From Botryllus schlosseri (Eukaryota): a stretch of 64,000 nt of DNA. Shown here one piece after another: positions 1 to 64,000 of the stretch (positions are counted from its first letter, which is position 1; each line of letters starts with the position of its first letter). The stretch covers positions 31,746,001 to 31,810,000 of the forward strand of contig CM119372.1 of the NCBI GenBank assembly GCA_051294905.1, written 5' to 3'. The translations under genes were made by a program, and so were the position numbers. Below the pieces are notes generated by a model. The model did no database searches and was not told the DNA's origin. It saw only the letters and a program-made list of their open reading frames with translations.

Positions 1-30
1 TGGCGGGCTAAGCCTACGAAGTAGTATCAT

Positions 31-655
31 TTGAATAGTATATTCATATTGAAATGAGCCCGAATATTTTCGGCTGACACTCGTCAGGGGTAGTCGTCAG
101 CACTAATAGAGAATGGGGAAGAACATTGTATATCAACAATTGCATCACAAAATATGACGTCACCAGCATGAAATGAGATCTCAAATAAGAGAGCGTTCAA
201 TGTACTATTTTAAGATGGTACACGAACTCAACGTATAAACTAGCATGTCCCTAGATATATCAGAACACGTGCATCTCGCTCGGTGAAAAGCTCACCCTTG
301 ACTCATCCGCTCAAGCTTTAGGCTGAGCGTTCAAAGGCCATAAATTCTGCCATTGGCCAACATCTGTTGGATAATCTCACTTGTGCGAAAAATTATCGAG
401 ACGACAGATTTCGCGTCATCGGGAGAGGCCACTCTCGCTTTCATATGTGTGTCTCGGAGTCGACCTTTATCAAAATACATCAGTCCAAGCTTTGTCTATA
501 GGAGTTCCTATACCATCTTAAAATAGTACATTGAATGCTCTCTTATTCGAGATCTCATTTCATGCTGGTGACGTCATATTTCGTGATACGATTGTTGATG
601 TACGATGTTCTTTCCAATTCTCTACTAGTTTCTAACGATTACCCTAACGGCACCC
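31..655. mobile_element. Penelope-like element remnant: 3' end of the GIY-YIG endonuclease between inverted pseudo-LTR copies
   Basis: About 346-530 (+) translates SAIGQHLLDNLTCAKNYRDDRFRVIGRGHSRFHMCVSESTFIKIHQSKLC, resembling the C-terminus of PLE GIY-YIG domains. About 87-228 is the reverse complement of about 502-645. The same family recurs at 43756-44138. Confidence 0.7.
59..90 (-). ncRNA. Minimal type I hammerhead ribozyme motif in a PLE pseudo-LTR
   Basis: Minus strand reads CCC-CTGACGA-GTGTCAGCC-GAAA-ATAT-TC-GGG: CUGANGA and GAAA core, palindromic AATATT helix III, CCC/GGG helix I. Confidence 0.65.
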
Positions 656-699
656 AGTTTGGGAATGACTGCTTTAGAAATTCAGAGCATTGGGCAGGG

Positions 700-1349
700 A
701 TTTCTCTCCTTACCAATAACAGATAGCTAGCTCTCTTTGGGACTCACATCAGCGTCTCCGATTTCAAATGCGTTGCCGCACTGCGCGATGAAGCGGCAAT
801 CTCCTCGTCGAGGCTCGGGAATATTAACTAGATTCCCGTTAAACTAGGCTTACCATACGTCCTCTTTTAAGAGGATTTGTCCTCTTTTTTGACATTTTTG
901 AAAGTGTCCTCGGAGGACGCCCTTTTGTCCTCTTTTTTGAGATTTTGTCCTCTTTTTTGAAAATTTAGGTCTGATATGCCGCAAATTAGCACAGAAGTGA
1001 CGGTCCGGCGGATATTTCGGAGTGAAAAACGGTGAATTTAGCTCTGAGCGAAAAGATGACCTAATTTTTTTTTTTTTTTTAGTCAACCGACCGCAAAGTG
1101 GGGAAAATTCACTGGTTTTTGAGAATTCTACTCCGTTTTTGTATCTTGCAAATTTCTGAAAAAGTGTCCTCTTTTTGCATTTTCAAAATATGGTAAGCCT
1201 ACGTTAAACCTTTGAGAGGCCGCAAACGAGCAATGCCCCGATCAAAAACTGAACTCGCATGTTCCTTATGGTCGACTGACCCATGTTCAACTGCTCTTCA
1301 TATGGAACTATTCTCCAATTCGACCTTGAAAGATCTCATTTGAATATTT
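700..1349 (-). pseudogene. Decayed 28S (LSU) rRNA fragment, interrupted by a MITE
   Basis: The plus strand has GACTGACCCATGTTCAACTGCT..CA.ATGGAAC..TTCTCCA.TTCG.CCTT.AAAG.TCTCATTTGAATATTTG (about 1274-1349) and TCGGGAATATTAAC..GATTCCC (about 816-838). Both match, from memory, the antisense of conserved eukaryotic LSU rRNA in the expected order. Outer limits are approximate. Confidence 0.75.
845..1201. mobile_element. Non-autonomous hAT-type MITE
   Basis: TIR TAGGCTTACCATA / TATGGTAAGCCTA; 8-bp TSD CGTTAAAC at 837-844 and 1202-1209. Relatives at 16579-16881 and about 51090-51220. Confidence 0.9.
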
Positions 1350-1479
1350 GGTCCTGATGGGCGACGTGGCGACAGCGGTTACCGCGTTGGTACCGCTGCC
1401 TTACGTTAACCAATTTCAGAAAGAATGATCGATCTTGACGGTACTCATGTAGAAGCATGTCCACAACCTTCAGTAAAAC

Positions 1480-2150
1480 TATCTGTTTGTGAAATAGCAT
1501 GCACCGTGACAATCTCAACAATTTTACTTGCTTTGCTTTGTCGTCAGCAAATGATGCTTATTCAACCAATTAATGAAATTAAAATCTAGTAGGCGTACGG
1601 GGTCAATCTTGATTTCATATGTTTATTGTATCATAAAAACCAAATCAGTGCGATTGGGGTGTTGGCTACTGCTGTATAATTTGTTAATGGGGTAATATCG
1701 GTAGCAAGTATACAAACCCGTTTTACACTCTGCTCAATATCAGCGTAGCAATACTTAGACACCGAATACAATGTCCGGTCTGGCCTAGACTGTCCAGGCG
1801 TAAGCTTATATTTCCTTACAAGTCCTCGTCAAAATTGTTGGCAAAGAGACGGATGATATTGATTTTATGGGATTATTATATCATTTGAATGCCCCAGTTG
1901 ATACATTTGGCGACGTCTAGAATGTCAATATGTACTTCAACATTGTGGCATTGTGGCCCGAGTCGTCGCCAGGTATCGTGTACCTGTACAATGTACATTA
2001 ATATAAGGCTATCACGTCACTGAAATTGAGGGTTGGATTAGCAATATGACGTCACGTGACGTTATGAGGTTCACGTTCGCGTTGACACAGAACCTTCCAA
2101 GGTTCGTGTTCACACGATTCTGAACCTTTCAGACGTTCACGCCATCCCTA
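1480..2150 (+). repeat. Truncated copy of the 5848-6833 MITE family
   Basis: Colinear similarity to about 6070-6833, ending in the same GTTCAC.CCATCCCTA terminus. Confidence 0.8.
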
Positions 2151-4131
2151 ATCTCAACATTGTCAGTTTGTGGACGGGTACAATTTTAAAACAAATGTAG
2201 AGGACCGATGAACTTTCAAGAGGTCAACCGAGATTAAATCATGATAAAAGTATGCAACTGAAAGCAAATAATAGTCGAAATTTTTTGCTGTCTATGTGAT
2301 ATTTCACATGTTATCCATGTTTCTACTGAGGTTTCTGCTGGACAACGTCACGTTAAAACCCCCGACTGTTGGGTTTATTTTAAAAGAAATGCGATTTCGT
2401 TGTTTGCTAGATTCAAATGTATCTCTTGATTTTAGTTTCAAGTGTAGTCAAATTAAGTTTAAAAAGTATTGAAAATCATAATAACGGTCATAAACGGGTT
2501 TTAGGCAACTTTTAAACAGTTTGGTACAGCACTTGCAGCATTGTGACATGGGAACTCGAAAATAGTCCATGAACTCTATGTCACGTCAAAATTCGTTCTT
2601 ATTTACATTCCAACTTTCCAAATAAGATAAAAAAATAGGTGCTTGAATTCTCTAATAATGTAAAAGCGTCGAACCATTTGTGAATAAAATAAAACTAATT
2701 TGGCGGTCCCTCGATAGCGAACCATACACTGACTCAGATAACATTGTTACGACGAGTGACTGTGATTGCGCTTCGCATTAAATCAAACCAATCAACTCGC
2801 CGTCTTCAATGCCATGCTATAATGACACGCTATTATTTGACCTAGTTGCACTTTTGTGGTGACTGAACGACCTAGATCGCGCCGCAAAATTAGATAACAT
2901 CCTTTTCATAAAACAATAATGCTACTGCCTGCTGACGAGGGACTTTGCCCCACAAGTATGAGAAGTCCACGCATCGTATTTGATTACCCGTTTCTGAGCA
3001 TCTTGTGATCGATATGGGTATATTATTTCCCCAGTCTGTGATTTAGAAAGTATTCAATATCTCTACCGCAATCCTATATGATGGGCGTATATTCTTACAC
3101 ACACTACAATTTGTGTCCGGTAAGAATATTATTATTAATGTATTGCATCGGCTCGTGATATGCTACCCATCCCCATCCTTTCATATAATACGCATTCATG
3201 CTCCGATCCAAATAGTCCAGGATAGTATAATGCTTGTCAATTACGGGCAAGATTCTGCTTTGTTCCAAGCTATATTACAGTCTCGTCTTTAAAATTGCAC
3301 TCTTGAAGGAAATTTATCAGGAAATTACATCGCTTAAGAATTGTAATGGAGAGGGATTCGCCAAAATCAATCATGATATATGCTGTATGCGCGTATTGTA
3401 CTCGATATTTACGAAGTTGTGGATTTACTGCATAAATGGTTGAAAATCGGTGGCGGTGCGTAACAGAGTGGTAGCCTACTGATATCCGGTGGCGCGGTGG
3501 TTCCCAAATTTTTTTGCGACATTCCCAACTTTGAATTGTTTGCGGGTCTTCATTCCCCACAGCCTAAAATCCCTCTATCCAACTTTAAAAATGATCTCTC
3601 CAATAAAATTTGGCAAGACTGTGCTCAGTAAGGAGTTTGTATTGGTGCAAATTGAAATGCCCTAGGATTGATTGTGACGACCAGCGTAAAGAAAACCAAT
3701 AATTGTGACAATTTCTCATAATTTTTCGAACAATTGTGAATACGAGGTCGAGTTAAATGGTCGTATTTTCTTTTAACTGCAGTATATACGTTTAATCGAA
3801 CTTCAAGTTCGTCAGAGTGATACGCCTGAAGTCACGGACAAGCTATTTGTTTATTTGAGTGCACCCAGTATTCCTGGGACGTCTGACAGTATACATAAAA
3901 AATATTCTTTTACTGCAACATGAAACTTATTGTGTACCGGCAACCCGCAGAAATCTGAGAAAATCGCATCATGCTAAACGTGGTAATTACTCCAATATTT
4001 GTTATCTTGAATTTAAAATTACCTTTTAGGAACAAAACGCCATAAAATGTGCGACGCATGGCCTACTGTTCAGGACAGTGAACATGTAACCGCAATCGTG
4101 GTGCTATGCCCCGGTACATATGCATATAGTG

Positions 4132-5801
4132 AAGAGGTCTCAAACACGCGGCCCACGAGAACATTTTGTGCGGCCCGCGACGGCATTTTGGAATTTCAAG
4201 TATTCGACAGTATATTCAAGTTCCATATATATTTTTTAGATATAAGAACTTAAAGTTAACCCTGAAACTACAATAAAAATCACTGAATCTCAACAAACTT
4301 CACTATCACATCACCTTTAAAAGCTACCATGCCGTAGAAGATCAGCTATTATGTCACATTTCTAATTCATGATGATGAAACAAGACCCGTTGATGATTAG
4401 TGACTGAAAATTGGGATTTGGTTTGGTGCGACCTTTCGTAAAATACTCGATTTCGGATTGACTGGGTGATTAAATAAAAATGACTCTAGTTGATTTGGGT
4501 CAAACGTTAAAATCAGAGAAGGACTTGCGACTCGGAACGGTGACTTGGTAATCCTATAGACGCAACAATCTATGAAACTGTCATGGGGAATGGTAATATA
4601 TCAAAAGGACGTAGCTTGCGTTGCGTAGGGTATAGCTATCTGACCAGGTCAGTGTAGCAACCATTGGCATTCTGTGACCCCGTGACGTATGGTTGGTTAC
4701 ATGCTAGGTTTGTTTGTGGTATTTATGGTGTTTGTCGACTACTATGGTCATTTACACCAGGTCAATTTGATTCAGTTTTATTCCTTAGCTGCCAACTTGT
4801 AGGACGGCCCACTTCTAGGTTTTTATAAGACACCGCTTACACGGATGATATGGCGAGGAGGAGCGTAGTTACATGCTAGGTGTTGTTTGTTCTCTACATC
4901 CATGTTATTATCGGTGGCGAGTAAGGTAGTAGTACGCTCCACAGCTGTAACACCAATGAATTTTTCGGCGATTGGACATTTCTATTCCAGGGGTTCTTAA
5001 CCAGGGTCTGTATGGACCCCTTCGGGGTACGAAGCACCACATCAGGGGGGTACGAAATGCATTGTGGAATTAGGCATATATGCTGTGGAATGTTTTCTTC
5101 GCCAATTTGAGCAATTGAGAAATAGTCTTCGCGTTACGCGCGATTTTATGTGAATGGACTTTCTGATTTTAATATAAGGTACCATCAGAAATTGTGTTGA
5201 AAATGAACAGGGGATACGATCGCTAAAAAGGTTAAGAAACAATGCTATTACTATGGCTCAATAATAATGATTATATTTCAGTTGTTATTGATATGTTCCA
5301 ATAATAATTGAAGGCAAAATCAAACGTTGATTTAATTTGACTTTGGCAATGACAGAAACAATAGCCTACCTATCACGACTATATCAAAACCCGGATTTGG
5401 CTACACCGCTCAGATGCTCTGATATCAAATCAATCTTCATTAGATTTTAAAATATTCTACATAAGATTGTGGCACGTCAAAGGTCCACTATAGCTGCAAT
5501 ATTATACTCCGACTGCAACCTCTCGCATGATGTCTATAACTCATTATTTTAACAAATTATGCCCAGCACAAAAACAATTTTATACAAATATATGAAAATG
5601 TGATATTTTCGCGTCAATCGTGAATGGTACAATGGTAAATTACATTTTCAAGATGGTTGTGGAATGCCTTCTGCAAGGTCCCGTCAAATAAGGTCTACTT
5701 GGAAATTATACATTGAGTATCCGTATTATTTATGCTGCGGCCCGCGGCGTCATCAAAAACTAGGAAATTGGCCGCAAGTATATTTGAGTTGGAGACCTCT
5801 G
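4132..5801. mobile_element. Non-autonomous hAT element (composite)
   Basis: TIR (A)AGAGGTCTCAAAC / GTTGGAGACCTCTG; TSD ATATAGTG at 4124-4131 and 5802-5809; GCGGCCCG subterminal motifs. Confidence 0.8.
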
Positions 5802-5847
5802 ATATAGTGTATGTCTTTATTTTGCGAGTGTTTCTGTTCTCCACTAG

Positions 5848-6833
5848 TAGGGATGGTGTGAACGTGACGTTCACGTTCGCGTTCTGTGTGTGAACCTCGG
5901 AAATTTAGAGGTTCGCGTTCACAACAGAACCTTGGTAGGTTCTGCACTGTGAACCTTTTGGTAAATTGTAATTTTCACTCCATCATAAGATTTTTGGCTC
6001 AAATTTATTGCATTTCAACTGCGGGCCACTCCATGCATGGTGCTGGCAGCATAAAAAGTCAACACTAAACGAGCATGCACCATGCACCTCGACAACCTTA
6101 AAAGTTTTACTTGCTTTGTTGCAAAAATTTTCTCGGAATATCCAGCTTTCCGTTTGTGAATATTTAGTGACTCTCTGCTGTGAGCTTGACTCGCAATCGA
6201 TATACGTAGTCAGCGAATGATGCTTATTCAACCAATCAATGACATTGATATCGTCTTCTGATGTAAGAAATGGAGAGGTCGTACTGGGTCAATCTTGACT
6301 TCATATCTTTACTGTATGATTAAAACCAAATCCGTGCGATTAAGGTGCTTGCTACTGCTGCATAACTTGTTGTTTGTGGTATCGGTAGCGAGTATAGAAA
6401 CCCGTTGTACACTCTGCTCAATATCAATATAGCAATAGTCAGACTCCGAACACATTGTCCGGTCTGGCTAAGACCGTTAAGGCGTAAGCTTATATTCCTT
6501 GGTAAGTCCTCGTCGAAATTGTTGGCAAAGCGACGGAATGTACTGATTTTATGCAATTATTATATCCCTTGTTTACCGCAGTTGATACATTTAGCGACGT
6601 TTAAAACGCCGATATGTACTTCAGCATCGTGGCATTATGTGGGACGAATCTTCGCTAGGTATCGTGTACATTAATATAGGGCATAGGCTATCACTCCATT
6701 GAAAGAAAAGGTTGGAATTAGCAATATGACGTCACGTGACGTCACGAGGTTCACGTTCGTGTTCACACAGAACCTTTCAAAAAGGTTCGCGTTCACACGA
6801 ACCTGAACCTTTCAGAGGTTCACACCATCCCTA
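5848..6833. mobile_element. Non-autonomous hAT MITE with GTTCAC/GTGAAC subterminal repeats
   Basis: TIR TAGGGATGGTGTGAAC / GTTCACACCATCCCTA; TSD TCCACTAG at 5840-5847 and 6834-6841. Confidence 0.9.
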
Positions 6834-7501
6834 TCCACTAGTATCTCAGTAATTCCCCACTGGGAATTCCCCACCTGCGCAAGCGGATATTGCCGTGACT
6901 ATTTGCTACTGGTGTTAACAATCATTTTGATCACACCGCCACATGACACGATTCCCAGCGAATTGATCAGATTCCGCGGTTGTGACCAAGACACGAGGGT
7001 CCGAGTCAATATAAGTCATTTCATCATTTCACTCATGTCATTGCGAGCATTTTTCATTTTATCACCAATTCAAGTCCGAGCCCAAGTTATGATAACAAAG
7101 GCCAAGACCTAGTCCAAGATCAAGTCGTGGTTTTCTGTAACTGATATAATCGGCTGGTCATTTTTTATGTGTAATGTCCTGCCACAATTGCAAGTAAAAT
7201 GGTATCACACGCAGCATTGGGTCAATCTTGTTTTCTCCTAATTGTTGAACTCACATGTGTTCCAAATAACATGACTTCCAATAGCACTGCATGCATACTA
7301 GGACGAGCCATGAATAGTCCATGAAATGGATATCCTCTGTTTGTTTTTTTTAATTTTTGGCCGTTGCCGGATCGGACAGGGACACATACTTTTCCTGGTA
7401 ATTCCGGACCGGATTCCATTTCGAAGAAACAGGATCGGAGTCAGACTATGGAATTTGTCGATCTGACCCACACTACTGTATACCACACAAGCTGTTTAGA
7501 C

Positions 7502-9177
7502 CAGTGGTTCTCAACCTTTTTCACCTCGCGGACCGGTAAAATTTTAAGAAATATTTGGCGGACCGGTGGACTTTCAGAAATCGATATTAACCCATAGTGT
7601 AATGTTTAAAGCCAGTTTTTGCAAGTATATGGGGCTAGAGAGTGACATTTCGAGGGTTTTGATCGTAATTAATTATATTCATGATGGTATCCATGTGATT
7701 TTACGGTAATGAGTCTGCTGAGTCGAGGTAAAATTGCCTTTCCCAGATAAACGACTACCGCCGAGAGTCGTTTACAGTCTATCGCGCAGTATGCCGTAGA
7801 TTTAACCGACCACGCCAGCTCGAATAATCTTCTTCTCTTCGACAATATCGAGAGAAGTGTTTCGAAGTCGAACGAAGCACCTTGTCGCGCTACCCTGTTG
7901 AATGTTCATTGCCAACTACCACCATCCGGCGAGGCTACTCTTGCTACTACGAATACAATGCGCCGCACGAAAACACCTCGCAACAGCAATACCTGGCCAA
8001 TGGCCATACACAAAACCAGTGCCGAAAAGGCCCGTCGTCAGTCAACCCCCGAAAACGTTGGTCTTGGGCCCCCACAGTTAGATGGATGCTTTCACCATTA
8101 CTTGTGAGCACATCCATTCTGCTCAATGCAGGCAGAGAGTTTACGTGGCCTAATCGCGCAAAGTGCGGAAATTTTTTATAATTCATGACCGAATCAGTCT
8201 ATATTATTGTTAATTGCTTACATATTGTTCTAATTTTTTTATCCTCTCAGAATTATCAAATACTCCGGTAGGGCTGAGTGTTGTGTCGTCTTGGAAAATT
8301 TACGGCATGTTATCAAATTAAACATATTCGGGCAGGACTGTTGCAATATTTACTTCGCTGCATGTCATTAATTCATGACCTACTGCCTGTTATATAGTGA
8401 ATAGATATTAAAATCGCCCAAGCGTTCTAAGCAAAAGACGCACACGATTCCAAATTGCTATTTCTTCACTGGAAAATAACTTTTCTCTGTGGGATGACGT
8501 TTTTCCTGTGGGGTGCAGATTGCCAGGACAGCGAAATTCAGTTCCAGTCATTCAGGTGCCTATGGACAATTTGACTTACAAAGGGCAGTTAGCCCAAACT
8601 TCATCATGTGTTGGTGCGTCGTGGCGCGGCAATGACTGACGCCGAAAATGCCTGATCTTATAAATCATGCGTATTTATTGCCGGAAGGGCACCCAATAAT
8701 CAAGGTATTTAGTGACACAAAATAGGACAAAGCGTGAAAAAAATAAAAACAATTGGATGAAGTTTCTACTAAAACACTCTACAATTTATGTTCATTTAAG
8801 AAATACCTTTGGGCCCCCTTCAAGCTCGGCCCCTTCAATTGCGGGTTTGTGGTGCTGCAGTTACGATAGGGTCATAGGCTACTGCACAAAATGAGTGACT
8901 GGAAAACGAGTCATCTTGCAAACTGCGCATTTCAGCGAGTCATCTCGTACCTGTCGCTCGCATGTCGTCAAATGACACGGCTCGAACTTCAAGTCAAATG
9001 TTTCCAGACCTAATGTTACCTCACGAAGTTCTCAATCAGTTTAAATTTTGATGTTTTATTTATTTTATCAATGGACAAGTCTTCAACATATTGCATCTTC
9101 AAATTAAGGTATGGAATTGTAAAACGCCTGGCGGACCGGCAGGAAAGTCGTCGCGGACCGGTGGTTGAGGACCACTG
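7502..9177. mobile_element. Non-autonomous hAT (Buster/Charlie-like) element
   Basis: TIR CAGTGGTTCTCAACC / GGTTGAGGACCACTG; TSD GTTTAGAC at 7494-7501 and 9178-9185. Confidence 0.9.
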
Positions 9178-9917
9178 GTTTAGACCACTGAAAACTACGC
9201 TAGTGAAAACCCTGTACTAGATGAAGGTGCATTGTAACGAATGTTCCTGTGAATAATGTACCAGAAATTTGTCCGCGCAAATACAAGAGCAAATGTCAGA
9301 TATTAGATTACGAACACGAACGTAGCTTATTCGTACGTAGCAATCTACAGGTAGGATACATCAACGACATTTTGGCGCTTGACATGTCGCCTTGAAAGAT
9401 ACCATTGCGTATCTGAATTGTACAGGTTTCTGTTTCACCTTGGTCATGTTTGATCAACAGTTTTGTATGCCAATTTTTCATTGAATCTTCAATAAATCTG
9501 ATGATGATCGGATTCATTTTGTACATACGCATTGTTTTCAGTATCCATGTGTGAGGGACTGAATCGAAAGCTTTTTTGTAGTCTATCCATGCCATGCTGA
9601 GGTTAGTGTGTCTCCTCTTCCAGTTTTCAAGAATGGTTTTGTCAAGGAGCAGGTGGTTCTTACAGCCAAGGGCGCCTTCCTTGGATCCTTTCTGCTGAGG
9701 CGGAAGAAGGTTTTCTAGGTGCTTGTAGCTTCGTTTCGCCAGGATTTTGGTCAGTGTTTTTTACATGGCTGTCAGGCATGTTATCTGCCTGTAGTTCTTG
9801 AGATCCCTGGTGTTTTCATTTTTTGGAATAAGATAGGTGATCCCTTCTGTGAACCAGGCTGGGATCTCGTGCGAGTTGGTTGAGGATAAAAGCTCGTTGT
9901 AGGTCGCCGCTAGGTAA

Positions 9918-11278
9918 CATAACATAACATGGTTGGGTTATATTTTTGATCTGAACAAGTCACACACAATGTACAATGCGATAAGACACAATGCGATGTC
10001 ATGAACAGATAGGAGGATGTAGAACGACACGCATCAGTAGCGATCCTTTACTCTAACATCCACCTCGGCGTAGAGTAGGGGAGATGTGGTACCGATGGAT
10101 CAAAAATCGGAAAATGATCGCTGGCCCTGAAATGTTCAGCCGAAAACAGCAGATCTTTTGCTGGCTCAGCACTTTGATACAAGCTCTACCTATCGCGCAC
10201 ATATACATGAATATCTGTCTTTTTAAAAAATATTTATGGGCGTTCAAAATTTGTAGCTCGAACGTGTCATCGGTCCCCACCCGGTGGGTCCAATGACACA
10301 CGACCCGGAGACCTATGACACATATACCCTAAAAAACTCAAATGTGACTACTTTTCTTGCTCAGTATTATAATCTAAGCTACAGCAAGCCAAAGAAGAAT
10401 GTTTGGTCGCAACTGTCAAAAAATAGAATAAATATTAACTCAAATGTTGTCATAAAATCACGTTTCGATTTAGGCTCGGACTTATAAATTTGAGGGTACA
10501 TACATATTGTCCGAAAATCGACAGTGTGACTTCCAAATACCTCGTTATAGCGATAAAACATCATATGCAATTATTACATAAAGATTTTCTGTACGTAGAC
10601 ATGTTTCATTTGTTTCATGATTAGTATGCTTGATTATTTTGCTTGATTTGGCTATTGTATCATCGGTCCCCACCCTACGAATTTTATACATGAATCGAAA
10701 AAAAGTCCACTCAAGGAAAGTACTGAAAAAAATAATAGGTGCCATTATATAGCCTGATACAAGTCCTACACTTCACAATAAAAAGGATTGCTGGTTTGTT
10801 CGTGTTGAAGGTTACAAAGAAAAATGTATATGTCGATCTAAATTTAGTTTACACCCCCTAAAACAAAAATCATCTGTGAGAGACCACATTGCTCGCGATC
10901 GTCGAATTTTTTAGTATGTGAGGAAAGATTTTGCCAGCATGCAATTGTAGACAAGTTCACGGAGTGTAATCATGGAATTATCATAGAGAATTTTCAAAGT
11001 ATTTTCGGTCCCAGTGATCCATCGGTACCACATCTCCCCTACCCGATGTCACAGTTTTTTGTTCGATGTTGATCTCTTTGAAGCCGCGGCTCTTTCTACT
11101 AGTTCTTTTCCATTCATTGTGAGTGCTTTCTTTCGTCGGTTTTTTTTTCTGGGCTTTTTTTTTGTCGCCGTAAGAACGGCAACGGCAGGGGAAGAGGAGC
11201 CCAGATAAACCTCCGACGGGAATCGAGCCCGGTTCTTGCGTGCTGGGCGCTTATCGTAACCACTACACTATCTCCCCC
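9918..11278 (-). mobile_element. tRNA-derived SINE containing a nested MITE
   Basis: Minus-strand head with A box TAGTGTAGTGG (11260-11270) and B box GGCTCGATTCC (11219-11229); (TGTTA)n tail at about 9915-9931. Confidence 0.65.
10078..11039. mobile_element. TA-flanked MITE (Tc1/mariner-pogo type)
   Basis: Perfect 25-bp TIR GGGGAGATGTGGTACCGATGGATCA, with TA on both sides; TIR-like internal motifs TCATCGGTCCCCACCC at about 10267 and 10659. Confidence 0.8.
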
Positions 11279-12858
11279 GCAATTAATTATGTGTTGCAGT
11301 TAGTTTTTTCAGACAAAAGTTTTTGATCGGGTCAGGACAGGACCAGCTGCTTTCCAGTTCAGTGAACTTTTTAGGGCCTACTTGATTTCCTGGTTTGTGA
11401 TTTTTGACCATTGTTGTTCTGGTGTTTGTAGGTGGTCAGTGTGGAGGTCTTGTATCCAATTTGCATTTGAGTTGTGCAATTTTTTGGTTTCCCATATTTT
11501 CTTCCAAAATGATTCCACATCTGCAGTGGCTGGTATTTTGCTGCTGGTAATTTTGTGGTTTGACTTTTGTTTTATCATTCGGAAAAATTGGCCAGGTTTG
11601 CGAGCAAATAACAAGTTTTGGCGATTTTGTGTTTCTCGTTTTTTATATCGTTTCAATCGTTGTGCTTTGGCGCATATTCTCATTTTTAATTTTTCTTGCA
11701 ACATTGTAACTTTTTTGTTGACTGCAGTTTGGTTTGGTGCTCCAGTTCAGTTCTTTTTACTTTATTTTTTACTTTGTGGGAAACATTTCCTTTTCTTAGT
11801 TCTGAGAGTATCGCAACATCACACCTTAGTTTTGCGATTTTGTTTTCAATTCTACGTTGCCAGCGGGCGTATGGCTTCCCTTTTTTTGTTGACAGGTCTT
11901 TGTATTTTAGAGGGGCTTTCTGAGATAACTGCCGCAGTCCTGTAAATGAGATTGTTGATTGTTGTTAAGGGACATTGTGGCCTTTCTCCTTGTTTTTCAT
12001 TTAGAATTGCAGGTGGTATGGTTTCTGTCAAAATTTTGTTCGCTACTACAATATCAGTTTTCAGTTTCTTTGTAATTTGGAGGTCAGGTAAATTCACTCT
12101 GTCATTTATATCCAATGTGGAGTTCATTCGGTCGATGATTTGATTTTTGATCTCCAATTCTAATTCCATGTCCATCTCATCAACGTTAGGTGTTGTTGGG
12201 TCACTCGGGAGCCCGATGGTATTTCGTAATTCTACTCCTGCGATTATCGGGTCGTCAAGTGATTGTTGCTGGTTCAGGTCGTCTTGGTCGAATTGTAGTT
12301 CCCTTGCCTCAGAATTTTCTATGTTTTTGTTACAAATTTCTCCCTCGATTTCTGCGAGTTCTTGTTCAGATAATTTTTTTTATTTGTTATCACATAACGT
12401 CTCATTGTTGCCAGGGTATTGGCAGTCATGGTTGGCGAGTTATTTGTTCTCTCTTTCAATTTTTGAAAAGTTCCTTCGGTTACTCCTGTCGAGTTTTCAT
12501 GTTTGGCCAAGAAGTAACATCTCATTATTTCTTTATACACTTCTTTACTCCATCTGTGTCTCTTCTTTTTTTCTTTTGCAGCGGAGCTGTTTTGTGAGCC
12601 ACAGTTCGATGTTGCACAGGCGCCATGTTAAGAAATATCTCCTTGTTGGTGTTCCTGTGTGGTCGGAGTTGATGTGTCTTCTGGGATCATCCACCTGTTT
12701 CTATGGCGGGTACGTCCAGGTGAAATATATCCAGATCGTTTGGCAGGCATCCACAGCAGTGGCGCGTCAGTTCAGAAGTTAGGTTAAGTTAAAGTAATTG
12801 AATAATTAATTAATCCTTAATACAACCAATTTTTTTAAATTAATTATATTGTTATTAT

Positions 12859-14158
12859 CACAGGTGGTCAGTAACGAAGTACTTCTACTTTTTCGAAGTA
12901 CTCAAGTAGTTTTTCTCTACTTCTGATACTTACTCAGGTAGATCTGATTTGCGCTACTTCAACTTCTACTTCGTAATATTTTTTTATATACTTACTTACT
13001 TTTCGCTATTTTCAGTATGTCAAGTAGAAGTAGTTTAATCCTCCAAACGGGAAGATGGCCTGAGAAATTTCGGGGCTGTTTTTACGGAGCATCAACATTT
13101 AATTTTCATAAAATTTGAGTAAAGCCCAGAATTTTCGTCGCGCTCGCGCGCAGTGGATACGGGGAGGCCAGTAGTATTTCACGGTAATATCGGTGAATAT
13201 AATTTAGGTAGCGGGTTGCGTGGTTCCGTTCACACCAAATTGTGCCCTTCGCCATATCAAATATTTCATCACAGTATATAATATTATGGCTCATCATAAC
13301 GTTTGAAACTGAAGTTTCGCAATCTAGCATTTACTCATCATATCGTAATCTAGCAGTCCATGGCGTGTTCTAATCGGAAAAAGTGGACTGTGACTTATTT
13401 TTAGTTTTAGAGCTGTTTTAGCATACCAACCTTCGACACGTTCTGGACTAAAGACATGAAATACATGCTCCGCTTTTAGAAGTAGTATTTATATTTTACT
13501 TTCAACTCCCAGTATCATATACTTTGAGTTCTAATTAATATCCGTTCTTTTGTCTGGATAACATACATGTTGAAGTATCAATGCAAGTGTAGTAATGCCT
13601 TTAATTTCCGGAAATAAAGCTACACAGTATGGCATTTTACGATCCGGCATATTTTTTAATAACGTTTACTAATCACGCAAAGTGTTTACACCGTATCCTA
13701 TACAACTTCTCTGTATTGCTCTTCGACTTAACTACAGACCTTATAATATGGGGGAGGGTGCCATACCATGATATTTTCTAAAACTTATGCTGTTCGAGTA
13801 AACAGAGGATTAGTATCGCATTTCCATAACAATACTATCAGTTCCATCCCTTGATGCGGACGAATGCTTATGTTGTCGAAAATTGGATACCTCCTCCCTC
13901 CTGATATGCATCAATATGAATCAAGCTCTACCCCTTTCGCATAGCTCGATTTGCCCCTTTTGACAATCCATGTGAGCGAATTACGATCGTTTTCACAACT
14001 ACTTACTCACTTGAGTAGATTTAAAGTCTGTCAATTCTACTTCAAGTCGTTTTTGGTTGCTTATGTAAGAAGTAATTCTACTCGTACTTGAGTAGATTTT
14101 TTCGTCGCTACTTCTACTTCTACTTGAGTAGCTTTCTTGACTACTTTGACCACCTCTG
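12859..14158. mobile_element. Non-autonomous hAT element with CTACTT/AAGTAG subterminal repeats
   Basis: TIR CACAGGTGGTCA / TGACCACCTCTG; TSD GTTATTAT at 12851-12858 and 14159-14166. Confidence 0.85.
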
Positions 14159-15669
14159 GTTATTATTAAAAGTCTTCAGTGGCACTTATCACCTGTCAAG
14201 GTCTTGTTTGCCAAGGACCTCAACGCAAAAAATCCAGGAAAATTCAAGACAAAGGCACTCGGACGAATCTACTACTAGAGAGAACAAATTCAGCTATAGC
14301 GGGCGATAGGGCGGGGTTAGATAACACATCAAACAGTGTAAAATGAAGGTTGAGCCTAGTAAACTCTTCGCGCAGCAATTTGCGATGAAATTGTCGTGGC
14401 TGTTAGGAAAAGTGTTTTATTTCAACAATCGATTAGTTAGTTATTGCGCTCACTTGGCATGAAGCAACTCTGTGCTTTCAAACTTCATCTGCGGTTGTAT
14501 TCACTAGTGATATGAGCCCACAGAAACTTACGCAGCGCCTCTATAGTAAAAATTCGATGCTTTATATAACGCTACAATATGGCGAGCATGCAATAAAACC
14601 TTAGAACGTCTTCGGTCGGAATCATCGTTTGATTATATCAAAGATTTCCAACAGGGGTGATTCAGCTGCTGAGAACGAAAGAAATCAAAGCAAAAAGTTT
14701 ATAATAGATAGAAACCCTGACAGAGTGTTCCAATGTTATAACGATTATTGAATCCCAAGTGAGGTCGAAATTAGCAAATTTCCCCATATGTATGAACGAA
14801 TTTGACTTGCTTGCATCTGCAGAAGTGCGAAATATATGCCGTGGGTCGTGTTGTGAGGTGCATAGCTGGTGGTGGTGAGGTACTGACAAAAATATATATC
14901 CTAAAAGAGTGGTTCCCAAAGTTGTTTGGCTTGTGGCACACTCTAAAACTTATAAAATGCTCCTGGCACATTTACAAAAAAGTTGCTTCAGAAATATTTT
15001 CACGTGCTAATGATACCCTGCAATATGCTTCTCTATGGAATATATATACGAGCAGAACGGCGTTGTATTGTCGACAAATATACCCACATTTCGTCCTCAA
15101 TTCCTATAGTCTCTTGTTACAACTTTTAATTTCAGTGTCAAAACAGACGTGCTATATGTTCGCTGAGCCATGACATTGTTGAGATGACTCGAGTCAGCTT
15201 TTACGTATGACTTGACTTAACTCGAGTCACTTTGCAAAATTGATTCGACTTGGCCGACTTTTTAAACGTTCCCTATGTATCAACTGAAACAATCGAATGC
15301 TATAATAATTCCACAAAATCACTATCTTCCGTCGCTTTGCCAATTATTGCGACGAGGACTCGGCTCGATCGGACTGCGCACAGATGTATTTTTAAGAGTG
15401 AAACACCGGTTTCTATACATGCTCCAGATATTATCTCAAATACAAGTTATACAGCAGCCAACACCCCAATCGGACGGATTTGGTTTTTATGATACAATGG
15501 GGTTATTAAATCTAGGTAGATACCGTATGCCTGATTAGTCATCGATGCATTCTTTGTATCAATTTCGTTGAGGTAAATAATTAATCGGTTGATTAAGTAC
15601 GAGACGCTGACTTCCTAGATGTAATGTGTTTCGTTCTTCCTTTTTTGCTATTGTGTGATTGCGGGCAAA

Positions 15670-15975
15670 GCTCACAGCAGTGTCACTAATGACTCACAGC
15701 GGAAAGCTGAATATTCGAGTGAACATTCGAGTGAAATTGGCAACGTGCATGCTCGATTAGTACTGAATTTTCATTCATGCTGCCAGCGCCATGCTGAGAG
15801 TGGTCCTAAGTTGAAATGCAAAGAATTTCAACCAGAGACGTTATAATGACGTGGAAAATTGTAATACAGGAAAAGGTTCACAGTGCAGAACCTACCAAGG
15901 TTCGTTTGTGAACGCGAACCTCCAAATTTTAGAGGTTAACGCACAGGACGCGAACCGGTGACTCACGATCCCACC
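15670..15975 (-). repeat. Inverted partial copy of the 5848-6833 MITE family
   Basis: Reverse complement of about 5860-6190 (for example AAAAGGTTCACAGTGCAGAACCTACCAAGG). Confidence 0.7.
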
Positions 15976-16578
15976 AACTCTGCTATTCACTATATTATTG
16001 TGTAAAACACACACATAGGGTTAAACTAGTACAGTAATTCTCCAGGAGCCGAAAGACTATATTTACCTGATAGAAGTAGGCCTACTCCACAAAACAGTAG
16101 GAAATTATAAGCGAAAATCCTTTAGCTAGGCAGAAAATTTTCTGTAGGATTCTGTACTATAAGGTGGACGCAATTGTAAAGGTAAAAGCGACTGTAACGC
16201 TGGCGCGGCCCTAATGAGTTCCTTGTCGATTGTTAACGGCTTTGTATCACCATAATCACTGATCCCGTGTTAAAACCAACGAAATACTGTTCATTGTGTC
16301 ATAAACCTAACATTTAGAATTACAGCCCCGTGTCTGAATAAAGCGGAGGATTGTCCAAATTAGACGGACTTATTTACGTGTAAAGTTTTATTTTTGATCC
16401 GTTCCGGAGCGTTGTACTCTGCACTATCATGTGTTCTTCGCAACTCCATGATTTATGCTACGGTCCGTGGACAGGCGAGTGTGTGACACTTTAGCATGCG
16501 ACAATTGGACAGGCGACTCTTGCACACATGGGTTACATTTTGAGTTGGGGTTGGGTTAGGATTGCATTTAGGGTTAGG

Positions 16579-16881
16579 TAGGCATATCATATTTTGATAT
16601 CCGAAAAAAGACACCTTTCAAAAATTGTGAAAGCTATAGTACCGGAAAAGAACAATTTTCGAGTAATAGTATTATGTTGACTAACAAAAAGGTCATCTTG
16701 ACCATCTCTGCTCCCAAAATACCCGTCGCGCCGTGTTTTTCGTTGATATTCTTGCCAACTCTGGCGTTCGCTATGTCGGAGTCCAGTTTTTCAGCGCATT
16801 TTAACAATTTTGCTAGAAAAAGAGGAATAATTCCCCAAAAAGAGGACAAATCCTCCTAAAAGATGACATATGGTAACCCTA
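16579..16881. mobile_element. hAT-type MITE (same family as 845-1201) inserted in a degenerate TTAGGG-like tract
   Basis: Imperfect TIR TAGGCATATCATAT / ATATGGTAACCCTA; TSD GGGTTAGG at 16571-16578 and 16882-16889. Confidence 0.75.
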
Positions 16882-19642
16882 GGGTTAGGTTCGGGTCCGG
16901 GTTGGGGTAAGGAATAGGATGTCTATAAGAGTTAATATCATGATAGCGTTGGGCTTAGCGTTAATGACGTATGCTAAAATGTCGCATGTTCAACAGTCGT
17001 TTATCATTGTGTCCTACGCTCACATGTCGGGTAACCTCATACTGCACCGTCGGTTTCCGAAGATGATAGCGCATTGTTTCACCGCGCTCCGAATGTCGGA
17101 TCGGGGTAGCAAACAACCAGTGAGGCAAATTCATCTGTGGTTCACCTCACTATCGTTTCTCTGCGGTGTCATTGTAAGTAACAATGTCGAGTTTCAAATT
17201 TAGATTTTGAGAGATTCCGTTGCTCAAGCAATATTAATTTTTGACTTTTTGACATCAGGTTGAAAAAGTATTCGATTAATACCAGCAATTACAAATTCTG
17301 AGCACAAGTGATGCTTCGCTGTCATTTCGAACTATATTTTTTAGCAATAAATATACATGATTTTAATGAACATCGGTAGAAAATATCAATATTCGTTGAA
17401 AGTTTTCACGATATTCTCTTCGGCTACTCATCCTGACGACAGATGAGGCCCTGCCTCACTTGTCTCCCCTGACCGAACGTCACTGCATATCAATCACAAC
17501 AGTGATTGCGATGGGAAATGCGTTATTCGTTAACGTCTCTCACTTTTGCGCCCAATTTGAAACTCAAGCTATGCAAGCTATGTCATGTTTGCGTTGGATT
17601 TTATACTTGATTTGAGCATCTCATGGCTAGTGATTTGGGTTCAAGTCAGTTTTGTGATCCATGAATACTTTAATTCATTCAATAAAGAGCCGCATTCATA
17701 TTTCGCATCTACTTTAGCAACCATAATACATTCATATTACGTAAAGTCGCTTTACTTTATCCTAAACCTTTTAAGTCACTTATGGTAGACTATAATTTAC
17801 AAAGATTCTTCGCAAGCGAAAATCGTCTCTGGATATGTAATTTGCTACTTACGTGAAACATCAACTATGTACTCTTTAAATTTAACATCTATTTTCATTC
17901 TCCATCACTTTGGCTTGAACCCGCTCCTTTGTGTTCGATTCGAAGAGAAGACAGAGCAGAAACAGCACACACTAATTAGGTTTTCCACGTGTGCAGCGCA
18001 TGTATTCTGTATGCTTGTGAAGCCTGAGTGACATTACGGACACTTCCTCTCTCATCTCCATTTTGCGCATACTTACGGAGGGAGACAAATTTGACATCAG
18101 AAGAGCTCCAATCTTGATCAAACTTGGCCTATTCAACATGGTGGATATATAGTTTTTAGAATAAAATTTTAGTTTGCTGGTTGTGATCTGATTTGTGGTG
18201 AAATTTCAAAAAATTACTCAAAACTTTGTATCGTATTCGTATCGAAACCAATCTTAGCGGAATTATATGTGCATAATTGTAAATTTCAAGCATTCTAACA
18301 TGTGCTTAGAGAGGCCTCTGGATACTTTATGAAGCATAATTCGGGATTACGAAGCATTTTGGTAATAAACAGGCTTTTGCACGTGTCAACAGTCAGATTG
18401 AAAGAGCCCCCACCCAATTCAAGCCCAAGGAATTATTGTGAGAGACTGACAATTTTAGGGCATAGAAAGTATAGTAGCCTACAGAGGACTCACCCACCAA
18501 TTTTTTAGTTTATAAGTTATAGCAATTTCGAATTTTACCTAACAAAACATAGCCCTCCCCCGTAAGCAATGATGTTGGAATTAGATCAGTGGTTTCCAAC
18601 GGGAGGAATTCTCAATAGGGACGGGAATCTAGATTTGATATTGTCAAAGCTCCTGCAAGTGGGCTGTATGGTAGCCTACACATATGCGTTGAACTGCTAA
18701 ATTACCTTGATAACTGTCAGATAGTTTACAGCAGTGGTTCCCAAACTTTTTCGGTGTGAGGGCCAAATTTAGAATTTCAGAGTACGGTCGGGGCCGCATG
18801 AATACTACGGCTATGAAACTGACCCAAACAGTCATCATGGGTATTTCGGAGTAGTTTTATTGCTCTGGCGAGATTTCAAAACTGTACACTGTTTACCGCT
18901 ACTTATCTGCTGCATTGGGTGTCCATTGAGTGAATCAGCTTTTCTCGTCTAAACCCGCGAAGCGCGCGAGAAATTTCTTTAGCTTCATGACTGAATCGGT
19001 CAATATGATCGGGAATTGCATGTATTGCTATCAATTTTCATCTTGTCTCTGTTCACGTAATCTGATTTACCGGTAGAGCTGAGTGAGGTGTGTTTGTAAA
19101 GGTATAGGCCTCCGCAATAGGAATTAAACACATCCGGGGGTATACCCGTTGGCAGGAACGTAACGGCACTTCGTCAGGACCCCGGGCTCCCATAGGGTGA
19201 TAAACTGACCCCGTATGATGTTGTTCGCATTTGCCACGAAATTAAAGTTGTACTGTTTATTGAGACAGCGCGACGCCCGAATATTTCGATAATTCATGAT
19301 AAAATCGGTGAATAAGATCGGGAATCGCGTGGTTCTCCTCTTTATGCCCACGTAATCCGATTTACCGGTAGAGCTGACGAGTGAGAGGTGTCTTGAAACT
19401 GCAGACCCCGTAAAATTGAACATCTTCGGGCGGGCAGACCCCTAGGTATGACTTCTTCACATGATGTTATTTCGTGACATCCTGATGTCTGCTATATCAA
19501 AAAATGTAGAATTGCCCAAACCTACTAAACTGGAAGATCACACGATTTCAGATTGGTATTTCTTCACTGGCATATAATTTTCTTTCCTGCAGGATGGTAT
19601 TTGTCTTGTGGGGTTCAGATTACCAAGACAAGAGCCATCGGG

Positions 19643-20035
19643 AGTAGTAGTATAGATCGCTCGTGATGTGGCAGGGGCTCTTATGGGCGGGGTGGTGACG
19701 CGCCTGAAAACCGGGGGTGGTGATGCGCCTTTTTAGACCCCCCTTGCGGCGGTGATGCGCCATGTGTTCTTATGGGTGCGGTCGTGATTCGCCTTTTCGG
19801 GTATAGGCTGCGGCGGTGACGCGCCTGAAAACCCGGGGTGGTGACTTGCCTTTTTTGCTATAGGCGGTGGCGGTGATGCGCCATGTATTCTTACGCGATA
19901 TGTGGTGACTCGCCATGTGTTCTTATGGGTGCGGTCGTGATTCGCACTTTCAACCATCTCTCGCGCGGTGTTGAATAGTCACCAACAATAACCGCACAAA
20001 CGGAAACGTGGCTTGCAAGAGGATTAAGCAGTGCG
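19643..20035 (+). repeat. Left terminal inverted repeat (about 393 bp), GC-rich, with about 10 GGTGAYGCGCC-like iterons
   Basis: Reverse complement of 49965-50539; one mismatch seen in the outer ~225 bp. Confidence 0.95.
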
Positions 20036-21670
20036 ACCTATATTCCGAATGACCTGCGCGCTGAATTGTTGCCCATACAGCTGTGTGCTACTATCGATTA
20101 TTACACTAGACCAGTCAGTGTGAAATAGTTTGATCGTAAATTATGATATATGATGTCGTAGTTTAGTCGTGTCAAATGACCGATCGTGTTCTCTTTCCTC
20201 GCTATTGATTGCTACCTGAATAATACTTTCGGCTTATTCGCTGTTTCGCACCTACAGAATAGTCTGCTGTTCACAGTCGCAACAAGAATCACAAGTATAC
20301 ACATTATACATTCATTTATTACTCTGAAATCAAACTCTTCACAAAAGCACGTACAATCGTATCATTCACTTTTTTATCATCGCCAAAATTATCCAAGTAT
20401 TCCTCGGTTGAAAACCCTTGAGCTCTTTTTATCAAGAATGCGATAGCATGATCTCCACACACATCCGAAGTTTTACTCTGTAACTGTTTGCCAGTCACAG
20501 AAAATTCATCTGGCTCCAGGAATTGGAATATCTGAGGTTTTAGTGGTCCGAAACCTAGTGAATCATGAAAATGAGTATCAACGTGTCAATTTGTCAACTT
20601 GAAATGAAACTTACTACACAGCTCAAGTTGATTCGTATCTGAATGTGTTAATTCGGTACAATTCTAATTATTTTGAGAAATCTTTTCGTGATCTTTTGAC
20701 TCGACCAAAACCCGAATATTACTGACGCCGACTTTCAGCCACATCGAATTATTCGCACATTCCGCGCCGCTGTTGTCACACTTATAGAATCAATACCAAC
20801 TATAATTCTACAAGAATCAAGAATCACAAGTATGTACAGTTATTGTCTTTATCAACATGAAATCAAACTCCTAACAAAAACACGCATCTTATCACTAGTC
20901 AACTCTATCATGAAAATCCTCGAGTCCTTATCATCAAAAATGTTATAGCGCGGCGTCGGAATCCATTCGTGGGATGTACTAAAGGTAAATCCAGATAATC
21001 CAAAATGAAATATTTGGACTTTGACATAGTCTGAATTGAAATATATTGACAAACATGACTACCAACTTTGATCCAGTCACATTTCAAGATCATACTTTGA
21101 AACAATCCTTGAAACTTACAACTCTATTCACGACTGAGTTTTCCGTTTATCAGTTTCAGTAAATACTATCGCGATATTTTAATGTGTTACTACACACAAT
21201 AGAATCAATCAATGAAATAACACCTGTTGTAAATATTTCTAACTTGACAACCACTTGTGCATACCGCGATCAAGTTGCGACGCGATGAGTTAAATCGGGA
21301 TATTTCAATCTATTTGTCGAAACCTTGAACAAACTATCAGGTTATTTTTTGTTGTAATCAAGTGAACGGAAATAGTATTACGTCTCAACATTTTAACATC
21401 TGGAACAAGTGCAGTATATGCCCGCTTCACTCGTGTGTATACTTGACGTCATTCATCATGATTCCCCATGATCATTTAATTCAATCGCCCTCTTCTATCA
21501 CTTAAACCTTTTTTCTTCTTATTCTCTCGTTTTTCCGCACGAGCTTAAAAAATGCTGACTCAGCATTTTTTCTAGTTACGAGGTTTCAGTTTTTTCCGTT
21601 TACTCCCATTTTAGGAATTTTGTCCGTTTGCCCTTCCTATAATACTTATTTACACTCTGCCAAAAAAGCT

Positions 21671-22114
21671 TTACATCTTTTGTATGGCTGTGGGTGGTAT
21701 AGGGCCTTCGCACAACACCACTTCTTGTACGTTTTATTGCAGCAGTACGACTCCCTAATTCCTTATATCTGCTGCTTTCATGCAAATTACCACATTTCGC
21801 TTTTTTCTTATCTTCGTTATCGTTTTGGTCAAATGAATGAATCTCCTGTTCATTCGTTCAATGCCTGCGGACATTATCTGTTTTGCATTGTTTTTAGTCG
21901 TCATGTGGTACAATATCTCGTTGCCTTTATATTTACAGTGCGGAGGAGGCAACCCTTTTGTATGTCCATGGGCAGCCGCCAAACCATAGTTCGAGAATAT
22001 TACTCTATCTCACCTTTTCATGACGTTCTTGATTTCTTCAATTTTCATTTGCACCCCCATTTTCTTCTTATGACGCCGCAAATTCCTTTCCAGGGATGAT
22101 ATCTTTCCACCGAG
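21671..22114 (-). pseudogene. Tpt1/KptA-like RNA 2'-phosphotransferase domain with three in-frame stops
   Basis: One frame reads ...LRRHKKKMGVQMKIEEIKNVMKR*DRVIFSNYGLAAAHGHTKG...EILYHMTTKNNAKQIMSAGIERMNRRFIHLT...RNVVICM...RN*GVVLLQ*NVQEVVLCEGPIPPTAI. This follows the KptA motif order RAxxGHS, LYHGT, IxxxGLxxMxRxxVH, V.L...IPP..I. Confidence 0.7.
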
Positions 22115-22334
22115 TCATTACAAAGATCATGGAGACAATGAGACTCTTGAGTTCCGTCTTAACGCTTGGACTGGTCCCTTGTTGTGGTAACTTGGCCAGC
22201 CATTGGCCAATGTGAATCTCGTGATGAACGGGGTTTTGTTGTTGGTGGAGAGAGAGCGAGGTTCTTCGTTGTCAGCAGAGATTTCCTACCTATTCAATCT
22301 AACCTCTGATCTCGGCGTGTGCCCACGCCTACCG

Positions 22335-23087
22335 TCACGCCAACGGACTCAGTCGCCGCCGGGGCCCTGTTTCTGGGGAGACGTGCATCCTAAAATCCCC
22401 AGACTCCTCGTCGGACATGACCGGACGTATATCCGGTTGACCGGCAATAGCTGCTTTGTTTGAACCTTTTGGGACAGTAGTCATTACTGTGGCTGTCGTT
22501 ATGCATCTATGGGCCGAATTATTACAGGTATTCGGACAAGTGCACCCACGAGAGCATGCAGGACCAGTTTTCTCGTGCAGGTCCTCAATTTCGCCAGCGG
22601 GCATTGCACGCTCGACGTCAGCTGTAGCTGTCGCCATGCATCTATGGGCCGAAGTTCTGCAGTTCTTCGGACAAGTGCATCCGCGAGAGCCTTTGGGACC
22701 AGTTTTCTCGTGCAGGTCCTTTTTTACGCCAGCGGGCATTCCACGCTCGACGTCAGCTGTAGTGATCGCCATGCATCTATGGGCCGGATCTTCACAGTTA
22801 TCCGGACAAGTGCATCCGCGACAGTTTACAGGACCAGTTTTCTCGTGCAGGTCCTCAATTACGCCAGCGGGCATTCCACGCTCGACGTCTTCATTAACGG
22901 TGTCAGCAGGCATTCCTGTCCCGACACCAACAGTTTCCCATAGGTTCTGTGTGACATTAGTTGCGATTTTCAACTCGTCGTTCGCACCAGTGGTGATTAC
23001 CATCTCGGTACTTGCGCCAGCGGCAACGGCCAGCGGCGACGGCCAGCGTGCCGGCTCGACGCTTATTCGATTTGCAGCTTCCATCAA
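22335..23087 (-). CDS. 250-aa ORF with three 45-aa Cys/His-rich tandem repeats, in frame with the upstream protease-like segment
   Basis: 135-bp period (CTCGACGTC at 22611, 22746, 22881); each unit has the pattern HEKTGP..xRGCTCP..C...AHRC. Confidence 0.65.
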   Translation of the reverse strand: MMEAANRISVEPARWPSPLAVAAGASTEMVITTGANDELKIATNVTQNLWETVGVGTGMPADTVNEDVERGMPAGVIEDLHEKTGPVNCRGCTCPDNCEDPAHRCMAITTADVERGMPAGVKKDLHEKTGPKGSRGCTCPKNCRTSAHRCMATATADVERAMPAGEIEDLHEKTGPACSRGCTCPNTCNNSAHRCITTATVMTTVPKGSNKAAIAGQPDIRPVMSDEESGDFRMHVSPETGPRRRLSPLA

Positions 23088-23668
23088 CCCATCATCGGTT
23101 ACAGTGTCGCGAGGACTGCTTCCGACTTTGGGTACGTCCCGTTGATATTACGAGATCCCATCATGTAGCGTTACTCAAGACAACTCTTCATTTGCGTTAG
23201 ACGATGTTCTCAACCCAGTCCCTATGCTAGGTAAGTGCTGTACTTGATCAATCCATTTGAAACCAACGGTTGCAAATAGAACCGGTCGTCCGTCAAAGAC
23301 AATTATTACCAAGGAGCTAACGTGGGGGAGTCACCCATACCACATGTCTATGGGTATGGGTTGCCGCTCCTCCAAGCGTTGTGTGTGTTTGGTTTTGACG
23401 ACGTTCTTCAAATTGAGGACACATCCCGTGTCGGCCCAGATTTTCCTACCTGTTGTTGTATCAACTAAATACAAAAGTTGGCCGCCGAACCATTCCGTAA
23501 AATCTGGCTACAAAGGGTCATCTGGTGTATCAAGAAATGTAAATAGGGGCAGGGAATCATTATGTACAGTTTTTGTGTGTTGGGGTAATAAATTATCTGG
23601 GAGCTGATTTACCGGATCAATCAGCTCCCGCGAGCGATTTTCGAGAGTCGAATACTTTGCTTCAGTTC
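23088..23668 (-). pseudogene. Retroviral-type aspartic protease remnant, in the -1 frame relative to the Gag-like ORF
   Basis: Reads RKIWADTGCVLNL (DTG codons at 23424-23432)...IPIDMWYG*...VIIVFDGRPVLFATV...LPSIGTGL. Four in-frame stops at 23508, 23331, 23175 and 23148. Confidence 0.55.
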
Positions 23669-25450
23669 ATCATCCGTCCAATATGAAGTATCATATCGAA
23701 GTGGATGATCAGGGTATTGAGGTTCTGTCCAAGCCACTTGACTATTACCTCGGGATGAGTGTGCAAGCGGTAAAGATGGCTTTGTGTCACGCATATCCTT
23801 TGTTTCCAGGTTCTTAGGGCGCGTCTCTTGTTCATCCAGAAACTCGGAGTTCCAAACAAGTTGTAGCTCCTCCGCAACGTCCCGCCAGGTTTTCTCTTCT
23901 TCCCAGCCTCGCAACATCAATCTAAGCGCTTCTGGTAGTCGCTGCCGTAGATTTCGGAAAAGACGTAATCCATCCGGATTTTTCTTAATTTTACTATCCA
24001 TGTCTATTTCCAGTTGCTTCAAGGCGCTATTCAGCAGGGGTAGCGGCTCATCCTCCCAGCGATAATTTCTACGGAAATCCCCAATAATCTTTTCATCATT
24101 TACCAAACCCTGGGGATTGGATAAGGAAAGAGATTGCATCACCGATTCCCATTCTGCTTCCCCAGAATTGGTATTAAAAAAATTTCCAAGTTGGGTAGCA
24201 TGCTTGTGTCTGCCAGCCGCTCGCAATTTCTTCTGCATCGCATTAGCCAAAATAACATCCACATCCGTATTTCCGGGACCGTGGCGTATTCGTCGCATTG
24301 AATTCTCCATCCATTTTAGCAGTGGCATGTCTCCAGGGTCCATCATAAGCTGAAGCATTTCTTTTTCTGACTGGATTTTAGCCGACACATTGAGTAATGG
24401 GGCCGAAACACCAGAATACTCGTGTGGCTGTTGCTGCCGTTGTCGCCTAGTCCTTCCCCAATACTCTTTTGGAGTGGAGGTAGCGCGAGGTGTATTAGGA
24501 GAACGAGAGCTATCGGAAAGTTCCTCATCGAGAGATTCTTCCGTGGAATCCTCAGAGCTTGCACCGCCCCGTAGGGACCTTATATTATCTCTTATTTCTT
24601 GGGAAATCTGTTTCAGTCTAGCATGGAAATCGATTTCAGAACTTTCTGCATCAGATTGTTCCTCGCCTGGACTATGAAAGGTCACCCGTCGGGAAGCGCC
24701 GTCCGCATTTATACGGGATTCTGTCTCCGAATTTCGGCGTTCTTGCCAACCCTGATATCCCCTATATTTACTCGAGGAACTTTTTGCAGGTTCCGTCCTT
24801 GTTCCCCCCGTTGCTGGGTTTCCATCTTTTTGTTTGGCGCGTGCACCACTGCCCACATGGAAACATGGAGTCGTCCCTATTCGAGAGTCTGGCAATGAGG
24901 TCGAATCAGAACGTGGTAGCTTAGGATAGACGGCCGTTACAGTATGACAATCCAGACCCTTGCGAACCGTCATCGTTGGTCCTTGTTGTACGTTACTAGA
25001 CTGCTGCTCAACGAGAGGAACGTAAGCCGGAGGGTCATATTCTGGTGCAGTTGGAGCTACTGTCAAAACGGGAGATTGGATGCTATCTCGTGTAGCCTGT
25101 GCATGCGACTTTCCGAGCTCAAATTCTGACGTAAGGATGTCATTCAGCACGTCGGTGGAGACCTTCCCGCTAACTTTTGTTGTGGCATCGCAAACAGCTT
25201 TGAGGTCCGCTTGAGCTTTTCGAACCTCTTTCTTTGCCTTTTCTAACCCTTTCATGGTCTCCGGTAGAGCTGTCTTTACTTCTTTTAATAGCTCCGTTTG
25301 TTCAGCCACATCTTTAGCAAGTTGTCTTTCTTGTCGCCGTACATCTTCATGGCGTTTTTGTGTTGCTTTAAGCAAGGTAATGCCCTGTTTAAGTTCATTT
25401 GTCGCTTCTGACGACCTTTTCCTTTTAAATGCTTTCAATATTCTTCGCAT
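23621..25450 (-). CDS. 609-aa Gag-like protein: N-terminal coiled coil, PTAP/PPxY late motifs, Ser-rich linker, helical C-terminal domain
   Basis: Long intact ORF; PTAPEYDPPAY at 25022-25054; position directly upstream of a DTG protease-like frame. No CCHC knuckle. The Gag identity is an inference. Confidence 0.6.
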   Translation of the reverse strand: MRRILKAFKRKRSSEATNELKQGITLLKATQKRHEDVRRQERQLAKDVAEQTELLKEVKTALPETMKGLEKAKKEVRKAQADLKAVCDATTKVSGKVSTDVLNDILTSEFELGKSHAQATRDSIQSPVLTVAPTAPEYDPPAYVPLVEQQSSNVQQGPTMTVRKGLDCHTVTAVYPKLPRSDSTSLPDSRIGTTPCFHVGSGARAKQKDGNPATGGTRTEPAKSSSSKYRGYQGWQERRNSETESRINADGASRRVTFHSPGEEQSDAESSEIDFHARLKQISQEIRDNIRSLRGGASSEDSTEESLDEELSDSSRSPNTPRATSTPKEYWGRTRRQRQQQPHEYSGVSAPLLNVSAKIQSEKEMLQLMMDPGDMPLLKWMENSMRRIRHGPGNTDVDVILANAMQKKLRAAGRHKHATQLGNFFNTNSGEAEWESVMQSLSLSNPQGLVNDEKIIGDFRRNYRWEDEPLPLLNSALKQLEIDMDSKIKKNPDGLRLFRNLRQRLPEALRLMLRGWEEEKTWRDVAEELQLVWNSEFLDEQETRPKNLETKDMRDTKPSLPLAHSSRGNSQVAWTEPQYPDHPLRYDTSYWTDDELKQSIRLSKIARGS

Positions 25451-25458
25451 AGTACTCT

Positions 25459-25827
25459 CTATTGACTAGAGGAAGTACTGTTGACAAATATTAGATCAGG
25501 CAAGGATGCGTTGAAAAAGACTGTAGGTCCTGGCGGCGTATTCGTGGCTTTGACGTAAGCAGTGGGTTCGCTGCTATTTGATCCCAAAAATACGTTCAAC
25601 AGATTAGAAAACGCTCCAGGCGATACGTGCAGATAAATTGCTGCCAATATTATCAGGAGAGATACAGACGAGGAAAGCAAGGATACAACAAGTACAAGTT
25701 TTACGATGGTCGTCTTTGAAAGCATCGATCGGTCAACGTCTGAACACCGGAAGTATGCCCCGTACTGGCCACCAATTTTGTTTTTATAGTGCAGCTCCAC
25801 AACGATTGTTATGCGAGTAGTCCACAC
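25459..25827 (-). CDS. Putative small single-pass membrane protein
   Basis: Hydrophobic run IVKLVLVVSLLSSSVSLLIILAAIYL followed by NSS, NAS and NST sequons; stops 8 nt before the Gag-like ATG. Confidence 0.4.
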   Translation of the reverse strand: MWTTRITIVVELHYKNKIGGQYGAYFRCSDVDRSMLSKTTIVKLVLVVSLLSSSVSLLIILAAIYLHVSPGAFSNLLNVFLGSNSSEPTAYVKATNTPPGPTVFFNASLPDLIFVNSTSSSQ

Positions 25828-25996
25828 TTGTTCGGGATACTTCGTAGGACAAAGTTGACACTATTTGCTCTCTTGTGTAGTACTGACGACGTTCGTAGAT
25901 CTGTAGATGTTGATTTGAGATTTTTCAAAGTCGTAAATGTTGATTGAAGTATTCCGTAGTTGTAATATTGTCTTGTTTCCAAACAGCCAATGACCA

Positions 25997-26302
25997 TTAG
26001 GTCCAAAGTTCTAAGCTAGCCCTCGATACAAGTAATCTGAAACCCTTAATACAACCAAATACTCCAATCATTATCAACCAATTATGGACACAAATATAGG
26101 GCGCTTCTATAAATATCGTCCCGTACGGGTCTATCAGAATACGAGTAAAAGCTAGGCCTATAAATATGTCATGCATGATTGATAACTTTTCAATACTCCA
26201 AGGTTGGTTTACACATATAAATGTGAAGGCCTTTCCTGCCTCGACACACAAGCATATGCAATATACAAGAAACATGCCAATAGATGTTACAAAAAAATAC
26301 AC
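25997..26302 (-). CDS. Putative small multi-pass membrane protein
   Basis: Three hydrophobic segments; overlaps the next co-oriented ORF (25809-26006). Confidence 0.3.
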   Translation of the reverse strand: MYFFVTSIGMFLVYCICLCVEAGKAFTFICVNQPWSIEKLSIMHDIFIGLAFTRILIDPYGTIFIEAPYICVHNWLIMIGVFGCIKGFRLLVSRASLELWT

Positions 26303-27010
26303 TCAGAGTTCAAGTTGACCAACTTGCAGACTCGTGTATTATAAGAGTTCTCCAGTCTTCCAGCTGCAGGTATCGAACCGAAATCAGTCCAGAAAGCGAC
26401 CCCTTGTTGAGTACTTTACGTCATAAAGTACTTTCGTGTCGATTCGGGGATCAGGCATTCCAACAGTAGGCGGCGTTTGTTGAGGGTTCGTCGTAGGCAG
26501 AGATTCCGAATGCAATATCTCTATACTCTTGGCTCTTTTCATCTTTAGTTCATCGAATTCATGGAGCTATTCCAGCACATTTCATTTGGCTTTTCCATTA
26601 CTGTATACTTGTAACTTCGGCTAGCAGTCAATCCCATTTTATTGCACTGCTTTATTTCTGTATACTTTGCAACTGTGGCAAGCAGCCGATCCAATCATTA
26701 TAAGGTCAAGAGCTTCCAGGGGTACATGCGAACATCACCCTTCAATGCCGAAAGACTTTAGTACCTCCCGCAATCAATCGTCAATATACTGTTTTGTGGA
26801 TATAGTATGATACTGGATGCTTCGTTTTGGGCTGTGTTTCGAGAGTGCTGGACTGCTGGTGGCTTTACATTGGTAGAGCCAGAAATTAGCCAACACTAGA
26901 GGACACATTCACGATGTCTGCATTGGTAGTCATTGGATATTACAACTGAATGTACAATTCATGTGGGCACCATACATGGCATGGATATGCAATATGCACA
27001 CACACATATA

Positions 27011-27217
27011 TTACATATACTTCAGCTCACTGCAAAAGTTCGCATACATGGAAAAATGATGGCGCCATTTTCGGTAAAGCAACCTGATGGTAAAGCTAAC
27101 TACTAACATGCATACGACAATTCCAGATAAGCACAAAGTGCTATCAACACAGCGGCCAAATGTACAAAGCATATTCGACTGTTCATTCATTAACCCATGC
27201 GCAAATTCGAAATACAA
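27011..27217 (-). CDS. Putative small membrane protein
   Basis: LCLSGIVVCMLVVSFTI followed by a basic RLLYRKWR stop-transfer-like segment. Confidence 0.25.
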   Translation of the reverse strand: MYFEFAHGLMNEQSNMLCTFGRCVDSTLCLSGIVVCMLVVSFTIRLLYRKWRHHFSMYANFCSELKYM

Positions 27218-27947
27218 AATGGCGGCATTTTTGTTAACTCAACACGATAGTGAGTATCGGCAATTATAGAGTTCGAACACGCTCTGCAAATTTAGCGTTG
27301 ACGCAATCGATCTCATGAATCGAAAGCGTGAACCCTTGGACTCAATTTTCGACACATCAATTTCGCAAAAAAGATGTGTGTACTTTTCTATTGTATATAA
27401 GAATTTTATTTTAATTTTATTGAGAGTGATTTAGGGTGATTGTATCAGTTGCTTATGCAACGGCAATTCATCTTACTATTGACTCATATGGGCAGTCAGG
27501 TGACTACAAAAGTCACCGCTAATCTTTTCAGTTACTACGGCTTTATTCATAATCTAACATTATGATGCCTTACCTTAACAATTTGAAGGGACAATGTAGG
27601 CATTCTCTGAAATATAAGATTTGCAGTGCCTAGGTCAGAGCTTAAATCTACGACCTTTTACGGTGTTTAGCTGCAATCCATGAAGTGCGGATTTATGCGT
27701 ATGAAAACCGGTGACACTGCGATTCGAGTATGCAAAGGCACGAACTAACACTGGCGTTTCCACGCTACGACGTGAAATTCATCAGAAAATAATCTCAGGA
27801 ATACATGGTAGCACTAAATGGACACATTTGTGTAACACAATAGTCACCGAATGACCTCGGTGCTCCGCGAGCACTTGGATACATTGCGATTATCGCAATA
27901 CAGACTCCTCGGATGCATTGCCGTCCAGTTTAAAATTGTATTAAACT

Positions 27948-28687
27948 TTACCGGAATAGTAGCCTATAGCGGCGACGGGGTTCAGATATAGGTTTGAATA
28001 TATTTTCAGTTCGAGTCGCTATTTGTTCTTCCTTAAGATTTTTAAATATTGCCATCCCGTAAAGTTTATTATGACGTCCTACCGACCAACTAGCAAATAT
28101 CAAATTATCCTCATCTGCTCGTTGGCATGACGTTATCGATAGGTACGTCTCTTTACTGATTGTATCGTTCATTTGTTGCATCATGTGTCGTCTTATGAGT
28201 TCGTACATTATTATACGAGCGTTCACTTTTTGTCGAGAGTCGATTTCATACAATATAACGCTTGTGATAAGTTTTCATCTCGTATGCCACTGATAGTCTT
28301 TTCTATATTCCAAAGACTTGTGGTACAGAAGGTGACCCCATTTTGTTCTCAATTTTACTTACATATAAGTAAATACACGACATTTAAAGCGCGATATGAG
28401 AAAATAACATTGACGTCTATTTCAGCTCAGTGCCCCTACATTAATTTAATCAAAAGATGCCTAGCGCAAAACTCATGTAAATCTTTGTTATCTATATCAA
28501 TGAATACGTATAACTAAAACTGCCTCCAGCAATTGTTCCATCATTTCGATTATTTCGGAGGGATCAATTGATTGAGACAGCTCCCGTCACACAGATTTAG
28601 GTACCATGCCCATATTTTCTTTAAAATTAGCAATGCTTCACCTAAGGGAGCTTTAAGAATGGTACCAATACTATAGTCAAGAGTCAT
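27948..28687 (-). pseudogene. Decayed coding-like segment of unknown function
   Basis: ATG at 28687, protein-like stretches broken by stops, then a 101-aa ORF in another frame; co-oriented with the cassette. Confidence 0.25.
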
Positions 28688-31600
28688 AGTAGCTTAAAAA
28701 CATTGAAGTGGATCAATCACTTTGCGTCTTGAGCGTAATTGTTATTATTCAACTATTATCCGGCTCGCAGCGTAATATGAGTTTGACAGTACAGGAAGCT
28801 ACCTGTGCGATTCGTCCTCGTTGTGGCAAACGCTTGTTGTTGAATTACTTTGCCGCAATGTTTAAGTTTGGACCGACGAGGTGAGTTGTATGTAGAAGCA
28901 TAGCTAATTTTTTGAACTTACAAGTTAGTGTTTCTCAACCGGGATAAACGTAATTCTTGGGATATACCAGAATTTGCAAAGGGTGTACCTTTCCAATGGG
29001 ATATATAGAGATGTACCAGACCCGGATTACCCTGAGCCGACGGACAGCTGTCACCAAGGTTGGTATATGTACAATGTTGTCTCAAATGTAATACTGTATT
29101 CCGCTTAGTTGCGATGTCACAAGTAAATCGTCAGCCTAACCCAATGGTCTAGTTAGATGTTGCAAAGTACATACAGTTAGAAGACATGTTTCAAGCTAGT
29201 CATTTATGCGATAGCTCAGATTTCCTGAAGCGGTATTCCCTGCCTGACGTAAATAAATGCCGTAATGTAGTGAATGCAGCAATTGAAGTGACGCAGCCAG
29301 TCAAGATTAAAATAACTTCCATATTGACATTGAAATGTGTTTGGTTTAGACTGCCGATTTCTTAATCCAGTATTACGTCATGTATCTGAAATTAATTTTT
29401 CGTTATCATTGAGGCAAATTAATGACAATAGACTGTGTACAGCGGTCCACAATATGAGGTTATTGACACTATTCTCGCAGCTCAAGTGCAATCCTGGACT
29501 TGCGCGTGGTGCAGTGCAAGTATGATATCAGAATTGTCAAGTCGTCTAATTTCACTAAATTAGAGCGAAACGCAAGTGGTCTAATTCTGATCCAATTGAT
29601 TAATTAGTTATCCGCGGCCAACCGCTATAGCATGTGTCAGTGTAGCGCCAAAGTCACTTCTGCTAGTACGGAAAAGTATTGTCGAGCATGTGCGAATAGA
29701 TTATTCCGACAATAGAAACAACAATATGAAACCAAAATTAATTTCATTATTTCGTCGCGATCTTTTAAACTCACATATCAAGTCGCCGAGCGCGCATGAC
29801 CAGCGTTTGCGTGAGCCCTGGTTACTAAAAAACAAGGCAAGTTTAGTATACAGATCATACTCTTTATAGCGACATGCTCCGTGTGCAATATTTGTCATTA
29901 AATCCGACTGCCTCGCATTTCCTAAGGCTCATTTTAATTTTACGGACAAAGTTATTAGCGTCCATCTTGAATTAGTACTGAGTATTTAGGATTTATTTTT
30001 GTATAGGATAAGTGTCAGTGAAGCGGGTGAATATTCAGTAATTTAATTTCATATCATAGTTATAAATACAGCGTTGATTTTCTCTCTCCCCTTTATAGGA
30101 AAGTGAGCATCAGTTTCTTTGTACTGTAATTTTCCTAGACGTCGTTTTATTTAAAATGTGACCCTATATCTTATATATCCAGTTGTTTTAGCCAAAGTAA
30201 CCACTTCTATTTATTCAAATGTGACATTAAATGTATCAGGAGAATAAGAATAGACACTTGTTACCGATACCGATCAGATCATCGAATCATAGATGTTTGT
30301 ATTTTCGAGAAAAGTTGCCATTTGTTATTTCACAGTTCATAGCATCATGCAAGCATAGCTACTTTATTTAATACTAGAACCGGGAAGACATCACTCCGCT
30401 TCACTGATTCAACGACCCTGGCAATTTCAACGCAACAATGCCGGCGATTCAGTTGGTGAGGCAGAATTGTATTATCCGTTTTCATCACCGTGTCTAACAC
30501 ACTCCGGGTTTGTTGTCTTAGTGCACCATGCCATTTGGAAAATAATCTAGGGTTAGCTAACCTGTGTAGGCTAGCTATATGTAATCAAACAGTATAGAGT
30601 TGATTCTGTCACGCCCCACAAGTGAACCCATTAAAAGTTATGTTACATTTTCGGTTGCAAGAAAGCACCTGATTGGTTATCATTGATATATTATATTCTA
30701 CCCAGATAATATTCATCTCCTATTTCAACCTCCTTTGTGCTATGACGTCACATTAGAACAATACGATGTAGAGAACTTATATCATAGCAGTACCGCATCC
30801 TTTACAAGCAGCGCAGTACTGCAGATGGAATAGTATAGTAAAACGGTGGTTATAATCTTGTGACGTTAACTATTGGGCCGGACGATTTCTCGTGCTGGGT
30901 CGGGTCCAGCCACTGGTCTATCACTATGTGGCGTGGGATTGTATAACTAATAACATCACATATTAACGAGGGTTTTAATATCTTCGGTCAATTACCAAGC
31001 TGACAATGAACTGCTATAGTTGTTGTCTTAACCTATTCACTTCCTATCCACTACTAGTTTCCATATGTTAAACTTTAGGTCAAATTAAAACAACCATCAT
31101 TATTGTCCGTATTGTAGATTTTACTCAAAGTAATTACAGTATCAATTCATAGACTCTCTGCGATATTCTAATGTCTTTTCATCGATTTCTTCCATTCAAC
31201 TGTGTTATGATGTTATATATCCTATTTCGTCGTATACTAATGCCCTTATCCAACCTTCATATAATAGTAAATGTCTTGATGATGTTGTTTATAAGCTTTG
31301 ATCAACTTGTCATCAACTTTAGTCAAATTCTTTTCAACTCCTGTCAACCTCGTAGCCAAATCATGCCTTTCAGCTCTGTAGAGTGAACTGAATTTTCTGG
31401 CCTTATCCTTCGAGTTATATTCAGTTTTGGGCGGAAGGTCGTTGACGTGCATGCATCCACCCCCATCACCACGAGCAATTTGCTATTTTCGTAAAGTAGG
31501 GGCTGACGTACATCCGAACATTCATCAAGCAAATTTTTGTCGCTATCCTTCGAACTACGGCATGATTAGGCCCCCAATTACAGTCAAATTTCACCCTTTT

Positions 31601-33120
31601 TCTGCAGTTAATTATTTCCTGTGCACCAATTTTCCACTGCAGCGTTTCCTTTCCCACCATTATTTATGGCCTTATTGTGCATGAGTTTTGCAATGGTGTG
31701 ATCAACCCCCCAATTGGGGTCGTATTTTGCCGTTTCTGCTAAATTTTATATTTTCCTGTGCGTCAACACGCCACTATAACATTTACATTCCCACAGTCAT
31801 TTATAATTGCTCTTTGCAAAAATCACACCATCTGCTTCCAAATTTTGCAAAATAATGCATTACACAATCCTAATTTGGTTTAGAAAGCACAATCCGAAAT
31901 TTTCTCAGTTACATCAATTATTTCTTCTCTTGTTATGCAATTCGTAGTTTTGCTAGTTATGTAATTCTTAATTTTACTTATTACGCAATTCACATTTTTT
32001 TTTTCTGCAAGCCGCAATCTTCGGCCAGTTCGTGCGAATTAAATTTACTTTCCACAGACTTAACCAGGGCCGAAGTCAAAAAATCTTCTCTATTTTTAAA
32101 AACCCGATGTTAGACTTGTAACAATCACTGTTAACTCCCTAGCGCCCGAAACTACTAAAACCTACTTCATTCAAAACGTGGTTTTTCGTGTATATAGTGC
32201 AGTCATCATCATATGTGTAAGATTTTGACTCACAATATCGCTCTTTCACACATTATTAGTCAATCCAAGTTCTGCAAGTTAGCGGAAAACACCCCTGTTT
32301 GAGGCAAGTTGTCCGCAGAATCTGTCATGAGGTTTAGTAACTTTTCAAAGGGTCGTAACGAGGTTAGAACCTGGGTATCTTCATCCACGTTATTATCGCC
32401 AATGAAAGATGGCGGATAACAAACTGGTGGGCTCGACAGCAGTAGTTACCCTCGGAAGGTTAGGTGATTGAACCTTTCCTTGCTACGTAACATTTAGGTA
32501 CAACATGTTTCATAAAGCCATTTCTGCCGAGCACCATAATACAATACCAATTACCAAGGTAGATTAATTAAGTAATTGTGTTGTTATTTATCTGTTCCAA
32601 TATTCGAAGATAAATTTATATTTAGACTTAGATAAATTCAGATGATAATTACATTTTTTCGCGGCCGCAAAACTTCAACGTGACAGAATTCACTATGCCA
32701 CGACGCAATCGCACGCCTACACTGTCTCTGTGTCCCATAATTTTGACAAGTTATGCCAAGTACAACAACCTTTTTATTCAGTTATTTCAGAATGTGCATT
32801 TTTCTCGTGCCAGGCGTAAATGTTGCTATAGTAGGCCTACATAGTACACTCATAATGTGTGTGGAATCTGCGCAGTCCAAATTCAAAATAGGGTCGACAC
32901 CACGCAGATTAATTCTAGTTATTGTTATTGTAAAACCATGTACTTTTTTGCCTAAACTGCAAAGGGTAAGTTGTTGAGAGTTCGCATTCTACCATTTTGA
33001 GCTATATTACTTTATGGCCTTTCAACAGAATACCTATTCATAACTGCCTGCACCGCACAAGAGATTTCCGGTAATTTTTGTGGAAACCGGTAACACGCAA
33101 ACCTAAAAGTTTCACTTTAA

Positions 33121-33191
33121 CTCTTTCCACGCCGAGCTAAATTTGAAGACAATCTCTAGCGAACATATGGGGATACGCGGCGTCGAAAGAG
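33121..33191. mobile_element. 71-bp TTAA-flanked mini-MITE (piggyBac-like)
   Basis: TIR CTCTTTCCACGCCG / CGGCGTCGAAAGAG (1 mismatch); TTAA at 33117-33120 and 33192-33195. Confidence 0.7.
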
Positions 33192-34512
33192 TTAATTCAA
33201 TTATTGATCTTACGCGCAGTCGTGACTGGTGCTATGTACATATTGTTTTGTTACTGACATATGTCAGAATTACCACTCTTATTTGTGTACTCGAATGCAC
33301 GATGTAGCGCGCTGTATAATGCAATTTACTTATACTAAACTAAAGCCGCGAAACAAGCGGTATTCACTTCGTGTCGTTAGACAACAGTAGTTGTAAAAAC
33401 CAAATAGACAGAGGTGTTGGAAAATCAACTTACCCGACACAAAAACCTACCTACTGGTTCCGAAATATCTAATGCAAATTGTGATGCGGTATGCACGCAT
33501 AACCACCTGCATTCATGCAGCTTACAACACCGACCATGATAACAATTTAGAGTTGCTGTTAATACTTTTGTGCCACAGCTATTCACTCGCTAGCCAATAG
33601 TTAGAATTCACGAGTTAATGATAAAGCAATAAGTTACCGAATGTTTGGGGGACTAGTTTGGTAGACATTGGTGGGGTTACTTCTTAGTCACTGGGGCAAT
33701 TAAATTAACGACCATTACTTCAGCGGGCCTTTCAACATTTTTCTATTTATTAGCATATTCGTCAAGCAAAGTCCGCTACAACAGATATATTTTCCTTGAG
33801 CATTCAAAGCTAGTGTTTTCCGTAACTTTGTGGCTTGTTACATCACGCAATTCTACATTATAATGTCAGCTAATTTCAATTTGGATTCAAAAGTGCACAT
33901 TCACACTGTGTGCGTTCACCTTTGACCAAAAGTGATCGTCATACTGTGTTGTGAACACACACGTCTTCATAGATATGCCATTCCAACAACGTGCATATTG
34001 CGTAGCTTTGCACTGAATGCTTAATATGTTGCGATGTGGCAAATGGAGGTTTCAGAGCCTGCATAATTGAAAATAATATCGCTCAGACAGTAGACGGACA
34101 TAAAATTAACACCAACAATCTCCCCCACCTTCAAGAAATACGATTATTAATTCATTAGTTCAATTATTACGTCTTTTTTATTGACGATTTTGATTTGCTC
34201 TGCAAAGCAATAGCCGTTACTTACGTTTACTGGTTATTACGACGAGTGACACCCCTAATATATTTTCTAGTACTGTTTTTGCAGTACTTGGACAAACTCG
34301 ATATTCTCAGCCCTTTGTTATGTGCCGTGGTCGTTGCGAACCGTATTATTATTATCATTATTTGGTCCCTGGTCTAATCGTTGCAAATATTATGTTCGCA
34401 GTTGGCGTCCAGCTCTCCGTCACGTCGTTTCGGCCCAATGTTGTTGGAACATTCTGGCCATCTCCTGACGAAATGAATCTGGTTAATTTGGTACTTACCT
34501 TCCGACCTTTAT

Positions 34513-35010
34513 CTAGGGTATGGTAGTCCGCCCTGGTGCTAAAGTGTTTCTTGCTTGTGACGTAGTTGTTCGTTTCGATTTTCTGGCCACTTGTATTGTG
34601 TCAGGCACTTCGTCATGGTGTTGAGTTGTTGTTACGAGACGATTGATTACACGGATTGGTCGCGTATAGGGCTCAGTGTCGAACGTATTGCGCACCCGCG
34701 GTTTTAATACTGTACTCGACATTCTACGTAGCTCGGTCAGAACCGGGGTATTAATTTGGGATGATTTCATTCTACCTGAACTGAGCGGTCCAGACGATGG
34801 AACCGCGGCCGGAACCATGATCGCTACAATAACACCGCTTGTGGCTCGAATATTGACGTTTGGTCTGTTTCGATCAGGTGTCTCCTTGGAAATGCTTGTG
34901 GTGTTTATTCGTGTGACATTTGTGTACTGCCCCTGACGGACCAAGCATAGTACAGTGTATGTCCTTCTTTGACGGCCTGCGTAGATCTGCGTAGGCAAAC
35001 AGCACAACAT
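34513..35010 (-). CDS. Arg/Thr/Ser-rich hypothetical ORF near the right end of the cargo element
   Basis: 165-aa ORF with a TATA-like ATATAAATAG about 100 nt upstream on the minus strand (about 35106-35115). Confidence 0.3.
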   Translation of the reverse strand: MLCCLPTQIYAGRQRRTYTVLCLVRQGQYTNVTRINTTSISKETPDRNRPNVNIRATSGVIVAIMVPAAVPSSGPLSSGRMKSSQINTPVLTELRRMSSTVLKPRVRNTFDTEPYTRPIRVINRLVTTTQHHDEVPDTIQVARKSKRTTTSQARNTLAPGRTTIP

Positions 35011-35282
35011 GTGTGGACTATCAGATCCCTACCGCCATGTGCGGGGCTAACGTCGTTTTTCTCGACAACTCATAACTATACGATTCTCTCCTATTTGATC
35101 CCGTGCTATTTATATGGCAGGGTTATTTTTTTCACTTGTTCCTGACCAGACCTAGTGCTTTTTTCACCCTCATTTCAATGTACATGTAAAACACTTACTA
35201 TCCTACAACACACCCATTTTATGGTGTAACAACTATTGCCGCCTAGACCTCCGGGCACTTATTTCACAAGTACCTAACATCT

Positions 35283-38200
35283 TCCCATACACAAAATAGT
35301 AAAATACAAAAAAAAAACCTTGTCAAGTCAATCCGTTTGTAACTTACCCAACCAAAGCATAAAGTATCCTTATGAAAAGTAGACAAGACTACGTGAGTAA
35401 TCACCACAATCCAAAATCCATAGCAAGTTCGGTTGTATTCATAGTCCACCAACTCGTATTTTTATTCCACTGTAAAAGTCGTTACTATTCCGCAAGACAA
35501 AGAAATTACTATGTGGTATATTTTGTAAGACAAAAGTAATTACTTCTCAGTGTCGGCGACTTGAGATTAACATAATATGTTTGAGTATACGAGATTTGAC
35601 AGTCTGACCATCGTAGTTGAGAATTCATTTCTTACAATCGAACACAGGTGTTATATCAAAAATTATCATGATGTAAACATAAGGATTGACACATTGATTT
35701 GACATATGAGATTTTGTAATAGTTGATCAATACTTTATTATTAAATTATTTGCGTTAATTAGACCCGACGTTGTGGTAAATGTTATGACAGCAACAAACT
35801 TTTCAGTACCAATGTTATTAACATATTAAGCTGTAAAACTATGTATGTCTGAAATGTTCTTGATAGGAAAATTACTCCACCTTGGTAAAAATCACTATGC
35901 GTATCGCGGATATCAGAAAATATTTCCAGTAACCAAGACTAAAGATGAAACGACAATTTCGTTTGCTGATTAACAACCGGTACAATACTTTATCATCATA
36001 ATCCGCGGTGAGAATTGAAACAATTTCGCGCATTACCCGGTGTCAAGATATCACACTAGGTGAATTGACATACCACCGCTTGAATAATACCTAATCCGTT
36101 CGCACCATTTCACATACTTTGATCATTACAAAAGTAAATTGTTATATGTTTGTTAGATGCATCCAATTCAGTTAGAAATGTCTGGTGCACAACAATCGTA
36201 ATATCAAGAAAGTACTTGCTACACTGTTATTTGCTAAACGTGTTTTGCATTGTTGTTCATTTGTAGTATTGATTGAAATTGTTCTTGAACCCTCAAATAA
36301 TAATTCCTGACATGAAACCAAGCCGCTGAAAGTCGTTACCATCACGAAGATACAATGTGTACGATGTTTGTCAAATGTGTCCTACCTGGCCAACAGAAAA
36401 CAATTTTCACTCACTCGAAATGAAACCAATGTGACGGTCTCCATTCGATATTTTGTTTGTGTCAAATACTTTGCAATGAACACATTTGCGTGGTTGAGCT
36501 TTACATCATCAAGCTGTTATTTGTAAATCAAGATTTCGGTAAACTTGTAAATGTATCGTTTAACTAACCGACATTTAGTGATTGGGGAACATACCAGACG
36601 ATACACATCCATCTCCGAAATACTGCATTGATCTTAATTTCCATCATCGTGATAATCGAAGTACATTTCTTTCGAATCCGTAACAACCGACTATGACATG
36701 ATAAATTTTTTTGACAAGTTATGCTTAGAAGATTGGTTGCATATCGCGAAAAAAATAATATACCACTCATATTGATACTGTTACTCCATTGATCGATATT
36801 TTCAAACGAGTAAAATTTATTACTTGAGTTTCCCCGCTTAATGTAAATGAAAACTCAACCGTCTTTTAACATCACAAAGACATTGATAAAAAGTAGGCAA
36901 TCAAACACAACACTTTGTACGACACTAATTATTGTTCCACACATCTCATTTCATACTAAGTGTATACGAAAGATATTCATGACACATGAAAATATTCCCA
37001 TGCTACAAACCTGTACAATGATTGGTGGTGCTTTCAAACTGTTTCGATATCACAAGAACTTTATTGTCGGAATGGGTGTTCATGTATCTTAATAATCAAA
37101 TAGTTCAACACAGAACTAGTACGAACAGAAACATCAGAGTTGTTTACACAAAAGTTTGTATGCGTGCAGTATGCGAATACCATGTGTAAGTCGAGCACAA
37201 TTGCGGTATCCATCCGAGTTTAGTAACACAAATTTATTACAACGAGCCACGTAAACTTTCGTGAAAGAAAAGCATACTCACTTCCAGAGGGTTATGTCAA
37301 CGCCATAGCAGTACCCCAACAAGAAAGTACATATGTTTTCTAGTCACGGTCCTTACATCTTTCACATAGATCAATCTACTTTGCTAACGAAAAGTGCTGA
37401 GTCATCACATGATTGCCCTCACAACAAAACAGCTAGAAGATATTATCATACAAAAATATTACTAACCCTTTGCGCACCAGTGACAAATCATACAACAAAC
37501 ATTTTTTGTGAGTCGAATTGTTGTTCAGTGTCAAGTCTACCTGTTGAAACGTACATTAAAACAACACAGTCACAATTCAATTAAAACCACGGATCTATTT
37601 TCATTTCGTCACATACAGAAAAATAAATTTTCTTTCCCCAACACATACTTGTAACCAATCGCTTTCATTAAACACACAACTCCATAAAAGTATTTACTTT
37701 CTACAACACAGACATTCCGATGTAGTCAAGAAATATTTTTATTAATCAAAATCATCGATTTCTGTTCACGGCGTTAGTGTGTGCATTTCATACCTGTGGG
37801 TCCCGTATTAAAATGGACACGACACGACTGAATGAAAGGGGGGTAGAAGTCTATCACATCGATTTACATGTGGTCTTCGCTACGGTTTCAAAAAACGAAT
37901 CATCTATTTTGCATTGGTCGAGACCGAGCGAACCAGTTACATGTATTCGCGGTAATGATTTTGCTTGTCATATGCGAATGATAGGGTTACTGTCAAATCT
38001 ACATACAACAACCTTCTGGCACTCATAATAGCAATTTCATTTTCCGCCGCTTCGTAACTGTATACCCCCAACTCGGCTTTTTTGTTCATCGACAGCTGCG
38101 TTTAACAAGACCAACGACACTGAACCCACGACGTTTACCTATGTAAAGTTACCACTTTCACTTGGCAGTCCGTCGTTTACCTGGCTAAACATATCATTTT

Positions 38201-38610
38201 CACTTGGAAATCTATTTTTTCCCAGAGTAAGAAACCTTTTTCACTTGGAAATTTATTTTTTCCCTGGGTAACAAACCTTTTTCACTTGGAAATCTATTTT
38301 TCCCTGGGTAACAAACCTTTTTCACTTGGAAATATATTTTTCCCCGGGTAACAAACCTTTTTCGCTTGGAAATCTATTTTTCCCTGGGTTACAAACCTTT
38401 TTCACTTGGAAATATATTTTTCCCCGGGTAACAAACCTTTTTCCCTGAGCAACAAACCATTTTCACTTGGTGGTCCGTCGTTTACCCGAGTAAAAATATC
38501 ATTTTCCTTTGGGGATCTGGCGTTTACCCAGTGTAACAATACATCAATACATTTTCTCTTGGTCATCTAGCTTTTCCTAGAGTAACAAAACCATTTTCAT
38601 TTTGAAATCT
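35283..38610 (+). repeat. Inner part of the left palindrome arm
   Basis: Reverse complement of 38815-39460 plus 45569-48240. ORF 36847..37092(+) and ORF 46415..46639(-) are near-identical. Confidence 0.95.
38198..38470 (+). repeat. ~41-bp tandem array (about 6 good copies plus degenerate flanking units)
   Basis: Unit TTTCACTTGGAAATCTATTTTTCCCTGGGTAACAAACCTT. Confidence 0.95.
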
Positions 38611-38817
38611 GACAAACACACCTGACAATTTGATATTTTTGTATATTGTTACAACGGATAGCGACAAAATATACACCAACAACAACTCCAATACATTTGT
38701 GTAATCGCATATTCACTTGTGCTGATGCAACCCATCAAAATCATCGGTTACCCACATGCAATGTGTTGTTGTACATCGACGTTTATGTTTTTGGAAAATT
38801 GGACAATAGGCTTCGAT

Positions 38818-39140
38818 ATTTCCAAGTGAAAAAGGTTTGTTACCCAGGGAAAAAATAGATTTCCAAGTGAAAAAGGTTTCTTACTCTGGGAAAAAATATA
38901 TTTCCAAGTGAAAAAGGTTTGTTACCCAGGGAAAAAATAGATTTCCAAGTGAAAAAGGTTTCTTACTCTGAGAAAAAATATATTTCCAAGTGAAAAAGGT
39001 TTGTTACCCAGAGAAAAAGTATATTTCCAAGTGAAAAAGGTGTGTTATCCAGGGAAAAAATAGATTTCCAAGTAAAAAGGGGTTTGTTATCCAGGGCAAA
39101 AATAGATTTCCAAGTGAAAAGGGGTTTGTTACATTGGGTA
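38818..39140 (-). repeat. Inverted ~41-bp tandem array (about 8 copies)
   Basis: TCCAAGTGAAAAA recurs every 41 bp from 38821; reverse complement of the left array. Confidence 0.95.
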
Positions 39141-39836
39141 AACGATAAATCTCCAGAGGACAATGGTATTTTAGTGAGGTAACGGTGGACCACCAAGTGA
39201 AAATGATAATTTTACACAGGTAAACGTCAGTTGTCCAAACCAGAATGATATTTTACTTGGGTAGGTATCTTGTGTTCAACGCTGGTTGTGTGATTGGTCT
39301 TGTTAAATGTAGTTACCGAGTTGTACAATTATGAAGGGGTGGAAAATGAAATTGCTATTATGATCGTCAGAAGATTGTTGTATGTAGATTTGACAGTAAC
39401 CCTATCATTCGCATATGACAAACACAATCATGGTCATTAACTAACTTGCTCGGTCTAGATCAGTGGTTCCCAACCTGTGGTACGCGTACCACTAGTGGTA
39501 CGCGAAGGTCTTCCAGGTGGTACGCGAATAGATTCTGTTTTTAGTTCAGGCGGGGTTGAGTCGAAGTTTTTTTGAAGTCGTCGTCGTGGTCAGTTACACC
39601 GAAAAAACGAACCCCACTCGTTGCGCCCATGCACGACTTTCGATGCGATGTGAGCAAACGTATGCCACGCATCGACCAGCTCGTGCAGTGGTTCCCAACC
39701 TTTCTCATCTCGTGAACCCCTTGGCCAAAATGCAAGTCAAGATTTTCCCCTAGTAAAAATCAGCCTAATGAATAGGAAAGGCCGTTTTTTCCCCGCGAAC
39801 ACACCTGTTGATTGAAGAATGAGACGGGTGCTACAG

Positions 39837-42129
39837 TAGGGTTACCATATTTCTGTGATACAAATTCCGGGCACCCATTAGCGCCCACCAGCGGATTTAA
39901 AAATGAGTTATGACGTCACACTAGCAAAGCTTTGCTGATAGACCTGGGGGGGCATTACAAAACAATGCGGTAAATCAGAATCTCCGCCAGCGGTAACGAG
40001 CTCTCTCGAATGCGATTACCGCATAATGTAAAAATTGGTATTTCAAAACATTTTGCGGCCAGCTCACGCAAGAGCGCTTTGAACTCACGTAAACTCTCGT
40101 AATTCCAGACGCAACGCAACGTTTCGCAATGAACGCGCTAATTTGTGATTTCTTCGCCTAGTCGGCAATCTCAGTAAAAGATGACATCAAATGAGGACTT
40201 ATAATGCTGTGTGGTCACTGGTCAGCAACCATTTGTAATTTAGCTGCGATAATCTTTCACAAACAGGGAAATAGAAGTACCCTAATTATTTGTGGGATTT
40301 GATCCGAAGATAACAAAATTACAGGCGTACGGTACATTATAGTTTGTCTGCTTCAGGCCGTTGTGTCAAGTATCACGCGTACCGTACATTGAGTTTTAAT
40401 TTCGTGTGAGGATAAAGCTGGAGCAATACATGTATAACATTCTGGAAACATGGCCCTGATCGTAGTTCGCAACGACTTTACAAGCCTACCGAATCGGACT
40501 GAATGTAACCATTCGGCAGAGAATTACTTACTGACAAGTCGACCACATGATATGCTGGCCAAAGTTAAAAAGTGGATATCCAATAAATCTATTTTGACAA
40601 TAGATTCCTAACCTACCGAGGTTGGTAATCTATAATTGAACATTATAAAAGCACGCTTCCGACATAAAACTCAATTCCACGTTGTATTCATACGCGCCTT
40701 AAACGGCGTGAGGTAGCTTACTCAGTCTCCGCACGTAGTGGTCCGTATGTGAATTCAATTGATAAGCGCTATATATCGCCACTGCTTTATTTGGCTCGAT
40801 TTTACCAACAGTTAGGCTTACGAAATACGACCCAATTAGGTAACTTACAGGACATGCCCTTTTAGATCGATTATTGCCTCACTTCTTTACTATATTGAAG
40901 TAGAATATTAAGATTTTGCAGTTGAAAATGCTGCAATTTCCAGTGAGGATTCAACTCCGCCAGCTTGAAGCTAGGCGGTAAGTTAACGCGCGAAATCTAC
41001 GCTAATTTCAGTTTTGTAATACCGAACTTCGCGGATAGTGACGTTCGTGACGCAGATCGTTCACGTTTTCTCTCGATTTCTACGTTTTGCGGTAAGCCAA
41101 TGTCATCGGTAAAAATGCTCTCGAAGATATCGATATTGAGGGTTTTGTAATCGCGATTGTCCGTTTCTCTCGAATTGTGACGGTAAATGTTGATTCCGAA
41201 GTGCGGTAGTTGTTTTGTGATGCCGCCCCAGAGCTGGTCACGATCCGGTTCAGGAGTATGTGGCTGTGTGTTGTGTAACCGGATCTGGTTTTTATATGCA
41301 TCATGTCGTTAAATTTTTTGAATGAATTCTGTCAATAATATTGGTTGTTCGCTTGTTCCATATATTACTATAGATAGTTACTATACTCTCCGCCCACATC
41401 AGTTAGCGGCAGAGCTGGTGGAGGATGATGATGAAAATACAGGGAGCATAATTGTACATCGTCAAGTCCGATAAGATCGTTTATCAGTCTTATACCGGTG
41501 CGCACCACGGAGCTTTATAAAAAAACCCACATCCAGTGGTTTCCAACCTTTTATGGTCGCAACTCCATCTCCAATTTGAAAATGTTGCGTGGCCCAGATC
41601 AAAGTTTGACGAGCTGATTACTAAAAGAAGTCAGCACCTTTGCCCGGACTTACTCACGGGCTATATTGGAAGTTGATTATGTTTAACATATTCGCGAACC
41701 CCAGAATAAAGGCAAACGACCCCCACGTTTGGAACCACCATCTTTGAATAAAGCATTTAAACGGCATTAACGATCTCTAGGAATATGCCGTTTTCCTATA
41801 ATTGCGACTACAATTAGGCTTATTCCAGTAAATGAAGGTTGTTTTTATTTATATTTTATTGCAGTTTTTGCGAGGGTGTGGTAGTCTTCATACTAAAATC
41901 AACAAATGTAATGGTAAATCGCGCGCAGCGCGAAGAAAAATATCATGCATCTGCATAAATATTCCCATAAATAATGTTTTTATGTTGATTTACGAAAAAT
42001 TATGAGCCCACGTCGTCAAATCTTCAAAATTCCAGACATTTGGCTTATTTTAGAAATTCCTCCCGGACGCTAGTTTGAACAGTGAAATTCCGGACATGTC
42101 CGGGAAATTCCGGACGTATGGCAACCCTA
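39837..42129. mobile_element. Nested hAT element (TAGGG type)
   Basis: TIR TAGGGTTACCATA / TATGGCAACCCTA; TSD TGCTACAG at 39829-39836 and 42130-42137. Confidence 0.9.
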
Positions 42130-43409
42130 TGCTACAGAGTATTTGTGTCAAGGAGGGCCGCGACAATACTCCCAATTAACACAATTGTGGAAGGCTTCGC
42201 TAACAAGACACACTAACACAAACACACGCGATTACACACCCTTTCCGTAGCGAACTACGTCCGGTAGCACGCAACACATAGATCTGGCCGCGTTACGTAA
42301 CGGTTAACGCAAGACTTATTCATTTATGTTTTGCAGGCCACCAGGCACCAATCGCTATCCAATCACTGTGAAAATCAGCATGCCTAAATTTACTAGTGGC
42401 GTGAATGTTTTTTTTTAAATTTATGTATGAATTTGGTCAATAATATTGAAACTTCCGTAATCCATATGTAGCATAAACGAAAGCAGATTTCCTGCAGGAT
42501 CTGATGGAATGGTATCTTCGGAAATTTCGGACCCTAATGTGCCGCCCAGTTAAGACTATTAATGAAGTTTCGGATGGGTTCACATTACATTGTTGAGGCA
42601 TGTTGTTATTTCATGAACTCCGGTAAAGATTGTCGCTAGGCTGCTCGAAAGATTCCCAATTCGTAGTTCTTGACTATGGGTGATGTGACCTTCTCGTCGG
42701 GTCGCATTTGTAGCGCTGGGCTCAGATTTCAAGGGAGAGAGAGAGAGAGAGAGTCTTTATTTTCATCCAACCAAAATACATAACAAACGGCAGTGATGGT
42801 GGTACAGAAAATATGCATGCACAGTATTCGGTATGAGATAGGAATAAGCGATAAGACCGTGGAGGTCATCTAGTTTGATCACACCAGCATGAAACAGGTA
42901 CACTTGACTCTGAACAGTCTGGCTGTAAAAATGTTTAGTTAAAAAAGGAAAATAGAATAAAAATTAAACGATGGTAGCAAATGATCAATGAAGCAATGTC
43001 TGGGCGAGGTAGGGCAACAGTGTTAGTAGTATAACGACAGGAGGTGATCAAGTAGGTCTTTTTTGAATCTATTATAAGTAGGGCGATTTTTTTTTTGACA
43101 TGTCAAAAAAAGTCAAAATTAAGTCAAAATTGTAGCGTTAGGTCAAAATTTGTCAAAATTGTTTACAAAGTCAAACATTTTTTGACCTCTGAATTTCGTT
43201 TGTATCGTAGATTTTGCGCTGTCGGTGAACTTATCACTTGATATTTTACAGCTTGTAGCCTACTTTATCGGCCTAATGTTGTAAACGACCCATCGTCTGC
43301 TCATTGTGAATCATAAACGATCAAATGAAACAAATAGTGACATGGTTTTATGGTCAACGTACCGCAATATCCTAACTGAAGCAAAACTGCTTGGACATTG
43401 CATGATTCT

Positions 43410-43607
43410 TATATCAAGAAGCGCAAGCTGAAAAATTGTGATATAGACAACATTGTCAGAATGAAGCAACACGGTGTGTCACCAGCAGTGTGCACACAAC
43501 TTCAGTGTTGTCAGCCAACAACCGCTGCTGTTTAACGTTCTTTCTCCATTCTTGGCAAGCTACTTAGTAAGGACAAACACTTTCTACCCGAAAATGTAGG
43601 AAAGTAA
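43410..43607 (+). pseudogene. hAT transposase C-terminal dimerisation-domain remnant
   Basis: QPTTAAV*RSFSILGKLLSKDKHFLPEN matches the PxTSxxxERSFS motif with the Glu mutated to a stop. Confidence 0.7.
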
Positions 43608-43755
43608 GCTATCTTTCGTTCGTTGTACTGCAACAAATTTTAATTATTTCCACCAGAATACGTAATGGAACTACTGGAATTCTTCATAGGGCCAGATTTC
43701 GTTAAAATACTAGTTTTTTCGTGGGCTTCTTGGAGGTACAGAACTTCAATATACA

Positions 43756-44138
43756 ATTGAATAGTATATTCATATTGAAATAAACCCGAATATTTTCGGC
43801 TGACACTCGTCAGGGGTAATCGTCAGCAACTAGTAGAGAATTGGAAAGAACATGGTATCTGAACAATCGTATCACAAAATATGACGTCACCAGCATGAAA
43901 GAGAAAGCGTTCAATGTACTATTTTTAGGTGGTACACGAACTCCTTTTGTTGACAGAGTTTTGGTTGGTGTATTTTGATAAAAGTCGACTCCAAGTCACA
44001 CAAATGACGTCATATTTTGTGATACGATTGATGATATACCATGTTCTTTCCAATTCTCTACTAGTTGCTGACGATTACCCCTGACGAGTGTCAGCCGAAA
44101 ATATTCCGGTTCATTTCAATATGAATATACTATTCAAT
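43756..44138. mobile_element. Penelope-like inverted pseudo-LTR pair with two hammerhead motifs
   Basis: Inverted ends ATTGAATAGTATATTCATATTGAAAT; minus strand encodes HLCDLESTFIKIHQPKLCQQKEFVYHLKI; hammerhead cores at 43784-43817 (-) and 44077-44110 (+). Confidence 0.75.
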
Positions 44139-45568
44139 AGTTTTTTTCATGTAAAAATTTGCTAGTTTTTGTGCCCAAAACGTTTTTTCGGGCCAATCTA
44201 CTTTGTAAGGACAGACAGTTCCAACCAGAAATGAAGATAAGTAGTACAATTTTGACATTATGTGCGAAAACACCTAATTTGCATACGTAAGGTCAAAATT
44301 TGGTCAAATTTCAGTTTTTTTTAGGTCAAAAAAAGTCAAAATTTAGATTTTTTAGGTCAAAATCTTCCGTTTTTTAGGTCAAAAAAATCGCCCTAATTAT
44401 AAGGCAATTCACGGATATGTGGTTGTAATGCATTCCATATGATAGGTCCCGAGTAGTCCCAAGGGCAGGAATATTCGGAGCCGCGCAGTCATATCAATAT
44501 CGACAGTTTCGGTAAATATGTGTCGGTCATTTTGGATTCTAAGTGTTATCACCGTCGATCTTTCTCGAAGCACACTTTTCGGATTCGCAGATTTCGCGAA
44601 ACGTGTATATGTCGAGATGTGTCCTAGAGCGTGGATATGTATGTACCTGATGGTCCCGCACTAGTCTACTGCACAACTCTAGGCTGCTGCATCCATACGG
44701 CCTCAAGCGAGGCTAATAAAATACCGTCCTTTCATAATTGCGAATACAGATTTACTCAATTCAGTAAAAGTAACTCAAGCGTATTTAATGCGTTATTTAA
44801 TTCATTTTCAGTTTTCCAGTGACACTAAATCGCGCGAAGCGCACAATGAAAAATTTCTGGTTAAATGAATTTGCCCCAAAATAGTCTATTCATTGCCCAA
44901 TAAACAAAATTACTGAAGAATTGGAGGCATGGCCCCTTCTGCCCTCCGGCTAACAAATATAGCACAATAAATTATAGTTCGTCACTTTCCGTTTTGGAAA
45001 CATTGCGCCAGATTTAGCTCGGGTAGATGTTCACTAAAAAAAAGCAAGTTCACTTGCGATCTCTTTGACTTGAATCGATGACGTTGGACTGTGTTGTCAC
45101 ATGAAATTTCAAATAGCATTCGAACATACTTCCAGCAGGGGAAACCAGCCAAAAGGAACATATACGCTCAGAAATAACTAGTTGACTATTTAACAGTTCG
45201 AAAATGAAGCATTTGGTAAATCCGTTACAATTCTAAAGCAAAATTCCCCCTGAAAATTACAAAATTCTCCCAAAGGGGAGAATTTTCCCCGGTTGGAAAC
45301 CAGCGAGCTAGTGGAGAATGAACAAATTGACTTCTGTTGTTTGTTGTTTTTTCATTTCTTCTTGTGTCTGGCGGTGAAAAACAATTCCATGCATCCCATC
45401 AACCCTGGTTGATAATGCCTAGTTTAATAGAATTTGTTATTACCCCTCGCATAGGTCAAATACGTGACTATGACGTCATAAATGGTAGTTGTAGGTGGTA
45501 TGCGAGCACTGCATAAATACTCGAAATGGTACGTGGGTGGAAAAAGGTTGGGAAACACTGGTCTAGAT

Positions 45569-48240
45569 CAATGCAAAAGAGATGATTCGTTTTTTGAAAC
45601 CGTAGCGAAGACCACATGTAATTCTATGCGATAGACTTCTATCTCCTTACAGTCAGTCGTGTCGTGTCCATTTTAATACGGGCCCACATGTATGACATGC
45701 ACACACTAACACCGTAAACAGAAGTCGATGATTTTGACTATTAAAAATATTTCTTGACTACAGCGGAATGTCTATGTTGTAGAAAGTAAATACTATTATG
45801 GTGTTGTGTGTTTAATGAAAGCGATTGGTTACAAGTATGTTTTGGGAAATTAAATTTATTTTTCTGTATGTGACAGTTTGCGAGGAAATGAAAATAGATT
45901 CGTGGTTTCAATTTAATTGTGACTGTGTTGTTTTAATGTACGTTTCAACAGGTAGACTTGACACTGAACAACAATTCGACCCACAAAACATATTCGTTGT
46001 ATGATTTGTTACTGGTGTGTAAAGGGTTAGGAATATTTTGAATGATAATATCTACTAGCTGTTTTGTTGTGAGAGCGATCATGTGATGACTCAGCACTTT
46101 TCGTTAGCAAAGTAGATTGATCTATGTGAAAGATGTAAGGACCGTGACTAGAAAACATATGTACTTTGTTGTTGGGGAACTGCTATGGCATTGACATAAC
46201 CCTCTGGAAGTGAGTATGCTTTTCTTTCACGAAAGTTTACGTGGTTCCGTTGTAATAAATTTGTGTTAACTAAACTCGGATGGATACCGCAATTGTGCTG
46301 GACTTACACATGGTATTCGCATACTGTGCACATATACAAACTTTTGTGTAAACAACTCTGATGTTTCTGTTAGTACTAGTTCTGTGTTGATTATTAAGAT
46401 GCATGAACACCCGTTCAGACAATAAAGTTCTTGTGATATCGAAACAGTTTGAAAGCACCACCAATCATTGTACAGGTTTGTAGCATGGGAATATTTTCAT
46501 GTGTCGTGAATATCTTTCGTATACACTTAGTATGAAATGAGATGTGTGGAACAATAATTAGTGTCGTACAAAGTGTTGTGTTTGATTGCCTACTTTTTAT
46601 CAATGTCTTTGTGATGTTAAAAGACGGCTGAGTTTTCATTTACATTAAGCGGAGAAACTCAAGTAATAAATTTTACTCGTTTGAAAATATCGATCAATGG
46701 AGTAACAGTATCAATATGAGAGGTATATTATTTTTTTCGCGATATGCAACCAATCTTCTAAGCATAACTTGTCAAAAATTTATCGTGTCGTAGAAACACC
46801 GGTTGTTACGAATTCGAAAGAAATGTACTTCGATTATCACGATGATGGAAATTAAGATCAATGCAGTATTTCGGAGATGGATGTGTATCGTTTGGTATGT
46901 TCCCCAATCACTAAATGTCGGTTAGTTAAACGATACATTTACAAGTTTACTGAAATCTTGATTTACAAATAACAGCTTGATGATGTAAAGCTCAACCACG
47001 CAAATGTGTTCATTGCAAAGTATTTGACACAAACAAAATATCGAATGGAGGCAATCACATTGGTTTCATTTCGAGTGATTGAAAATTGTTTTCTGTTGGT
47101 CAGGTAGGACACATTTGACAAACATCGTACACATTGTTTCTTCGTGATGGTAACGACTTTCAGCGGTTTGGTTTCATGTCGGGAATTATTATTTGAGGGC
47201 TCGAGAATGATTTCAATCAATACTAGAAATGAACAACAATGCAAAATACGTTTAGCAAATAACAGTGTGGCAAGTACTTTTTCGATATTACGAGTGTTGG
47301 GCACTAGACACTTTTAGTTGAATTGGATGCATCTAACAAACATATCACGATTTACTTTTGCAATAATCAAAGTATGTGAAATGGTGCGAACGGATTAGGT
47401 ATTAATCAAGCGGCGGTATGTCAATTCACCTAGTGTGATATCTTGACACCGGATAATGTGTGAAAGTGTTTCAATTCTCACTGCTGATTACGATGATGAA
47501 GTATTGCACCGGTTATTGTTTAACAAACGAAATTGTCGTTTCATCTTTAGTCTTGGTTACTGGAAATATTTTCTGATATCCGCGATACGCAGAGTGATTT
47601 TTACCAAGGTGGACTAATTTTCCTATCAAGAACATTTCTGACATACATAGTTTTACAGCTTAATATGTTAATAACATTGGTACTGAAAAGTTTGTTGCTG
47701 TCATAACATTTACCACAACGCCGGGTCTAATTAACGCAAATAATTTAATAATAAAGTAATGATCAACTATTACAAATCTCATATGTCAAATCAATGTGTC
47801 AATCTTATGTTCACAGCATGATAACTTTGAATATAACACCATTGTTCGATTGTAAGAAATGAATCTCAACTACGTTGGTCGGACTTTCAAATCTCGTATA
47901 CTCAAACATACTATGTTAATCTCAAGTCGCCGACACTGAGAAGTAATTACTTTTGTCTTACAAAATATACCGAGTAGTAATTAGTTTGTCTTGCAGAATA
48001 TACCGCGTAGTAATTCCTCTATCTTACAGAATAGTAACGACTTTTCAAGCTGAATAAAAAAAGATGTGTAGGGATATGAATACAACCAAGCTTGTTATGG
48101 ATTTTAGGTTTTAGTGATTGTATGGATTCGTGTATGTTTGGCTGTTTTTCATACTGATACTGTTTGAGTTGGTTGGGTAAGTTACAAACGGATTTACTTG
48201 ACAATGTTTTCGTGGTTGACTCTTTGAGTATGGTAAGATG
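45569..48240 (-). repeat. Main part of the right palindrome arm
   Basis: Reverse complement of about 35275-37916, visibly high identity with scattered substitutions and indels. Confidence 0.95.
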
Positions 48241-49964
48241 GTGAGATGTCGAGACGTAATACTATTTCCGTACACTCAATTACAACAAAACATAACCTGC
48301 ATTCAAATAAGCCGTAAGCTACAAGTGGATTTAAAACTTGATGCTGTTTTGTGGTTGACTCAAGTCAGTAGTCATGTTGGTGTTGATTTCGGGAATGATC
48401 ATGACGAGTTGGTCGGGTAAATTAGGTAATGTGGTTGTAACTATAACCGTAAAGAGATGCTGACATCCCAATATCTTTTACGCTGTCGTATATGGATTCA
48501 ATTGTGATAATTTAATTCTCAGTTATTGTTCTGACACTCAAATCTCGTATACTCAAAATATAATATGCCCAAGTCAAATCGTATATGCACCGATTAGTAA
48601 ATACTCTGTCTTACAGAATAGTATAACGACCTTTACAGTTGGATAAAAATTATCGGTCCTATGAATACAACCAGATGAATTAATTCAAGTTTGCGAGTTG
48701 TACTGATATAGCCAAGTAAGTGAAAACTAGATTTTAAACACTTGTTAATGTTGTGAATAATTCTTTTGAGTATGGTAAGATGTTAAAATGTCTCTTTGAC
48801 AAACGGAAAGCTGGATCGGGAATAGAGTTGTAATGTTACATTACTTGTTTCAAATCAATGTGTGTATAATATCGAAACGGGACTGTGGGGAAGTTGCTAG
48901 TCATGTTTGTCAATCCTATTTCAATGCACACTACGCCAAAGTCAAAATAATCGGTTTCGGATTAGGATTTTACAATTATTTCACACCTTTTTGAATAAGC
49001 GTCAACTTCACAGAGGATTAGGGTTGGGTCAGAAATAAGTGAAAATTTGTCGGTATTCGAATCACCGGCTACGCCGGTTCTATGGTAAACTAATTACTAA
49101 AGTAACACCATGCGACTGATTACTAGATTTAGCAAACTATTTCGCACTGACTGGATTAGTGTAATAATCGATACGATAGTCCAGTATACTGTAGCACGAA
49201 ACAGCTGCACAGGAAAAAATTCAGCGCGCAGGTCATTCGAAATATAGGGCGCGCGCGTAATCCTCACAACAAGCCGTGTTCGCAAAACGGATGTAGTTAG
49301 AGGGTCGCACATATCAAAACGCAAGCGCAAACATCTGTTTTTCAAAATCACACAATGTACTGCGGTTTAGTGAATTTCCCGTCGGAAATAAGTGACAATT
49401 TGTTGCTATTCAAGTTACCCACACTGATGGTTCTGATAGTCAGTATTTATTAAATCTTACCAGTGAAATCTAGTTCTGTGACAAACTGATTACTAAAATT
49501 TCACCGCGTGAGCGATCGGTATGGCTATGACACCAAGTCGTGAAAGATGGGTATGTCCGAGACATTATCTTGTCAGTGATCGCGGGGTTTTGCAAACTAT
49601 TTCACACCTTTTTGAATAAGCGTTAACTTCACAAAGGATTACGGCTAGAACAGAAATAAGTGACAATTTGTTGGTATTCAAGTCTCGCCGGTGATGTATC
49701 TGTTATTCGGCACTTATTACACTTATCATGAAATTAGAGTGAGAACATAAAGCATCAAGTTGTTGTTTTCGAATTTTGATGTCGAGGTGATAAATTTACG
49801 CATTCAATTACAATTCAACTTCGGTTGTGTGTTGAGTGATAGATCGATATGCCTGAAGTGGTATCTTGTGAGCGATCGTAGGATTTTACAAATATTTCAC
49901 ATCTTTTTGAAGTGTTAGTTTGCGAACGCGACTATTGTTGATATTCGAATCGCCGTCTGTCGCA

Positions 49965-50539
49965 CGCACTGCTTAATCCTCTTGCAAGCCACGTTTCCGT
50001 TTGTGCGGTTATTGTTGGTGACTATTCAACACCACGCGAGAGATGGTTGAAAGTGCGAATCACGACCGCACCCATAAGAACACATGGCGCATCACCGCAG
50101 ATCCCGTAAGAATACACGACAGGCGAATCACCGCCACCGCCTATAGCAAAAAAGGCGAATCACGACCACGAGTTTTCAATACGAGTCACCGCCACAGCCT
50201 ATACCTGAAAGTACGAATCACGACCACGAGTTTTCAATACGAGTCACCGCCGCAGCCTGTACCCGAAAAGGTAACCATGCCACCGCAGCCATAAGACACA
50301 ATGGCACCATGCCACCGCCTATAGCAAAAAAGGCGAGTCACCACCCCGGGTTTTCAGGCGCGTCACCGCCGCAGCCTATACCCGAAAAGGCGAATCACGA
50401 CCGCACCCATAAGAACACATGGCGCATCACCGCCGCAAGGGGGGTCTAAAAAGGCGCATCACCACCCCCGGTTTTCAGGCGCGTCACCACCCCGCCCATA
50501 AGAGCCCCTGCCACATCACGAGCGATCTATACTACTACT
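49965..50539 (-). repeat. Right terminal inverted repeat (about 575 bp) with extra iteron units
   Basis: Matches the left TIR, plus about 180 bp of additional repeat units near 50120-50310. Confidence 0.95.
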
Positions 50540-51992
50540 ATCGGGGCCAGTCATTTAGGCGCCTATATGGACAAATAAATCTATATGTATTTTGTATATA
50601 TAACGAAGCTTTTGGTATTTCGAAGTTTTTGGTCAGCATAAAAGCAGTCCTTTACGGCCAAGGCTTTCTCGCAGGCGATCGTTCACACTTCTTGGAGTCA
50701 CATGTTACATGGCCTAAAACTTTATATGTCTTGGTGCGTTGTGGTGCGGTCATGGCCAACGCTGATATGTCCATTTCTATAAATCTTGCGTGTTTTTTCT
50801 TGGGGAGAGTACCCAATAATCAAGATATGCGGCGAATTGAAATCGCGCCCAGCGCGAAAATTTTTTGAAGAAGTTGCATAAATTTCCAAAAAATATTCTA
50901 TAATTTATGCCAATTCACGAAATAATTTTGGGCCCCCTTCGAGCTCGGCCCCCTAAATTGGGGGGTTCGGGGTGCGGCATTTACGGCCCTGAATATAGGA
51001 CTACCAATTATGCTGCTTTTAGCCGACTAAGCAGTATGCATCTCGGCGTATTCAACCGTGAATCACGTGATGCACATCAATAGTTATCATAGGGTTACCA
51101 TACGTCCTCTTTTAAGATGATTTGTCCTCTTTTTTGATTGTTTTTAAAGTGTCTTCGGAGGTCGCCCAAATGTTTTATTTTTTGAGATTTTGTCTTCTTT
51201 TTTGAGGATTTTGGTTACATATAGGGCCAAATTCGACTGATATACATTAAGTCAGCACTGTAGGAACACTACGGTGGCTATTTCGTAGCTGGACCGGGAA
51301 GTTTTTTTTTCAATGTTAAGGAAAAACTGTATTTTCCGGGAGTTGAGCCTCTTTTTCTTTTTTAGTCAAGCGACCACGAGGGAGAGATTTTCCTCCGGTT
51401 TTGTAAGTTATCAATACCTATTTATATCTATAGCTACTGCTCGTTCAACTGGAAAATTGGGGCACATTGCATTGAAACAGCAGTGGCACAATGTTAGCAG
51501 TATATACTAACAACTTTCCTGCAATTCTATAATTAAAAACCACAGAGGTCAAGTCAAGCAAGAGTATTTTATAAATATATATTTTATTTTTGTCAATAAT
51601 CGATTTCCTAATATATTTTGGGGGCCGCAAGAAGGCTCTCTGGGGGCCGCACTTGGGAATCACTGGTTTACAGAATATGAAACCTCAGCAGTGGTAAAAC
51701 AAATTGATATGGTGCAATACACAATACACCCACACATCAGCGCGATACAATGCAAGCCTGCACCAAGTGTGGACGGGTATTATAAAATAAATAAGTATAT
51801 CCATCCGATTTAAATCATACAAGAAGATCGATCAGAGGAGAACCGAGTAGTCTATAAAACAGAAATACACTGCTATGAATAGATCACTTCGAGTATACAT
51901 CAACGAAGCACTAATCACTTCGTTTGCGGTAAATATATTTTTGACATACCGACGGGGCTCAGTAAAACCAGACTGCGCGAAATCGTCTAATA

Positions 51993-52356
51993 CAGTGGTT
52001 CCCAACCTTTTCCGACTCATCGCCCCTTCACACCGATCATCGCCCCTCAAATATTGGGAACCGAAAATGGGCATGCAAACTGTAATCACCGGTGAGTTTA
52101 CTAAAAAAAAGATCAACTTATCGGCTCGACCTCGAAATTACACTTTTACAGCTAAATTTTCGTGAGTTGACGAAAAAAAGATCATTTCTGCAACTTGACT
52201 CCAATTTAGCTGTTTTGACGCGCCATCGCCTCCATATCGCCCCTTCGTCAGTTTTCGCCCCCCCCCCCCTATCGCCCCTTCGTTATTTTCGCCCCCCCCC
52301 CCTAGAGCGTCAAATCGCCACATGGGGAGCAATATCGCTCACGTTAGGAACCTCTG
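51993..52356. mobile_element. hAT MITE with ATCGCCCC repeats
   Basis: CAGTGGTTCCCAAC / GTTAGGAACCTCTG; TSD GTCTAATA vs GTCTAATG. Confidence 0.8.
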
Positions 52357-54040
52357 GTCTAATGGCTGGATGCTCACAAATGTCATATCAGCGTAGCCAG
52401 TTAGCGACTTAGTCGACACTGATTAAATGATAACTTGAAATCGACTCGAAAATACTGTTTTCATTCACGAGCCGTATGTTGGCCGTCCCCGATATAGATG
52501 GTAGGATATGAAACCTCAGAAAGTTGAAACAACTTGATATGACGCAATATGCAACCCACCTACACATCAATACGATACAATTTAGGCCTGAACCAATTTT
52601 GACGCCTAATAGTGGAAGCCTAATATAAATGTATAAACCAGTGGTACTTAACGGATCTTCCATGGAACACTACGGGTTTCATTAGCCAGTTTCAGGGGTT
52701 CCGTGGGGGAAAAGACACACACTCAACATTTACGGACGTACTGGTCAGGGCGGAGCCGATCGACAAATTCTTTGGTTCTACTCCGATCCTGTTTTTTAAC
52801 GCTCTGGTCCGACACCGGTCCGATTCCTAGGCCGGGTTATAGAAATGACCGTGATCCGGTCCGAAAAACTCCGATAATAATTATCTACTCACAGAATAGA
52901 ATTGAATATGGATTGAAACAAAGCAAACAGGAAATTAAAAACTCATAGATCAAGCCCAACCCTTATCCGAAGTAATTATGCCAACTTTGACTTAGCGTGT
53001 GGTTTATTTTCATGAACGTTTCACTTCAACTATTGATTCGAGGGTGGAAGGGGGTAAGGCGGTCGTATTCTAAGTAAAAAGTACTATCCAGGCTCCAATC
53101 CGACTCCATCCTTATCAGAAAAAGTACTAATCCGGCCTTGAACCGGCTTCGGCTAAAAATGAGAAAATTAGACCGGATATGCAATCCAGCTCAGGTCCAT
53201 GCTCCGCACTAGTACGGGTACTGTGACTTATTCGATACCGACTACTTGGTGACTTGAAATTGACTCGGAACTTTTGCCTCGAGTCACGAGTCAATCCATA
53301 TTTTTAAAATGACCAGTCTACTCAAGTCAAGTCCAATGTTTCCAAGTGACTCGAGTCAGGTCAAGTAATCCGAGAAAATTGACCCGAGGTAAGTCATGAC
53401 TTGATTCGTCCCAACACTGTCGTCCATGCTAGTACAAGGACCAATGCGGATCCATATTTTTGAAAACAAACGTAATTGTAGATGTGTTTTCTATATCAAC
53501 GCAACTTAGTTCCGCATAAAGTTGAGTTGATGTCGTTGGCTGTCTACCATTTTTTTTAATATTTACGGTGTTTCGACTACAATGGTCATTTTACACCAGG
53601 CCGATAGCCTTTATTTTTTTTCCGTATTTACCGATTTGTAGCACGGCCCACTTTTAGGCTTTTCATATGACACCGCTTACGCGGATGACCAGGGTTGTAA
53701 CCAAGTCACAAGGTTTTGAGTCACAAGTCAATCTCACTTTTCTAGTTTTGACTCGAGTCAAGCCGAGTCATATTCAATTCCCCACGAGTCAAGTCTGAGT
53801 CCAAGTCAGCTAGCAGAGGGTCGAGTCCGAGTCATGGTGTTTTCACTCGAGTACGAGTCCCAGTCCTTATGTTGACTGTTCAGTTTTCAGTTCAATCCTT
53901 TTTTCAACTCGCATTCATAATATAGTCATTTTTGTCAGTCTTAACAGTTTTTCGGCCTATTTTCCAGGTATCTGGACTGATAGACGAAATCCCATAATGC
54001 GTTAACTTTACTATTCTTCGAAGTTACAATGAAATGTCTG

Positions 54041-54288
54041 TGTGGCCGTTCTGTCTTTGTTCCTATTATAATCTATATACCTCACAGAAGATGATGCCAC
54101 TGTCTTTCAGGTTCGAGACTGAAATGAGAGGTTCCACCGAATGCGAACTCACAGTATGTATTTCACAAAAGCAGCAGTAAAGTACCAAAGCCAGCGCAGC
54201 AGAAGACGAATAATTCTAGTTCCTCATTTTCCCGCCGGCGTGCTCTCCTAACCGGAGATCACCCAGCCTCTGGATCCGAGCGGTTACA
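54041..54288 (-). repeat. 3' LTR
   Basis: Direct repeat of 59814-60061. Confidence 0.95.
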
Positions 54289-54301
54289 CCTCTCCCCTCC
54301 C
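54289..54301 (-). other. Polypurine tract
   Basis: GGGAGGGGAGAGG on the minus strand abutting the 3' LTR. Confidence 0.9.
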
Positions 54302-54410
54302 TAATTGAGTGAGCTAGGAGGAAAAAGATCACTCACAAGCGGCAAGGCCGTGCAAAAATAAATAAAAATGACAAAACGTACAAAAAAGGCAATCACATGA
54401 AGTAACAAGA

Positions 54411-57400
54411 TCAATTGAAGTCAGTTACATAGTCGTTTAAATATGCAGGTCGAATACGATTACGTCTGGGCATGACATTCATTTCACAGTTTGAAGGTAT
54501 GACAACAGTTTCAGAATTCAAGGACTCTGCGGGTGACTGACTGGGTAAGTCCTCTTCACCCTCAACAATATAAGGATGGAGATTATCAACATGGGTTATG
54601 CGAAATTTGCTGGTGTCAACATTTTGAATACGATACACAAAATTTTCCAATTTCTCGACAACTCGCCAGGGACCATTCCAGCCAGAGGACAATTTCCTAT
54701 GCTTAGGCGGGTAATAAAACCAAACGTAAGAGCCAACTTCAAATTCGTGCGATTCAACATAACGATTAAAATATGTTTTCTGTTTCACAGCAGATCTACG
54801 CAATTTCTCACGTGCAAATTTAAACGCATCAACACTGGCCGCAGAAAACCATTCAACATAGTCAGTGTAACATTTGCGCGGCGTGCATTTCGGAGGTCTA
54901 CCATAAACAATATCACTCGGCAAGGAAACTTCACGACCAAGAAATAACTTATTAGGAGTGTATCCAGTGGAATCATGAACACTTGAACGATAAGCTTGCA
55001 GTAAATATGGCAAATGAACATCCCAATCAGATCTACTCTCATTGACATAACTGGTCAACATCTGCAAAATGGACCTATTATTTCTCTCAGTTAACCCATC
55101 AGATTGGGGTCGAAAAGTTGTAGTTCTAGTCTTGAAAATTTCATACAATTCACACATCTCTTGAAATAACCTGGATTCAAATTGCACTCCATGATCAGTG
55201 TGTATAATATTCGGTGCGCCAAACTTACAAAAAAATTCTGTCACAAGAATATCGGCTGCTGATGCAGCCAGAAGGTCCTTCATTGGGTACGCTTCAACCC
55301 ACTTAGTAAAATAATCAGTAACCACCATCAGGTATTTATTGCCCAGTTCAGTAGATGGCATAGGACCCACAAAATCAAGAGAAATCCTATCTAAGGGTTC
55401 AGAGCAAAGCATCTTTACCAATTTGGCACGCTTTTTTCCATGTCCAGTTTTACTTGATGTGCAAGGTTTGCAAAATTTTACCCAGTTACTGACATCTTGC
55501 TTCATGCCAGGCCAATAAAAGCGTTCTCTCAATTTAGCATAAGTTTTGTCCCGCCCCAAATGGCCACCTGTTCGCAAGGTATGATATTCGGTAAATAGTT
55601 TCCTACGCAACGACATGGGCATAACAATTTGAAAAGTTGAATCACAGCCGGGATTAACTTGCAAATATTCACGATACAAAACACCATTACGCAAAGATAA
55701 AAACTTCCAATGAGAACACAAGACTCTGACCATGTGAGAATGCAGTAGCAACTCTTTGGAAGAAGGTTTACCACTGGCAGATTCCTTCAATGATATTACC
55801 GTCCCAATGTCCGAGTCGACCATCTGCAAATCGCGCAACTCTTCATTGGACAAAGTATGCAACCAGTTAGGCGCAGGCGAAGGTCGATCAACAGAGTTTG
55901 TAACGGAGTCGGTGCCCGCACTAACGGGAGCAACAATTGCATGACAAACAGAATCATGTTCATTACAGTTCAGACATTCTGCACGGCTACACTTCCTTCT
56001 GTAACGCCGAGACATCCCATCAGCATTTCCATGCTTTTTTCCTTCTCGATGCTCAACGTCATATTCAAAGCTACTCAGGTACGTTATCCATCGAGCAACA
56101 ACCCCGCTCGGGTCTTTGAAATTTAGAAGCCAACGCAACGAGGAATGGTCAGTACGTAACACAAATTTCCTCCCATATAGATAGTGGCGAAAATGCTCCA
56201 TCGCCCACCGAACAGCGAATAGCTCTCTGTATGTCGCGCAATAGTTCTTCTGCTCCTTGCTTAACGCTTTACTGGCATATCCAATCACTTTCTCTTCACC
56301 ATCTTGCAATTGAGACAACACGGCTCCGGCAGCAAACCCGCTGCAATCAGTGTCCAAAATAAACGTACCACCATCCCGTTGAGGATATGATAAAATCGGA
56401 GTCGAGGTAAGGACTTTTTTCAACTCATCAAAAGCAGCCTGACATTTGTCCGTCCAAGTGAACTTCACACCTTTTCTCATCAGGTCCGTCAATGGACTGG
56501 CAATAGAAGCGAATGAAGGAACAAATTTACGATAATATGTTGCGGTCCCAAGGAAGCTTTGCAACTCCTTCAGTTTTGTAGGGACTGGCCAGTCTCGTAC
56601 CACAGCAGTCTTATTTTCGTCACACTTTACACCATCAGCTGATATAACATGACCCAAGTATTCGACTTGGCGTCGAAACAGTTTACATTTCTTCGGCTTG
56701 AACTTCATCCCAGCACGACGTATCCGTGAAAAGACGCCACGGAGATTTTCCAATTCACAATCAAAATCATTACTATAAACCATCACATCGTCCACAAAAA
56801 CAAGTGTAGTTTTCCACAAAACGTCTCGAAGAATATTCTCCATCAAGCGTTCGAAAAGGGCCGGAGAATTTGACATACCCATAGGCAGAACTTTGAATTG
56901 ATAGTGATTTCGACCAGGCAAGGAAAACGCGGTTTTATAGCGATCTGCTTCCTCTATTTCCACTTGAAAAAATCCACTATCCAAGTCTAAACAACTGAAC
57001 CCAGATGCTCCACCCAATGAATCCAGTATATCGTCAATCCTGGGAAGGCTGTACGCATCCTTCACAGTAACAGAGTTCAGTTGGCGATAGTCCAAAACGA
57101 GGCGATGTGAAACACCATCCTTCTTGGGTATCAAAATCAATGGGGCATTATAAGGAGAATTCGATTCTTCAATCACATCTTGCTCAAGCAATTTGTCAAA
57201 TTCTTTGTTTGCAGCGTCCCACTTCGCCCAGCCAAGCCTACGAGGAGGTATTTTCACAGGTTCCAATTTAGTAGTCTGGATGCGGTGCTTAATGGCATCA
57301 GTTCGACCAAGCTTTCCACCTGGTACCGTAAATACATCTTGAAACTCACGTAACAGTTCTTCAACTTTTACCCTCTTAGCGACAGTTATATCATCAATAT

Positions 57401-57464
57401 CATCAAGCATGGCCTGCAATGGCCCAGGTAACGGTGTAAGTACTCCACCAGAACCCTCCTTCAT
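54411..57464 (-). CDS. pol: Gypsy Pol: reverse transcriptase, RNase H, integrase
   Basis: LDYRQLN, LPMGM, FVDD; DTDCS...ELFAV...TDH; HHCC (H..GGH...CKPC), DFVGP/TDHG/ER DDE triad, and GPW. Confidence 0.95.
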   Translation of the reverse strand: MKEGSGGVLTPLPGPLQAMLDDIDDITVAKRVKVEELLREFQDVFTVPGGKLGRTDAIKHRIQTTKLEPVKIPPRRLGWAKWDAANKEFDKLLEQDVIEESNSPYNAPLILIPKKDGVSHRLVLDYRQLNSVTVKDAYSLPRIDDILDSLGGASGFSCLDLDSGFFQVEIEEADRYKTAFSLPGRNHYQFKVLPMGMSNSPALFERLMENILRDVLWKTTLVFVDDVMVYSNDFDCELENLRGVFSRIRRAGMKFKPKKCKLFRRQVEYLGHVISADGVKCDENKTAVVRDWPVPTKLKELQSFLGTATYYRKFVPSFASIASPLTDLMRKGVKFTWTDKCQAAFDELKKVLTSTPILSYPQRDGGTFILDTDCSGFAAGAVLSQLQDGEEKVIGYASKALSKEQKNYCATYRELFAVRWAMEHFRHYLYGRKFVLRTDHSSLRWLLNFKDPSGVVARWITYLSSFEYDVEHREGKKHGNADGMSRRYRRKCSRAECLNCNEHDSVCHAIVAPVSAGTDSVTNSVDRPSPAPNWLHTLSNEELRDLQMVDSDIGTVISLKESASGKPSSKELLLHSHMVRVLCSHWKFLSLRNGVLYREYLQVNPGCDSTFQIVMPMSLRRKLFTEYHTLRTGGHLGRDKTYAKLRERFYWPGMKQDVSNWVKFCKPCTSSKTGHGKKRAKLVKMLCSEPLDRISLDFVGPMPSTELGNKYLMVVTDYFTKWVEAYPMKDLLAASAADILVTEFFCKFGAPNIIHTDHGVQFESRLFQEMCELYEIFKTRTTTFRPQSDGLTERNNRSILQMLTSYVNESRSDWDVHLPYLLQAYRSSVHDSTGYTPNKLFLGREVSLPSDIVYGRPPKCTPRKCYTDYVEWFSAASVDAFKFAREKLRRSAVKQKTYFNRYVESHEFEVGSYVWFYYPPKHRKLSSGWNGPWRVVEKLENFVYRIQNVDTSKFRITHVDNLHPYIVEGEEDLPSQSPAESLNSETVVIPSNCEMNVMPRRNRIRPAYLNDYVTDFN

Positions 57465-58278
57465 TCACGTTTTTCATCATTTCCTCATCGCCAGTAATTG
57501 AAGAGACCATTTGCACGGAACCACTATCATCTGGACGCATCAAGGCAATCAAGCAGGAGTCAGGAATAACAACATCCTCTTCCGATAAATTCGCCAATAA
57601 CAATGGCACTTTTGCGCAATCTGGGTTCACAATACCAGAAGAAAGAAACACACCTCGAGCACCAAATTCAGAAACAAAAGAGCCAACTGGGTCAACCACA
57701 GCTGTCACATTACAGTCATTTTCAGTCCAAGGACAAGAAATATTGCCCCAAATCAATTTCTCACTCCTTTTCGGTATCACGTATGATTGTTGGGTACTAA
57801 TACGACAACATACAATCTTTCGATTGGGCTTAACAATGGGCACCATTTTGCCAGCAACACTTATACACTCGTCTCTCGCGTACAATACACCATCAAAATC
57901 ACGAAGAGCATCAAGGCCCAAAATACCAACAGGAGTGCCGAGTTTAGCAACGTTAACAGCCATTTCTTTACACACATCATTAATACATAGCTTCAAGCAC
58001 AATCTACCAACAACGTCTAGCTTGTAGCCATTTGCCACAGTAAAGTCCCTCGTAATGGGCTCCAACATATTCCAAGAATAACCCAAAATATCAAAAAGTT
58101 CGACGCTAATAAACGTTTCGGGACTACCACTATCAATCAAAAACTGGAAAAAATAACCATCAACACCGATACTCGCATACCAGTTTACCTTTAAATCAAG
58201 CGCACAAATCAACTTCTCCAAGTCAGGGGCATACCAGTCAGGTGCCAATTGTTGGTCACCTATCGTCTCTCTAAAAAA
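57403..58278 (-). CDS. Gypsy aspartic protease region (entered by -1 frameshift)
   Basis: FLIDSGS and ILGLD motifs; slippery T TTT TTA at 58272-58278, in phase with the gag end. Confidence 0.85.
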   Translation of the reverse strand, partial: FFRETIGDQQLAPDWYAPDLEKLICALDLKVNWYASIGVDGYFFQFLIDSGSPETFISVELFDILGYSWNMLEPITRDFTVANGYKLDVVGRLCLKLCINDVCKEMAVNVAKLGTPVGILGLDALRDFDGVLYARDECISVAGKMVPIVKPNRKIVCCRISTQQSYVIPKRSEKLIWGNISCPWTENDCNVTAVVDPVGSFVSEFGARGVFLSSGIVNPDCAKVPLLLANLSEEDVVIPDSCLIALMRPDDSGSVQMVSSITGDEEMMKNVNEGGFWWSTYTVTWAIAGHA

Positions 58279-59813
58279 TCCTTCGGAGCAGTAGGCTGTT
58301 CGGTAGAGGTGTTCCTTTGACCAATCCCGTCATTCATTTTATCGTTTGGAAGTAGTTCCCTGCATTCATCATCCCAGTGTCCATTTTTCCTACATCGAGC
58401 ACATACAGGCACACGGCAGAACTTTGCGGAGTGACCATACATTCCACAATGGTTACAATTCCCTTGAAACCGTCTTCTGTGACCGTAGCTGTCTTGCCTA
58501 CGCGCTGTAGAAAATTTCAATTCCTCCATCTCCTTTGAAAACATATTCTTCAGTTGCCTCATTTCATTTTCCAAGTCGGCTACCATCTTTGTAAACTCAG
58601 GTTTTCCACCAGAAGTACAACCGTCACTGCATGTCTTGCCTGTCGCAATCGGGGCAATCATGGGTTTACGTAGTACTGAGGACTTTGAAGTTTTAAGAAC
58701 ATCCAATACATCTGTTGCTCGGTCGACCAGGTCCCATAGCGATGCTTCTTTGTTTTCAATCGACAAGGCCAAGGCAACGCTTGCATCTCCATACCCCGTA
58801 GCAAATTGTCTTTTAGTCAAACTCTCGACTTCCATTTGGTCACGCCCAGGAAACCCCTTCCTCGCCAACTTCTGTAGTGCGATAGCGAAATCAGCAGGAG
58901 ACTCCTGAAGGTTTTTCTCACGAGCATAAAACTCACGAACATAGTCCTTCTCATGGGTTGATTTACCCAATCGTTTCTTCAGATGCGACACCAACTTGTC
59001 ATAATCGCGACGATCTTCTTCTTGTAGTTCTAAAGCCAATTTCTGAGCATGGCCTTCGAGGCATACCTCTAATTGCAATGCAGCGATGCCTCTATCCCAA
59101 TCATGTAGTAATACCATGGCCTTGAAATGTTGCAAGTAATCTTCAAAAGGTTCTTTACCATCACCACTGAAGTGTCTTGGTGAGGTCACACCGATCGAGT
59201 GGACAGCCAAACCATTACACCGACGAGGTGTGCTTGCCCAAGCAGACTTCCCAAAATTGCTAAACTCGGGTACCGGTACCATACCAGATGCTGAATATAC
59301 TTGCTGTTTTGAAGATCTCTTCTGTTCCACTCTCACATCATTCTCTGGTCTCGGAGCACACAAGGAAGATGAATCGACCGACTCGTGTTCACTATTTATC
59401 ATTTCCTTCTTTGCAATGACAATATGAGCATTCAACAAGTCCAAAATTTGCTGGCTTTGTCCATGCAGAGCGTTCATTTCATCACGGAATTCCTCTTGAT
59501 TTCCACGCATAATACGCAATTCCTGGCGCAGTTCATTGTTCTCCTCACGCAGAACATGCAATTCATGGCTCATGCGCTGGTTTTGACTGCACATCTGATT
59601 CTGATTTTCAAGCAAAGTGTTCATTTCCTGGCGCAGAATCTTCACCTCTTTCCCCGATTCAACTGCTACGATTCTTGAACTCTCTGCATCATTTTGGACT
59701 TTTGCAAAAGTTCTCAATAACATAGTACCAGTATCAATTTCTTCGTTCTCGCCGCCTACTGCAAACGGTTCATCTCTCTCATATTCAGAGTCAAGTCCTG
59801 GCGTGCTCGCCAT
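58260..59813 (-). CDS. gag: Gypsy Gag with coiled coil and two CCHC knuckles
   Basis: CNHCGMYGHSAKFC and CARCRKNGHWDDEC. The first ATG is at 59813; the frame is open from 59873 inside the LTR. Confidence 0.92.
   Translation of the reverse strand: MASTPGLDSEYERDEPFAVGGENEEIDTGTMLLRTFAKVQNDAESSRIVAVESGKEVKILRQEMNTLLENQNQMCSQNQRMSHELHVLREENNELRQELRIMRGNQEEFRDEMNALHGQSQQILDLLNAHIVIAKKEMINSEHESVDSSSLCAPRPENDVRVEQKRSSKQQVYSASGMVPVPEFSNFGKSAWASTPRRCNGLAVHSIGVTSPRHFSGDGKEPFEDYLQHFKAMVLLHDWDRGIAALQLEVCLEGHAQKLALELQEEDRRDYDKLVSHLKKRLGKSTHEKDYVREFYAREKNLQESPADFAIALQKLARKGFPGRDQMEVESLTKRQFATGYGDASVALALSIENKEASLWDLVDRATDVLDVLKTSKSSVLRKPMIAPIATGKTCSDGCTSGGKPEFTKMVADLENEMRQLKNMFSKEMEELKFSTARRQDSYGHRRRFQGNCNHCGMYGHSAKFCRVPVCARCRKNGHWDDECRELLPNDKMNDGIGQRNTSTEQPTAPKDFLERR
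59795..59812 (-). other. Primer binding site, probably tRNA-Arg
   Basis: TGGCGAGCACGCCAGGAC 1 nt after the 5' LTR; resembles the complement of tRNA-Arg 3' ends. Confidence 0.75.
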
Positions 59814-60061
59814 TGTGGCCGTTCTGTCTTTGTTCCTATTATAATCTATATACCTCACAGAAGATGATGCCACTGTCTTTCAGGTTCGAGACTGAAATGA
59901 GAGGTTCCACCGAATGCGAACTCACAGTATGCATTTCACAAAAGCAGCAGTAAAGTACCAAAGCTGGCGCAGCAGAAGACGAATAATTCTAGTTCCTCAT
60001 TTTCCCGCCGGCGTGCTCTCCTAACCGGAGATCACCCAGCCTCTGGATCCGAGCGGTTACA
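59814..60061 (-). repeat. 5' LTR
   Basis: Direct repeat of 54041-54288. Confidence 0.95.
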
Positions 60062-60529
60062 CCTGTCTTGGCCTTCATAGTCTCAAGTCATATGACTTGT
60101 TTCGAGTCATACATAATGACTCGAGTACAAGTCGAGTCAATACACAAATTGACTCGAGTCGAGTCATTTTACGCATTGACTTGAGTCAAGTCGGGTCACC
60201 AAAAACTCGCGATTCGAGTCATTACAACCCTGCTGTCTACCATGTACCTTGTTCATGAAAACTATATTCTACAACAGATCTTGTTGTGATTTCGTATTGA
60301 AGTAACTTGAACGTGTTACCAGGAACGATGAGTGTATTTTTATTAAAAAGCGGATTTCGAAACGTCATAATATAACAATGGTAACCAGAAAAAAATTCAG
60401 CAATTTTTCACACAAACTAAACAAAACATACCAGAACAGATTATAAAGACGAGCTATACCTAAGAATAACTTTGGAATGTCTTTGTGATAAACTGATGTC
60501 CTTGCTATTTGCTTAAACTCCACTGGCGC

Positions 60530-62696
60530 TTATCGTCTTTTCAGGTCTCTTATGCCATGACAGTGAGTTTAGTAATGTTGATGATTCTTCAATTGCTCAC
60601 CAACCATCATCGGAATCTCTGAGACCAAGTTGAAAGAACATCCAGCAACTAATGCTAACCTGACAGGTTTCAACTTTTTACACTCGCCATCTAAAACGAA
60701 CGTTGGAGGTGTTGGACTATACATCAACGAAGGTCTGAGATATGACATGATGCCCGACGTAAAATTTGAAACCGAAGGCGTAGAATATATATTTATCAGA
60801 GTACATGTACAAAAAGCTCTCACAGTGGCACTCATCTACAAACACCCAGGAACAAAGCAAGAGACTTTTCTTGACGAATTCTCAAATATACTGGAAACGC
60901 TAACGGCAGCTAACGAACAAATATTTATTATGGGAGACATAAATATTGATTTGCTGAAGACCACCAACTTCAACACAAGGTACCGTGAAATGCTTGATTC
61001 TTATGGAATAGCTCAGATAATTACTGAACCCACAAGAATAGCTGACCAATCCAAAACTCTACTCGATCACTTCTACTGCAACACTCATCAATATCACCTG
61101 TCCCCTTTTGTGCTCCAACACAGTATGACTGATCACTATCTCATCATCTGCCACAATGTGCTAAAGAATTTGAATCTCGAACGCCCTTAAACCCACGCGG
61201 TATTGGGGAGTATATTGAAATTGTCAGCGATACCTTCAACAACTACAAAATTCCTCCACTCACAATTGACAACTCCAATCGCCACTTTGAAAAATTTATT
61301 GAGGAACTGCGGGCAGCCCTCGACACATCTTTCCTAATTAGGAAAGTCAACCGCAATGCAAGGCGCTTGAAATCGAAACCGTGGATTGGTCATGACATAC
61401 TAGTTGCGATCAAAACAAGGGATTGGATGCATAAGCACTACTATCTGCAAGGCACAAGCGAAGGAAAAAAAGTGTAGGCTACAAAAATATGCAAACCAAG
61501 TGACACATATGAAAGAAAATGCCAAAATGCATACTTCCAAAAAAGATTCGAAGAGTACTCCAAAGATCCCAAGAACTCATGGAAAACCATTGGAGAAATT
61601 ATCAACCTAACTAAAGGTAATGCTCCCAAGAGTGCTGTTGACATCGAGCTACTCGAGAATGGCAGCTTGATCAAGGACCAGCTTGCAGTAGCCGAAAAGT
61701 TCAATCAGTATTTTTGCAACATTGGTCCGGATCTTGCAGCTTCAATACCAAACTCCTTCAATGACTTTCTCTCGTACTTGAGTCCTGGCCCTCAGAAATC
61801 CATTTTTCTTGAGCCGACAAGTAAAGGAGAAGTTGCCATCACATTACCTGAAATGAAAAGTAACAAAGCAGTAGGACCCGATCTCATCCCAACTCACTTT
61901 CTGAAGCTAGTCTTTAATATTATTGGTGATGTTATATGCATTTTCTTTAATGAGTCGATACGTCAAGGCATTTTCCCAGATGCACTGAAAACTGCCAGAG
62001 TAATGCCAGTGTTTAAGAAAGGCTGCAAAAAGTTAATTTTTAACTACCGACCAATATCCGTTTTGTCAAATCTTGCCACGGTTTTTGAGAAACTGATTGA
62101 CTGCCGACTCAAGAATTTTTTTGAATTGAATGCTGTACTGTCTCTGACTCAGCATGGATTCAGATCAAACCACAGTACCAACCATGCAATACTATCAATT
62201 GTAACGGACTATTACAAAACCATCAAGCAAAAAAAGTGGCTGCAGCATTTTTATCGACCTCCGCAAAGCCTTCGACACAGTTAACCACATAATGTTAAGA
62301 TACAAGCTAGAACACTATGGAATCAGGGGTATTGCAGCAACTCTACTTGAAAGCTACCTGGCAAACCGCAAACAATTTGTTAAACTGGGGACATTTAGAA
62401 CGACTACCAGAGATATAACTTGTGGAATGCCACAAGGCTCAGTCCTTGGACCGACTTTTTTCCTCATTTATATTAACGACATTGTTAATGCATCTTTATT
62501 CCGCACAACCCTATTTGCTGATGATACTCACCTCTCCATATCCTCTAACACTGTCAATGATTTGCATGCATCCGTGAATAGGGAACGCCCAAAAGTGTCG
62601 AGATGGCTGCAAGCAAACAAACTAAGTTTGAATGCAGATAAGACCGAGATGCTCCTTTTAAATAATCCCAATCATAGTTTCACCAGCGTGTACTAA
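60530..62696 (+). pseudogene. Decayed CR1/L2-group LINE ORF2 (APE endonuclease plus RT), frameshifted and 3'-truncated
   Basis: GISET, GGVGLYI, MGDINIDL, EPTR...LLDH, TDHY; NYRPISVL, QHGFR, DLRKAFDTVNH, GMPQGSVLGP, LFADDT. Confidence 0.92.
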
Positions 62697-62879
62697 AAGT
62701 TGGTGTGGACACTCGGAAAATCACGTGACTGTCACGCCCAGATACCTTTGACGACTTTGTTATTGTCGATCCGTCAGCAACAGTAAGTAAAGGCAAAGTC
62801 GCTATTGCTCTTCGTTGATTTCAACTATGTTCCATATCGATTTGGGTGACATAATTTCGTATGGTATATTTTGATGCTG

Positions 62880-63990
62880 TCATCGTGCGCTATACCAAGT
62901 TTCAAGACTATGGCTTTATGACTAGCGTAGTAATTTCGCTGTCGAAGTCGAGTATCGAGTAAATCAGCTCGCACCGATATATTGTAGACTTTGATAACGG
63001 AATTACTATGCTAATCATTGAGTGACGATACTGAAACTTACTGCGAAGCTGCATAACACAACCAAGATATACCATGCCAAATTTAGTCATCCATCTCGGT
63101 ATGGAAGACTTTCAAAATTCACATATACCAATATCAAATTTTGCGAAAATTCATTTATGCGGTAGGCGCAATGCCAAACCAGCACACTCAGAACCTGGAT
63201 ACTCGAATTTGATAACGTACTTACTACTTTATAGAGTCACACTCTTGAAACTTGGTACAGTGTTAGATTCCTTCATCTAGGTATACAATACGAAATTTTA
63301 CTATCCATAGCCGTATAAAATACATTTAAATTGCGCACATACCAATACTGGCTTTTGCAATAAAATCTGCTATGCGGCAGGTTGAATGCCAAATCAGCGC
63401 GCACCCTGACATACGCGAATTTGATAACGAAATTGCTACCGTAATAATTGAGTCACAGCCTTAAAACTCCATACAGTGCCAGATGTCTCCATCAGAATAT
63501 ATAATACGATATTTTGTTATCTACTGCGGAAGCGAAATAAAACACATTCAAAACCTACATATAGCATGATAGCAATTTCGGCTTTTGTGGAAAATCTGAC
63601 ATGCAGTAGGCTAGATGGCAGGTCAGCGATGTACTTGATATACTCGACTATGATAACGAAATTACTATCCTGATCACCGACTCACACCCTCAAAAATGGG
63701 TTCAGTGTAAGATGCAATCATCTAACCTTCAGCCTACCGCATAACTGATTTTTCACGAAAAACAGTATTGGTATGTGTAGATTTTGATTGTGTCCTATAC
63801 GGCGATGGATGACAATATTTCGTACTACATATCTTCATGATGGCATCTAACACTGTACGAAGTTTTAAGGCTGTCACCCAATAATTACAGTAGTAAGTAT
63901 ACGTTATCAAAGTCGAGTATTAAGGGTCCGCGTGCGCTGATGTCGTAATTAGCCTACCGCTTAATTGAATTTTCGCAAAATTTGATATTG
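62880..63990. repeat. Diverged ~215-bp repeat units in direct and inverted orientation
   Basis: TGATAACG..ATT.CTA cores near 62992, 63210, 63422 and 63651; inverted copies at about 62890-62960 and 63850-63920. Confidence 0.6.
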
Positions 63991-64000
63991 GTATATGTGA

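Follow-up and report, generated by a model that had tools for sequence, protein, structure and literature searches.

The autonomous Mavericks, or Polintons, are the subject of Kapitonov and Jurka 2006 and of Pritham 2007. As a rule, Mavericks are portrayed as virus-like transposons of the autonomous kind, and their non-autonomous relatives have, to our knowledge, received little attention. The target-site duplication is 9 bp long in the Drosophila transposon FB and 7 bp long in Galileo, two further systems with foldback structure. Copy-back, or snap-back, defective genomes are known from DNA viruses, for instance from adenovirus, whose incomplete particles have genomes with long inverted repeats.

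The autonomous Maverick/Polinton elements (polintoviruses) are treated in Krupovic 2014 (PMC4028283); they are defined by two enzymes, a protein-primed polymerase of family B and an integrase of the rve type, in PMC5499653, and in Barreat and Katzourakis 2021 (PMC8097293) they are given (AGT)2//(ACT)2 or (AG)3//(CT)3 ends, duplications that are perfect and 6 bp long, and inverted repeats with a length between 46 and 1447 bp. The element at 19643-50539 of the window analysed here, the window being the whole 64-kb stretch of Botryllus schlosseri DNA, resembles them in its (AGT)n//(ACT)n tips, its exact 6-bp target-site duplication (TSD) and its inverted repeats, which are a few hundred bp long; its ends are 90-91% identical to those of coding Mavericks of the same genome, and it keeps a protease relic. 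It differs from them in that the searches given below recognised in it no gene for a polymerase, an integrase, an ATPase or a capsid protein, in its two-arm body and in a length inflated by nested transposons. This is very probably one old insertion of a non-autonomous foldback satellite of the B. schlosseri Mavericks.

With the palindromic Maverick satellites of the same genome, the window copy has the end family, the arm sequences, the duplication length and the foldback plan in common, whereas it is distinguished from them by the loss of the central loop with its ORFs, by the divergence of its arms, by the protease relic and by the nested inserts. The copy-back defective genomes are alike in being palindromes of genome size, in which nothing but the ends for replication and packaging is left of a protein-primed virus; in contrast, the palindromes considered here are integrated in an animal chromosome with target duplications, and any replication or packaging of theirs is putative. 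FB and Galileo (the latter of the P superfamily; PMC3573991) share with the present element very long repetitive inverted arms, a short middle and mostly gene-less copies; however, its ends and duplication length are different, and it is partnered by Mavericks instead of transposases of the MULE-like or P-like kind. In the text that full-text literature searches returned, no account was found of non-autonomous Mavericks that are palindromic as whole elements.

Ends, target site and host element

The element starts with AGTAGTAGTATAG at 19643 and finishes with CTATACTACTACT at 50539, with (AGT)3 and (ACT)3 as the respective tips and with (AGT)3 ATAG as the full left tip (Table 1). The outer inverted repeat (19643-19871 versus 50311-50539) is identical at 228 of 229 bases, the sole mismatch lying at 19847, and is followed by an inner block (19884-20035 versus 49965-50116) with 96% identity over 152 nt. 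The right end has about 180 additional bases, which consist of 58/121-bp subrepeats, and the terminal inverted repeats (TIRs) are, therefore, 393 bp long on the left and 575 bp on the right. The 6-bp TSD, the AG...CT tips with the (AGT)n//(ACT)n motif and a TIR length within the range of tens to about 1400 bp are those of Mavericks/Polintons.

The left and right 250-bp flanks were compared with the genome (thousands of candidates each, 40 scored per search), and about 20 loci were common to both scored lists, each of them being one uninterrupted stretch in which the two flank matches overlap, so that ATCGGG occurs once (e.g., C16:8211379-8211872 and C14:15545826-15546319). The interrupted host is about 2.03 kb long, and its termini, together with its own exact 8-bp duplication, assign it to the non-autonomous hAT-type elements; an 8-bp duplication and short CAG-type inverted termini were found likewise in the nested segment 39461-45560. 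Thus, the (AGT)3 termini, the TIRs of about 390 and 575 bp and the exact TSD, as reported in the first-pass annotation, were all confirmed in the sequence, and the reported insertion into a hAT MITE with rejoining halves is borne out by the single ATCGGG of the intact paralogs, but the host is rather long for the name of MITE. In the interval 18400-22000, 14 RNA reads were matched, mostly on the host repeat, and they are uninformative on expression.

Table 1. Features of the element and of its host in the window
Feature	Position	Strand	Remarks
Host hAT-type element, left part	18732..19642		terminus CAGTGGTTCCCAA; duplication GTTTACAG at 18724-18731
Left TSD ATCGGG	19637..19642		single copy in uninterrupted paralogs
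Left terminal inverted repeat, 393 bp	19643..20035	+	six GGTGAYKCGCC motifs at 19694-19914
Maverick cysteine-protease relic	20322..20579	-	last 86 of 188 ORF residues, 95% identical to L037:1009-1575:-
Left arm, outer segment	20561..21401		homologous to arms of palindromic copies, e.g., C2a 1482-2331 at 87%
Nested 13.9-kb repeated element	21402..35274		imperfect termini GGAACAAGTGCAG.../...CACAAGTACC; duplication TAACATCT at 21394-21401 and 35275-35282
Left arm, inner segment	35275..38822		ends in arrays of ~41-bp repeats
Foldback turning point, approximate	38823..38825		
Right arm, innermost segment	38825..39460		94.5% identical to C9a 9573-10214
Nested 6.1-kb hAT-type composite	39461..45560		termini CAGTGGTTCCCAACC / CAGTGTTTCCCAACC; duplication GTCTAGAT at 39453-39460 and 45561-45568
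Right arm	45561..49964		collinear with arms of palindromic copies
Right terminal inverted repeat, 575 bp	49965..50539	-	seven GGTGAYKCGCC motifs at 50086-50488; ends CTATACTACTACT
Right TSD ATCGGG	50540..50545		
Host hAT-type element, right part	50546..51665		terminus CAGTGATTCCCAA on minus strand; duplication GTTTACAG at 51666-51673

The genome search with the outer end, which had been proposed earlier, found further copies and coding partners with related ends: the outer 229 bp gave 81 matches among the 40 scored of 2317 candidates. AGTAGT stands at the start of 29 of the 30 fetched ends of this repeat family, with a varying number of AGT units at the tip, and the TSD length is 6 bp throughout the 14 end-pairs that were compared (13 with the window copy included, plus the coding element on C14), being exact in 13 of them and matching at five of six positions in one. 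Among the scored matches, nine of the 14 other end-pairs are spaced by 13.5-15.2 kb. The motif GGTGAYKCGCC has 13 occurrences in the window versus 0.05 expected, all of them in the two ends. Its array, which occupies the first ~250 bp of the ends, is found at equal offsets in most of the ends fetched with the repeat of the window copy, as well as in the two gene-bearing elements described below (L037 and the C14 element), and represents a concrete candidate binding site for the recognition of Maverick ends.

Foldback backbone and nested transposons

The backbone of the window copy is about 10.9 kb long and consists of two inverted arms. Among its relatives, seven copies were fetched in full, and five of these are palindromic, with arms of 6.3-6.9 kb, constituting a near-perfect palindrome family of 13.6-15 kb. 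The arms within each of these five copies are at least 99% identical in nearly every 500-bp bin, while the difference between copies is 14-25%, save for one pair at 97.8% identity. In the window copy, 35278-37925 pairs with 45560-48240 at 90.7%, one stretch of 1.3-1.7 kb being non-homologous, and its end-to-end identity drops inward from the tips in the order of the outer repeat, the inner block and the arms, as it likewise does in the copy C25a. Missing from the window copy is the central loop, about 0.9 kb long and with conserved ORFs, that the other copies have. The segment 39466-45559 was considered as the foldback centre and excluded, since the alignment with the copy C9a shows it to be an insert of the right arm, with the turn near 38822. 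A clock-like estimate from the arm identities was also dropped, the lower values having been traced to tandem-repeat stretches. The foldback architecture had been missed in the first-pass annotation.

Of the total 30.9 kb, 20 kb belong to two nested inserts of later date, both of which are flanked by an 8-bp duplication of their own. The 13.9-kb insert includes an ORF of 614 aa (23621-25465, minus strand) without any Pfam family and a Tpt1/KptA-like fragment (21758-22009, minus strand); its assignment to Helitrons or LTR elements was rejected on account of the lack of long terminal repeats, the 8-bp duplication and the imperfect inverted termini. The 6.1-kb composite is itself full of high-copy short repeats.

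Maverick genes in the window copy and its partners

Of the 298 stop-to-stop frames with a length of at least 45 aa, the Pfam scan covered 290 (all but the last eight, at the right end) and detected none of the Maverick families in them; over the long ORFs and these frames, the only Pfam match in the window was the Tpt1/KptA fragment within the nested element. The tblastn search with the polymerase and integrase ORFs of the same genome gave no match inside 19643-50539, and the window copy is, therefore, considered to be a non-autonomous derivative and not an autonomous member. The tblastn search with the coding Maverick ORFs revealed the C-terminal 86 residues of a protease, without the part that bears the conserved GSHW histidine; this relic is all that was found of the virion module (capsid proteins, packaging ATPase and adenain-like protease), and it is absent from all six other non-coding copies sampled. 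Accordingly, the earlier statement that none of the Polinton genes is recognisable agrees with the blank Pfam result and has to be amended by the protease relic.

The ends of the window copy are common to gene-bearing elements of the same genome. L037, a 9.3-kb locus, is 90.3% identical to the window sequence 19643-20579 over 958 bp and encodes an integrase of the rve plus chromo type (E 1.3e-15), an ATPase with a weak Pox_A32 likeness, under the Pfam cut-off, and a protease, whose alignment profile matches the ASFV S273R cysteine protease (PDB 6lj9_B, E 4.6e-5). The phmmer comparison of three L037 ORFs and the protease ORF with PDB gave no useful match, and the AlphaFold model of the protease has a mean pLDDT of 51.5, which is too low for a fold search. 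The element C14:21243659-21260583 (16.9 kb, with the duplication CAAGTT) has ends 91% identical to the first 644 bp of the window copy, and within its span the capsid-like ORF has a match, as has the polymerase, the latter with an open frame of 1234 aa. The polymerase fragment P0002 is 37-41% identical over its whole length to relatives that carry PF03175. Coding copies are abundant in the genome. Full-length copies of the capsid-like ORF, for which the capsid identity is a lead from the Atlas only, account for 80 of the 97 scored matches at 97-100% identity, 77 of the 80 being without a stop; similarly, 46 of the 60 scored polymerase matches span all 746 residues at 95-100% identity, and 40 of the 46 have no stop. 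In the profile searches of the whole genome, PF04665 gave one weak match, which is located outside the window, and PF03175 gave none, a blank that is uninformative since its control matched in no genome; the polymerase of this genome is thus among the genes that Pfam overlooks.

Origin of the element and competing explanations

By comparison of the sequences, the window copy is a decayed member of the palindrome family, with Maverick-like ends common to copies that have Maverick gene matches. The idea of a non-autonomous Maverick/Polinton derivative mobilised in trans, already put forward in the first-pass annotation, is supported by the family tips, the 6-bp TSDs and the ends shared with gene-bearing copies. 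Judging from these shared ends and the duplication length, a Maverick rve-type integrase acting in trans would have recognised the (AGT)n tips together with the motif array and made a staggered 6-bp cut, the satellite presumably carrying nothing that aids its own movement. The satellite entered the hAT-type element and duplicated ATCGGG; the 13.9-kb and 6.1-kb transposons entered the arms later, bringing the length to 30.9 kb.

The internal blocks had been viewed at first as unrelated cargo, for which the element serves as a transport vehicle, and such a capture is very unlikely and already largely refuted. Both blocks do lie between Maverick ends, so a future mobilisation would take them along, and the 13.9-kb block possesses a long ORF and the Tpt1/KptA-like fragment; however, each block has its own termini and 8-bp duplication, the arm is uninterrupted at these places in C2a, C25a and C9a (in C9a, the sequence broken by 39461-45560 runs continuously), and full copies of the 13.9-kb block are found elsewhere in the genome. 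The junction 35274/35275 is crossed by none of the 39 other genomic matches, of which 14 are copies of the insert that end at this point and 25 are copies of the arm that begin at it. The attractive idea of such elements ferrying large cargo is thus corrected in this case to ordinary nested transposons. Similarly slight, if not slighter, is the chance that a foldback transposon of another superfamily, FB/MULE-like or P/Galileo-like, has come to look Maverick-like merely at its tips: the long, internally repetitive inverted arms and the lack of genes are as in FB and Galileo, but the first 644-958 bp are 90-91% identical to elements matching polymerase, integrase, ATPase, protease and capsid-like ORFs, the window copy contains the protease relic, and the duplication is of 6 bp in all 14 pairs (one at 5/6), and not of the 9 or 7 bp that accompany a MULE/FB or P partner transposase. 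An assembly artefact is hardly probable either. Assemblies easily go wrong in palindromes and nested repeats, and the contigs of three public DNA short-read runs at 18400-22000 are pieces of 60-220 nt, none of those listed bridging the junction, so the structure is taken from the assembly alone; nevertheless, exact duplications are present at three nested levels (6, 8 and 8 bp) in addition to the 8 bp of the host, and every interrupted sequence rejoins precisely in paralogs, which is a pattern that mis-joins would not give.

The most probable of the alternatives, though still rather unlikely, concerns the same element with another way of spreading: the palindromes would be defective genomes of the copy-back type, derived from a Maverick virus that is endogenous and still live. 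Its protein-primed polymerase would copy them, starting at the AGT-repeat tips, and they might also be packaged, so that cut-and-paste by the integrase would not be their only means of spread. It is favoured by the near-identity of the arms within copies that differ so much from each other (apart from the single close pair), by the spacing of the end-pairs, which is close to the length of the coding element (16.9 kb), by the variation in AGT units at the tip and by the inward fall of the end identity in the window copy and C25a. However, gene conversion between chromosomal inverted repeats, or common descent, could yield an equal pattern of arm identity, and the size clustering may be due to inheritance alone. 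If the copy-back origin were true, the near-genome size would be kept for packaging, the terminal few hundred bases would be re-synchronised in each round, the inward drop of identity in the window copy would be a trace of the replication process, and the protease relic would mark a recombination between virus and satellite.

As a foldback satellite, the window copy is probably immobile now, because its central loop and ORFs are lost, its arms have drifted to 90.7% and its length is double the usual one. Since its arms differ far more than those of the five palindromic copies, it may be a recombinant and not a simple decayed copy. By the shared ends, the motif array and the protease remnant, it links the satellites directly to the coding Mavericks of the same genome.

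Terminal structure and its genomic family

The first-pass annotation had described the 30.9-kb element as bounded by ATCGGG on both sides, with AGT-type tips and long terminal inverted repeats (TIRs), and these ends were found as claimed, the TIRs being of 393 and 575 bp because the right end holds ~180 additional bases arranged in 58/121-bp subrepeats; the junctions are those read in the assembled sequence. The outermost inverted repeat (19643-19871 vs 50311-50539) is identical at 228 of 229 positions, with the mismatch at 19847, and a second block (19884-20035 vs 49965-50116) has 96% identity. Across the 64-kb window GGTGAYKCGCC is present 13 times (0.05 expected), always within the two ends of the element, and the offsets of this array are equal in most ends fetched with the window repeat, including those of L037, a 9.3-kb gene-bearing Maverick copy, and of a 16.9-kb copy on C14 (the C14 element).

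The outer 229 bp gave at least 81 matches in the 495-Mb genome (40 scored of 2317 candidates), the scored ones forming mostly inverted pairs spaced by 13.5-20 kb; copies of these ends are many. AGTAGT starts 29 of the 30 ends whose junctions were examined, while the 6-bp duplication is exact in 12 of 13 end-pairs (window included), with 5/6 bases in the remaining pair, and also in a fourteenth pair on contig 14 (13/14 altogether). According to Barreat and Katzourakis (PMC8097293), Mavericks measure 12.7-24.6 kb, carry the end motifs (AGT)2//(ACT)2 or (AG)3//(CT)3, have repeats between 46 and 1447 bp long and are flanked by perfect 6-bp duplications; the window end family agrees with them in such hallmarks as the AGT tips and the 6-bp duplication. 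The ends of the window element are part of a large family with Maverick hallmarks.

Coding Mavericks sharing the ends

The gene-bearing partner looked for with window-type ends was recovered as L037, with 90.3% identity to window 19643-20579, and as the C14 element (C14:21243659-21260583; duplication CAAGTT), whose ends have 91% identity to the first 644 bp of the window copy and 99.1% to each other. Along one strand, L037 has a row of ORFs, whose products include a chromodomain-bearing rve integrase (E 1.3e-15) and an ATPase of the P-loop type with weak Pox_A32 likeness; the terminal ORF of ~147 residues, taken with four relatives as a profile, matches the ASFV S273R cysteine protease (6lj9_B, E 4.6e-5), and a 432-aa ORF, whose closest Atlas clusters have the double-jelly-roll-like domain PF21738, may be capsid-like, as a lead only. 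L037 is too short to accommodate a polymerase. The contig 5 copy (L047+L045), 97% identical to L037 across 7 kb, runs on into a frame that stays open for 746 residues or more; the Pfam search left this frame unrecognised, and its full-length relatives (37-41% identity) carry PF03175. Both a capsid-like ORF match and a polymerase match lie within the C14 element. Among the scored genomic matches, 80/97 of those to the capsid-like ORF are full-length at 97-100% identity (77/80 stop-free), and 46/60 of those to the polymerase span all 746 residues at 95-100% (40/46 stop-free); coding Maverick copies are numerous in this genome.

L037 and the contig 5 copy are 97% identical inside, their ends being 76-79% alike and those of L037 resembling the satellites' ends, a contrast that suggests end exchange between Mavericks and satellites. 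Three adjoining ORFs of L037 (3094-5059, minus strand; 301, 225 and 141 aa) have a repeated C-terminal motif in common (LLRV..., PYYFP...) and have the look of a single virion-module protein duplicated in tandem; a PDB scan of two of them found no family.

Foldback backbone and nested insertions

Near-perfect palindromes, with arms of 6.3-6.9 kb and a middle of 0.65-1 kb, make up five of the seven copies fetched whole. Their arms are at least 99% identical within a copy in nearly all 500-bp bins; between copies identity is only 75-86%, except for one pair (97.8%). Because only arm pieces of the window element align to the palindromic copies, its backbone amounts to ~10.9 kb; the central loop with two conserved ORFs, present in five other copies, is missing from it. 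The earlier statement that no Polinton gene is recognisable is nearly right: a relic of the protease gene persists in the left arm, and it was seen in 0/6 sampled non-coding copies other than this one.

Features of the window element
Feature	Position	Strand	Basis or remark
Target-site duplication ATCGGG, two copies	19637-19642 and 50540-50545		direct sequence read
Tips	19643 and 50539		start AGTAGTAGTATAG; end CTATACTACTACT
Left arm	19643-21401 + 35275-38822		alignment to palindromic-copy arms
Protease relic, last 86 ORF residues	20322-20579	-	95% identity to protease ORF
13.9-kb block	21402-35274		TAACATCT on both sides
Tpt1/KptA-like fragment, 84-residue frame	21758-22009	-	PF01885 (RNA 2'-phosphotransferase), E 5.7e-9, above cut-off
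ORF, 614 aa, no Pfam family	23621-25465	-	in 13.9-kb block; coiled-coil-like start
Turn of foldback	near 38822		alignment to palindromic-copy arms
Right arm	38825-39460 + 45561-50539		alignment to palindromic-copy arms
6.1-kb block	39461-45560		hAT-type termini, duplication GTCTAGAT

The satellite C9a (L043/L044) carries in its arms (2018-2359 and 13513-13854) a relic of residues 87-200, at 92-93% identity, of a 200-aa plus-strand ORF near the opposite end of L037. This relic differs from that of the window copy, and therefore satellites retain different leftovers of Maverick subterminal genes.

The view of the element as a vehicle for unrelated cargo was not upheld. Each of the two large blocks has its own flanking repeats, and the arm is uninterrupted elsewhere, at the 13.9-kb site in the satellites C2a and C25a and at the 6.1-kb site in C9a; therefore both are later nested insertions. 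The larger is repetitive in its own right, complete copies of it lying at other loci of the genome. In a test with a 600-bp stretch that has the right junction of this block at its midpoint, 14 other block copies end exactly at the junction and 25 arm copies begin there, none of these matches spanning it; the smaller block is packed with further high-copy repeats. For the Tpt1/KptA-like fragment, capture from a host gene is one possibility; another is that it represents an exon belonging to a gene borne by the 13.9-kb block. The 614-aa ORF lies in a GC-richer stretch (46-49%), adjoined by three 135-bp tandem repeats (22487-22891).

Mobilization and the host repeat

The tips and the motif array are common to satellites and coding Mavericks, and the 6-bp duplication is constant. 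A Maverick integrase, supplied in trans from one of the many coding copies, would recognise the satellite ends and would insert the satellite. In addition, the protein-primed polymerase may copy the satellites, and they may be packaged: the near-identical arms within copies, the lengths clustering near 14 kb, and the drop in identity from the tips inward in the window copy and C25a are consistent with such copying, and also with gene conversion or inter-lineage recombination. Palindromic Maverick satellites of this kind were not found described in the literature, as far as its available parts extend. Outside the element, window 54954-55337 (minus strand) resembles the core of the Maverick integrase at 25% identity (tblastn E 6e-7) and is probably an rve integrase from a different mobile element.

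The 250-bp flanks each have thousands of genomic candidates, and at ~20 paralogous loci common to both lists (40 matches scored per flank) the halves are contiguous and overlapping, with ATCGGG present once, so the flanks rejoin as had been proposed. Longer flank queries set the boundaries of the host repeat at 18732 and 51665; with its CAGTGGTTCCCAA-type inverted termini and exact 8-bp duplication GTTTACAG, this repeat is a non-autonomous element of hAT type, 2.03 kb long. Another satellite, C16a, is inserted in another copy of this family, and its site is uninterrupted at window 19185-19250, a second paralogous empty site. Of the satellites sampled, the window copy and also C16a are lodged in copies of this 2-kb hAT-type family, each at a different position, which may be chance, given the abundance of the family. 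A diverged relative of the host element (71-76% identity) lies at window 8409-8865.

Follow-up and report, generated by a model that had tools for sequence, protein, structure and literature searches.

Positions 19643-50539 of a 64,000-nt window of Botryllus schlosseri CM119372.1 (the window being the whole stretch of DNA analysed here) are occupied by one element, the focal copy. It is very probably an integrated member of an abundant group of fold-back elements that are non-autonomous satellites of Mavericks/Polintons in the same genome, virus-like transposons that were reportedly described by Kapitonov and Jurka in 2006.

Two inverted arms in a single insertion

In a self-comparison, the focal copy minus 21402-35282 and 39461-45568 is a colinear inverted repeat. 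Its inverted matches, which lie far above chance, are 229 nt at the extremities (19643-19871 against 50539-50311; 100% in a repeat search, 99.6% in BLAST), 19780-20035 against 50225-49965 (90.0%), 20005-20132 against 49280-49133 (73.8%), 20975-21245 against 48983-48718 (67.4%), 21338-21401 against 48299-48236 (87.5%) and 35278-37925 against 48240-45560 (90.7% over 2706 columns, E = 0). The centre, 37912-39465, matches itself in inverted orientation (68.9% over 1652 columns). Every match is colinear, which bears out the original prediction of an ~11-kb fold-back palindrome interrupted by two insertions. Therefore, the anchors noted at the time (20035-20140 with 49135-49248, and 21010-21070 with 48890-48950) and both excision joints, including that of the left join with the uninterrupted right arm at about 48223-48270, are also right.

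Two details of this architecture had to be revised. The arms had been drawn around a ~200-bp spacer; they are indeed inverted, but 38611-38815 does not form a loop: it belongs to the inner left arm and lacks a pairing partner because of an asymmetric deletion at the centre. Moreover, the arms are far from uniform: they are 100% alike over the outermost 200 nt, can be aligned in patches only between 20050-21401 and 49957-48236, and are 93.6% alike over the inner 2.6 kb. The two insertions are real, but each of the spans given for them had included one copy of an 8-bp duplication; their proper limits are listed with the other features in Table 1. Tandem arrays are found in the arms only at 19679-19934 (the units of the left terminus), 38197-38541, 38818-39132, 47938-48033 and 50124-50488, and the remaining arm sequence is unique.

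Table 1. Features of the focal copy and of its target site, in window coordinates.
Feature	Position	Strand	Remarks
Target-site duplication, left copy	19637..19642	.	ATCGGG, 6 bp
Left terminus	19643..20579	+	(AGT)3 start, ~121-nt terminal subrepeats; homologous to the right Maverick end beyond the 647-nt terminal inverted repeat
Outer left arm	20580..21401	+	C9a/C10 sub-lineage
Nested insertion 1	21402..35274	+	13.9-kb repeated element; 8-bp duplication TAACATCT at 21394-21401 and 35275-35282
Inner left arm	35283..38822	+	Tandem array of 40-42-bp units at 38197-38541; arm terminates in the centre junction
Private centre junction	38817..38823	.	Fuses the inner left arm with the right arm's 41-bp array
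Inner right arm up to insertion 2	38818..39460	-	Inverted 41-bp array at 38818-39132
Nested insertion 2	39461..45560	+	6.1 kb; inverted ends CAGTGGTTCCCAACC / CAGTGTTTCCCAACC; 8-bp duplication GTCTAGAT at 39453-39460 and 45561-45568
Right arm, uninterrupted	45569..50539	-	C15/C18/C8 sub-lineage; (ACT)3 end
Target-site duplication, right copy	50540..50545	.	ATCGGG, 6 bp

The first bases of the focal copy are AGTAGTAGT and its last are ACTACTACT, that is (AGT)3 and (ACT)3. It is one insertion that moved as a single unit, as had been proposed: the same 6 bp flank it on both sides, and its flanks are contiguous in a paralogous uninterrupted repeat at 8156-8865, which represents the empty site. Two independent insertions, each with a duplication of its own, are contradicted by this one shared duplication and by the absence of internal termini in the self-comparison.

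Assemblies are notoriously prone to errors at palindromes and high-copy repeats, and no contig spans the stretch. An assembly artefact, whether by long reads folded back into a chimera or by repeat copies wrongly joined, is nevertheless very improbable: the arms are 90-94% and not 100% alike, the two flanks share one duplication and one paralogous empty site and so belong to a single locus, both nested inserts have duplications of their own, and contigs from other samples contain arm sequence as well as the uninterrupted arm joint. The 21401>35283 joints in DNA contigs derive from the uninterrupted arms of other copies and carry no information on polymorphism of the locus. Differing flanks and duplications also exclude that the other copies are assembly duplicates of the focal locus, and the C25 locus was rejected as an allelic copy of it, its flanks being dissimilar and its identity 84-94%.

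Nested transposons and a private centre

Both inserts are later transposon insertions nested in the focal arms and are unrelated to the fold-back element. The first 499 nt of insertion 1 match at least 39 other places from base 1 onwards (40 of 160 candidates scored). No transposase was recognised in it; Pfam gave only a Tpt1/KptA fragment at 21758-22009(-), which was also the only match when 77 more ORFs of at least 60 aa from both inserts were searched. A 614-aa ORF of insertion 1 reaches a best score of 0.86 in the ESM Atlas, with a Gag-like match, a lead that is not used as evidence. Insertion 2 appears hAT-like, judged by its inverted ends and 8-bp duplication, and its ORFs have no Pfam match. 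It contains a palindromic MITE-like piece at 43748-44146.

The centre of the focal copy is atypical for its family: a ~0.9-kb loop was lost through the private centre junction. The family's loop and ~1.4 kb of inner arm are absent at this place, and six clean loops from relatives had no match in the window. The left side of the junction, 38600-38822, recurs in 38 other arms at 99-100% identity; 38 of the 39 non-self matches end at 38822, and none crosses this point with an identity above 82%. The breakpoint is at arm position ~6225, against ~5927 of the C5 copy, and the junction shows possible microhomology of a few bases only. A 34-bp overlap (loose read ends 38789 and 38822) was rejected: five relatives carry this 34-mer a single time in each arm, where it is expected and nowhere else.

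Maverick ends and a gene-less interior

In the available parts of the sources, (AGT)n...(ACT)n ends are a Maverick feature (PMC8097293), and together with a 6-bp duplication they are given as hallmarks of Mavericks (PMC8097293, PMC3014272). The same genome contains an intact autonomous Maverick/Polinton, C13, which encodes a 1295-aa protein-primed polB (PF03175), an rve+chromo integrase and an A32-like ATPase. Of 36 long matches to this polB lineage (scored: 36 of 387 candidates), 30 are free of stop codons, with identities of 91-100%; the lineage thus has many intact copies, and potentially active Maverick helpers are present. The ends of two autonomous copies were read, C13 and C7, the latter by its 3-kb ends only; their terminal inverted repeats are only 618-647 nt long (2 of 2 copies; 647 nt in C13), and the outer terminal repeat of C7 resembles that of C13 at only 79% over 87 nt.

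The terminal 0.4-0.9 kb is shared with the autonomous Maverick at 91-93% identity. For the focal ends, the comparison gives 91.4% over 653 columns to the left end of C13 and 93.4% over 945 to its right end. The focal left terminus corresponds to positions 16765-15822 of C13 at 93.4% over 945 columns, and within it 20579-20322 encodes the last 86 codons of the terminal ORF of C13 (94%, tblastn). Such one-end-unique Maverick sequence is found in the left arm only of the focal copy. In two relatives it is present in both arms: right-end-unique sequence in both C15 arms, and left-end-unique sequence in both C9b arms.

Beyond the ends, no Maverick content was detected. When the arms beyond ~1 kb and the loops were compared to C13 by tblastn, tblastx and blastn, matches were limited to the terminal region. 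Pfam searches of every ORF of at least 90 aa of the focal copy gave nothing credible, and no polymerase, including PF03175, was matched in the ORFs of 19643-50539. An rve integrase is absent from the focal copy, the only rve-like matches of the window being in a Gypsy element at 54414-57464, and the polB of C13 had no tblastn match in the focal copy or the 12 relatives. Likewise, 37 ORFs from the arm and loop of one intact relative and the loop ORF of the relatives gave nothing in Pfam; the 91-aa loop ORF has a best score of 0.87 in the ESM Atlas, with no family.

The idea of a snap-back product of a Polinton, with an arm that maps onto one end of an autonomous element, thus stands in part. 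The fold-back is real, it has Polinton/Maverick ends, the outer ~1 kb of the arm matches, and two relatives carry the mark of a copy-back; the interior, however, is unrelated to C13, the remainder of the arm having neither DNA nor translated similarity to it. Since arms beyond ~1 kb and loop are unlike the C13 Maverick, the element is not simply one Polinton end copied back.

A family of fold-back elements with matching arms

Twelve fold-back relatives were read, out of thousands of candidates, and the arms were measured in 11. A typical relative is ~13-15 kb long and consists of two gene-less arms of 6.3-6.9 kb and a ~0.9-kb loop with a small conserved ORF. The terminal 393 nt have at least 68 matches, mostly in +/- pairs (40 of 2383 candidates scored), and candidate arm matches number in the thousands. 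Target duplications of 6 bp flank all 13 fetched elements (11 perfect, two with one mismatch).

The same colinear arms are present in every relative read. Arm identity within a copy, per segment, is 97.8-99.98% in 10 of the 11 relatives; in the eleventh, the outer C25 copy, the arms are only 73-98.5% alike. Identity between different copies is only 77-98%, and a focal arm matches both arms of each relative at nearly equal identity. The relatives are mosaics of one another, yet each keeps its own two arms alike.

The fold-back thus arose neither at this locus nor in this copy: the architecture is inherited and family-wide, with thousands of candidate arm matches. This also bears on the notion that a single snap-back event, coinciding with the insertion or shortly preceding it, copied one end of an autonomous Polinton back into a lone ~11-kb palindrome. 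The Polinton ends, the 6-bp duplication and the 945 nt of one Maverick end in the left arm, with part of the terminal ORF, would agree with it. We give it almost no credence, considering the colinear arms of all relatives read and of the many candidate matches, an arm interior that is unrelated to C13, and focal arms that are not each other's nearest relatives.

The focal arms belong to different sub-lineages

Judged from their sequence relationships, the left and right focal arms belong to different sub-lineages and are not copies of each other. The outer left arm shares 95% identity with either arm of C9a and of C10, but resembles the focal copy's own right arm only in patches of 67-87%. The inner left arm is 99% identical to C25 and 98% to C10 (98.1% over 35275-37191 to the C10 copy), but 95% to its own partner; the inner right arm is 97-99% identical to C18/C15/C3, but again 95% to its partner. 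To the C15 copy, the right arm is 98.5% identical over 47528-48949 and 97.7% over 46179-47373, and 913 nt of it are 100% identical to both arms of the C8 copy. The outer right arm is 96-100% identical to other copies, and its own left arm is missing among 139 matches. The expectation that the focal arms are a copy-back of each other thus fails, since each is closer to arms of other elements.

The same picture emerges from a tree of seven elements with 14 arms. The two arms of an element are sisters in five of the seven, the exceptions being the focal copy, whose right arm clusters with C15/C18 apart from its left arm, and outer C25. Forcing the focal arms together is rejected (AU p = 9.3e-6), in a test whose group was chosen after the database searches had pointed to the same result.

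Arms of two sub-lineages that share identical outermost 200-229 nt argue for one of two histories: either the focal copy would have integrated as a recombinant of two co-replicating satellites, or one of its arms would have been overwritten later. The second history, integration with identical arms followed by ectopic gene conversion of one of them from a family member, is a serious if somewhat doubtful candidate. Thousands of donor copies are available, the duplication is intact and so are the identical outermost 200-229 nt, the 913-nt right-arm stretch fully matches another copy, and outer C25 is a second copy with unlike arms. However, the differing tract extends over several kb, with many indels, and flanks both insertions, and mosaic relatives with alike arms fit recombination before integration, followed by symmetrisation. 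In principle, the unlike arms could also stem from the assembly, as a mosaic of near-identical repeat copies; the available contigs are short, and none covers the whole stretch.

Relation to known elements

The family resembles Mavericks/Polintons in its (AGT)n...(ACT)n ends, its 6-bp duplication and its terminal inverted repeats, but it lacks polB, integrase, capsid and any other recognisable gene. Moreover, the inverted repeat comprises nearly the whole element, with 6.3-6.9 kb per arm in the relatives as opposed to the 618-647 nt of the genome's autonomous Mavericks. Vertebrate Mavericks have terminal inverted repeats of 46-1447 nt in the part of the source available (PMC8097293, Barreat and Katzourakis 2021). 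Butterfly Polintons, as far as the accessible part of the preprint goes (bioRxiv 10.1101/2025.02.07.637071), carry gene-bearing terminal inverted repeats of ~2 kb. They illustrate that inverted repeats can grow inwards and duplicate the content of one end; these Polintons are, however, autonomous with a large unique core, whereas the family has non-coding arms and a ~0.9-kb loop, which is absent in the focal copy.

The whole-element inverted arms with tandem arrays, and the lack of any Maverick gene inside, are also reminiscent of a classical fold-back transposon like FB or Galileo, which would belong to another superfamily, have its transposase encoded elsewhere and have acquired its Maverick-like tips or evolved them by convergence. 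We consider this very improbable. The family shares up to 945 nt at 93% identity with an autonomous Maverick end, it has the (AGT)n motif and, in 13 of 13 elements, 6-bp duplications, and neither arms nor loop nor inserts yielded a transposase. The 9-bp target duplications of FB and the 7-bp ones of Galileo do not fit the 6 bp of the family. Drosophila FB and Galileo share with it the long inverted arms with internal tandem arrays and the dynamic, mosaic copies (PMC3573991, in the part available). Inverted arms dominate in both; FB-type arms, however, consist mainly of tandem subrepeats, whereas those of the focal copy are mostly unique sequence, and the ends of the family are common with a self-synthesising virus-like element rather than a P-like transposase element.

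Adenovirus and linear plasmids provide examples of snap-back or copy-back genomes. Such defective viral genomes, as defined in the available part of PMC13506859, resemble the family in being symmetric palindromes that keep terminal origins and depend on a helper, and helper sequence unique to one end lies in both arms of two relatives, though in the focal copy only in the left arm. They differ from it in that the family is integrated, heritable and of high copy number, its body does not come from the C13 helper genome, and the relatives carry a conserved loop ORF of their own. The large genic palindromes of a tunicate genome, as presented in the accessible part of PMC12448946, are a different kind of structure. 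In full-text searches of the literature we found no description of whole-element palindromic Maverick derivatives; Kapitonov and Jurka 2006, Repbase and supplements were outside the scope of this search, so earlier descriptions may exist.

Origin and consequences

As far as shared ends and duplication length go, the Maverick integrase would mobilise the satellites in trans, and the protein-primed Maverick polymerase would replicate them. The palindrome most likely arose by copy-back, that is by a strand switch, at one Maverick end. The one-end-unique sequence in both arms supports this origin for two relatives, and it may apply to the whole family. The arms would probably be re-symmetrised in each replication round, either by snap-back of the displaced strand and repair or by renewed copy-back, and long perfect palindromes are likely lost fast from chromosomes. 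In the focal copy, a private junction removed the loop, and two unrelated transposons with 8-bp duplications landed in the arms.

Mavericks/Polintons are thought to replicate like adenoviruses; to our knowledge, this replication has never been observed directly. A bolder version of the satellite reading, which we hold to be unlikely, is that the satellites truly replicate with an active Maverick virus, the palindrome being regenerated, or proof-read via a snap-back hairpin, in each protein-primed round, and that the focal copy is a rare product from before symmetrisation. Its formation would go back to a strand switch, close to the central arrays, from one co-replicating satellite to a different one. 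Such a switch would account for arms of two lineages, for the missing loop and for the identity of the outermost ~200 nt only, which might have been made identical as by panhandle repair of the adenovirus type. Regeneration in each round would explain why the arms are 97.8-99.98% alike in 10 of 11 copies despite rampant mosaicism between copies. If true, this would be natural genomic evidence for the mode of Maverick replication.

High-copy gene-less palindromes with Maverick ends would record copy-back errors and mobilisation in trans. The focal copy shows that arms of different sub-lineages can coexist in one integrated element, and that nested insertions together with a deletion at the centre can leave such a palindrome 'defused'. 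A perfect palindrome of 13-15 kb is fragile as DNA and may give rise to long hairpin RNA, and thousands of them should therefore shape genome stability and silencing. In about 3% of one single-cell RNA run, the arms are covered at a depth of 0.1-2 at 97% likeness, a value that belongs to the multi-copy family and is not assignable to the focal copy or to a strand.

Architecture and integration of the palindrome

The element at 19643-50539 belongs to a fold-back satellite family with Maverick ends; this copy is nested, carries a centre deletion and combines arms from two sub-lineages. The original prediction had described an approximately 11-kb palindrome once two insertions are removed. An inverted-repeat search and a BLAST comparison of the window with itself confirm the fold-back arms, since the inverted matches follow one colinear order from end to end, which shows that the two proposed excisions are correct. 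In segment-wise global alignments the arms are unevenly alike. The outermost 200 nt are identical and the following 200 nt 94% identical, 20050-21401 and 49957-48236 can be aligned in patches only, and the inner 2.6 kb show 93.6% identity.

The element starts with AGTAGTAGT, ends with ACTACTACT and is bordered on both sides by the duplication ATCGGG (19637-19642 and 50540-50545). Its flanks are part of an older repeat, a paralog of which (8156-8865) is uninterrupted at the insertion site and matches both flanks contiguously with 74-76% identity. Because the flanks meet in this paralog, they represent one locus, and all 30.9 kb entered as a unit.

Features of the window element and arm-to-arm identity of its relatives
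Feature	Coordinates	Strand	Observation
Insert 1	21402-35274	+	8-bp duplication TAACATCT on each side
Insert 2	39461-45560	+	inverted ends starting CAGTG; 8-bp duplication GTCTAGAT
Inverted match	19643-19871 vs 50539-50311		229 nt; 100% (inverted-repeat search), 99.6% (BLAST)
Inverted match	19780-20035 vs 50225-49965		90.0%
Inverted match	20005-20132 vs 49280-49133		73.8%
Inverted match	20975-21245 vs 48983-48718		67.4%
Inverted match	21338-21401 vs 48299-48236		87.5%
Inverted match	35278-37925 vs 48240-45560		90.7% over 2706 columns
Self-inverted centre	37912-39465		68.9% over 1652 columns
91-aa loop ORF	L021:7839-8111	+	equivalent place in L023, L025, L030, L044, L046
C9a			99.5-99.6%
C9b			98.8-99.9%
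C12			97.8-99.7%
C5			99.4-99.8%
C6			98.7-99.5%
C14			99.7-99.9%
C6s			99.9%
C15			99.4-99.7%
C8			99.97%
C18			99.9-99.98%
C10			98.7-98.9%
C25, outer element			73-98.5% per segment

The first 499 nt of insert 1 recur in at least 39 further genomic places, in each case from base 1 (40 of 160 candidates scored). Insert 2, whose end has few relatives, carries a nested MITE-like repeat; its inverted ends and 8-bp duplication, which we take to be hAT hallmarks, are the basis on which we call it hAT-like. Pfam searches of the ORFs of both inserts detected no transposase. The sole match was a fragment of PF01885 (RNA 2'-phosphotransferase Tpt1/KptA; 21758-22009, minus strand, E 5.7e-9, 36.7 bits), which begins within the repeated terminal 499 nt of insert 1 (21402-21900), extends approximately 110 nt beyond and is possibly a captured host exon. 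Insert 1 also contains a 135-nt tandem repeat in three copies (22487-22889, within its GC-rich part, 0.49), and a single-cell RNA run covers 26072-26705 at approximately 40-fold depth on one strand; no other part of the stretch gave a strong RNA signal.

The fold-back structure is a family trait

Genome-wide matches were searched in the 496-Mb assembly that contains the window. The terminal 393 nt of the element gave 68 matches, mostly plus/minus pairs 10-30 kb apart (40 of 2383 candidates scored), and the arm segments had 2273-3459 first-look candidates each. In public contigs the word depth of the arms, which is not a copy number, exceeds that of insert 1 by orders of magnitude. Thirteen elements were fetched in pieces for comparison. 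All 13 have 6-bp duplications, 11 of them perfect and two with one mismatch, and both halves of every fold-back relative match the window arm at near-equal identity. The arms of the measured relatives are at least 97.8% alike, with the outer C25 element as the one exception. Different copies, in contrast, share 77-98% identity only, and the best partner changes by segment, indicating that the family is mosaic. Palindromy across the family, likeness of partner arms in most copies and mosaicism between copies are established.

In full-size members each arm measures 6.3-6.9 kb, and the loop, 855-933 nt long, is 88-96% identical between copies. The loop contains a 91-aa ORF, open in six out of six copies and with a pN/pS of 0.26-0.54 in all 15 pairs, for which we found neither a Pfam family nor a usable ESM Atlas match.

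Maverick ends and a possible copy-back signature

The same genome harbours an autonomous Maverick/Polinton, C13, of 16.3 kb with terminal inverted repeats of 647 nt. Its ORFs include one of 1295 aa with PF03175 (protein-primed polB), an integrase with rve and chromodomain, and an A32-like ATPase. The left end of the window element matches the left end of C13 with 91.4% identity over 653 columns, and the right end of C13 with 93.4% over 945 columns. The latter match runs approximately 300 nt beyond the inverted repeat of C13 and takes in the last 86 codons of a terminal ORF. In a second autonomous copy, of which the ends were read, the inverted repeat measures 618 nt and the subterminal regions are unique; inverted repeats are thus short in both autonomous copies read. 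The (AGT)2//(ACT)2 end motif and 6-bp duplication are given as Maverick hallmarks in a passage of PMC8097293, and the duplication together with a long inverted repeat in one of PMC3014272. It is established that the element integrated as one unit, that its ends and duplication are of Maverick type, and that helpers are present.

Among long polB matches of the C13 lineage (91-100% identity), 36 of 387 candidates were scored and 30 of these lack a stop codon; the lineage is abundant and largely intact. Ten of the 36 begin at residue ~154-159 (e.g. C11:16032125-16035538), with a weaker separate match to residues 1-80 just upstream, which is consistent with a variant whose N-terminal (terminal-protein) part has been split off. 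Two autonomous Mavericks (L048/L049 and L032/L033) have polB 97% identical and subterminal unique regions 89-95% alike, yet their outer terminal repeats match only 79% over 87 nt; the ends seem swapped or fast-evolving. The flanks of C13 (L032:285-501, L033:6766-6856) match the fold-back arm (window 36116-36338 at 89.7%), so that this helper sits inside a satellite arm.

The element had been read as a snap-back Polinton product. If one end had been copied back on itself, sequence unique to that Maverick end would be expected in both arms. Such pieces occur in C15 (right end, C13 15867-16118, ~90%) and in C9b (left end, C13 1148-1617, 94-97%), and several further copies retain diverged remnants of the right-end piece, again in both arms. 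Maverick ends, unit integration and this mark support the reading in part, but the fold-back is family-wide and the bulk of the arm is unlike C13. While the terminal 653-945 columns map onto the Polinton end, the arm interior does not: neither tblastn with all C13 ORFs nor comparison of an intact arm and the loops with C13 by tblastx and blastn gave a match outside the terminal region, and none of 37 arm ORFs of an intact relative has a Pfam family. Most of the arm can therefore not be recognised as Maverick DNA.

The window copy has lost its loop and has unlike arms

Six clean loops from relatives match nowhere in the window, and the 91-aa ORF is missing from this copy. A stretch of C15 that does match the window consists of array-bearing arm sequence. 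The left arm extends to ~6225 of the C5 arm, and the right arm resumes at ~5927, within its own 41-bp array. With queries from 38600-38980, 38 of 39 non-self matches (99-100% identity) stop exactly at 38822/38823 and the single one that crosses shows 82%; this centre joint is private to the window copy.

Identity of the left inner arm reaches 99% with a C25 arm and 98% with both C10 arms, compared to 95% with its own partner. For the right inner arm the values are 97% with both C18 arms, 99% over 984 nt with C15 and C3 arms, and 95% with its partner. The right outer arm is 96-100% identical to other copies, 913 nt of these at 100%, and the window's own left arm is absent among the 139 matches listed for it. 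A maximum-likelihood tree was built from a 985-nt segment of 14 arms from seven elements. In five elements the partner arms are sisters, but not in the window or outer C25. When the window arms are constrained as sisters, the log-likelihood falls by 120 units (AU p = 9.3e-6), in a test that was not blind, since the grouping came from earlier searches. In this copy neither arm is a copy of the other; each is nearer to arms of other elements. Each being 0-2% from another copy, with the outermost 200-229 nt identical, the 6-30% arm-to-arm difference is not simple ageing. The chance that a recombinant of two co-replicating satellites integrated as such falls just short of even; later overwriting of one arm by ectopic conversion is a more doubtful possibility, and an assembly mosaic is improbable. 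Outer C25 (L036-L039; C25:89476-119204) is a second unlike-armed copy, whose left arm hosts a complete fold-back element (C25:90771-106475) with arms 99.98% alike.

Proposed mechanism and other features of the window

The Maverick integrase probably inserts the satellites, and the protein-primed polymerase of the Maverick probably copies them. That the palindrome arose through a strand switch at one end is somewhat favoured. There is about an even chance that arm identity is maintained during replication, either through mismatch repair after the displaced, self-complementary strand snaps back or through a fresh round of copy-back, and that rapid loss of perfect palindromes from chromosomes adds to the effect by leaving mainly young copies. 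Arm divergence, the two insertions and the deletion at the centre lower the hairpin/cruciform potential of the window copy, which may, speculatively, explain its persistence.

A full-text literature search, with Kapitonov and Jurka 2006 and Repbase outside its scope, did not turn up any account of Maverick/Polinton derivatives that are palindromic over the whole element. Nearest are butterfly Polintons with ~2-kb gene-bearing inverted repeats, as outlined in part of bioRxiv 10.1101/2025.02.07.637071. A section of PMC13506859 defines copy-back and snap-back genomes, and the passages of PMC6431247 that mention fold-back elements do so in another context only.

Elsewhere, 54041-60067 (minus strand) is a Gypsy-type LTR retrotransposon with 254-nt LTRs 98.4% alike, a 1017-aa ORF with RT, RNase H and integrase and, next upstream, a 308-aa ORF with aspartyl protease. 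Two members of a family of palindromic MITE-like repeats, with 78-92% identity, lie at the window start (28-644) and inside insert 2 (43748-44146). Non-LTR retrotransposon fragments with endonuclease and reverse-transcriptase domains occupy 9311-9760 and 60585-62281, and inverted and direct repeats, 59-68% alike, fill 62795-64000 and continue past the window end.

Follow-up and report, generated by a model that had tools for sequence, protein, structure and literature searches.

A 13.9-kb insertion with Merlin-like ends and a decayed gag block in Botryllus schlosseri, a probable deleted copy of a retrovirus-like family

We analyzed a window of 64,000 nucleotides from the chordate Botryllus schlosseri (contig CM119372.1), where a palindromic host element is interrupted in one arm by a 13.9-kb unit. 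Without the insertion, the host palindrome measures about 17 kb. The terminal 229 bp of its arms are 99.6% complementary and the inner arms about 91%, and the longest host ORF in the ORF list has 151 codons. An earlier note on this DNA, made from the letters alone, had nested the unit in a Polinton-ended element, and the AGTAGT ends and 6-bp ATCGGG duplication of the host palindrome bear this out. The note had also put the coding segments on the minus strand, where all cargo genes do lie, in the order spliced leader, membrane ORF, Gag, frameshift-type hairpin, protease-like frame and Tpt1. From the leader and the upstream ORF through gag and the protease-like frame to Tpt1, the cargo is an ordered block of 4.4 kb at the tail of the unit. 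The features are collected in Table 1.

Table 1. Features of the insertion and its host palindrome (positions in the window; TSD, target site duplication; TIR, terminal inverted repeat)
Feature	Position	Strand	Details
Palindromic host element	19643..50539		Polinton-type AGTAGT ends, 6-bp duplication ATCGGG
TSD, left copy	21394..21401		TAACATCT; 8 bp, exact; empty site seen
Left TIR	21402..21424	+	23 bp, GG start, GGAACAAGTG...TGCCCG; is the 3' end of the cargo transcription unit
Candidate polyadenylation signal	21475..21480	-	ATTAAA, 78 bp inside the left end
Broken Tpt1/KptA RNA 2'-phosphotransferase domain	21704..22075	-	PF01885; internal stops
270-codon open stretch	22335..23147	-	In frame with the protease-like part; three 45-aa Cys-rich repeats
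Broken protease-like frame	23150..23645	-	-1 to gag; DTG aspartic-protease-type motif near 23438; putative identity from position and motif only
Hairpin over gag stop codon	23599..23629	-	11 bp; predicted -1 frameshift stimulator, from fold statistics
Gag	23621..25450	-	Open frame of 609 aa with a basic N-terminus, a coiled coil, late motifs and a two-lobed capsid domain
88-aa ORF, predicted membrane protein	25459..25725	-	One strongly hydrophobic segment, three N-glycosylation sequons; stops just before gag ATG
Tunicate spliced leader, perfect DNA copy	26045..26069	-	25 nt; 25/25 identical to 'Chordata 1', Table 1 of PMC3795323
Non-coding mosaic with nested repeats	26070..35119		Depth bins; no recognisable gene remnant
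Inner copy of end motif	35120..35142	-	16/23 identical to left end
Right TIR	35252..35274	-	23 bp, GG start, GGTACTTGTG...TGCCCG
TSD, right copy	35275..35282		TAACATCT; 8 bp, exact

The exact 8-bp duplication described in the earlier note is present at the two junctions. The paired ends it proposed also stand as TIR-like sequences, but at a length of 23 rather than 25 bp; left and right TIR are identical at 16 of 23 positions and both begin with GG. Only 31 of 2,000,000 random 23-mer pairs drawn from the window reached such a match, in a test whose 23-bp length was picked after the ends had been seen. The 8-mer TAACATCT is not rare by itself, with four plus-strand and two minus-strand copies in the window, and the weight of the insertion call comes from the empty site. 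This site had been reported in the opposite palindrome arm, and we recovered it there: the flanks of the element (21338-21401, 87.5% identity; 35278-37925, 90.7%) align unbroken to 48299-45560 on the opposite strand, where the duplicated 8-mer is present once with two mismatches. Three of four sequencing runs contain joints at which exactly 13,881 bases are missing, as contigs in X1 (depth 1436 and 1673) and X9 (depth 2158) and as four raw reads in X22; none is listed for X24. The 13.9-kb unit is thus confirmed as a genuine insertion, flanked by an 8-bp duplication and bounded by short inverted ends. For the single insertion scored, the GG termini and 8-bp TSD support a transposase-type event with Merlin-like ends, as the note had suggested, and agree with the available description of Merlin (PMC8101967). 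A degenerate pattern of the ends matched nothing in metagenome contigs or in viral contigs.

The central gene of the block encodes a Gag protein with PTAP/PPxY/YPxL late motifs at residues 133-178 and a capsid domain at about residues 360-545. When this domain was isolated for VIA structure comparison, 13 of the best 15 rows were retroviral or retrotransposon capsids. The best match was the MOAP1 CA-like domain (Z 6.5, rmsd 3.2, 89 aligned), and the MLV capsid aligned over a longer stretch (Z 6.2, rmsd 6.3, 175 aligned); capsid Z-scores of 5.4-6.5 are middling. The VIA list for whole Gag was dominated by the coiled coil. No Foldseek match for whole Gag or for the capsid domain reached E<=0.001, though places 1, 2 and 5 went to Arc and Ty3 capsids. 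Atlas features assigned Retrotrans_gag at 0.93. The VIA and Atlas results show a capsid-like fold in Gag.

Protein searches returned 20 matches to Gag at E<=0.001, 19 of them plausible and 24-68% identical; one (P0013) was discarded as a low-complexity false match to a bacterial surface protein. Compared with its closest relatives, the window Gag is short by about 300 residues, and the lost part includes a CCHC zinc knuckle, which is present in 8 of 12 relatives examined, the remaining four being short pieces. All three types of late-domain motif occur together in four of nine testable Gags, including that of the window, and in 0 of 3000 shuffles; two of the nine have no late motif and another two have a single motif, which is at chance level. 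Scanning metagenome contigs and viral contigs for Gag gave no match. The VIA rows, the Retrotrans_gag feature and the knuckle in relatives uphold the earlier description of the cargo as retroelement-like.

An Atlas look-alike search with the 88-aa membrane ORF gave nothing informative. The 101-nt region of the hairpin has a folding energy of -23.4 kcal/mol (z -3.42), equalled by 1 of 200 shuffles. The putative protease frame has no match in Pfam or among solved structures, and the Cys-rich repeats downstream of it, a 135-bp tandem at 22487-22889, lie in a stretch that has no Pfam match; a protein search with the joint frame found no homologue, which is a weak negative. The broken Tpt1 domain ends about 300 bp inside the left end. 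With stops read as X it scores 45.9 bits in Pfam, above the cut-off of 26, at E 8.7e-12; in six-frame Pfam, E is 6.8e-10. A search with this piece among longer proteins gave no match, again a weak negative. Over 21584-22067, single-cell reads accumulate and show the bias in strand (7.57 versus 0.37) that minus-strand RNA should give.

The cargo is headed by the DNA copy of a spliced leader, whose 24-nt core has a single match in the window and none in 100 shuffles. RNA 5' ends at 26069 continue 3' into mixed sequences and end in adapter (1263 reads in X24, 89 in X22). One X9 contig of depth 62 joins the 5' edge of the leader (26070) to 27994, so a second copy, too, has a junction at this edge. 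A spliced leader is joined to RNA only, and its presence within the DNA of the element therefore indicates an RNA stage. We take this to suggest that part of the element went through spliced RNA. Two other origins are possible: the leader may be the scar of the insertion of an SL-headed SINE, or, given a TATA-like word 29 bp upstream, it may be a built-in mimic of the leader. An SL-headed SINE in this place is unlikely, as behind the leader the depth does not exceed its level over gag. We rejected an SL RNA gene at 26069, where the exon is followed by GG with no direct GT donor, the fold z is -0.31 and there is no Rfam match. The Rfam search as a whole had 0 matches.

Genes for mobility were sought throughout the element. 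Tpt1 was the single match above a curated cut-off in six-frame Pfam of the whole element, and Pfam on eight ORFs had nothing above a cut-off. The earlier note had seen no transposase, and none emerged from either approach: six-frame Pfam of the element contains no DDE_Tnp_IS1595, and no Merlin motif turned up when the window was scanned for motifs, which is what a non-autonomous copy would show. By the same two methods, no reverse transcriptase, RNase H or integrase and no envelope remnant was found in the element; the motif scan did detect reverse transcriptase and integrase motifs in a neighboring LTR element at 54-60 kb. There is no LTR-type direct repeat inside the element, even at relaxed settings. 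We had suspected BIR/RING remains near 26.6-26.9 kb and, at 31-35 kb, what is left of an envelope or transposase gene; these candidates were rejected, with Tpt1 alone passing the cut-off among 29 Pfam-scanned pieces.

Read depth separates the parts of the unit. Summed contig depth, which is not copy number, is 7338 in X9 and 409 in X1 at 88 bp inside the left end, and this falls within the range of the gag bins (2897-7670 and 399-1446). The left end and the gag block thus belong to one multi-copy depth class. Depth inside the right end is 1534-3953 in X9 and 171-214 in X1. The mosaic has multi-copy parts at about 26.1-27.4 kb and 31.3-35.1 kb and lower-depth parts elsewhere, and the lowest middle bins are at 106-165 in X9 and 44-58 in X1. 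No listed contig spans an end together with gag.

Since cut-and-paste ends enclose decayed capsid and likely protease genes behind a leader, we read the unit as a likely crippled retrovirus-like copy. It probably (roughly 0.6) belongs, as a deleted and non-autonomous copy, to a retrovirus-like family whose members insert via Merlin-type ends. In such a family, a Merlin-type transposase acting on the ends would carry out insertion, replacing an integrase acting on LTRs; in the window copy, the putative link to the Merlin enzyme is the structure of the ends. Gag and a frameshifted protease may once have built budding particles, and a trans-spliced gag mRNA that was reverse-transcribed and recombined into a copy of the element would account for the leader in DNA. 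An internal deletion would have removed the reverse transcriptase, transposase and envelope genes from the window copy, which a transposase supplied in trans may have placed here. The broader idea, held tentatively and at somewhat under even odds, is that the unit is a relic of a new retroelement class, in which a retrovirus-like particle buds and a Merlin/IS1595 transposase integrates its reverse-transcribed genome via short inverted ends, LTRs and integrase both being absent.

The earlier note had proposed a Pack-type element that captured a retroelement- or virus-like cassette. The retroelement-like, TIR-bounded cargo and the missing transposase were correctly described, but capture itself is the less likely history: gag shares the depth class of the left end and comes from a protein family of deep divergence, which suits a deleted member of a hybrid family better than a single captured cassette. 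Under capture, a non-autonomous Merlin-like transposon would once have taken up a processed RNA copy, capped by the leader, of a gag-protease retroelement and amplified it as passive cargo. We consider this unlikely, though it would explain why the window copy has no autonomous gene, why depth classes alternate as a mosaic in the interior and why a leader lies directly upstream of the cassette, a signature of retrocopies in the accessible text of PMC6050394. Against it, no poly(A) tract or second TSD is seen at the 3' end of the cassette, which extends to about 300 bp from the TIR, and the Pack cargo covered by the accessible part of PMC6431247 is host gene fragments, mostly of 1-2 kb.

Far less probable is chance nesting, in which an ordinary LTR retroelement landed in a Merlin-type element devoid of genes and was afterwards stripped of LTRs, reverse transcriptase and integrase. 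The region is rich in nested repeats, and the internal deletion in gag demonstrates that large losses do occur here. However, an LTR-type direct repeat is absent at any setting used, the terminal 100 bp are in the depth class of the gag block, and Tpt1 occupies the place expected for integrase and a 3' LTR. TSDs of 8 bp are also known for hAT and Mutator elements, and with TIRs identical at just 16 of 23 positions and one TSD read, the ends could belong to one of these DDE superfamilies or the duplication could be a microhomology of repair. We rate this as remote, marginally more so than chance nesting, as GG termini together with an 8-bp TSD fit Merlin, and the end motif paired at both junctions, its inner copy, the clean empty site and the multi-copy depth at both ends argue against repair.

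Gag-encoding retroelements are known to enter DNA through an integrase and LTRs or through a tyrosine recombinase. If our reading is true, a retrovirus-like unit with cut-and-paste ends of a bacterial IS type would represent an additional route of entry into DNA, and the boundary between class I and class II elements would be blurred. If the new-class reading is true, a leader frozen in TIR-bounded DNA, with a junction at its 5' edge in two or more copies, would directly show that the cycle of the family includes RNA trans-spliced by the host. There is a precedent in Teratorn, which already shows virus genes between transposon ends, and the window copy is crippled; the arrangement would be categorically new if an autonomous partner were confirmed. 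In the openly accessible literature searched, no description was found of gag genes between Merlin ends or of Tpt1 in a retroelement, and the words 'Merlin', 'transposase' and 'phosphotransferase' do not occur in the text of PMC13524379.

Among known systems, the ends are closest to Merlin/IS1595 elements (IS1016 group), with which the unit shares GG termini, an 8-bp TSD, short imperfect TIRs and internal tandem repeats. According to the available part of PMC8101967, Merlin TIRs terminate in 5'-GG-3' and span 24-462 bp (23-29 bp in one species), and the hallmarks are TSDs of 8-9 bp and imperfect TIRs, with 12 mismatches in 26 in one family. Unlike these elements, the window unit lacks DDE_Tnp_IS1595 and carries a retroviral-type gag block, a cargo that this part of PMC8101967 does not describe. 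The cargo instead resembles Ty3/Gypsy elements (Metaviridae), the env-carrying errantiviruses (PMC13524379, in part) and Oikopleura Tor (PMC4402516, in part) in its two-lobed capsid fold, the CCHC knuckle of its Gag relatives and a protease-like -1 frame behind a hairpin; it differs from them in having TIRs, an 8-bp TSD and a 3' Tpt1 in place of LTRs, integrase and reverse transcriptase. As in Pack-MULEs and other Pack-type elements, a TIR-bounded unit with no transposase holds foreign cargo and may have moved in trans, yet Pack-MULE cargo, as far as PMC6431247 was accessible, consists of pieces of host genes that are mostly 1-2 kb long and stay below 7 kb, whereas the unit here, of 13.9 kb, holds an ordered block of retroviral type, 4.4 kb in length. 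The SL-tagged retrogenes of dinoflagellates likewise carry a leader in DNA upstream of their coding region, where it is read as a sign of retroposition (PMC6050394, accessible text), though the genes tagged there are host genes, whereas the tag here lies inside a TIR-bounded mobile element of a chordate. Teratorn, a piggyBac-herpesvirus fusion (PMC5601938, PMC10175614 and PMC6431247, each in part), similarly places virus-type structural genes between cut-and-paste ends; its viral part is a DNA herpesvirus of some 180 kb and its enzyme is piggyBac-like, whereas the window unit is retrovirus-like with Merlin-like ends.

The insertion is genuine. Identical 8-bp copies of TAACATCT stand at 21394-21401 and 35275-35282, and both end sequences read as the earlier note had given them. 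The two ends agree at 16 of 23 positions, a match of at least 16/23 being reached by 31 of 2,000,000 random window pairs (length picked post hoc), and the end motif recurs once more internally, at 35120-35142. Some 150 bp in from the left end there is a near-perfect 25-bp palindrome (21547-21571). The empty site that had been noticed in the opposite arm also held up: the flanks align there unbroken, with the 8-mer single and carrying 2 mismatches. Across 21100-35600, a joint skipping 13,881 bases occurs in three of the four sequencing runs compared, in contigs of X1 and X9 (depths 1436-2158) and in 4 reads of X22. These joints and the continuous flank alignment establish that the insertion is real and that the host repeat is high-copy, its other copies commonly being without the insertion.

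The host, at 19643-50539, is a palindrome that has Polinton-type ends (AGTAGT) and is flanked by a 6-bp duplication; it is about 17 kb long once the insertion is subtracted. It has no long ORF, the longest being 151 codons. Its termini are 99.6% identical versus about 91% for the inner arms, which would leave room for a possible move of the host after the insertion. The host's left arm contains, at 37955-39431, an inverted-repeat element whose two arms each carry 40-41-bp tandem arrays. Elsewhere in the window, a separate and apparently young LTR retroelement (54041-60067) has 254-bp direct repeats 98% alike, and its minus strand carries motifs of a CCHC knuckle, RT and integrase.

As had been proposed from sequence alone, all coding parts of the element lie on the minus strand, from 26069 to 21704.

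Coding features recognized in the element
Feature	Coordinates	Strand	Size or support
Predicted membrane ORF	upstream of gag	-	88 aa; sequence prediction
Gag main ORF	25450-23621	-	609 aa
Broken Tpt1/KptA phosphotransferase	22075-21704	-	E 8.7e-12

The closest relatives of the Gag are two proteins with 55% and 47% identity, and a wider search gave 20 matches, 19 once one bacterial false match was removed. Pfam named no capsid family for Gag or its relatives. The isolated 201-residue domain has a confident predicted fold (mean pLDDT 89); capsids of retroviruses or retrotransposons fill 13 of the best 15 rows of a VIA comparison, with middling Z scores (5.4-6.5), Foldseek gave Arc and Ty3 capsids high ranks that fell short of significance, and Atlas features indicate Retrotrans_gag. 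A CCHC knuckle is present in 8 of 12 relatives examined, and the window's Gag is missing about 300 residues, in frame, at the region of that knuckle. PTAP, PPxY and YPxL are budding signals. All three lie N-terminal of the capsid in 4 of the 9 testable Gags, the window's included (0/3000 shuffles; 8 short sequences were left out); one other has two motif types, two have one (chance level) and two have none.

Five Gags of the family (P0006, P0007, P0010, P0011 and P0014) end in L-N-Y, L-N-I or K-N-F directly before the stop, as would be expected if a slippery frameshift site common to all five closed gag. In the window's copy an 11-bp hairpin spans the gag stop (z -3.42). The following -1 frame contains a DTG motif and four stops within 248 codons, and runs on into three Cys-rich 45-aa repeats; protein, solved-structure and Pfam searches gave no confirmation of it as a protease. 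Six-frame scans of the element found no RT, integrase or envelope and, in keeping with the earlier note, no transposase; the element also has no LTR-like direct repeat. Diverged copies (62-75%) of one repeat lie at 32318-32833, within the element, and at 4574-5637, outside it.

Summed contig depth, which by the tool's own warning is no copy number and serves here only to distinguish multi-copy from near-private sequence, is just inside the left end in the range of the gag bins; inside the right end it is somewhat reduced, and some stretches of the middle are 10- to 50-fold lower. The gag block and the two ends thus count as multi-copy, with some of the middle nearly private. We consider the element, with a probability of about 0.6, a copy that has undergone deletion and belongs to a hybrid family having retrovirus-like genes and Merlin-type ends. 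The earlier proposal of a Pack-type Merlin carrier stands as regards Merlin-like ends and retroviral-type cargo; its idea of Pack-type capture of the cassette fares worse than a hybrid family and is unlikely. Chance nesting of the cargo seems highly improbable, and ends belonging to another superfamily, or produced by repair, marginally more so. The element is real and unusual but crippled in the window's copy, and its most striking aspect, a Merlin enzyme that would replace integrase, is a proposal that goes beyond what the window contains.

Little RNA covers the body of gag (at most 1.8). Reads from single cells accumulate at 21584-22067 with minus-strand bias, as would fit a transcript whose 3' end lies a short way in from the left TIR. 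Identity to the window reaches 99% in no more than 93 of 1694 aligned reads (X22) and 173 of 2018 (X24), so most derive from other copies or host leaders.

An unexpected pile-up of RNA reads was observed at 26035-26069. Reads terminating at 26069 in adapter, which we take to be the template-switch adapter, number 1263 (X24) and 89 (X22), with mixed sequences on the other side. The 25-nt 'Chordata 1' spliced-leader consensus, as listed in Table 1 of PMC3795323, is identical to window positions 26069-26045, and the leader core occurs once in the window. The piled reads are host mRNAs, not element transcripts, and the element's DNA carries a perfect copy of the host leader about 320 bp ahead of the membrane ORF. 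An SL RNA gene at 26069 was considered and rejected. One X9 contig (depth 62) joins 26070 to 27994 via 18 other letters, making the leader's 5' edge a breakpoint in a second copy. In PMC6050394, DNA-encoded leaders of dinoflagellates are taken as retroposition tags. Here, a trans-spliced gag mRNA was probably reverse-transcribed and then recombined into the element; a scar left by a LINE or SINE with a leader at its head is an unlikely source, as is, to the same degree, a built-in mimic behind a TATA-like word.

Two further observations concern this region. An X9 contig (depth 202) skips 481 bases, so 27486-27966 is likely an insertion specific to the window's copy; only 27 bases separate its end from the position that another contig joins to the leader. 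At 26169-26221, more than 1000 RNA reads from single cells agree with the window over about 34 bases and then run on into similar but non-identical sequence, the joint stepping back one unit. This pattern points to a tandem repeat with a unit of about 57 bp that is expressed and has a 10-letter word in common with the spliced leader.

In the open-access literature surveyed, including passages of PMC13524379 and PMC6431247, we found no description of a retroviral-type block between Merlin-type ends. The element's ends share two defining features with Merlin, whereas the transposase is missing from the window's copy; its cargo shares Gag with LTR elements but lacks RT, integrase and LTRs. The element thus behaves like a non-autonomous Merlin with a retroviral-type block, the window's copy being an autonomous member of neither group. 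The nearest precedent is Teratorn, in which virus genes lie between transposon ends; the window copy's own contribution is a spliced leader fixed in TIR-bounded DNA.

Follow-up and report, generated by a model that had tools for sequence, protein, structure and literature searches.

A Tpt1/KptA-like domain at the end of the Pol polyprotein of giant Merlin-type elements in Botryllus schlosseri

The element copy in the window

On the minus strand of the window (the whole stretch of DNA analysed, 64,000 nucleotides) lies a copy of a transposable element that is bounded by short inverted termini and a target-site duplication. It contains, in the direction of its own reading, a decayed region, a Gag-like ORF, a retropepsin remnant and the remnant of a domain resembling the RNA 2'-phosphotransferase Tpt1/KptA (Table 1).

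Table 1. Positions of the element copy and its parts within the window.
Feature	Position	Strand	Evidence or remark
Target-site duplication, 3' side (TAACATCT on the plus strand)	21394..21401		same 8 bases at 35275-35282
Whole element copy, 13,873 bp; internally deleted, non-autonomous derivative of a ~40-kb Merlin-type element	21402..35274	-	homology to full copies and to a sibling copy stops at both coordinates
3' terminal inverted repeat (...GGGCATATACTGCACTTGTTCC in element orientation)	21402..21423	-	terminus recurs at other loci
Tpt1/KptA-like domain remnant	21671..22114	-	PF01885 E 8.9e-12; PDB 8tfi E 8e-8; 3 internal stops; N-lobe truncated
1.8-kb deletion junction	22142..22183	-	about residues 453-1048 of ORF2 gone (RT, RNase H, start of Tpt1-like domain)
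ORF2 linker between protease and RT	22335..23147	-	three 135-nt tandem repeats (22487-22889) encode a Cys/His-rich motif
Retropepsin remnant at the start of ORF2	23331..23507	-	ADTG present; reads LLYLVDTTTGRKIWADTGCVLNL, compare the FLADTGS...GIGG block of nine families
Gag-like ORF1, 614 aa	23621..25465	-	55% identical to P0003 (928 aa, CCHC knuckle)
Decayed, heavily deleted 5' part with unrelated inserted DNA	25758..35252	-	matches the sibling copy and at least 9 others in patches
5' terminal inverted repeat (GGTACTTGTGAAATAAGTGCCC in element orientation)	35253..35274	-	pattern search: C2:31781254-31781274 = window 35254-35274
Target-site duplication, 5' side (TAACATCT on the plus strand)	35275..35282		perfect 8-bp pair

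The preliminary description had claimed a hidden Tpt1/KptA domain, readable through three stop codons, at the end of a gag-protease cassette. Every motif it listed (AAAHGHT, LYHMT, IMSAGIERMNRRFIHL, VVICM and EVVLCEGPIPPTAI) was found in a single minus-strand frame spanning 21662-22144 in which stops were read as X. Three stops (TGA, TAG and TAA) are internal to the domain, and the fourth, after ...IQKM, is the natural stop of intact relatives. The profile search that had been suggested as a check gave 45.8 bits for the peptide of this frame against the Pfam family PF01885 (PTS_2-RNA; curated cut-off 26 bits), the alignment covering profile positions 38-177 of 177, and solved Tpt1/KptA chains were matched as well. 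The match to PF01885 is far beyond chance and bears out the claimed identity of the domain. The upstream cassette was also present as described, in the form of the Gag-like ORF1 and the retropepsin motif. ORF1 has lost its proline-rich part and its CCHC knuckle through an internal deletion of ~1 kb, and the ORF listing revealed no intact or informative gene in the decayed 5' part.

When the window was aligned to full copy A, the alignment jumped from copy A position 23250 to 25039. The breakpoint of this 1.8-kb deletion is common to six loci with different flanks (L001, L002, L003, L004, L007 and L009). It took the beginning of the domain including the HCRH motif, which explains the short N-lobe noted beforehand. 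Because the same deletion removed RT and RNase H, the Tpt1-like domain follows directly on gag and protease in the window; the earlier reading of a domain standing in place of the RT had to be given up in view of the intact copies described below. With three stops, with its N-lobe Arg-His pair gone and with RT and RNase H missing, the window copy is a dead, non-autonomous derivative. This deleted derivative was nonetheless copied to new sites, and mobilisation in trans is therefore implied.

Gag-pol of the intact copies and its relatives

The sequence of the window domain yielded 129 genomic matches, and in 52 of these the Tpt1-like domain ends an open frame of at least 1000 aa with the order protease-RT-RNase H-Tpt1-like. 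Intact copies, for which the preliminary description had proposed a search, thus exist and carry the domain fused into Pol. Seen by itself, the arrangement in the window copy would suit a host TRPT1 retrocopy that came to lie beside a gag-protease fragment by chance, and nothing else speaks for this reading. This is refuted by the 129 copies, by the fusions at the end of long Pol frames and by the shared 1.8-kb deletion, which accounts for the layout; mouse and human TRPT1 structures were moreover only ~20% identical to the domain and ranked below archaeal ones in Foldseek. We give a chance juxtaposition practically no credence.

Intact ORF2s are ~1150-1250 aa long; the ORF2 types of other families measure 1234, 1244, 1153, 1067, 1102 and 1195 aa. 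A Pfam scan of five of them detected RVT_1, RT_RNaseH and PTS_2-RNA in each and RVP plus G-patch in one, PF01885 being matched at E 5.5e-11 to 3.4e-6 (27.7-43.3 bits). The FLADTGS...GIGG block of the protease, the YIDDIF motif and the RNase H block are conserved across nine families, in all of which the Tpt1-like domain is fused in frame behind the RNase H. Intact ORF1 combines a coiled coil and an apparently capsid-like domain with a CCHC knuckle, which scores just under the cut-off (E 5e-4, 20.5 bits versus 20.8). For the central domain of ORF1, 17 of the top 20 rows in VIA-align were retroelement capsid domains, at Z-scores of only 5.4-6.6, and Foldseek returned no match at E 0.001 or better. 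ORF2 lies in the -1 frame relative to ORF1 in eight of eight families, and an AAAAAAC slippery site in the correct phase is found in seven of these eight.

The rve integrase profile matched neither the five ORF2s nor, in the 25.8 kb examined, any of 15 further ORFs, and of the genomic rve candidates (1389, of which 150 were scored) no scored match fell inside the 18 paired copies; the absence of integrase thus refers to the ORF2s and to these 25.8 kb, and the 5' ~14-22 kb of full-length copies may hold an integrase or other replication genes. Direct terminal repeats of the LTR, DIRS or Ngaro type were absent from the 10-kb loci, from 28-kb stretches of three copies and from the whole window copy, and gag-pol showed neither an LTR nor a primer-binding site or polypurine tract. 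The Tpt1-like domain sits in the integrase position of Pol and not in that of the RT. We regard it as highly probable that the window holds the broken C-terminal domain of a Pol polyprotein, and that the complete unit consists of Gag, a -1 frameshift and protease-RT-RNase H-Tpt1-like inside an element of 38-48 kb. Two bulk RNA-seq runs, of each of which ~6% was read, gave a depth of ~0-1 across most of ORF1-ORF2, the majority of reads fitting only in part; two sequence runs assembled as contigs cover the gag-pol stretch but may be DNA, and these data argue neither for nor against expression.

The nearest relatives of the RT-RNase H region (P0010, P0044 and P0045) are 42-52% identical, share the same architecture and have no rve domain in their records. 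The next matches drop to 25% identity and belong to retrotransposon-type Pol proteins, most of them with rve. Searching with the Tpt1-like region alone in a word-indexed search gave no match among proteins of 662-2109 aa, no relatives were found in IMG/VR, and the ESM Atlas gave no usable match. JGI metagenomes yielded 66 loci, all of them remote, with 21-45% identity in their best segment and 21-31% in most cases; they were taken for probable stand-alone microbial KptA genes.

With Ty3/gypsy-type (Metaviridae-like) and retroviral elements, the gag-pol unit shares the apparently capsid-like Gag fold, the CCHC knuckle, the -1 frameshift, a DTG protease, a YIDD RT and an RT_RNaseH-type RNase H. 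The best solved matches were the 'Enzymatic polyprotein' chain 8r0s, which we take to be caulimoviral, the Ty3 RT and the foamy-virus RT. Extra enzyme domains in Pol have precedents, such as dUTPase. The differences are that the element's ORF2 lacks an integrase, that LTRs are missing and that the module lies inside a transposon with inverted terminal repeats. ORF2 is only 21% identical to a Ty3/gypsy Pol of the same window, and a large gap in RT-RNase H identity separates the ORF2 clade from ordinary gypsy elements.

The giant Merlin-type carrier

The gag-pol pair makes up the last 7.3 kb, i.e. the 3' end, of a carrier element of 38-48 kb with at least 17 genes, among which IAP, E2 and LRR genes of cellular types are co-oriented with gag-pol. 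The pair is hence no LTR retrotransposon standing on its own. In the 25.8 kb examined, 17 ORFs were counted, and every ORF of at least 150 aa lies uninterrupted on the gag-pol strand. The IAP and E2 genes of the element exist in dozens of copies. Most full-length copies are 90-97% identical, and the intact state of the cargo genes may for this reason reflect only the youth of the copies.

A DDE_Tnp_IS1595 transposase domain was detected in full copy A (E 3.1e-17) and in the L026 family (E 6.9e-15). In a divergent family, a homologous DDE ORF (37% identity, E 1e-73) follows immediately on pol, so that the DDE gene accompanies gag-pol in two lineages whose gene order differs. Perfect 8-bp target duplications flank all six copies tested. 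At 29 of the 36 loci L001-L036, representing 24 distinct copies, the 22-nt 3' terminus (up to 4 substitutions) is followed by unrelated flanks, 23 different ones in total, and the first 21 nt of the 5' terminus recur at 46 genomic places with at most 2 mismatches. Both ends begin with GG and form imperfect terminal inverted repeats of ~22 nt in which 16 of 22 positions match. LINE-like copying, with a poly(A) tail and variable 5' truncation, was rejected, the 3' end being sharp and devoid of an A-run; copies that had seemed 5'-truncated are in fact full-length with variant or deleted interiors.

Ordinary Merlin elements carry one transposase gene. The hallmarks of the superfamily are 8-9 bp duplications, a terminal 5'-GG-3' and inverted repeats of 24-462 bp (PMC8101967, available text). 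The carrier agrees with Merlin/IS1595, a superfamily known from ascidians, in its DDE_Tnp_IS1595 transposase, its 8-bp duplications and its inverted ends starting with 5'-GG; it differs in its size and number of genes, in the gag-pol it carries and in the shortness of its inverted repeats. Other giant composite elements with many additional genes are known. Terminons are giant Penelope-like RT elements with many co-oriented ORFs, a trait in which the carrier resembles them. Teratorn is a piggyBac transposon fused with a herpesvirus (PMC10175614, available text). All are DDE transposons or RT elements grown to tens of kilobases, but neither Teratorn nor the Terminons are known to join a DDE cut-and-paste frame with a retrovirus-like gag-pol, and the available text of the review PMC6431247 contains no case of this combination. 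Likewise, the literature searched, as far as its text was available and with most subscription journals and Repbase lying outside, reported neither Tpt1/KptA in a retroelement nor gag-pol in an element of the Merlin type. The arrangement had been thought undescribed from the outset, and no Tpt1-ended, integrase-less Pol inside a giant transposon turned up in the papers searched.

A simple cut-and-paste transposon, too, would yield inverted repeats, target duplications and amplified derivatives with internal deletions, and a part for reverse transcription in the movement of the carrier is hypothetical. The gag-pol could be a mere passenger: an old retrotransposon, its LTRs and integrase gone, would have been caught at one end of a Merlin-type transposon to which it contributes nothing. 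The carrier indeed possesses everything needed for cut-and-paste (DDE transposase, inverted termini, target duplications), derivatives without RT were still copied and the RNA-seq runs contained almost no reads over gag-pol, which is a weak test. What makes the passenger explanation improbable in our eyes is the strong purifying selection on RT and RNase H between subfamilies (dN/dS 0.015-0.065), together with the frameshift site kept in seven of eight families, the DDE gene linked to gag-pol in both lineages despite their different gene order, the uninterrupted co-oriented ORFs of the 25.8 kb examined and the closest RT relatives outside this genome, which lack an integrase as well.

Active site and possible role of the Tpt1-like domain

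In the comparisons between subfamilies, the Tpt1-like part had a dN/dS of 0.12-0.21 and the N-terminal part one of 0.19-0.37; amino-acid identity in the same pairs was 46-83% for the Tpt1-like domain versus 81-99% for RT and RNase H. The Tpt1-like domain is under purifying selection, which together with its fusion in the Pol frame of intact relatives upholds the earlier claim of an element-encoded domain. An AlphaFold2 model of the domain reached a pLDDT of 81.8. Among its Foldseek matches in the PDB, the first 21 listed were without exception Tpt1/KptA (TM up to 0.77, E 3e-11 to 2e-3), with superpositions at an rmsd of ~3 A over ~180 columns and 18-25% identity in these 21 rows. The model thus predicts that the full two-lobe Tpt1 fold is kept, i.e. 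a winged-helix RNA lobe and an NAD lobe of the ADP-ribosyltransferase type.

Arg37, His38, His113, Thr115, Arg133 and His137 are invariant in 11 sequences. With respect to Tpt1's Arg-His-Arg-Arg tetrad, neither the initial Arg-His pair nor the final Arg varies, and it is at the third Arg that the domain departs from the tetrad. This residue is absent in 16 of 16 RT-linked domains (nine of nine families of this genome and seven of seven from elsewhere), its place being taken by Ala, Gly, Asn, Glu, Thr, Val or Met, and none of the 16 has an Arg two residues downstream. Among eight stand-alone KptA proteins that were aligned, six have the third Arg, and the two with Lys or Cys at this position have an Arg two residues on. 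The preliminary description was right about the exchange of Arg for Ala in the window; the exchange is, however, no defect of a single copy, for the Arg is missing in all 16 RT-linked domains examined and Ala is therefore a feature of the clade.

Compared with cellular Tpt1/TRPT1/KptA (PF01885; 8tfi, 9ld6, 6e3a, 7yw3), the element domain has the two-lobe fold in common, with a TM of up to 0.77 and an HMM match above the cut-off, and it keeps the Arg-His pair of the N-lobe, the His-x-Thr motif of the NAD lobe and the Arg-x3-His-Leu motif. It differs from the cellular enzymes in the lack of the third tetrad Arg, in the change of HGT to H-x-T and in a loop after the HL motif that is ~9 residues shorter; the cellular enzyme, furthermore, stands alone, whereas in the element the domain belongs to a Pol polyprotein, in which it is joined to the end of RNase H. 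According to the available text of PMC6333775, the tetrad is essential in Tpt1, and the R64A exchange in Runella Tpt1 slows step 2 by 210-fold. TRPT1 and bacterial homologues ADP-ribosylate phosphorylated RNA ends (PMC6582358, available text).

The preliminary description had put forward an end-healing, capping or counter-defence role for the domain, which remains an inference. The missing arginine favours a putative ADP-ribosyl 'capping' over true removal of a 2'-phosphate; it could equally mean that catalysis is lost. We propose that the domain would use NAD+ to attach ADP-ribose to a phosphate of the element's own nucleic acid and would stop at this stage. The reasons are that the predicted fold is kept, along with His and Thr in the NAD lobe and all tetrad residues but one, and that the step-2 arginine is absent throughout the clade. 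The target would be a terminal 5'-phosphate or a 2'-phosphate of element RNA or cDNA, the outcome would be a capped or marked end as opposed to the clean 2'-OH left by cellular Tpt1, and integration would be carried out by the separate DDE transposase. Anatomy and ADP-ribosylation mechanism combined are the best explanation as a whole, at a probability of roughly 0.45; the enzymatic reading by itself is put forward somewhat more tentatively still.

A working RNA 2'-phosphotransferase was considered as well. Such an enzyme would complete the repair of element RNA, or alternatively of host tRNA, after cleavage of this RNA by a host defence nuclease and rejoining by an RNA ligase of the 5'-phosphate type, and would act in counter-defence or RNA healing like the KptA of jumbo phages. 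KptA occurs inside the polyproteins of a Botrylloides leachii nidovirus and of Beihai picorna-like virus, and as a stand-alone protein in sawfly nucleopolyhedroviruses, Bodo saltans virus and jumbo phages; the KptA domains of the few animal RNA viruses have been interpreted as RNA processing or repair modules (PMC9503650, available text). As in the element, the viral domain is embedded in the replicative polyprotein of a selfish element of animals, one host (Botrylloides) being a sea squirt; the carriers, however, are RNA or DNA viruses, and a fusion to a retroelement or RT is not mentioned in the available text of PMC9503650. This precedent, the full Tpt1 fold of the model and the invariance of three tetrad residues and of those in the NAD lobe speak for a complete reaction. 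We nevertheless consider it rather unlikely, as the arginine for phosphate release, the one whose Ala mutant is 210-fold slower, is absent in 16 of 16 domains with no Arg two residues downstream to replace it, and as neither an RNA ligase nor a 2H phosphoesterase is among the 17 ORFs of the 25.8 kb examined.

Judged about equally doubtful is a non-catalytic module at the end of Pol that binds nucleic acid or NAD and holds RNA or cDNA ends or docks the DDE transposase, in place of the DNA-binding domains of an integrase. The clade-wide loss of a tetrad residue, the faster evolution of the domain relative to RT and RNase H and its location where Ty3/gypsy-type Pol has the integrase would all fit such a scaffold; it could hardly be expected, however, to have kept just the residues found to be invariant, which are the remaining catalytic and NAD-site ones.

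ADP-ribosylation of the element's own ends could also be part of a wider scheme, to which we assign a somewhat low probability. Here the element would be a hybrid, a retrovirus-like replicon (Gag and a frameshifted protease-RT-RNase H Pol) in which a DDE transposase of the Merlin type, with short inverted ends, took the place of integrase and LTRs, and which gained a step-2-deficient Tpt1 that ADP-ribosylates the ends of its RNA or cDNA; the 17 co-oriented, uninterrupted ORFs (including IAP, E2 and LRR) would be the trace left by the element's passage through one long RNA. If this holds true, marking of the ends could protect them or ready them for the transposase.

What Tpt1/KptA does outside the tRNA splicing of fungi and plants is an old puzzle. 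A clade of selfish elements appears to keep, under selection, a Tpt1 without the arginine for finishing the phosphotransferase reaction, which would make it a natural 'step-arrest' enzyme, and the domain could show how ADP-ribosylation of nucleic acids is used in vivo. With an integrase-less, retrovirus-like Pol inside a giant Merlin-ended transposon that brings its own DDE transposase, the boundary between the two classes of transposable elements becomes less sharp, and the element provides a concrete system for how integration modules get exchanged.

Tpt1-like remnant and intact gag-pol relatives

The preliminary description was right to recognize a Tpt1/KptA domain, and right in spirit in its interpretation, which failed on the position of the domain and on the meaning of an Ala. 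All motifs claimed were found in the single-frame translation of window 21662-22144 (minus strand, stops written as X), where AAAHGHT, LYHMT, RRFIHL and VVICM follow one another in a peptide that has acquired three internal stops. This read-through peptide, ...RNLRRHKKKMGVQMKIEEIKNVMKRXDRVIFSNYGLAAAHGHTKGLPPPHCKYKGNEILYHMTTKNNAKQIMSAGIERMNRRFIHLTKTITKIRKKRNVVICMKAADIRNXGVVLLQXNVQEVVLCEGPIPPTAIQKMX, matched Pfam PF01885 (Tpt1/KptA) with 45.8 bits and E 8.9e-12 (cut-off 26) and was also similar to solved Tpt1 chains (8tfi, E 8e-8). The gag-protease cassette reported upstream was recovered as a Gag-like ORF and a retropepsin motif; the ORF is 55% identical to unnamed proteins of 928-976 aa, one of which contains a CCHC knuckle scoring just below the Pfam cut-off. 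The nearest sibling of the remnant lies on another chromosome (97% identity) and has a comparable number of stops. The copy in the window is dead, a derivative, and the interest rests with its intact relatives; the genomic context of the remnant is more unusual than the remnant itself.

Searching the window's own genome (495 Mb) in six frames yielded 129 matches to the domain, and in 52 of them (counted from the match table) it closes an open frame of at least 1000 aa, i.e. intact copies with the domain fused into Pol are present. Nine diverged families were fetched (identity of the Tpt1-like part 32% to 83%). In eight, a Gag-like ORF1 of 804-999 aa is followed by an ORF2 (Pol) of 1067-1244 aa in the -1 frame, and seven of these eight carry the slippery heptamer AAAAAAC in X XXY YYZ phase 12-18 nt upstream of the ORF1 stop. 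Such a slippery site before the gag stop is the arrangement of retroviral gag-pol frameshifting. The ninth family, L029, has an ORF2 of 1195 aa and no intact ORF1 of at least 200 aa within the 10 kb fetched. It is the most divergent (G000:C3:28673000-28682999, minus, G000 being the window's genome): its single ORF comprises RVP protease, G-patch, RT, RNase H and Tpt1-like parts, and downstream of it lie two ORFs, one of 235 aa and the other, which runs into the locus edge, of at least 600 aa, both lacking a Pfam match.

Pfam scans of five ORF2s detected RVT_1, RT_RNaseH and PTS_2-RNA in all five, and RVP plus G-patch additionally in one. Conserved blocks in the ORF2 alignment run from the protease (FLADTGS...GIGG) through a variable linker to RT (LLDLKKAYFH and YIDDIF), RNase H and the Tpt1-like domain, which reaches the stop codon; an integrase domain is absent. 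The linker contains 1-3 tandem repeats of 135 nt, their number varying among families; the repeats (L021:4318-4585 in one fetched locus; window 22487-22889) encode a Cys/His-rich unit, C-x-C-P-x-N-C ... A-H-R-C.

For the conserved central part of ORF1 (predicted model, pLDDT 82.0), Foldseek returned no significant match. With VIA-align (all-against-representatives), retroelement capsid domains made up 17 of the 20 best rows (MOAP1, copia, PEG10, foamy virus, Ty1-derived Drt2, HIV-1, MLV, RSV, PNMA2 and Arc) at Z of only 5.4-6.6, values that can be common among helical proteins; this is supportive, not decisive, of a capsid-like fold in the model.

Tpt1 had been thought to take the place of RT after gag-pro, which proved to be the product of a deletion. 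Aligned with full copy A, the window copy lacks three stretches (copy A positions 19744-20163, 20829-21843 within ORF1 and 23250-25039 within ORF2), the last of which removed approximately residues 453-1048, thereby eliminating RT, RNase H and, with the HCRH motif, the beginning of the Tpt1-like domain. The ORF2 breakpoint is common to six of 13 loci examined (L001, L002, L003, L004, L007 and L009) and the flanking DNA differs in all six, indicating that 'gag-protease-Tpt1' is an amplified non-autonomous deletion derivative.

Ends and genes of the carrier element

Homology among copies extends at least 18 kb upstream of ORF1. The 3' end of the element is sharp (...GGGCATATACTGCACTAGTTCC): across 24 distinct copies, 23 different flanks adjoin it, and it has no A-run. 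The gag-pol pair lies 280 nt away from this Merlin-type terminus. The 5' end repeats the 3' end imperfectly in inverted orientation (16 of 22 positions identical); a pattern search located 46 such ends at up to 2 mismatches, the reversed control pattern 10 at up to 3. For five further copies the 5' junction was predicted from the 3' flank and found exactly where expected in each, giving perfect 8-bp target duplications in six of six copies including that of the window. A further dozen or so 5' ends are situated 37-46 kb upstream of a same-strand Tpt1 match. The hallmarks of the Merlin superfamily, known from ascidians, are described in PMC8101967 as target duplications of 8 bp, termini with 5'-GG and a transposase of the DDE_Tnp_IS1595 type, and the element likewise has all three.

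Features of the element, its copies and the window (TSD, target-site duplication; C1, C2, etc., sequences of the window's genome; L037 and L040, loci fetched there)
Feature	Location	Strand	Size	Remark
Element, deleted copy	window 21402-35274	minus	13,873 bp	TSD-verified
Tpt1-like remnant	window 21671-22114	minus		
Retropepsin motif	window 23331-23507			
Gag-like ORF	window 23621-25465			
Element 5' end, GGTACTTGTGAAATAAGTGCCC...	window 35274			located via window copy
TSD of window copy, TAACATCT (+ strand)	window 21394-21401 and 35275-35282		8 bp	same 8 bases both sides
Full-length copy A	C8		47,623 bp	TSD-verified
Full-length copy	C2		39,003 bp	TSD-verified
Full-length copy	C1		38,522 bp	TSD-verified
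Full-length copy B	C4		40,062 bp	paired by position only
Full-length copy C	C1		40,347 bp	paired by position only
Full-length copy	C1 (5' end at 7.86 Mb)		34,068 bp	paired by position only
Deleted copy	C15		16,352 bp	TSD-verified
Deleted copy, sibling of window copy	C1		10,110 bp	TSD-verified
Leucine-rich-repeat protein	L040:215-1264	minus	350 aa	co-oriented with gag-pol, uninterrupted; also copies B and C
IAP, three BIR domains and RING	L037:3742-5481	minus	580 aa	co-oriented with gag-pol, uninterrupted; also copies B and C
Ubiquitin-conjugating E2	L037:1557-2039	minus	161 aa	co-oriented with gag-pol, uninterrupted; also copies B and C
DDE_Tnp_IS1595 transposase			317 aa	E 3.1e-17
Ty3/gypsy-type retrotransposon	window 54411-59879	minus		apparently intact

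In 25.8 kb read from three copies there are 17 ORFs of at least 150 aa, all on the gag-pol strand and none interrupted. Besides gag, pol and the four products named in the table, they include eleven for which Pfam gave nothing above its curated cut-off; in one of these a weak PWP3A-B_C match falls below it. In L026, a divergent family (ORF2 62% identity), pol is immediately followed by a homologous DDE ORF (37% identity, E 1e-73) that overlaps the end of pol; two lineages that differ in gene order thus both have transposase and gag-pol linked.

Several arrangements were noted in passing. Two copies, L010 and L011 (G000:C3:13560136-13568420), stand tail-to-tail approximately 5.8 kb apart with identical flanks in mirror image, a large inverted duplication taking in element ends. 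A copy at G000:C10:1250950-1273714, judged by coordinates only, has the first part of the 25.8-kb region joined approximately 0.4 kb upstream of gag, with approximately 16.6 kb missing, and may have arisen either by deletion or by copying of a spliced form; on its 5' side it has the same flank, AAAAATTG, as the C1 sibling copy. Adjoining the element 5' end in the window are two inverted copies of another repeat family (35275-38608 and 45560-47999), which forms inverted pairs elsewhere in the genome too. The Ty3/gypsy-type element of the window encodes a Gag of 539 aa that bears two zinc knuckles; its protease frame spans 308 aa and its RT-RNase H-integrase frame 1017 aa. Its Pol shares only 21% identity with the Pol that carries Tpt1. 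Judged by translations only, fragments with endonuclease-like and RT-like ORFs at window 60585-62696 (plus) and 9308-9760 (minus) look like non-LTR (LINE-type) elements. A 121-nt tandem repeat occupies window 19679-19934, and related ORFs (EHMAHHRRKGGLKRRITTPGFQARHHP...) occur there and at 50413-50868 on opposite strands.

Relatives and active site of the RT-linked domain

HMMER with the domain against 1.84 billion representative proteins gave only 38 matches at E up to 0.001, the best being fragments or RT-RNase H-Tpt1 fusions (P0008, P0010, P0013, P0023 and P0031) and the rest, from approximately E 1e-6 onward, mostly ordinary proteins of about 180 aa. The nearest RT-RNase H relatives were P0010 (52% identity), P0044 (43%, a 215-member cluster) and P0045 (42%); all three end in a Tpt1-like domain, none has an rve domain in its record, and P0044 and P0045 also start with the FLADTGS protease. 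Below P0045 the matches drop to 25% identity and are retrotransposon-type Pol, mostly with rve. The best solved RT match was 8r0s, an 'Enzymatic polyprotein' that we take to be caulimoviral (E 1e-18), then Ty3 and foamy-virus RT.

Among the matches listed, full-text literature searches turned up neither a retroelement reported to carry a Tpt1/KptA domain nor a Merlin-type element with gag-pol. KptA is described as rare in eukaryotic viruses by Iyer et al. [quoted passage not shown]

Nei-Gojobori codon comparison, used only where dS was unsaturated, gave dN/dS of 0.12-0.21 for the Tpt1-like domain, 0.015-0.065 for RT and RNase H and 0.19-0.37 for the N-terminal part of ORF2. An AlphaFold2 model of the domain (11 sequences, pLDDT 81.8) was compared with the PDB using Foldseek, and the best 21 matches listed were all Tpt1/KptA (TM up to 0.77, rmsd approximately 3 A over approximately 180 columns). 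Among the invariant residues are the N-lobe Arg-His (H-C-R-H), the NAD-lobe H-x-T and, within the RRFIHL motif, R-x3-H. Additional invariant N-lobe residues absent from cellular Tpt1 (H35, C41 and H49 in H-C-R-H-E-x-C...H-P-W; residues 35-50 of 190 in the domain alignment A1) surround the catalytic Arg-His pair and look like a possible metal-binding site.

The domain has L-A-A-A-H-G-H-T versus the canonical I-R-A-x-Q-G-H-S motif. The Ala in place of Arg had been read as a defect of the window copy, yet the tetrad Arg position holds Ala, Gly, Asn, Glu, Thr, Val or Met in all nine families and in all seven RT-linked relatives from public collections (P0008, P0010, P0013, P0023, P0031, P0044 and P0045). 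In none of these 16 aligned domains is Arg found at this position or two residues downstream; of the eight stand-alone KptA-like proteins aligned with them, six have Arg there and the other two have Lys or Cys, with Arg two residues on. Banerjee et al. 2019 (PMC6333775) describe the Arg-His-Arg-Arg tetrad as essential in Tpt1 and report that R64A of Runella Tpt1, the corresponding Arg, slows step 2, the release of phosphate as ADP-ribose cyclic phosphate, 210-fold. TRPT1 and bacterial homologues ADP-ribosylate phosphorylated RNA ends (PMC6582358). From the missing Arg, the R64A effect and this activity we infer that the RT-linked clade may be tuned to leaving ADP-ribose on the phosphate rather than to removing 2'-phosphates.

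Relation of gag-pol to its carrier

The gag-pol module is under selection with its frameshift site conserved, it has neither integrase nor LTRs, and derivatives lacking RT still spread. In a genome search for rve, 150 of 1389 candidates were scored and none of these 150 lay inside the 18 paired copies. The lack of an integrase, the single orientation of all ORFs in the 25.8 kb read and their uninterrupted frames, cellular-type genes included, would fit a replicon that passes through one long RNA and relies on the DDE enzyme for insertion. The terminal inverted repeats, the duplicated targets and the amplified internal-deletion derivatives would equally fit plain cut-and-paste transposition in which gag-pol is cargo. 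The IAP and E2 genes are borne by the element in dozens of copies and could inflate host IAP and E2 gene counts.
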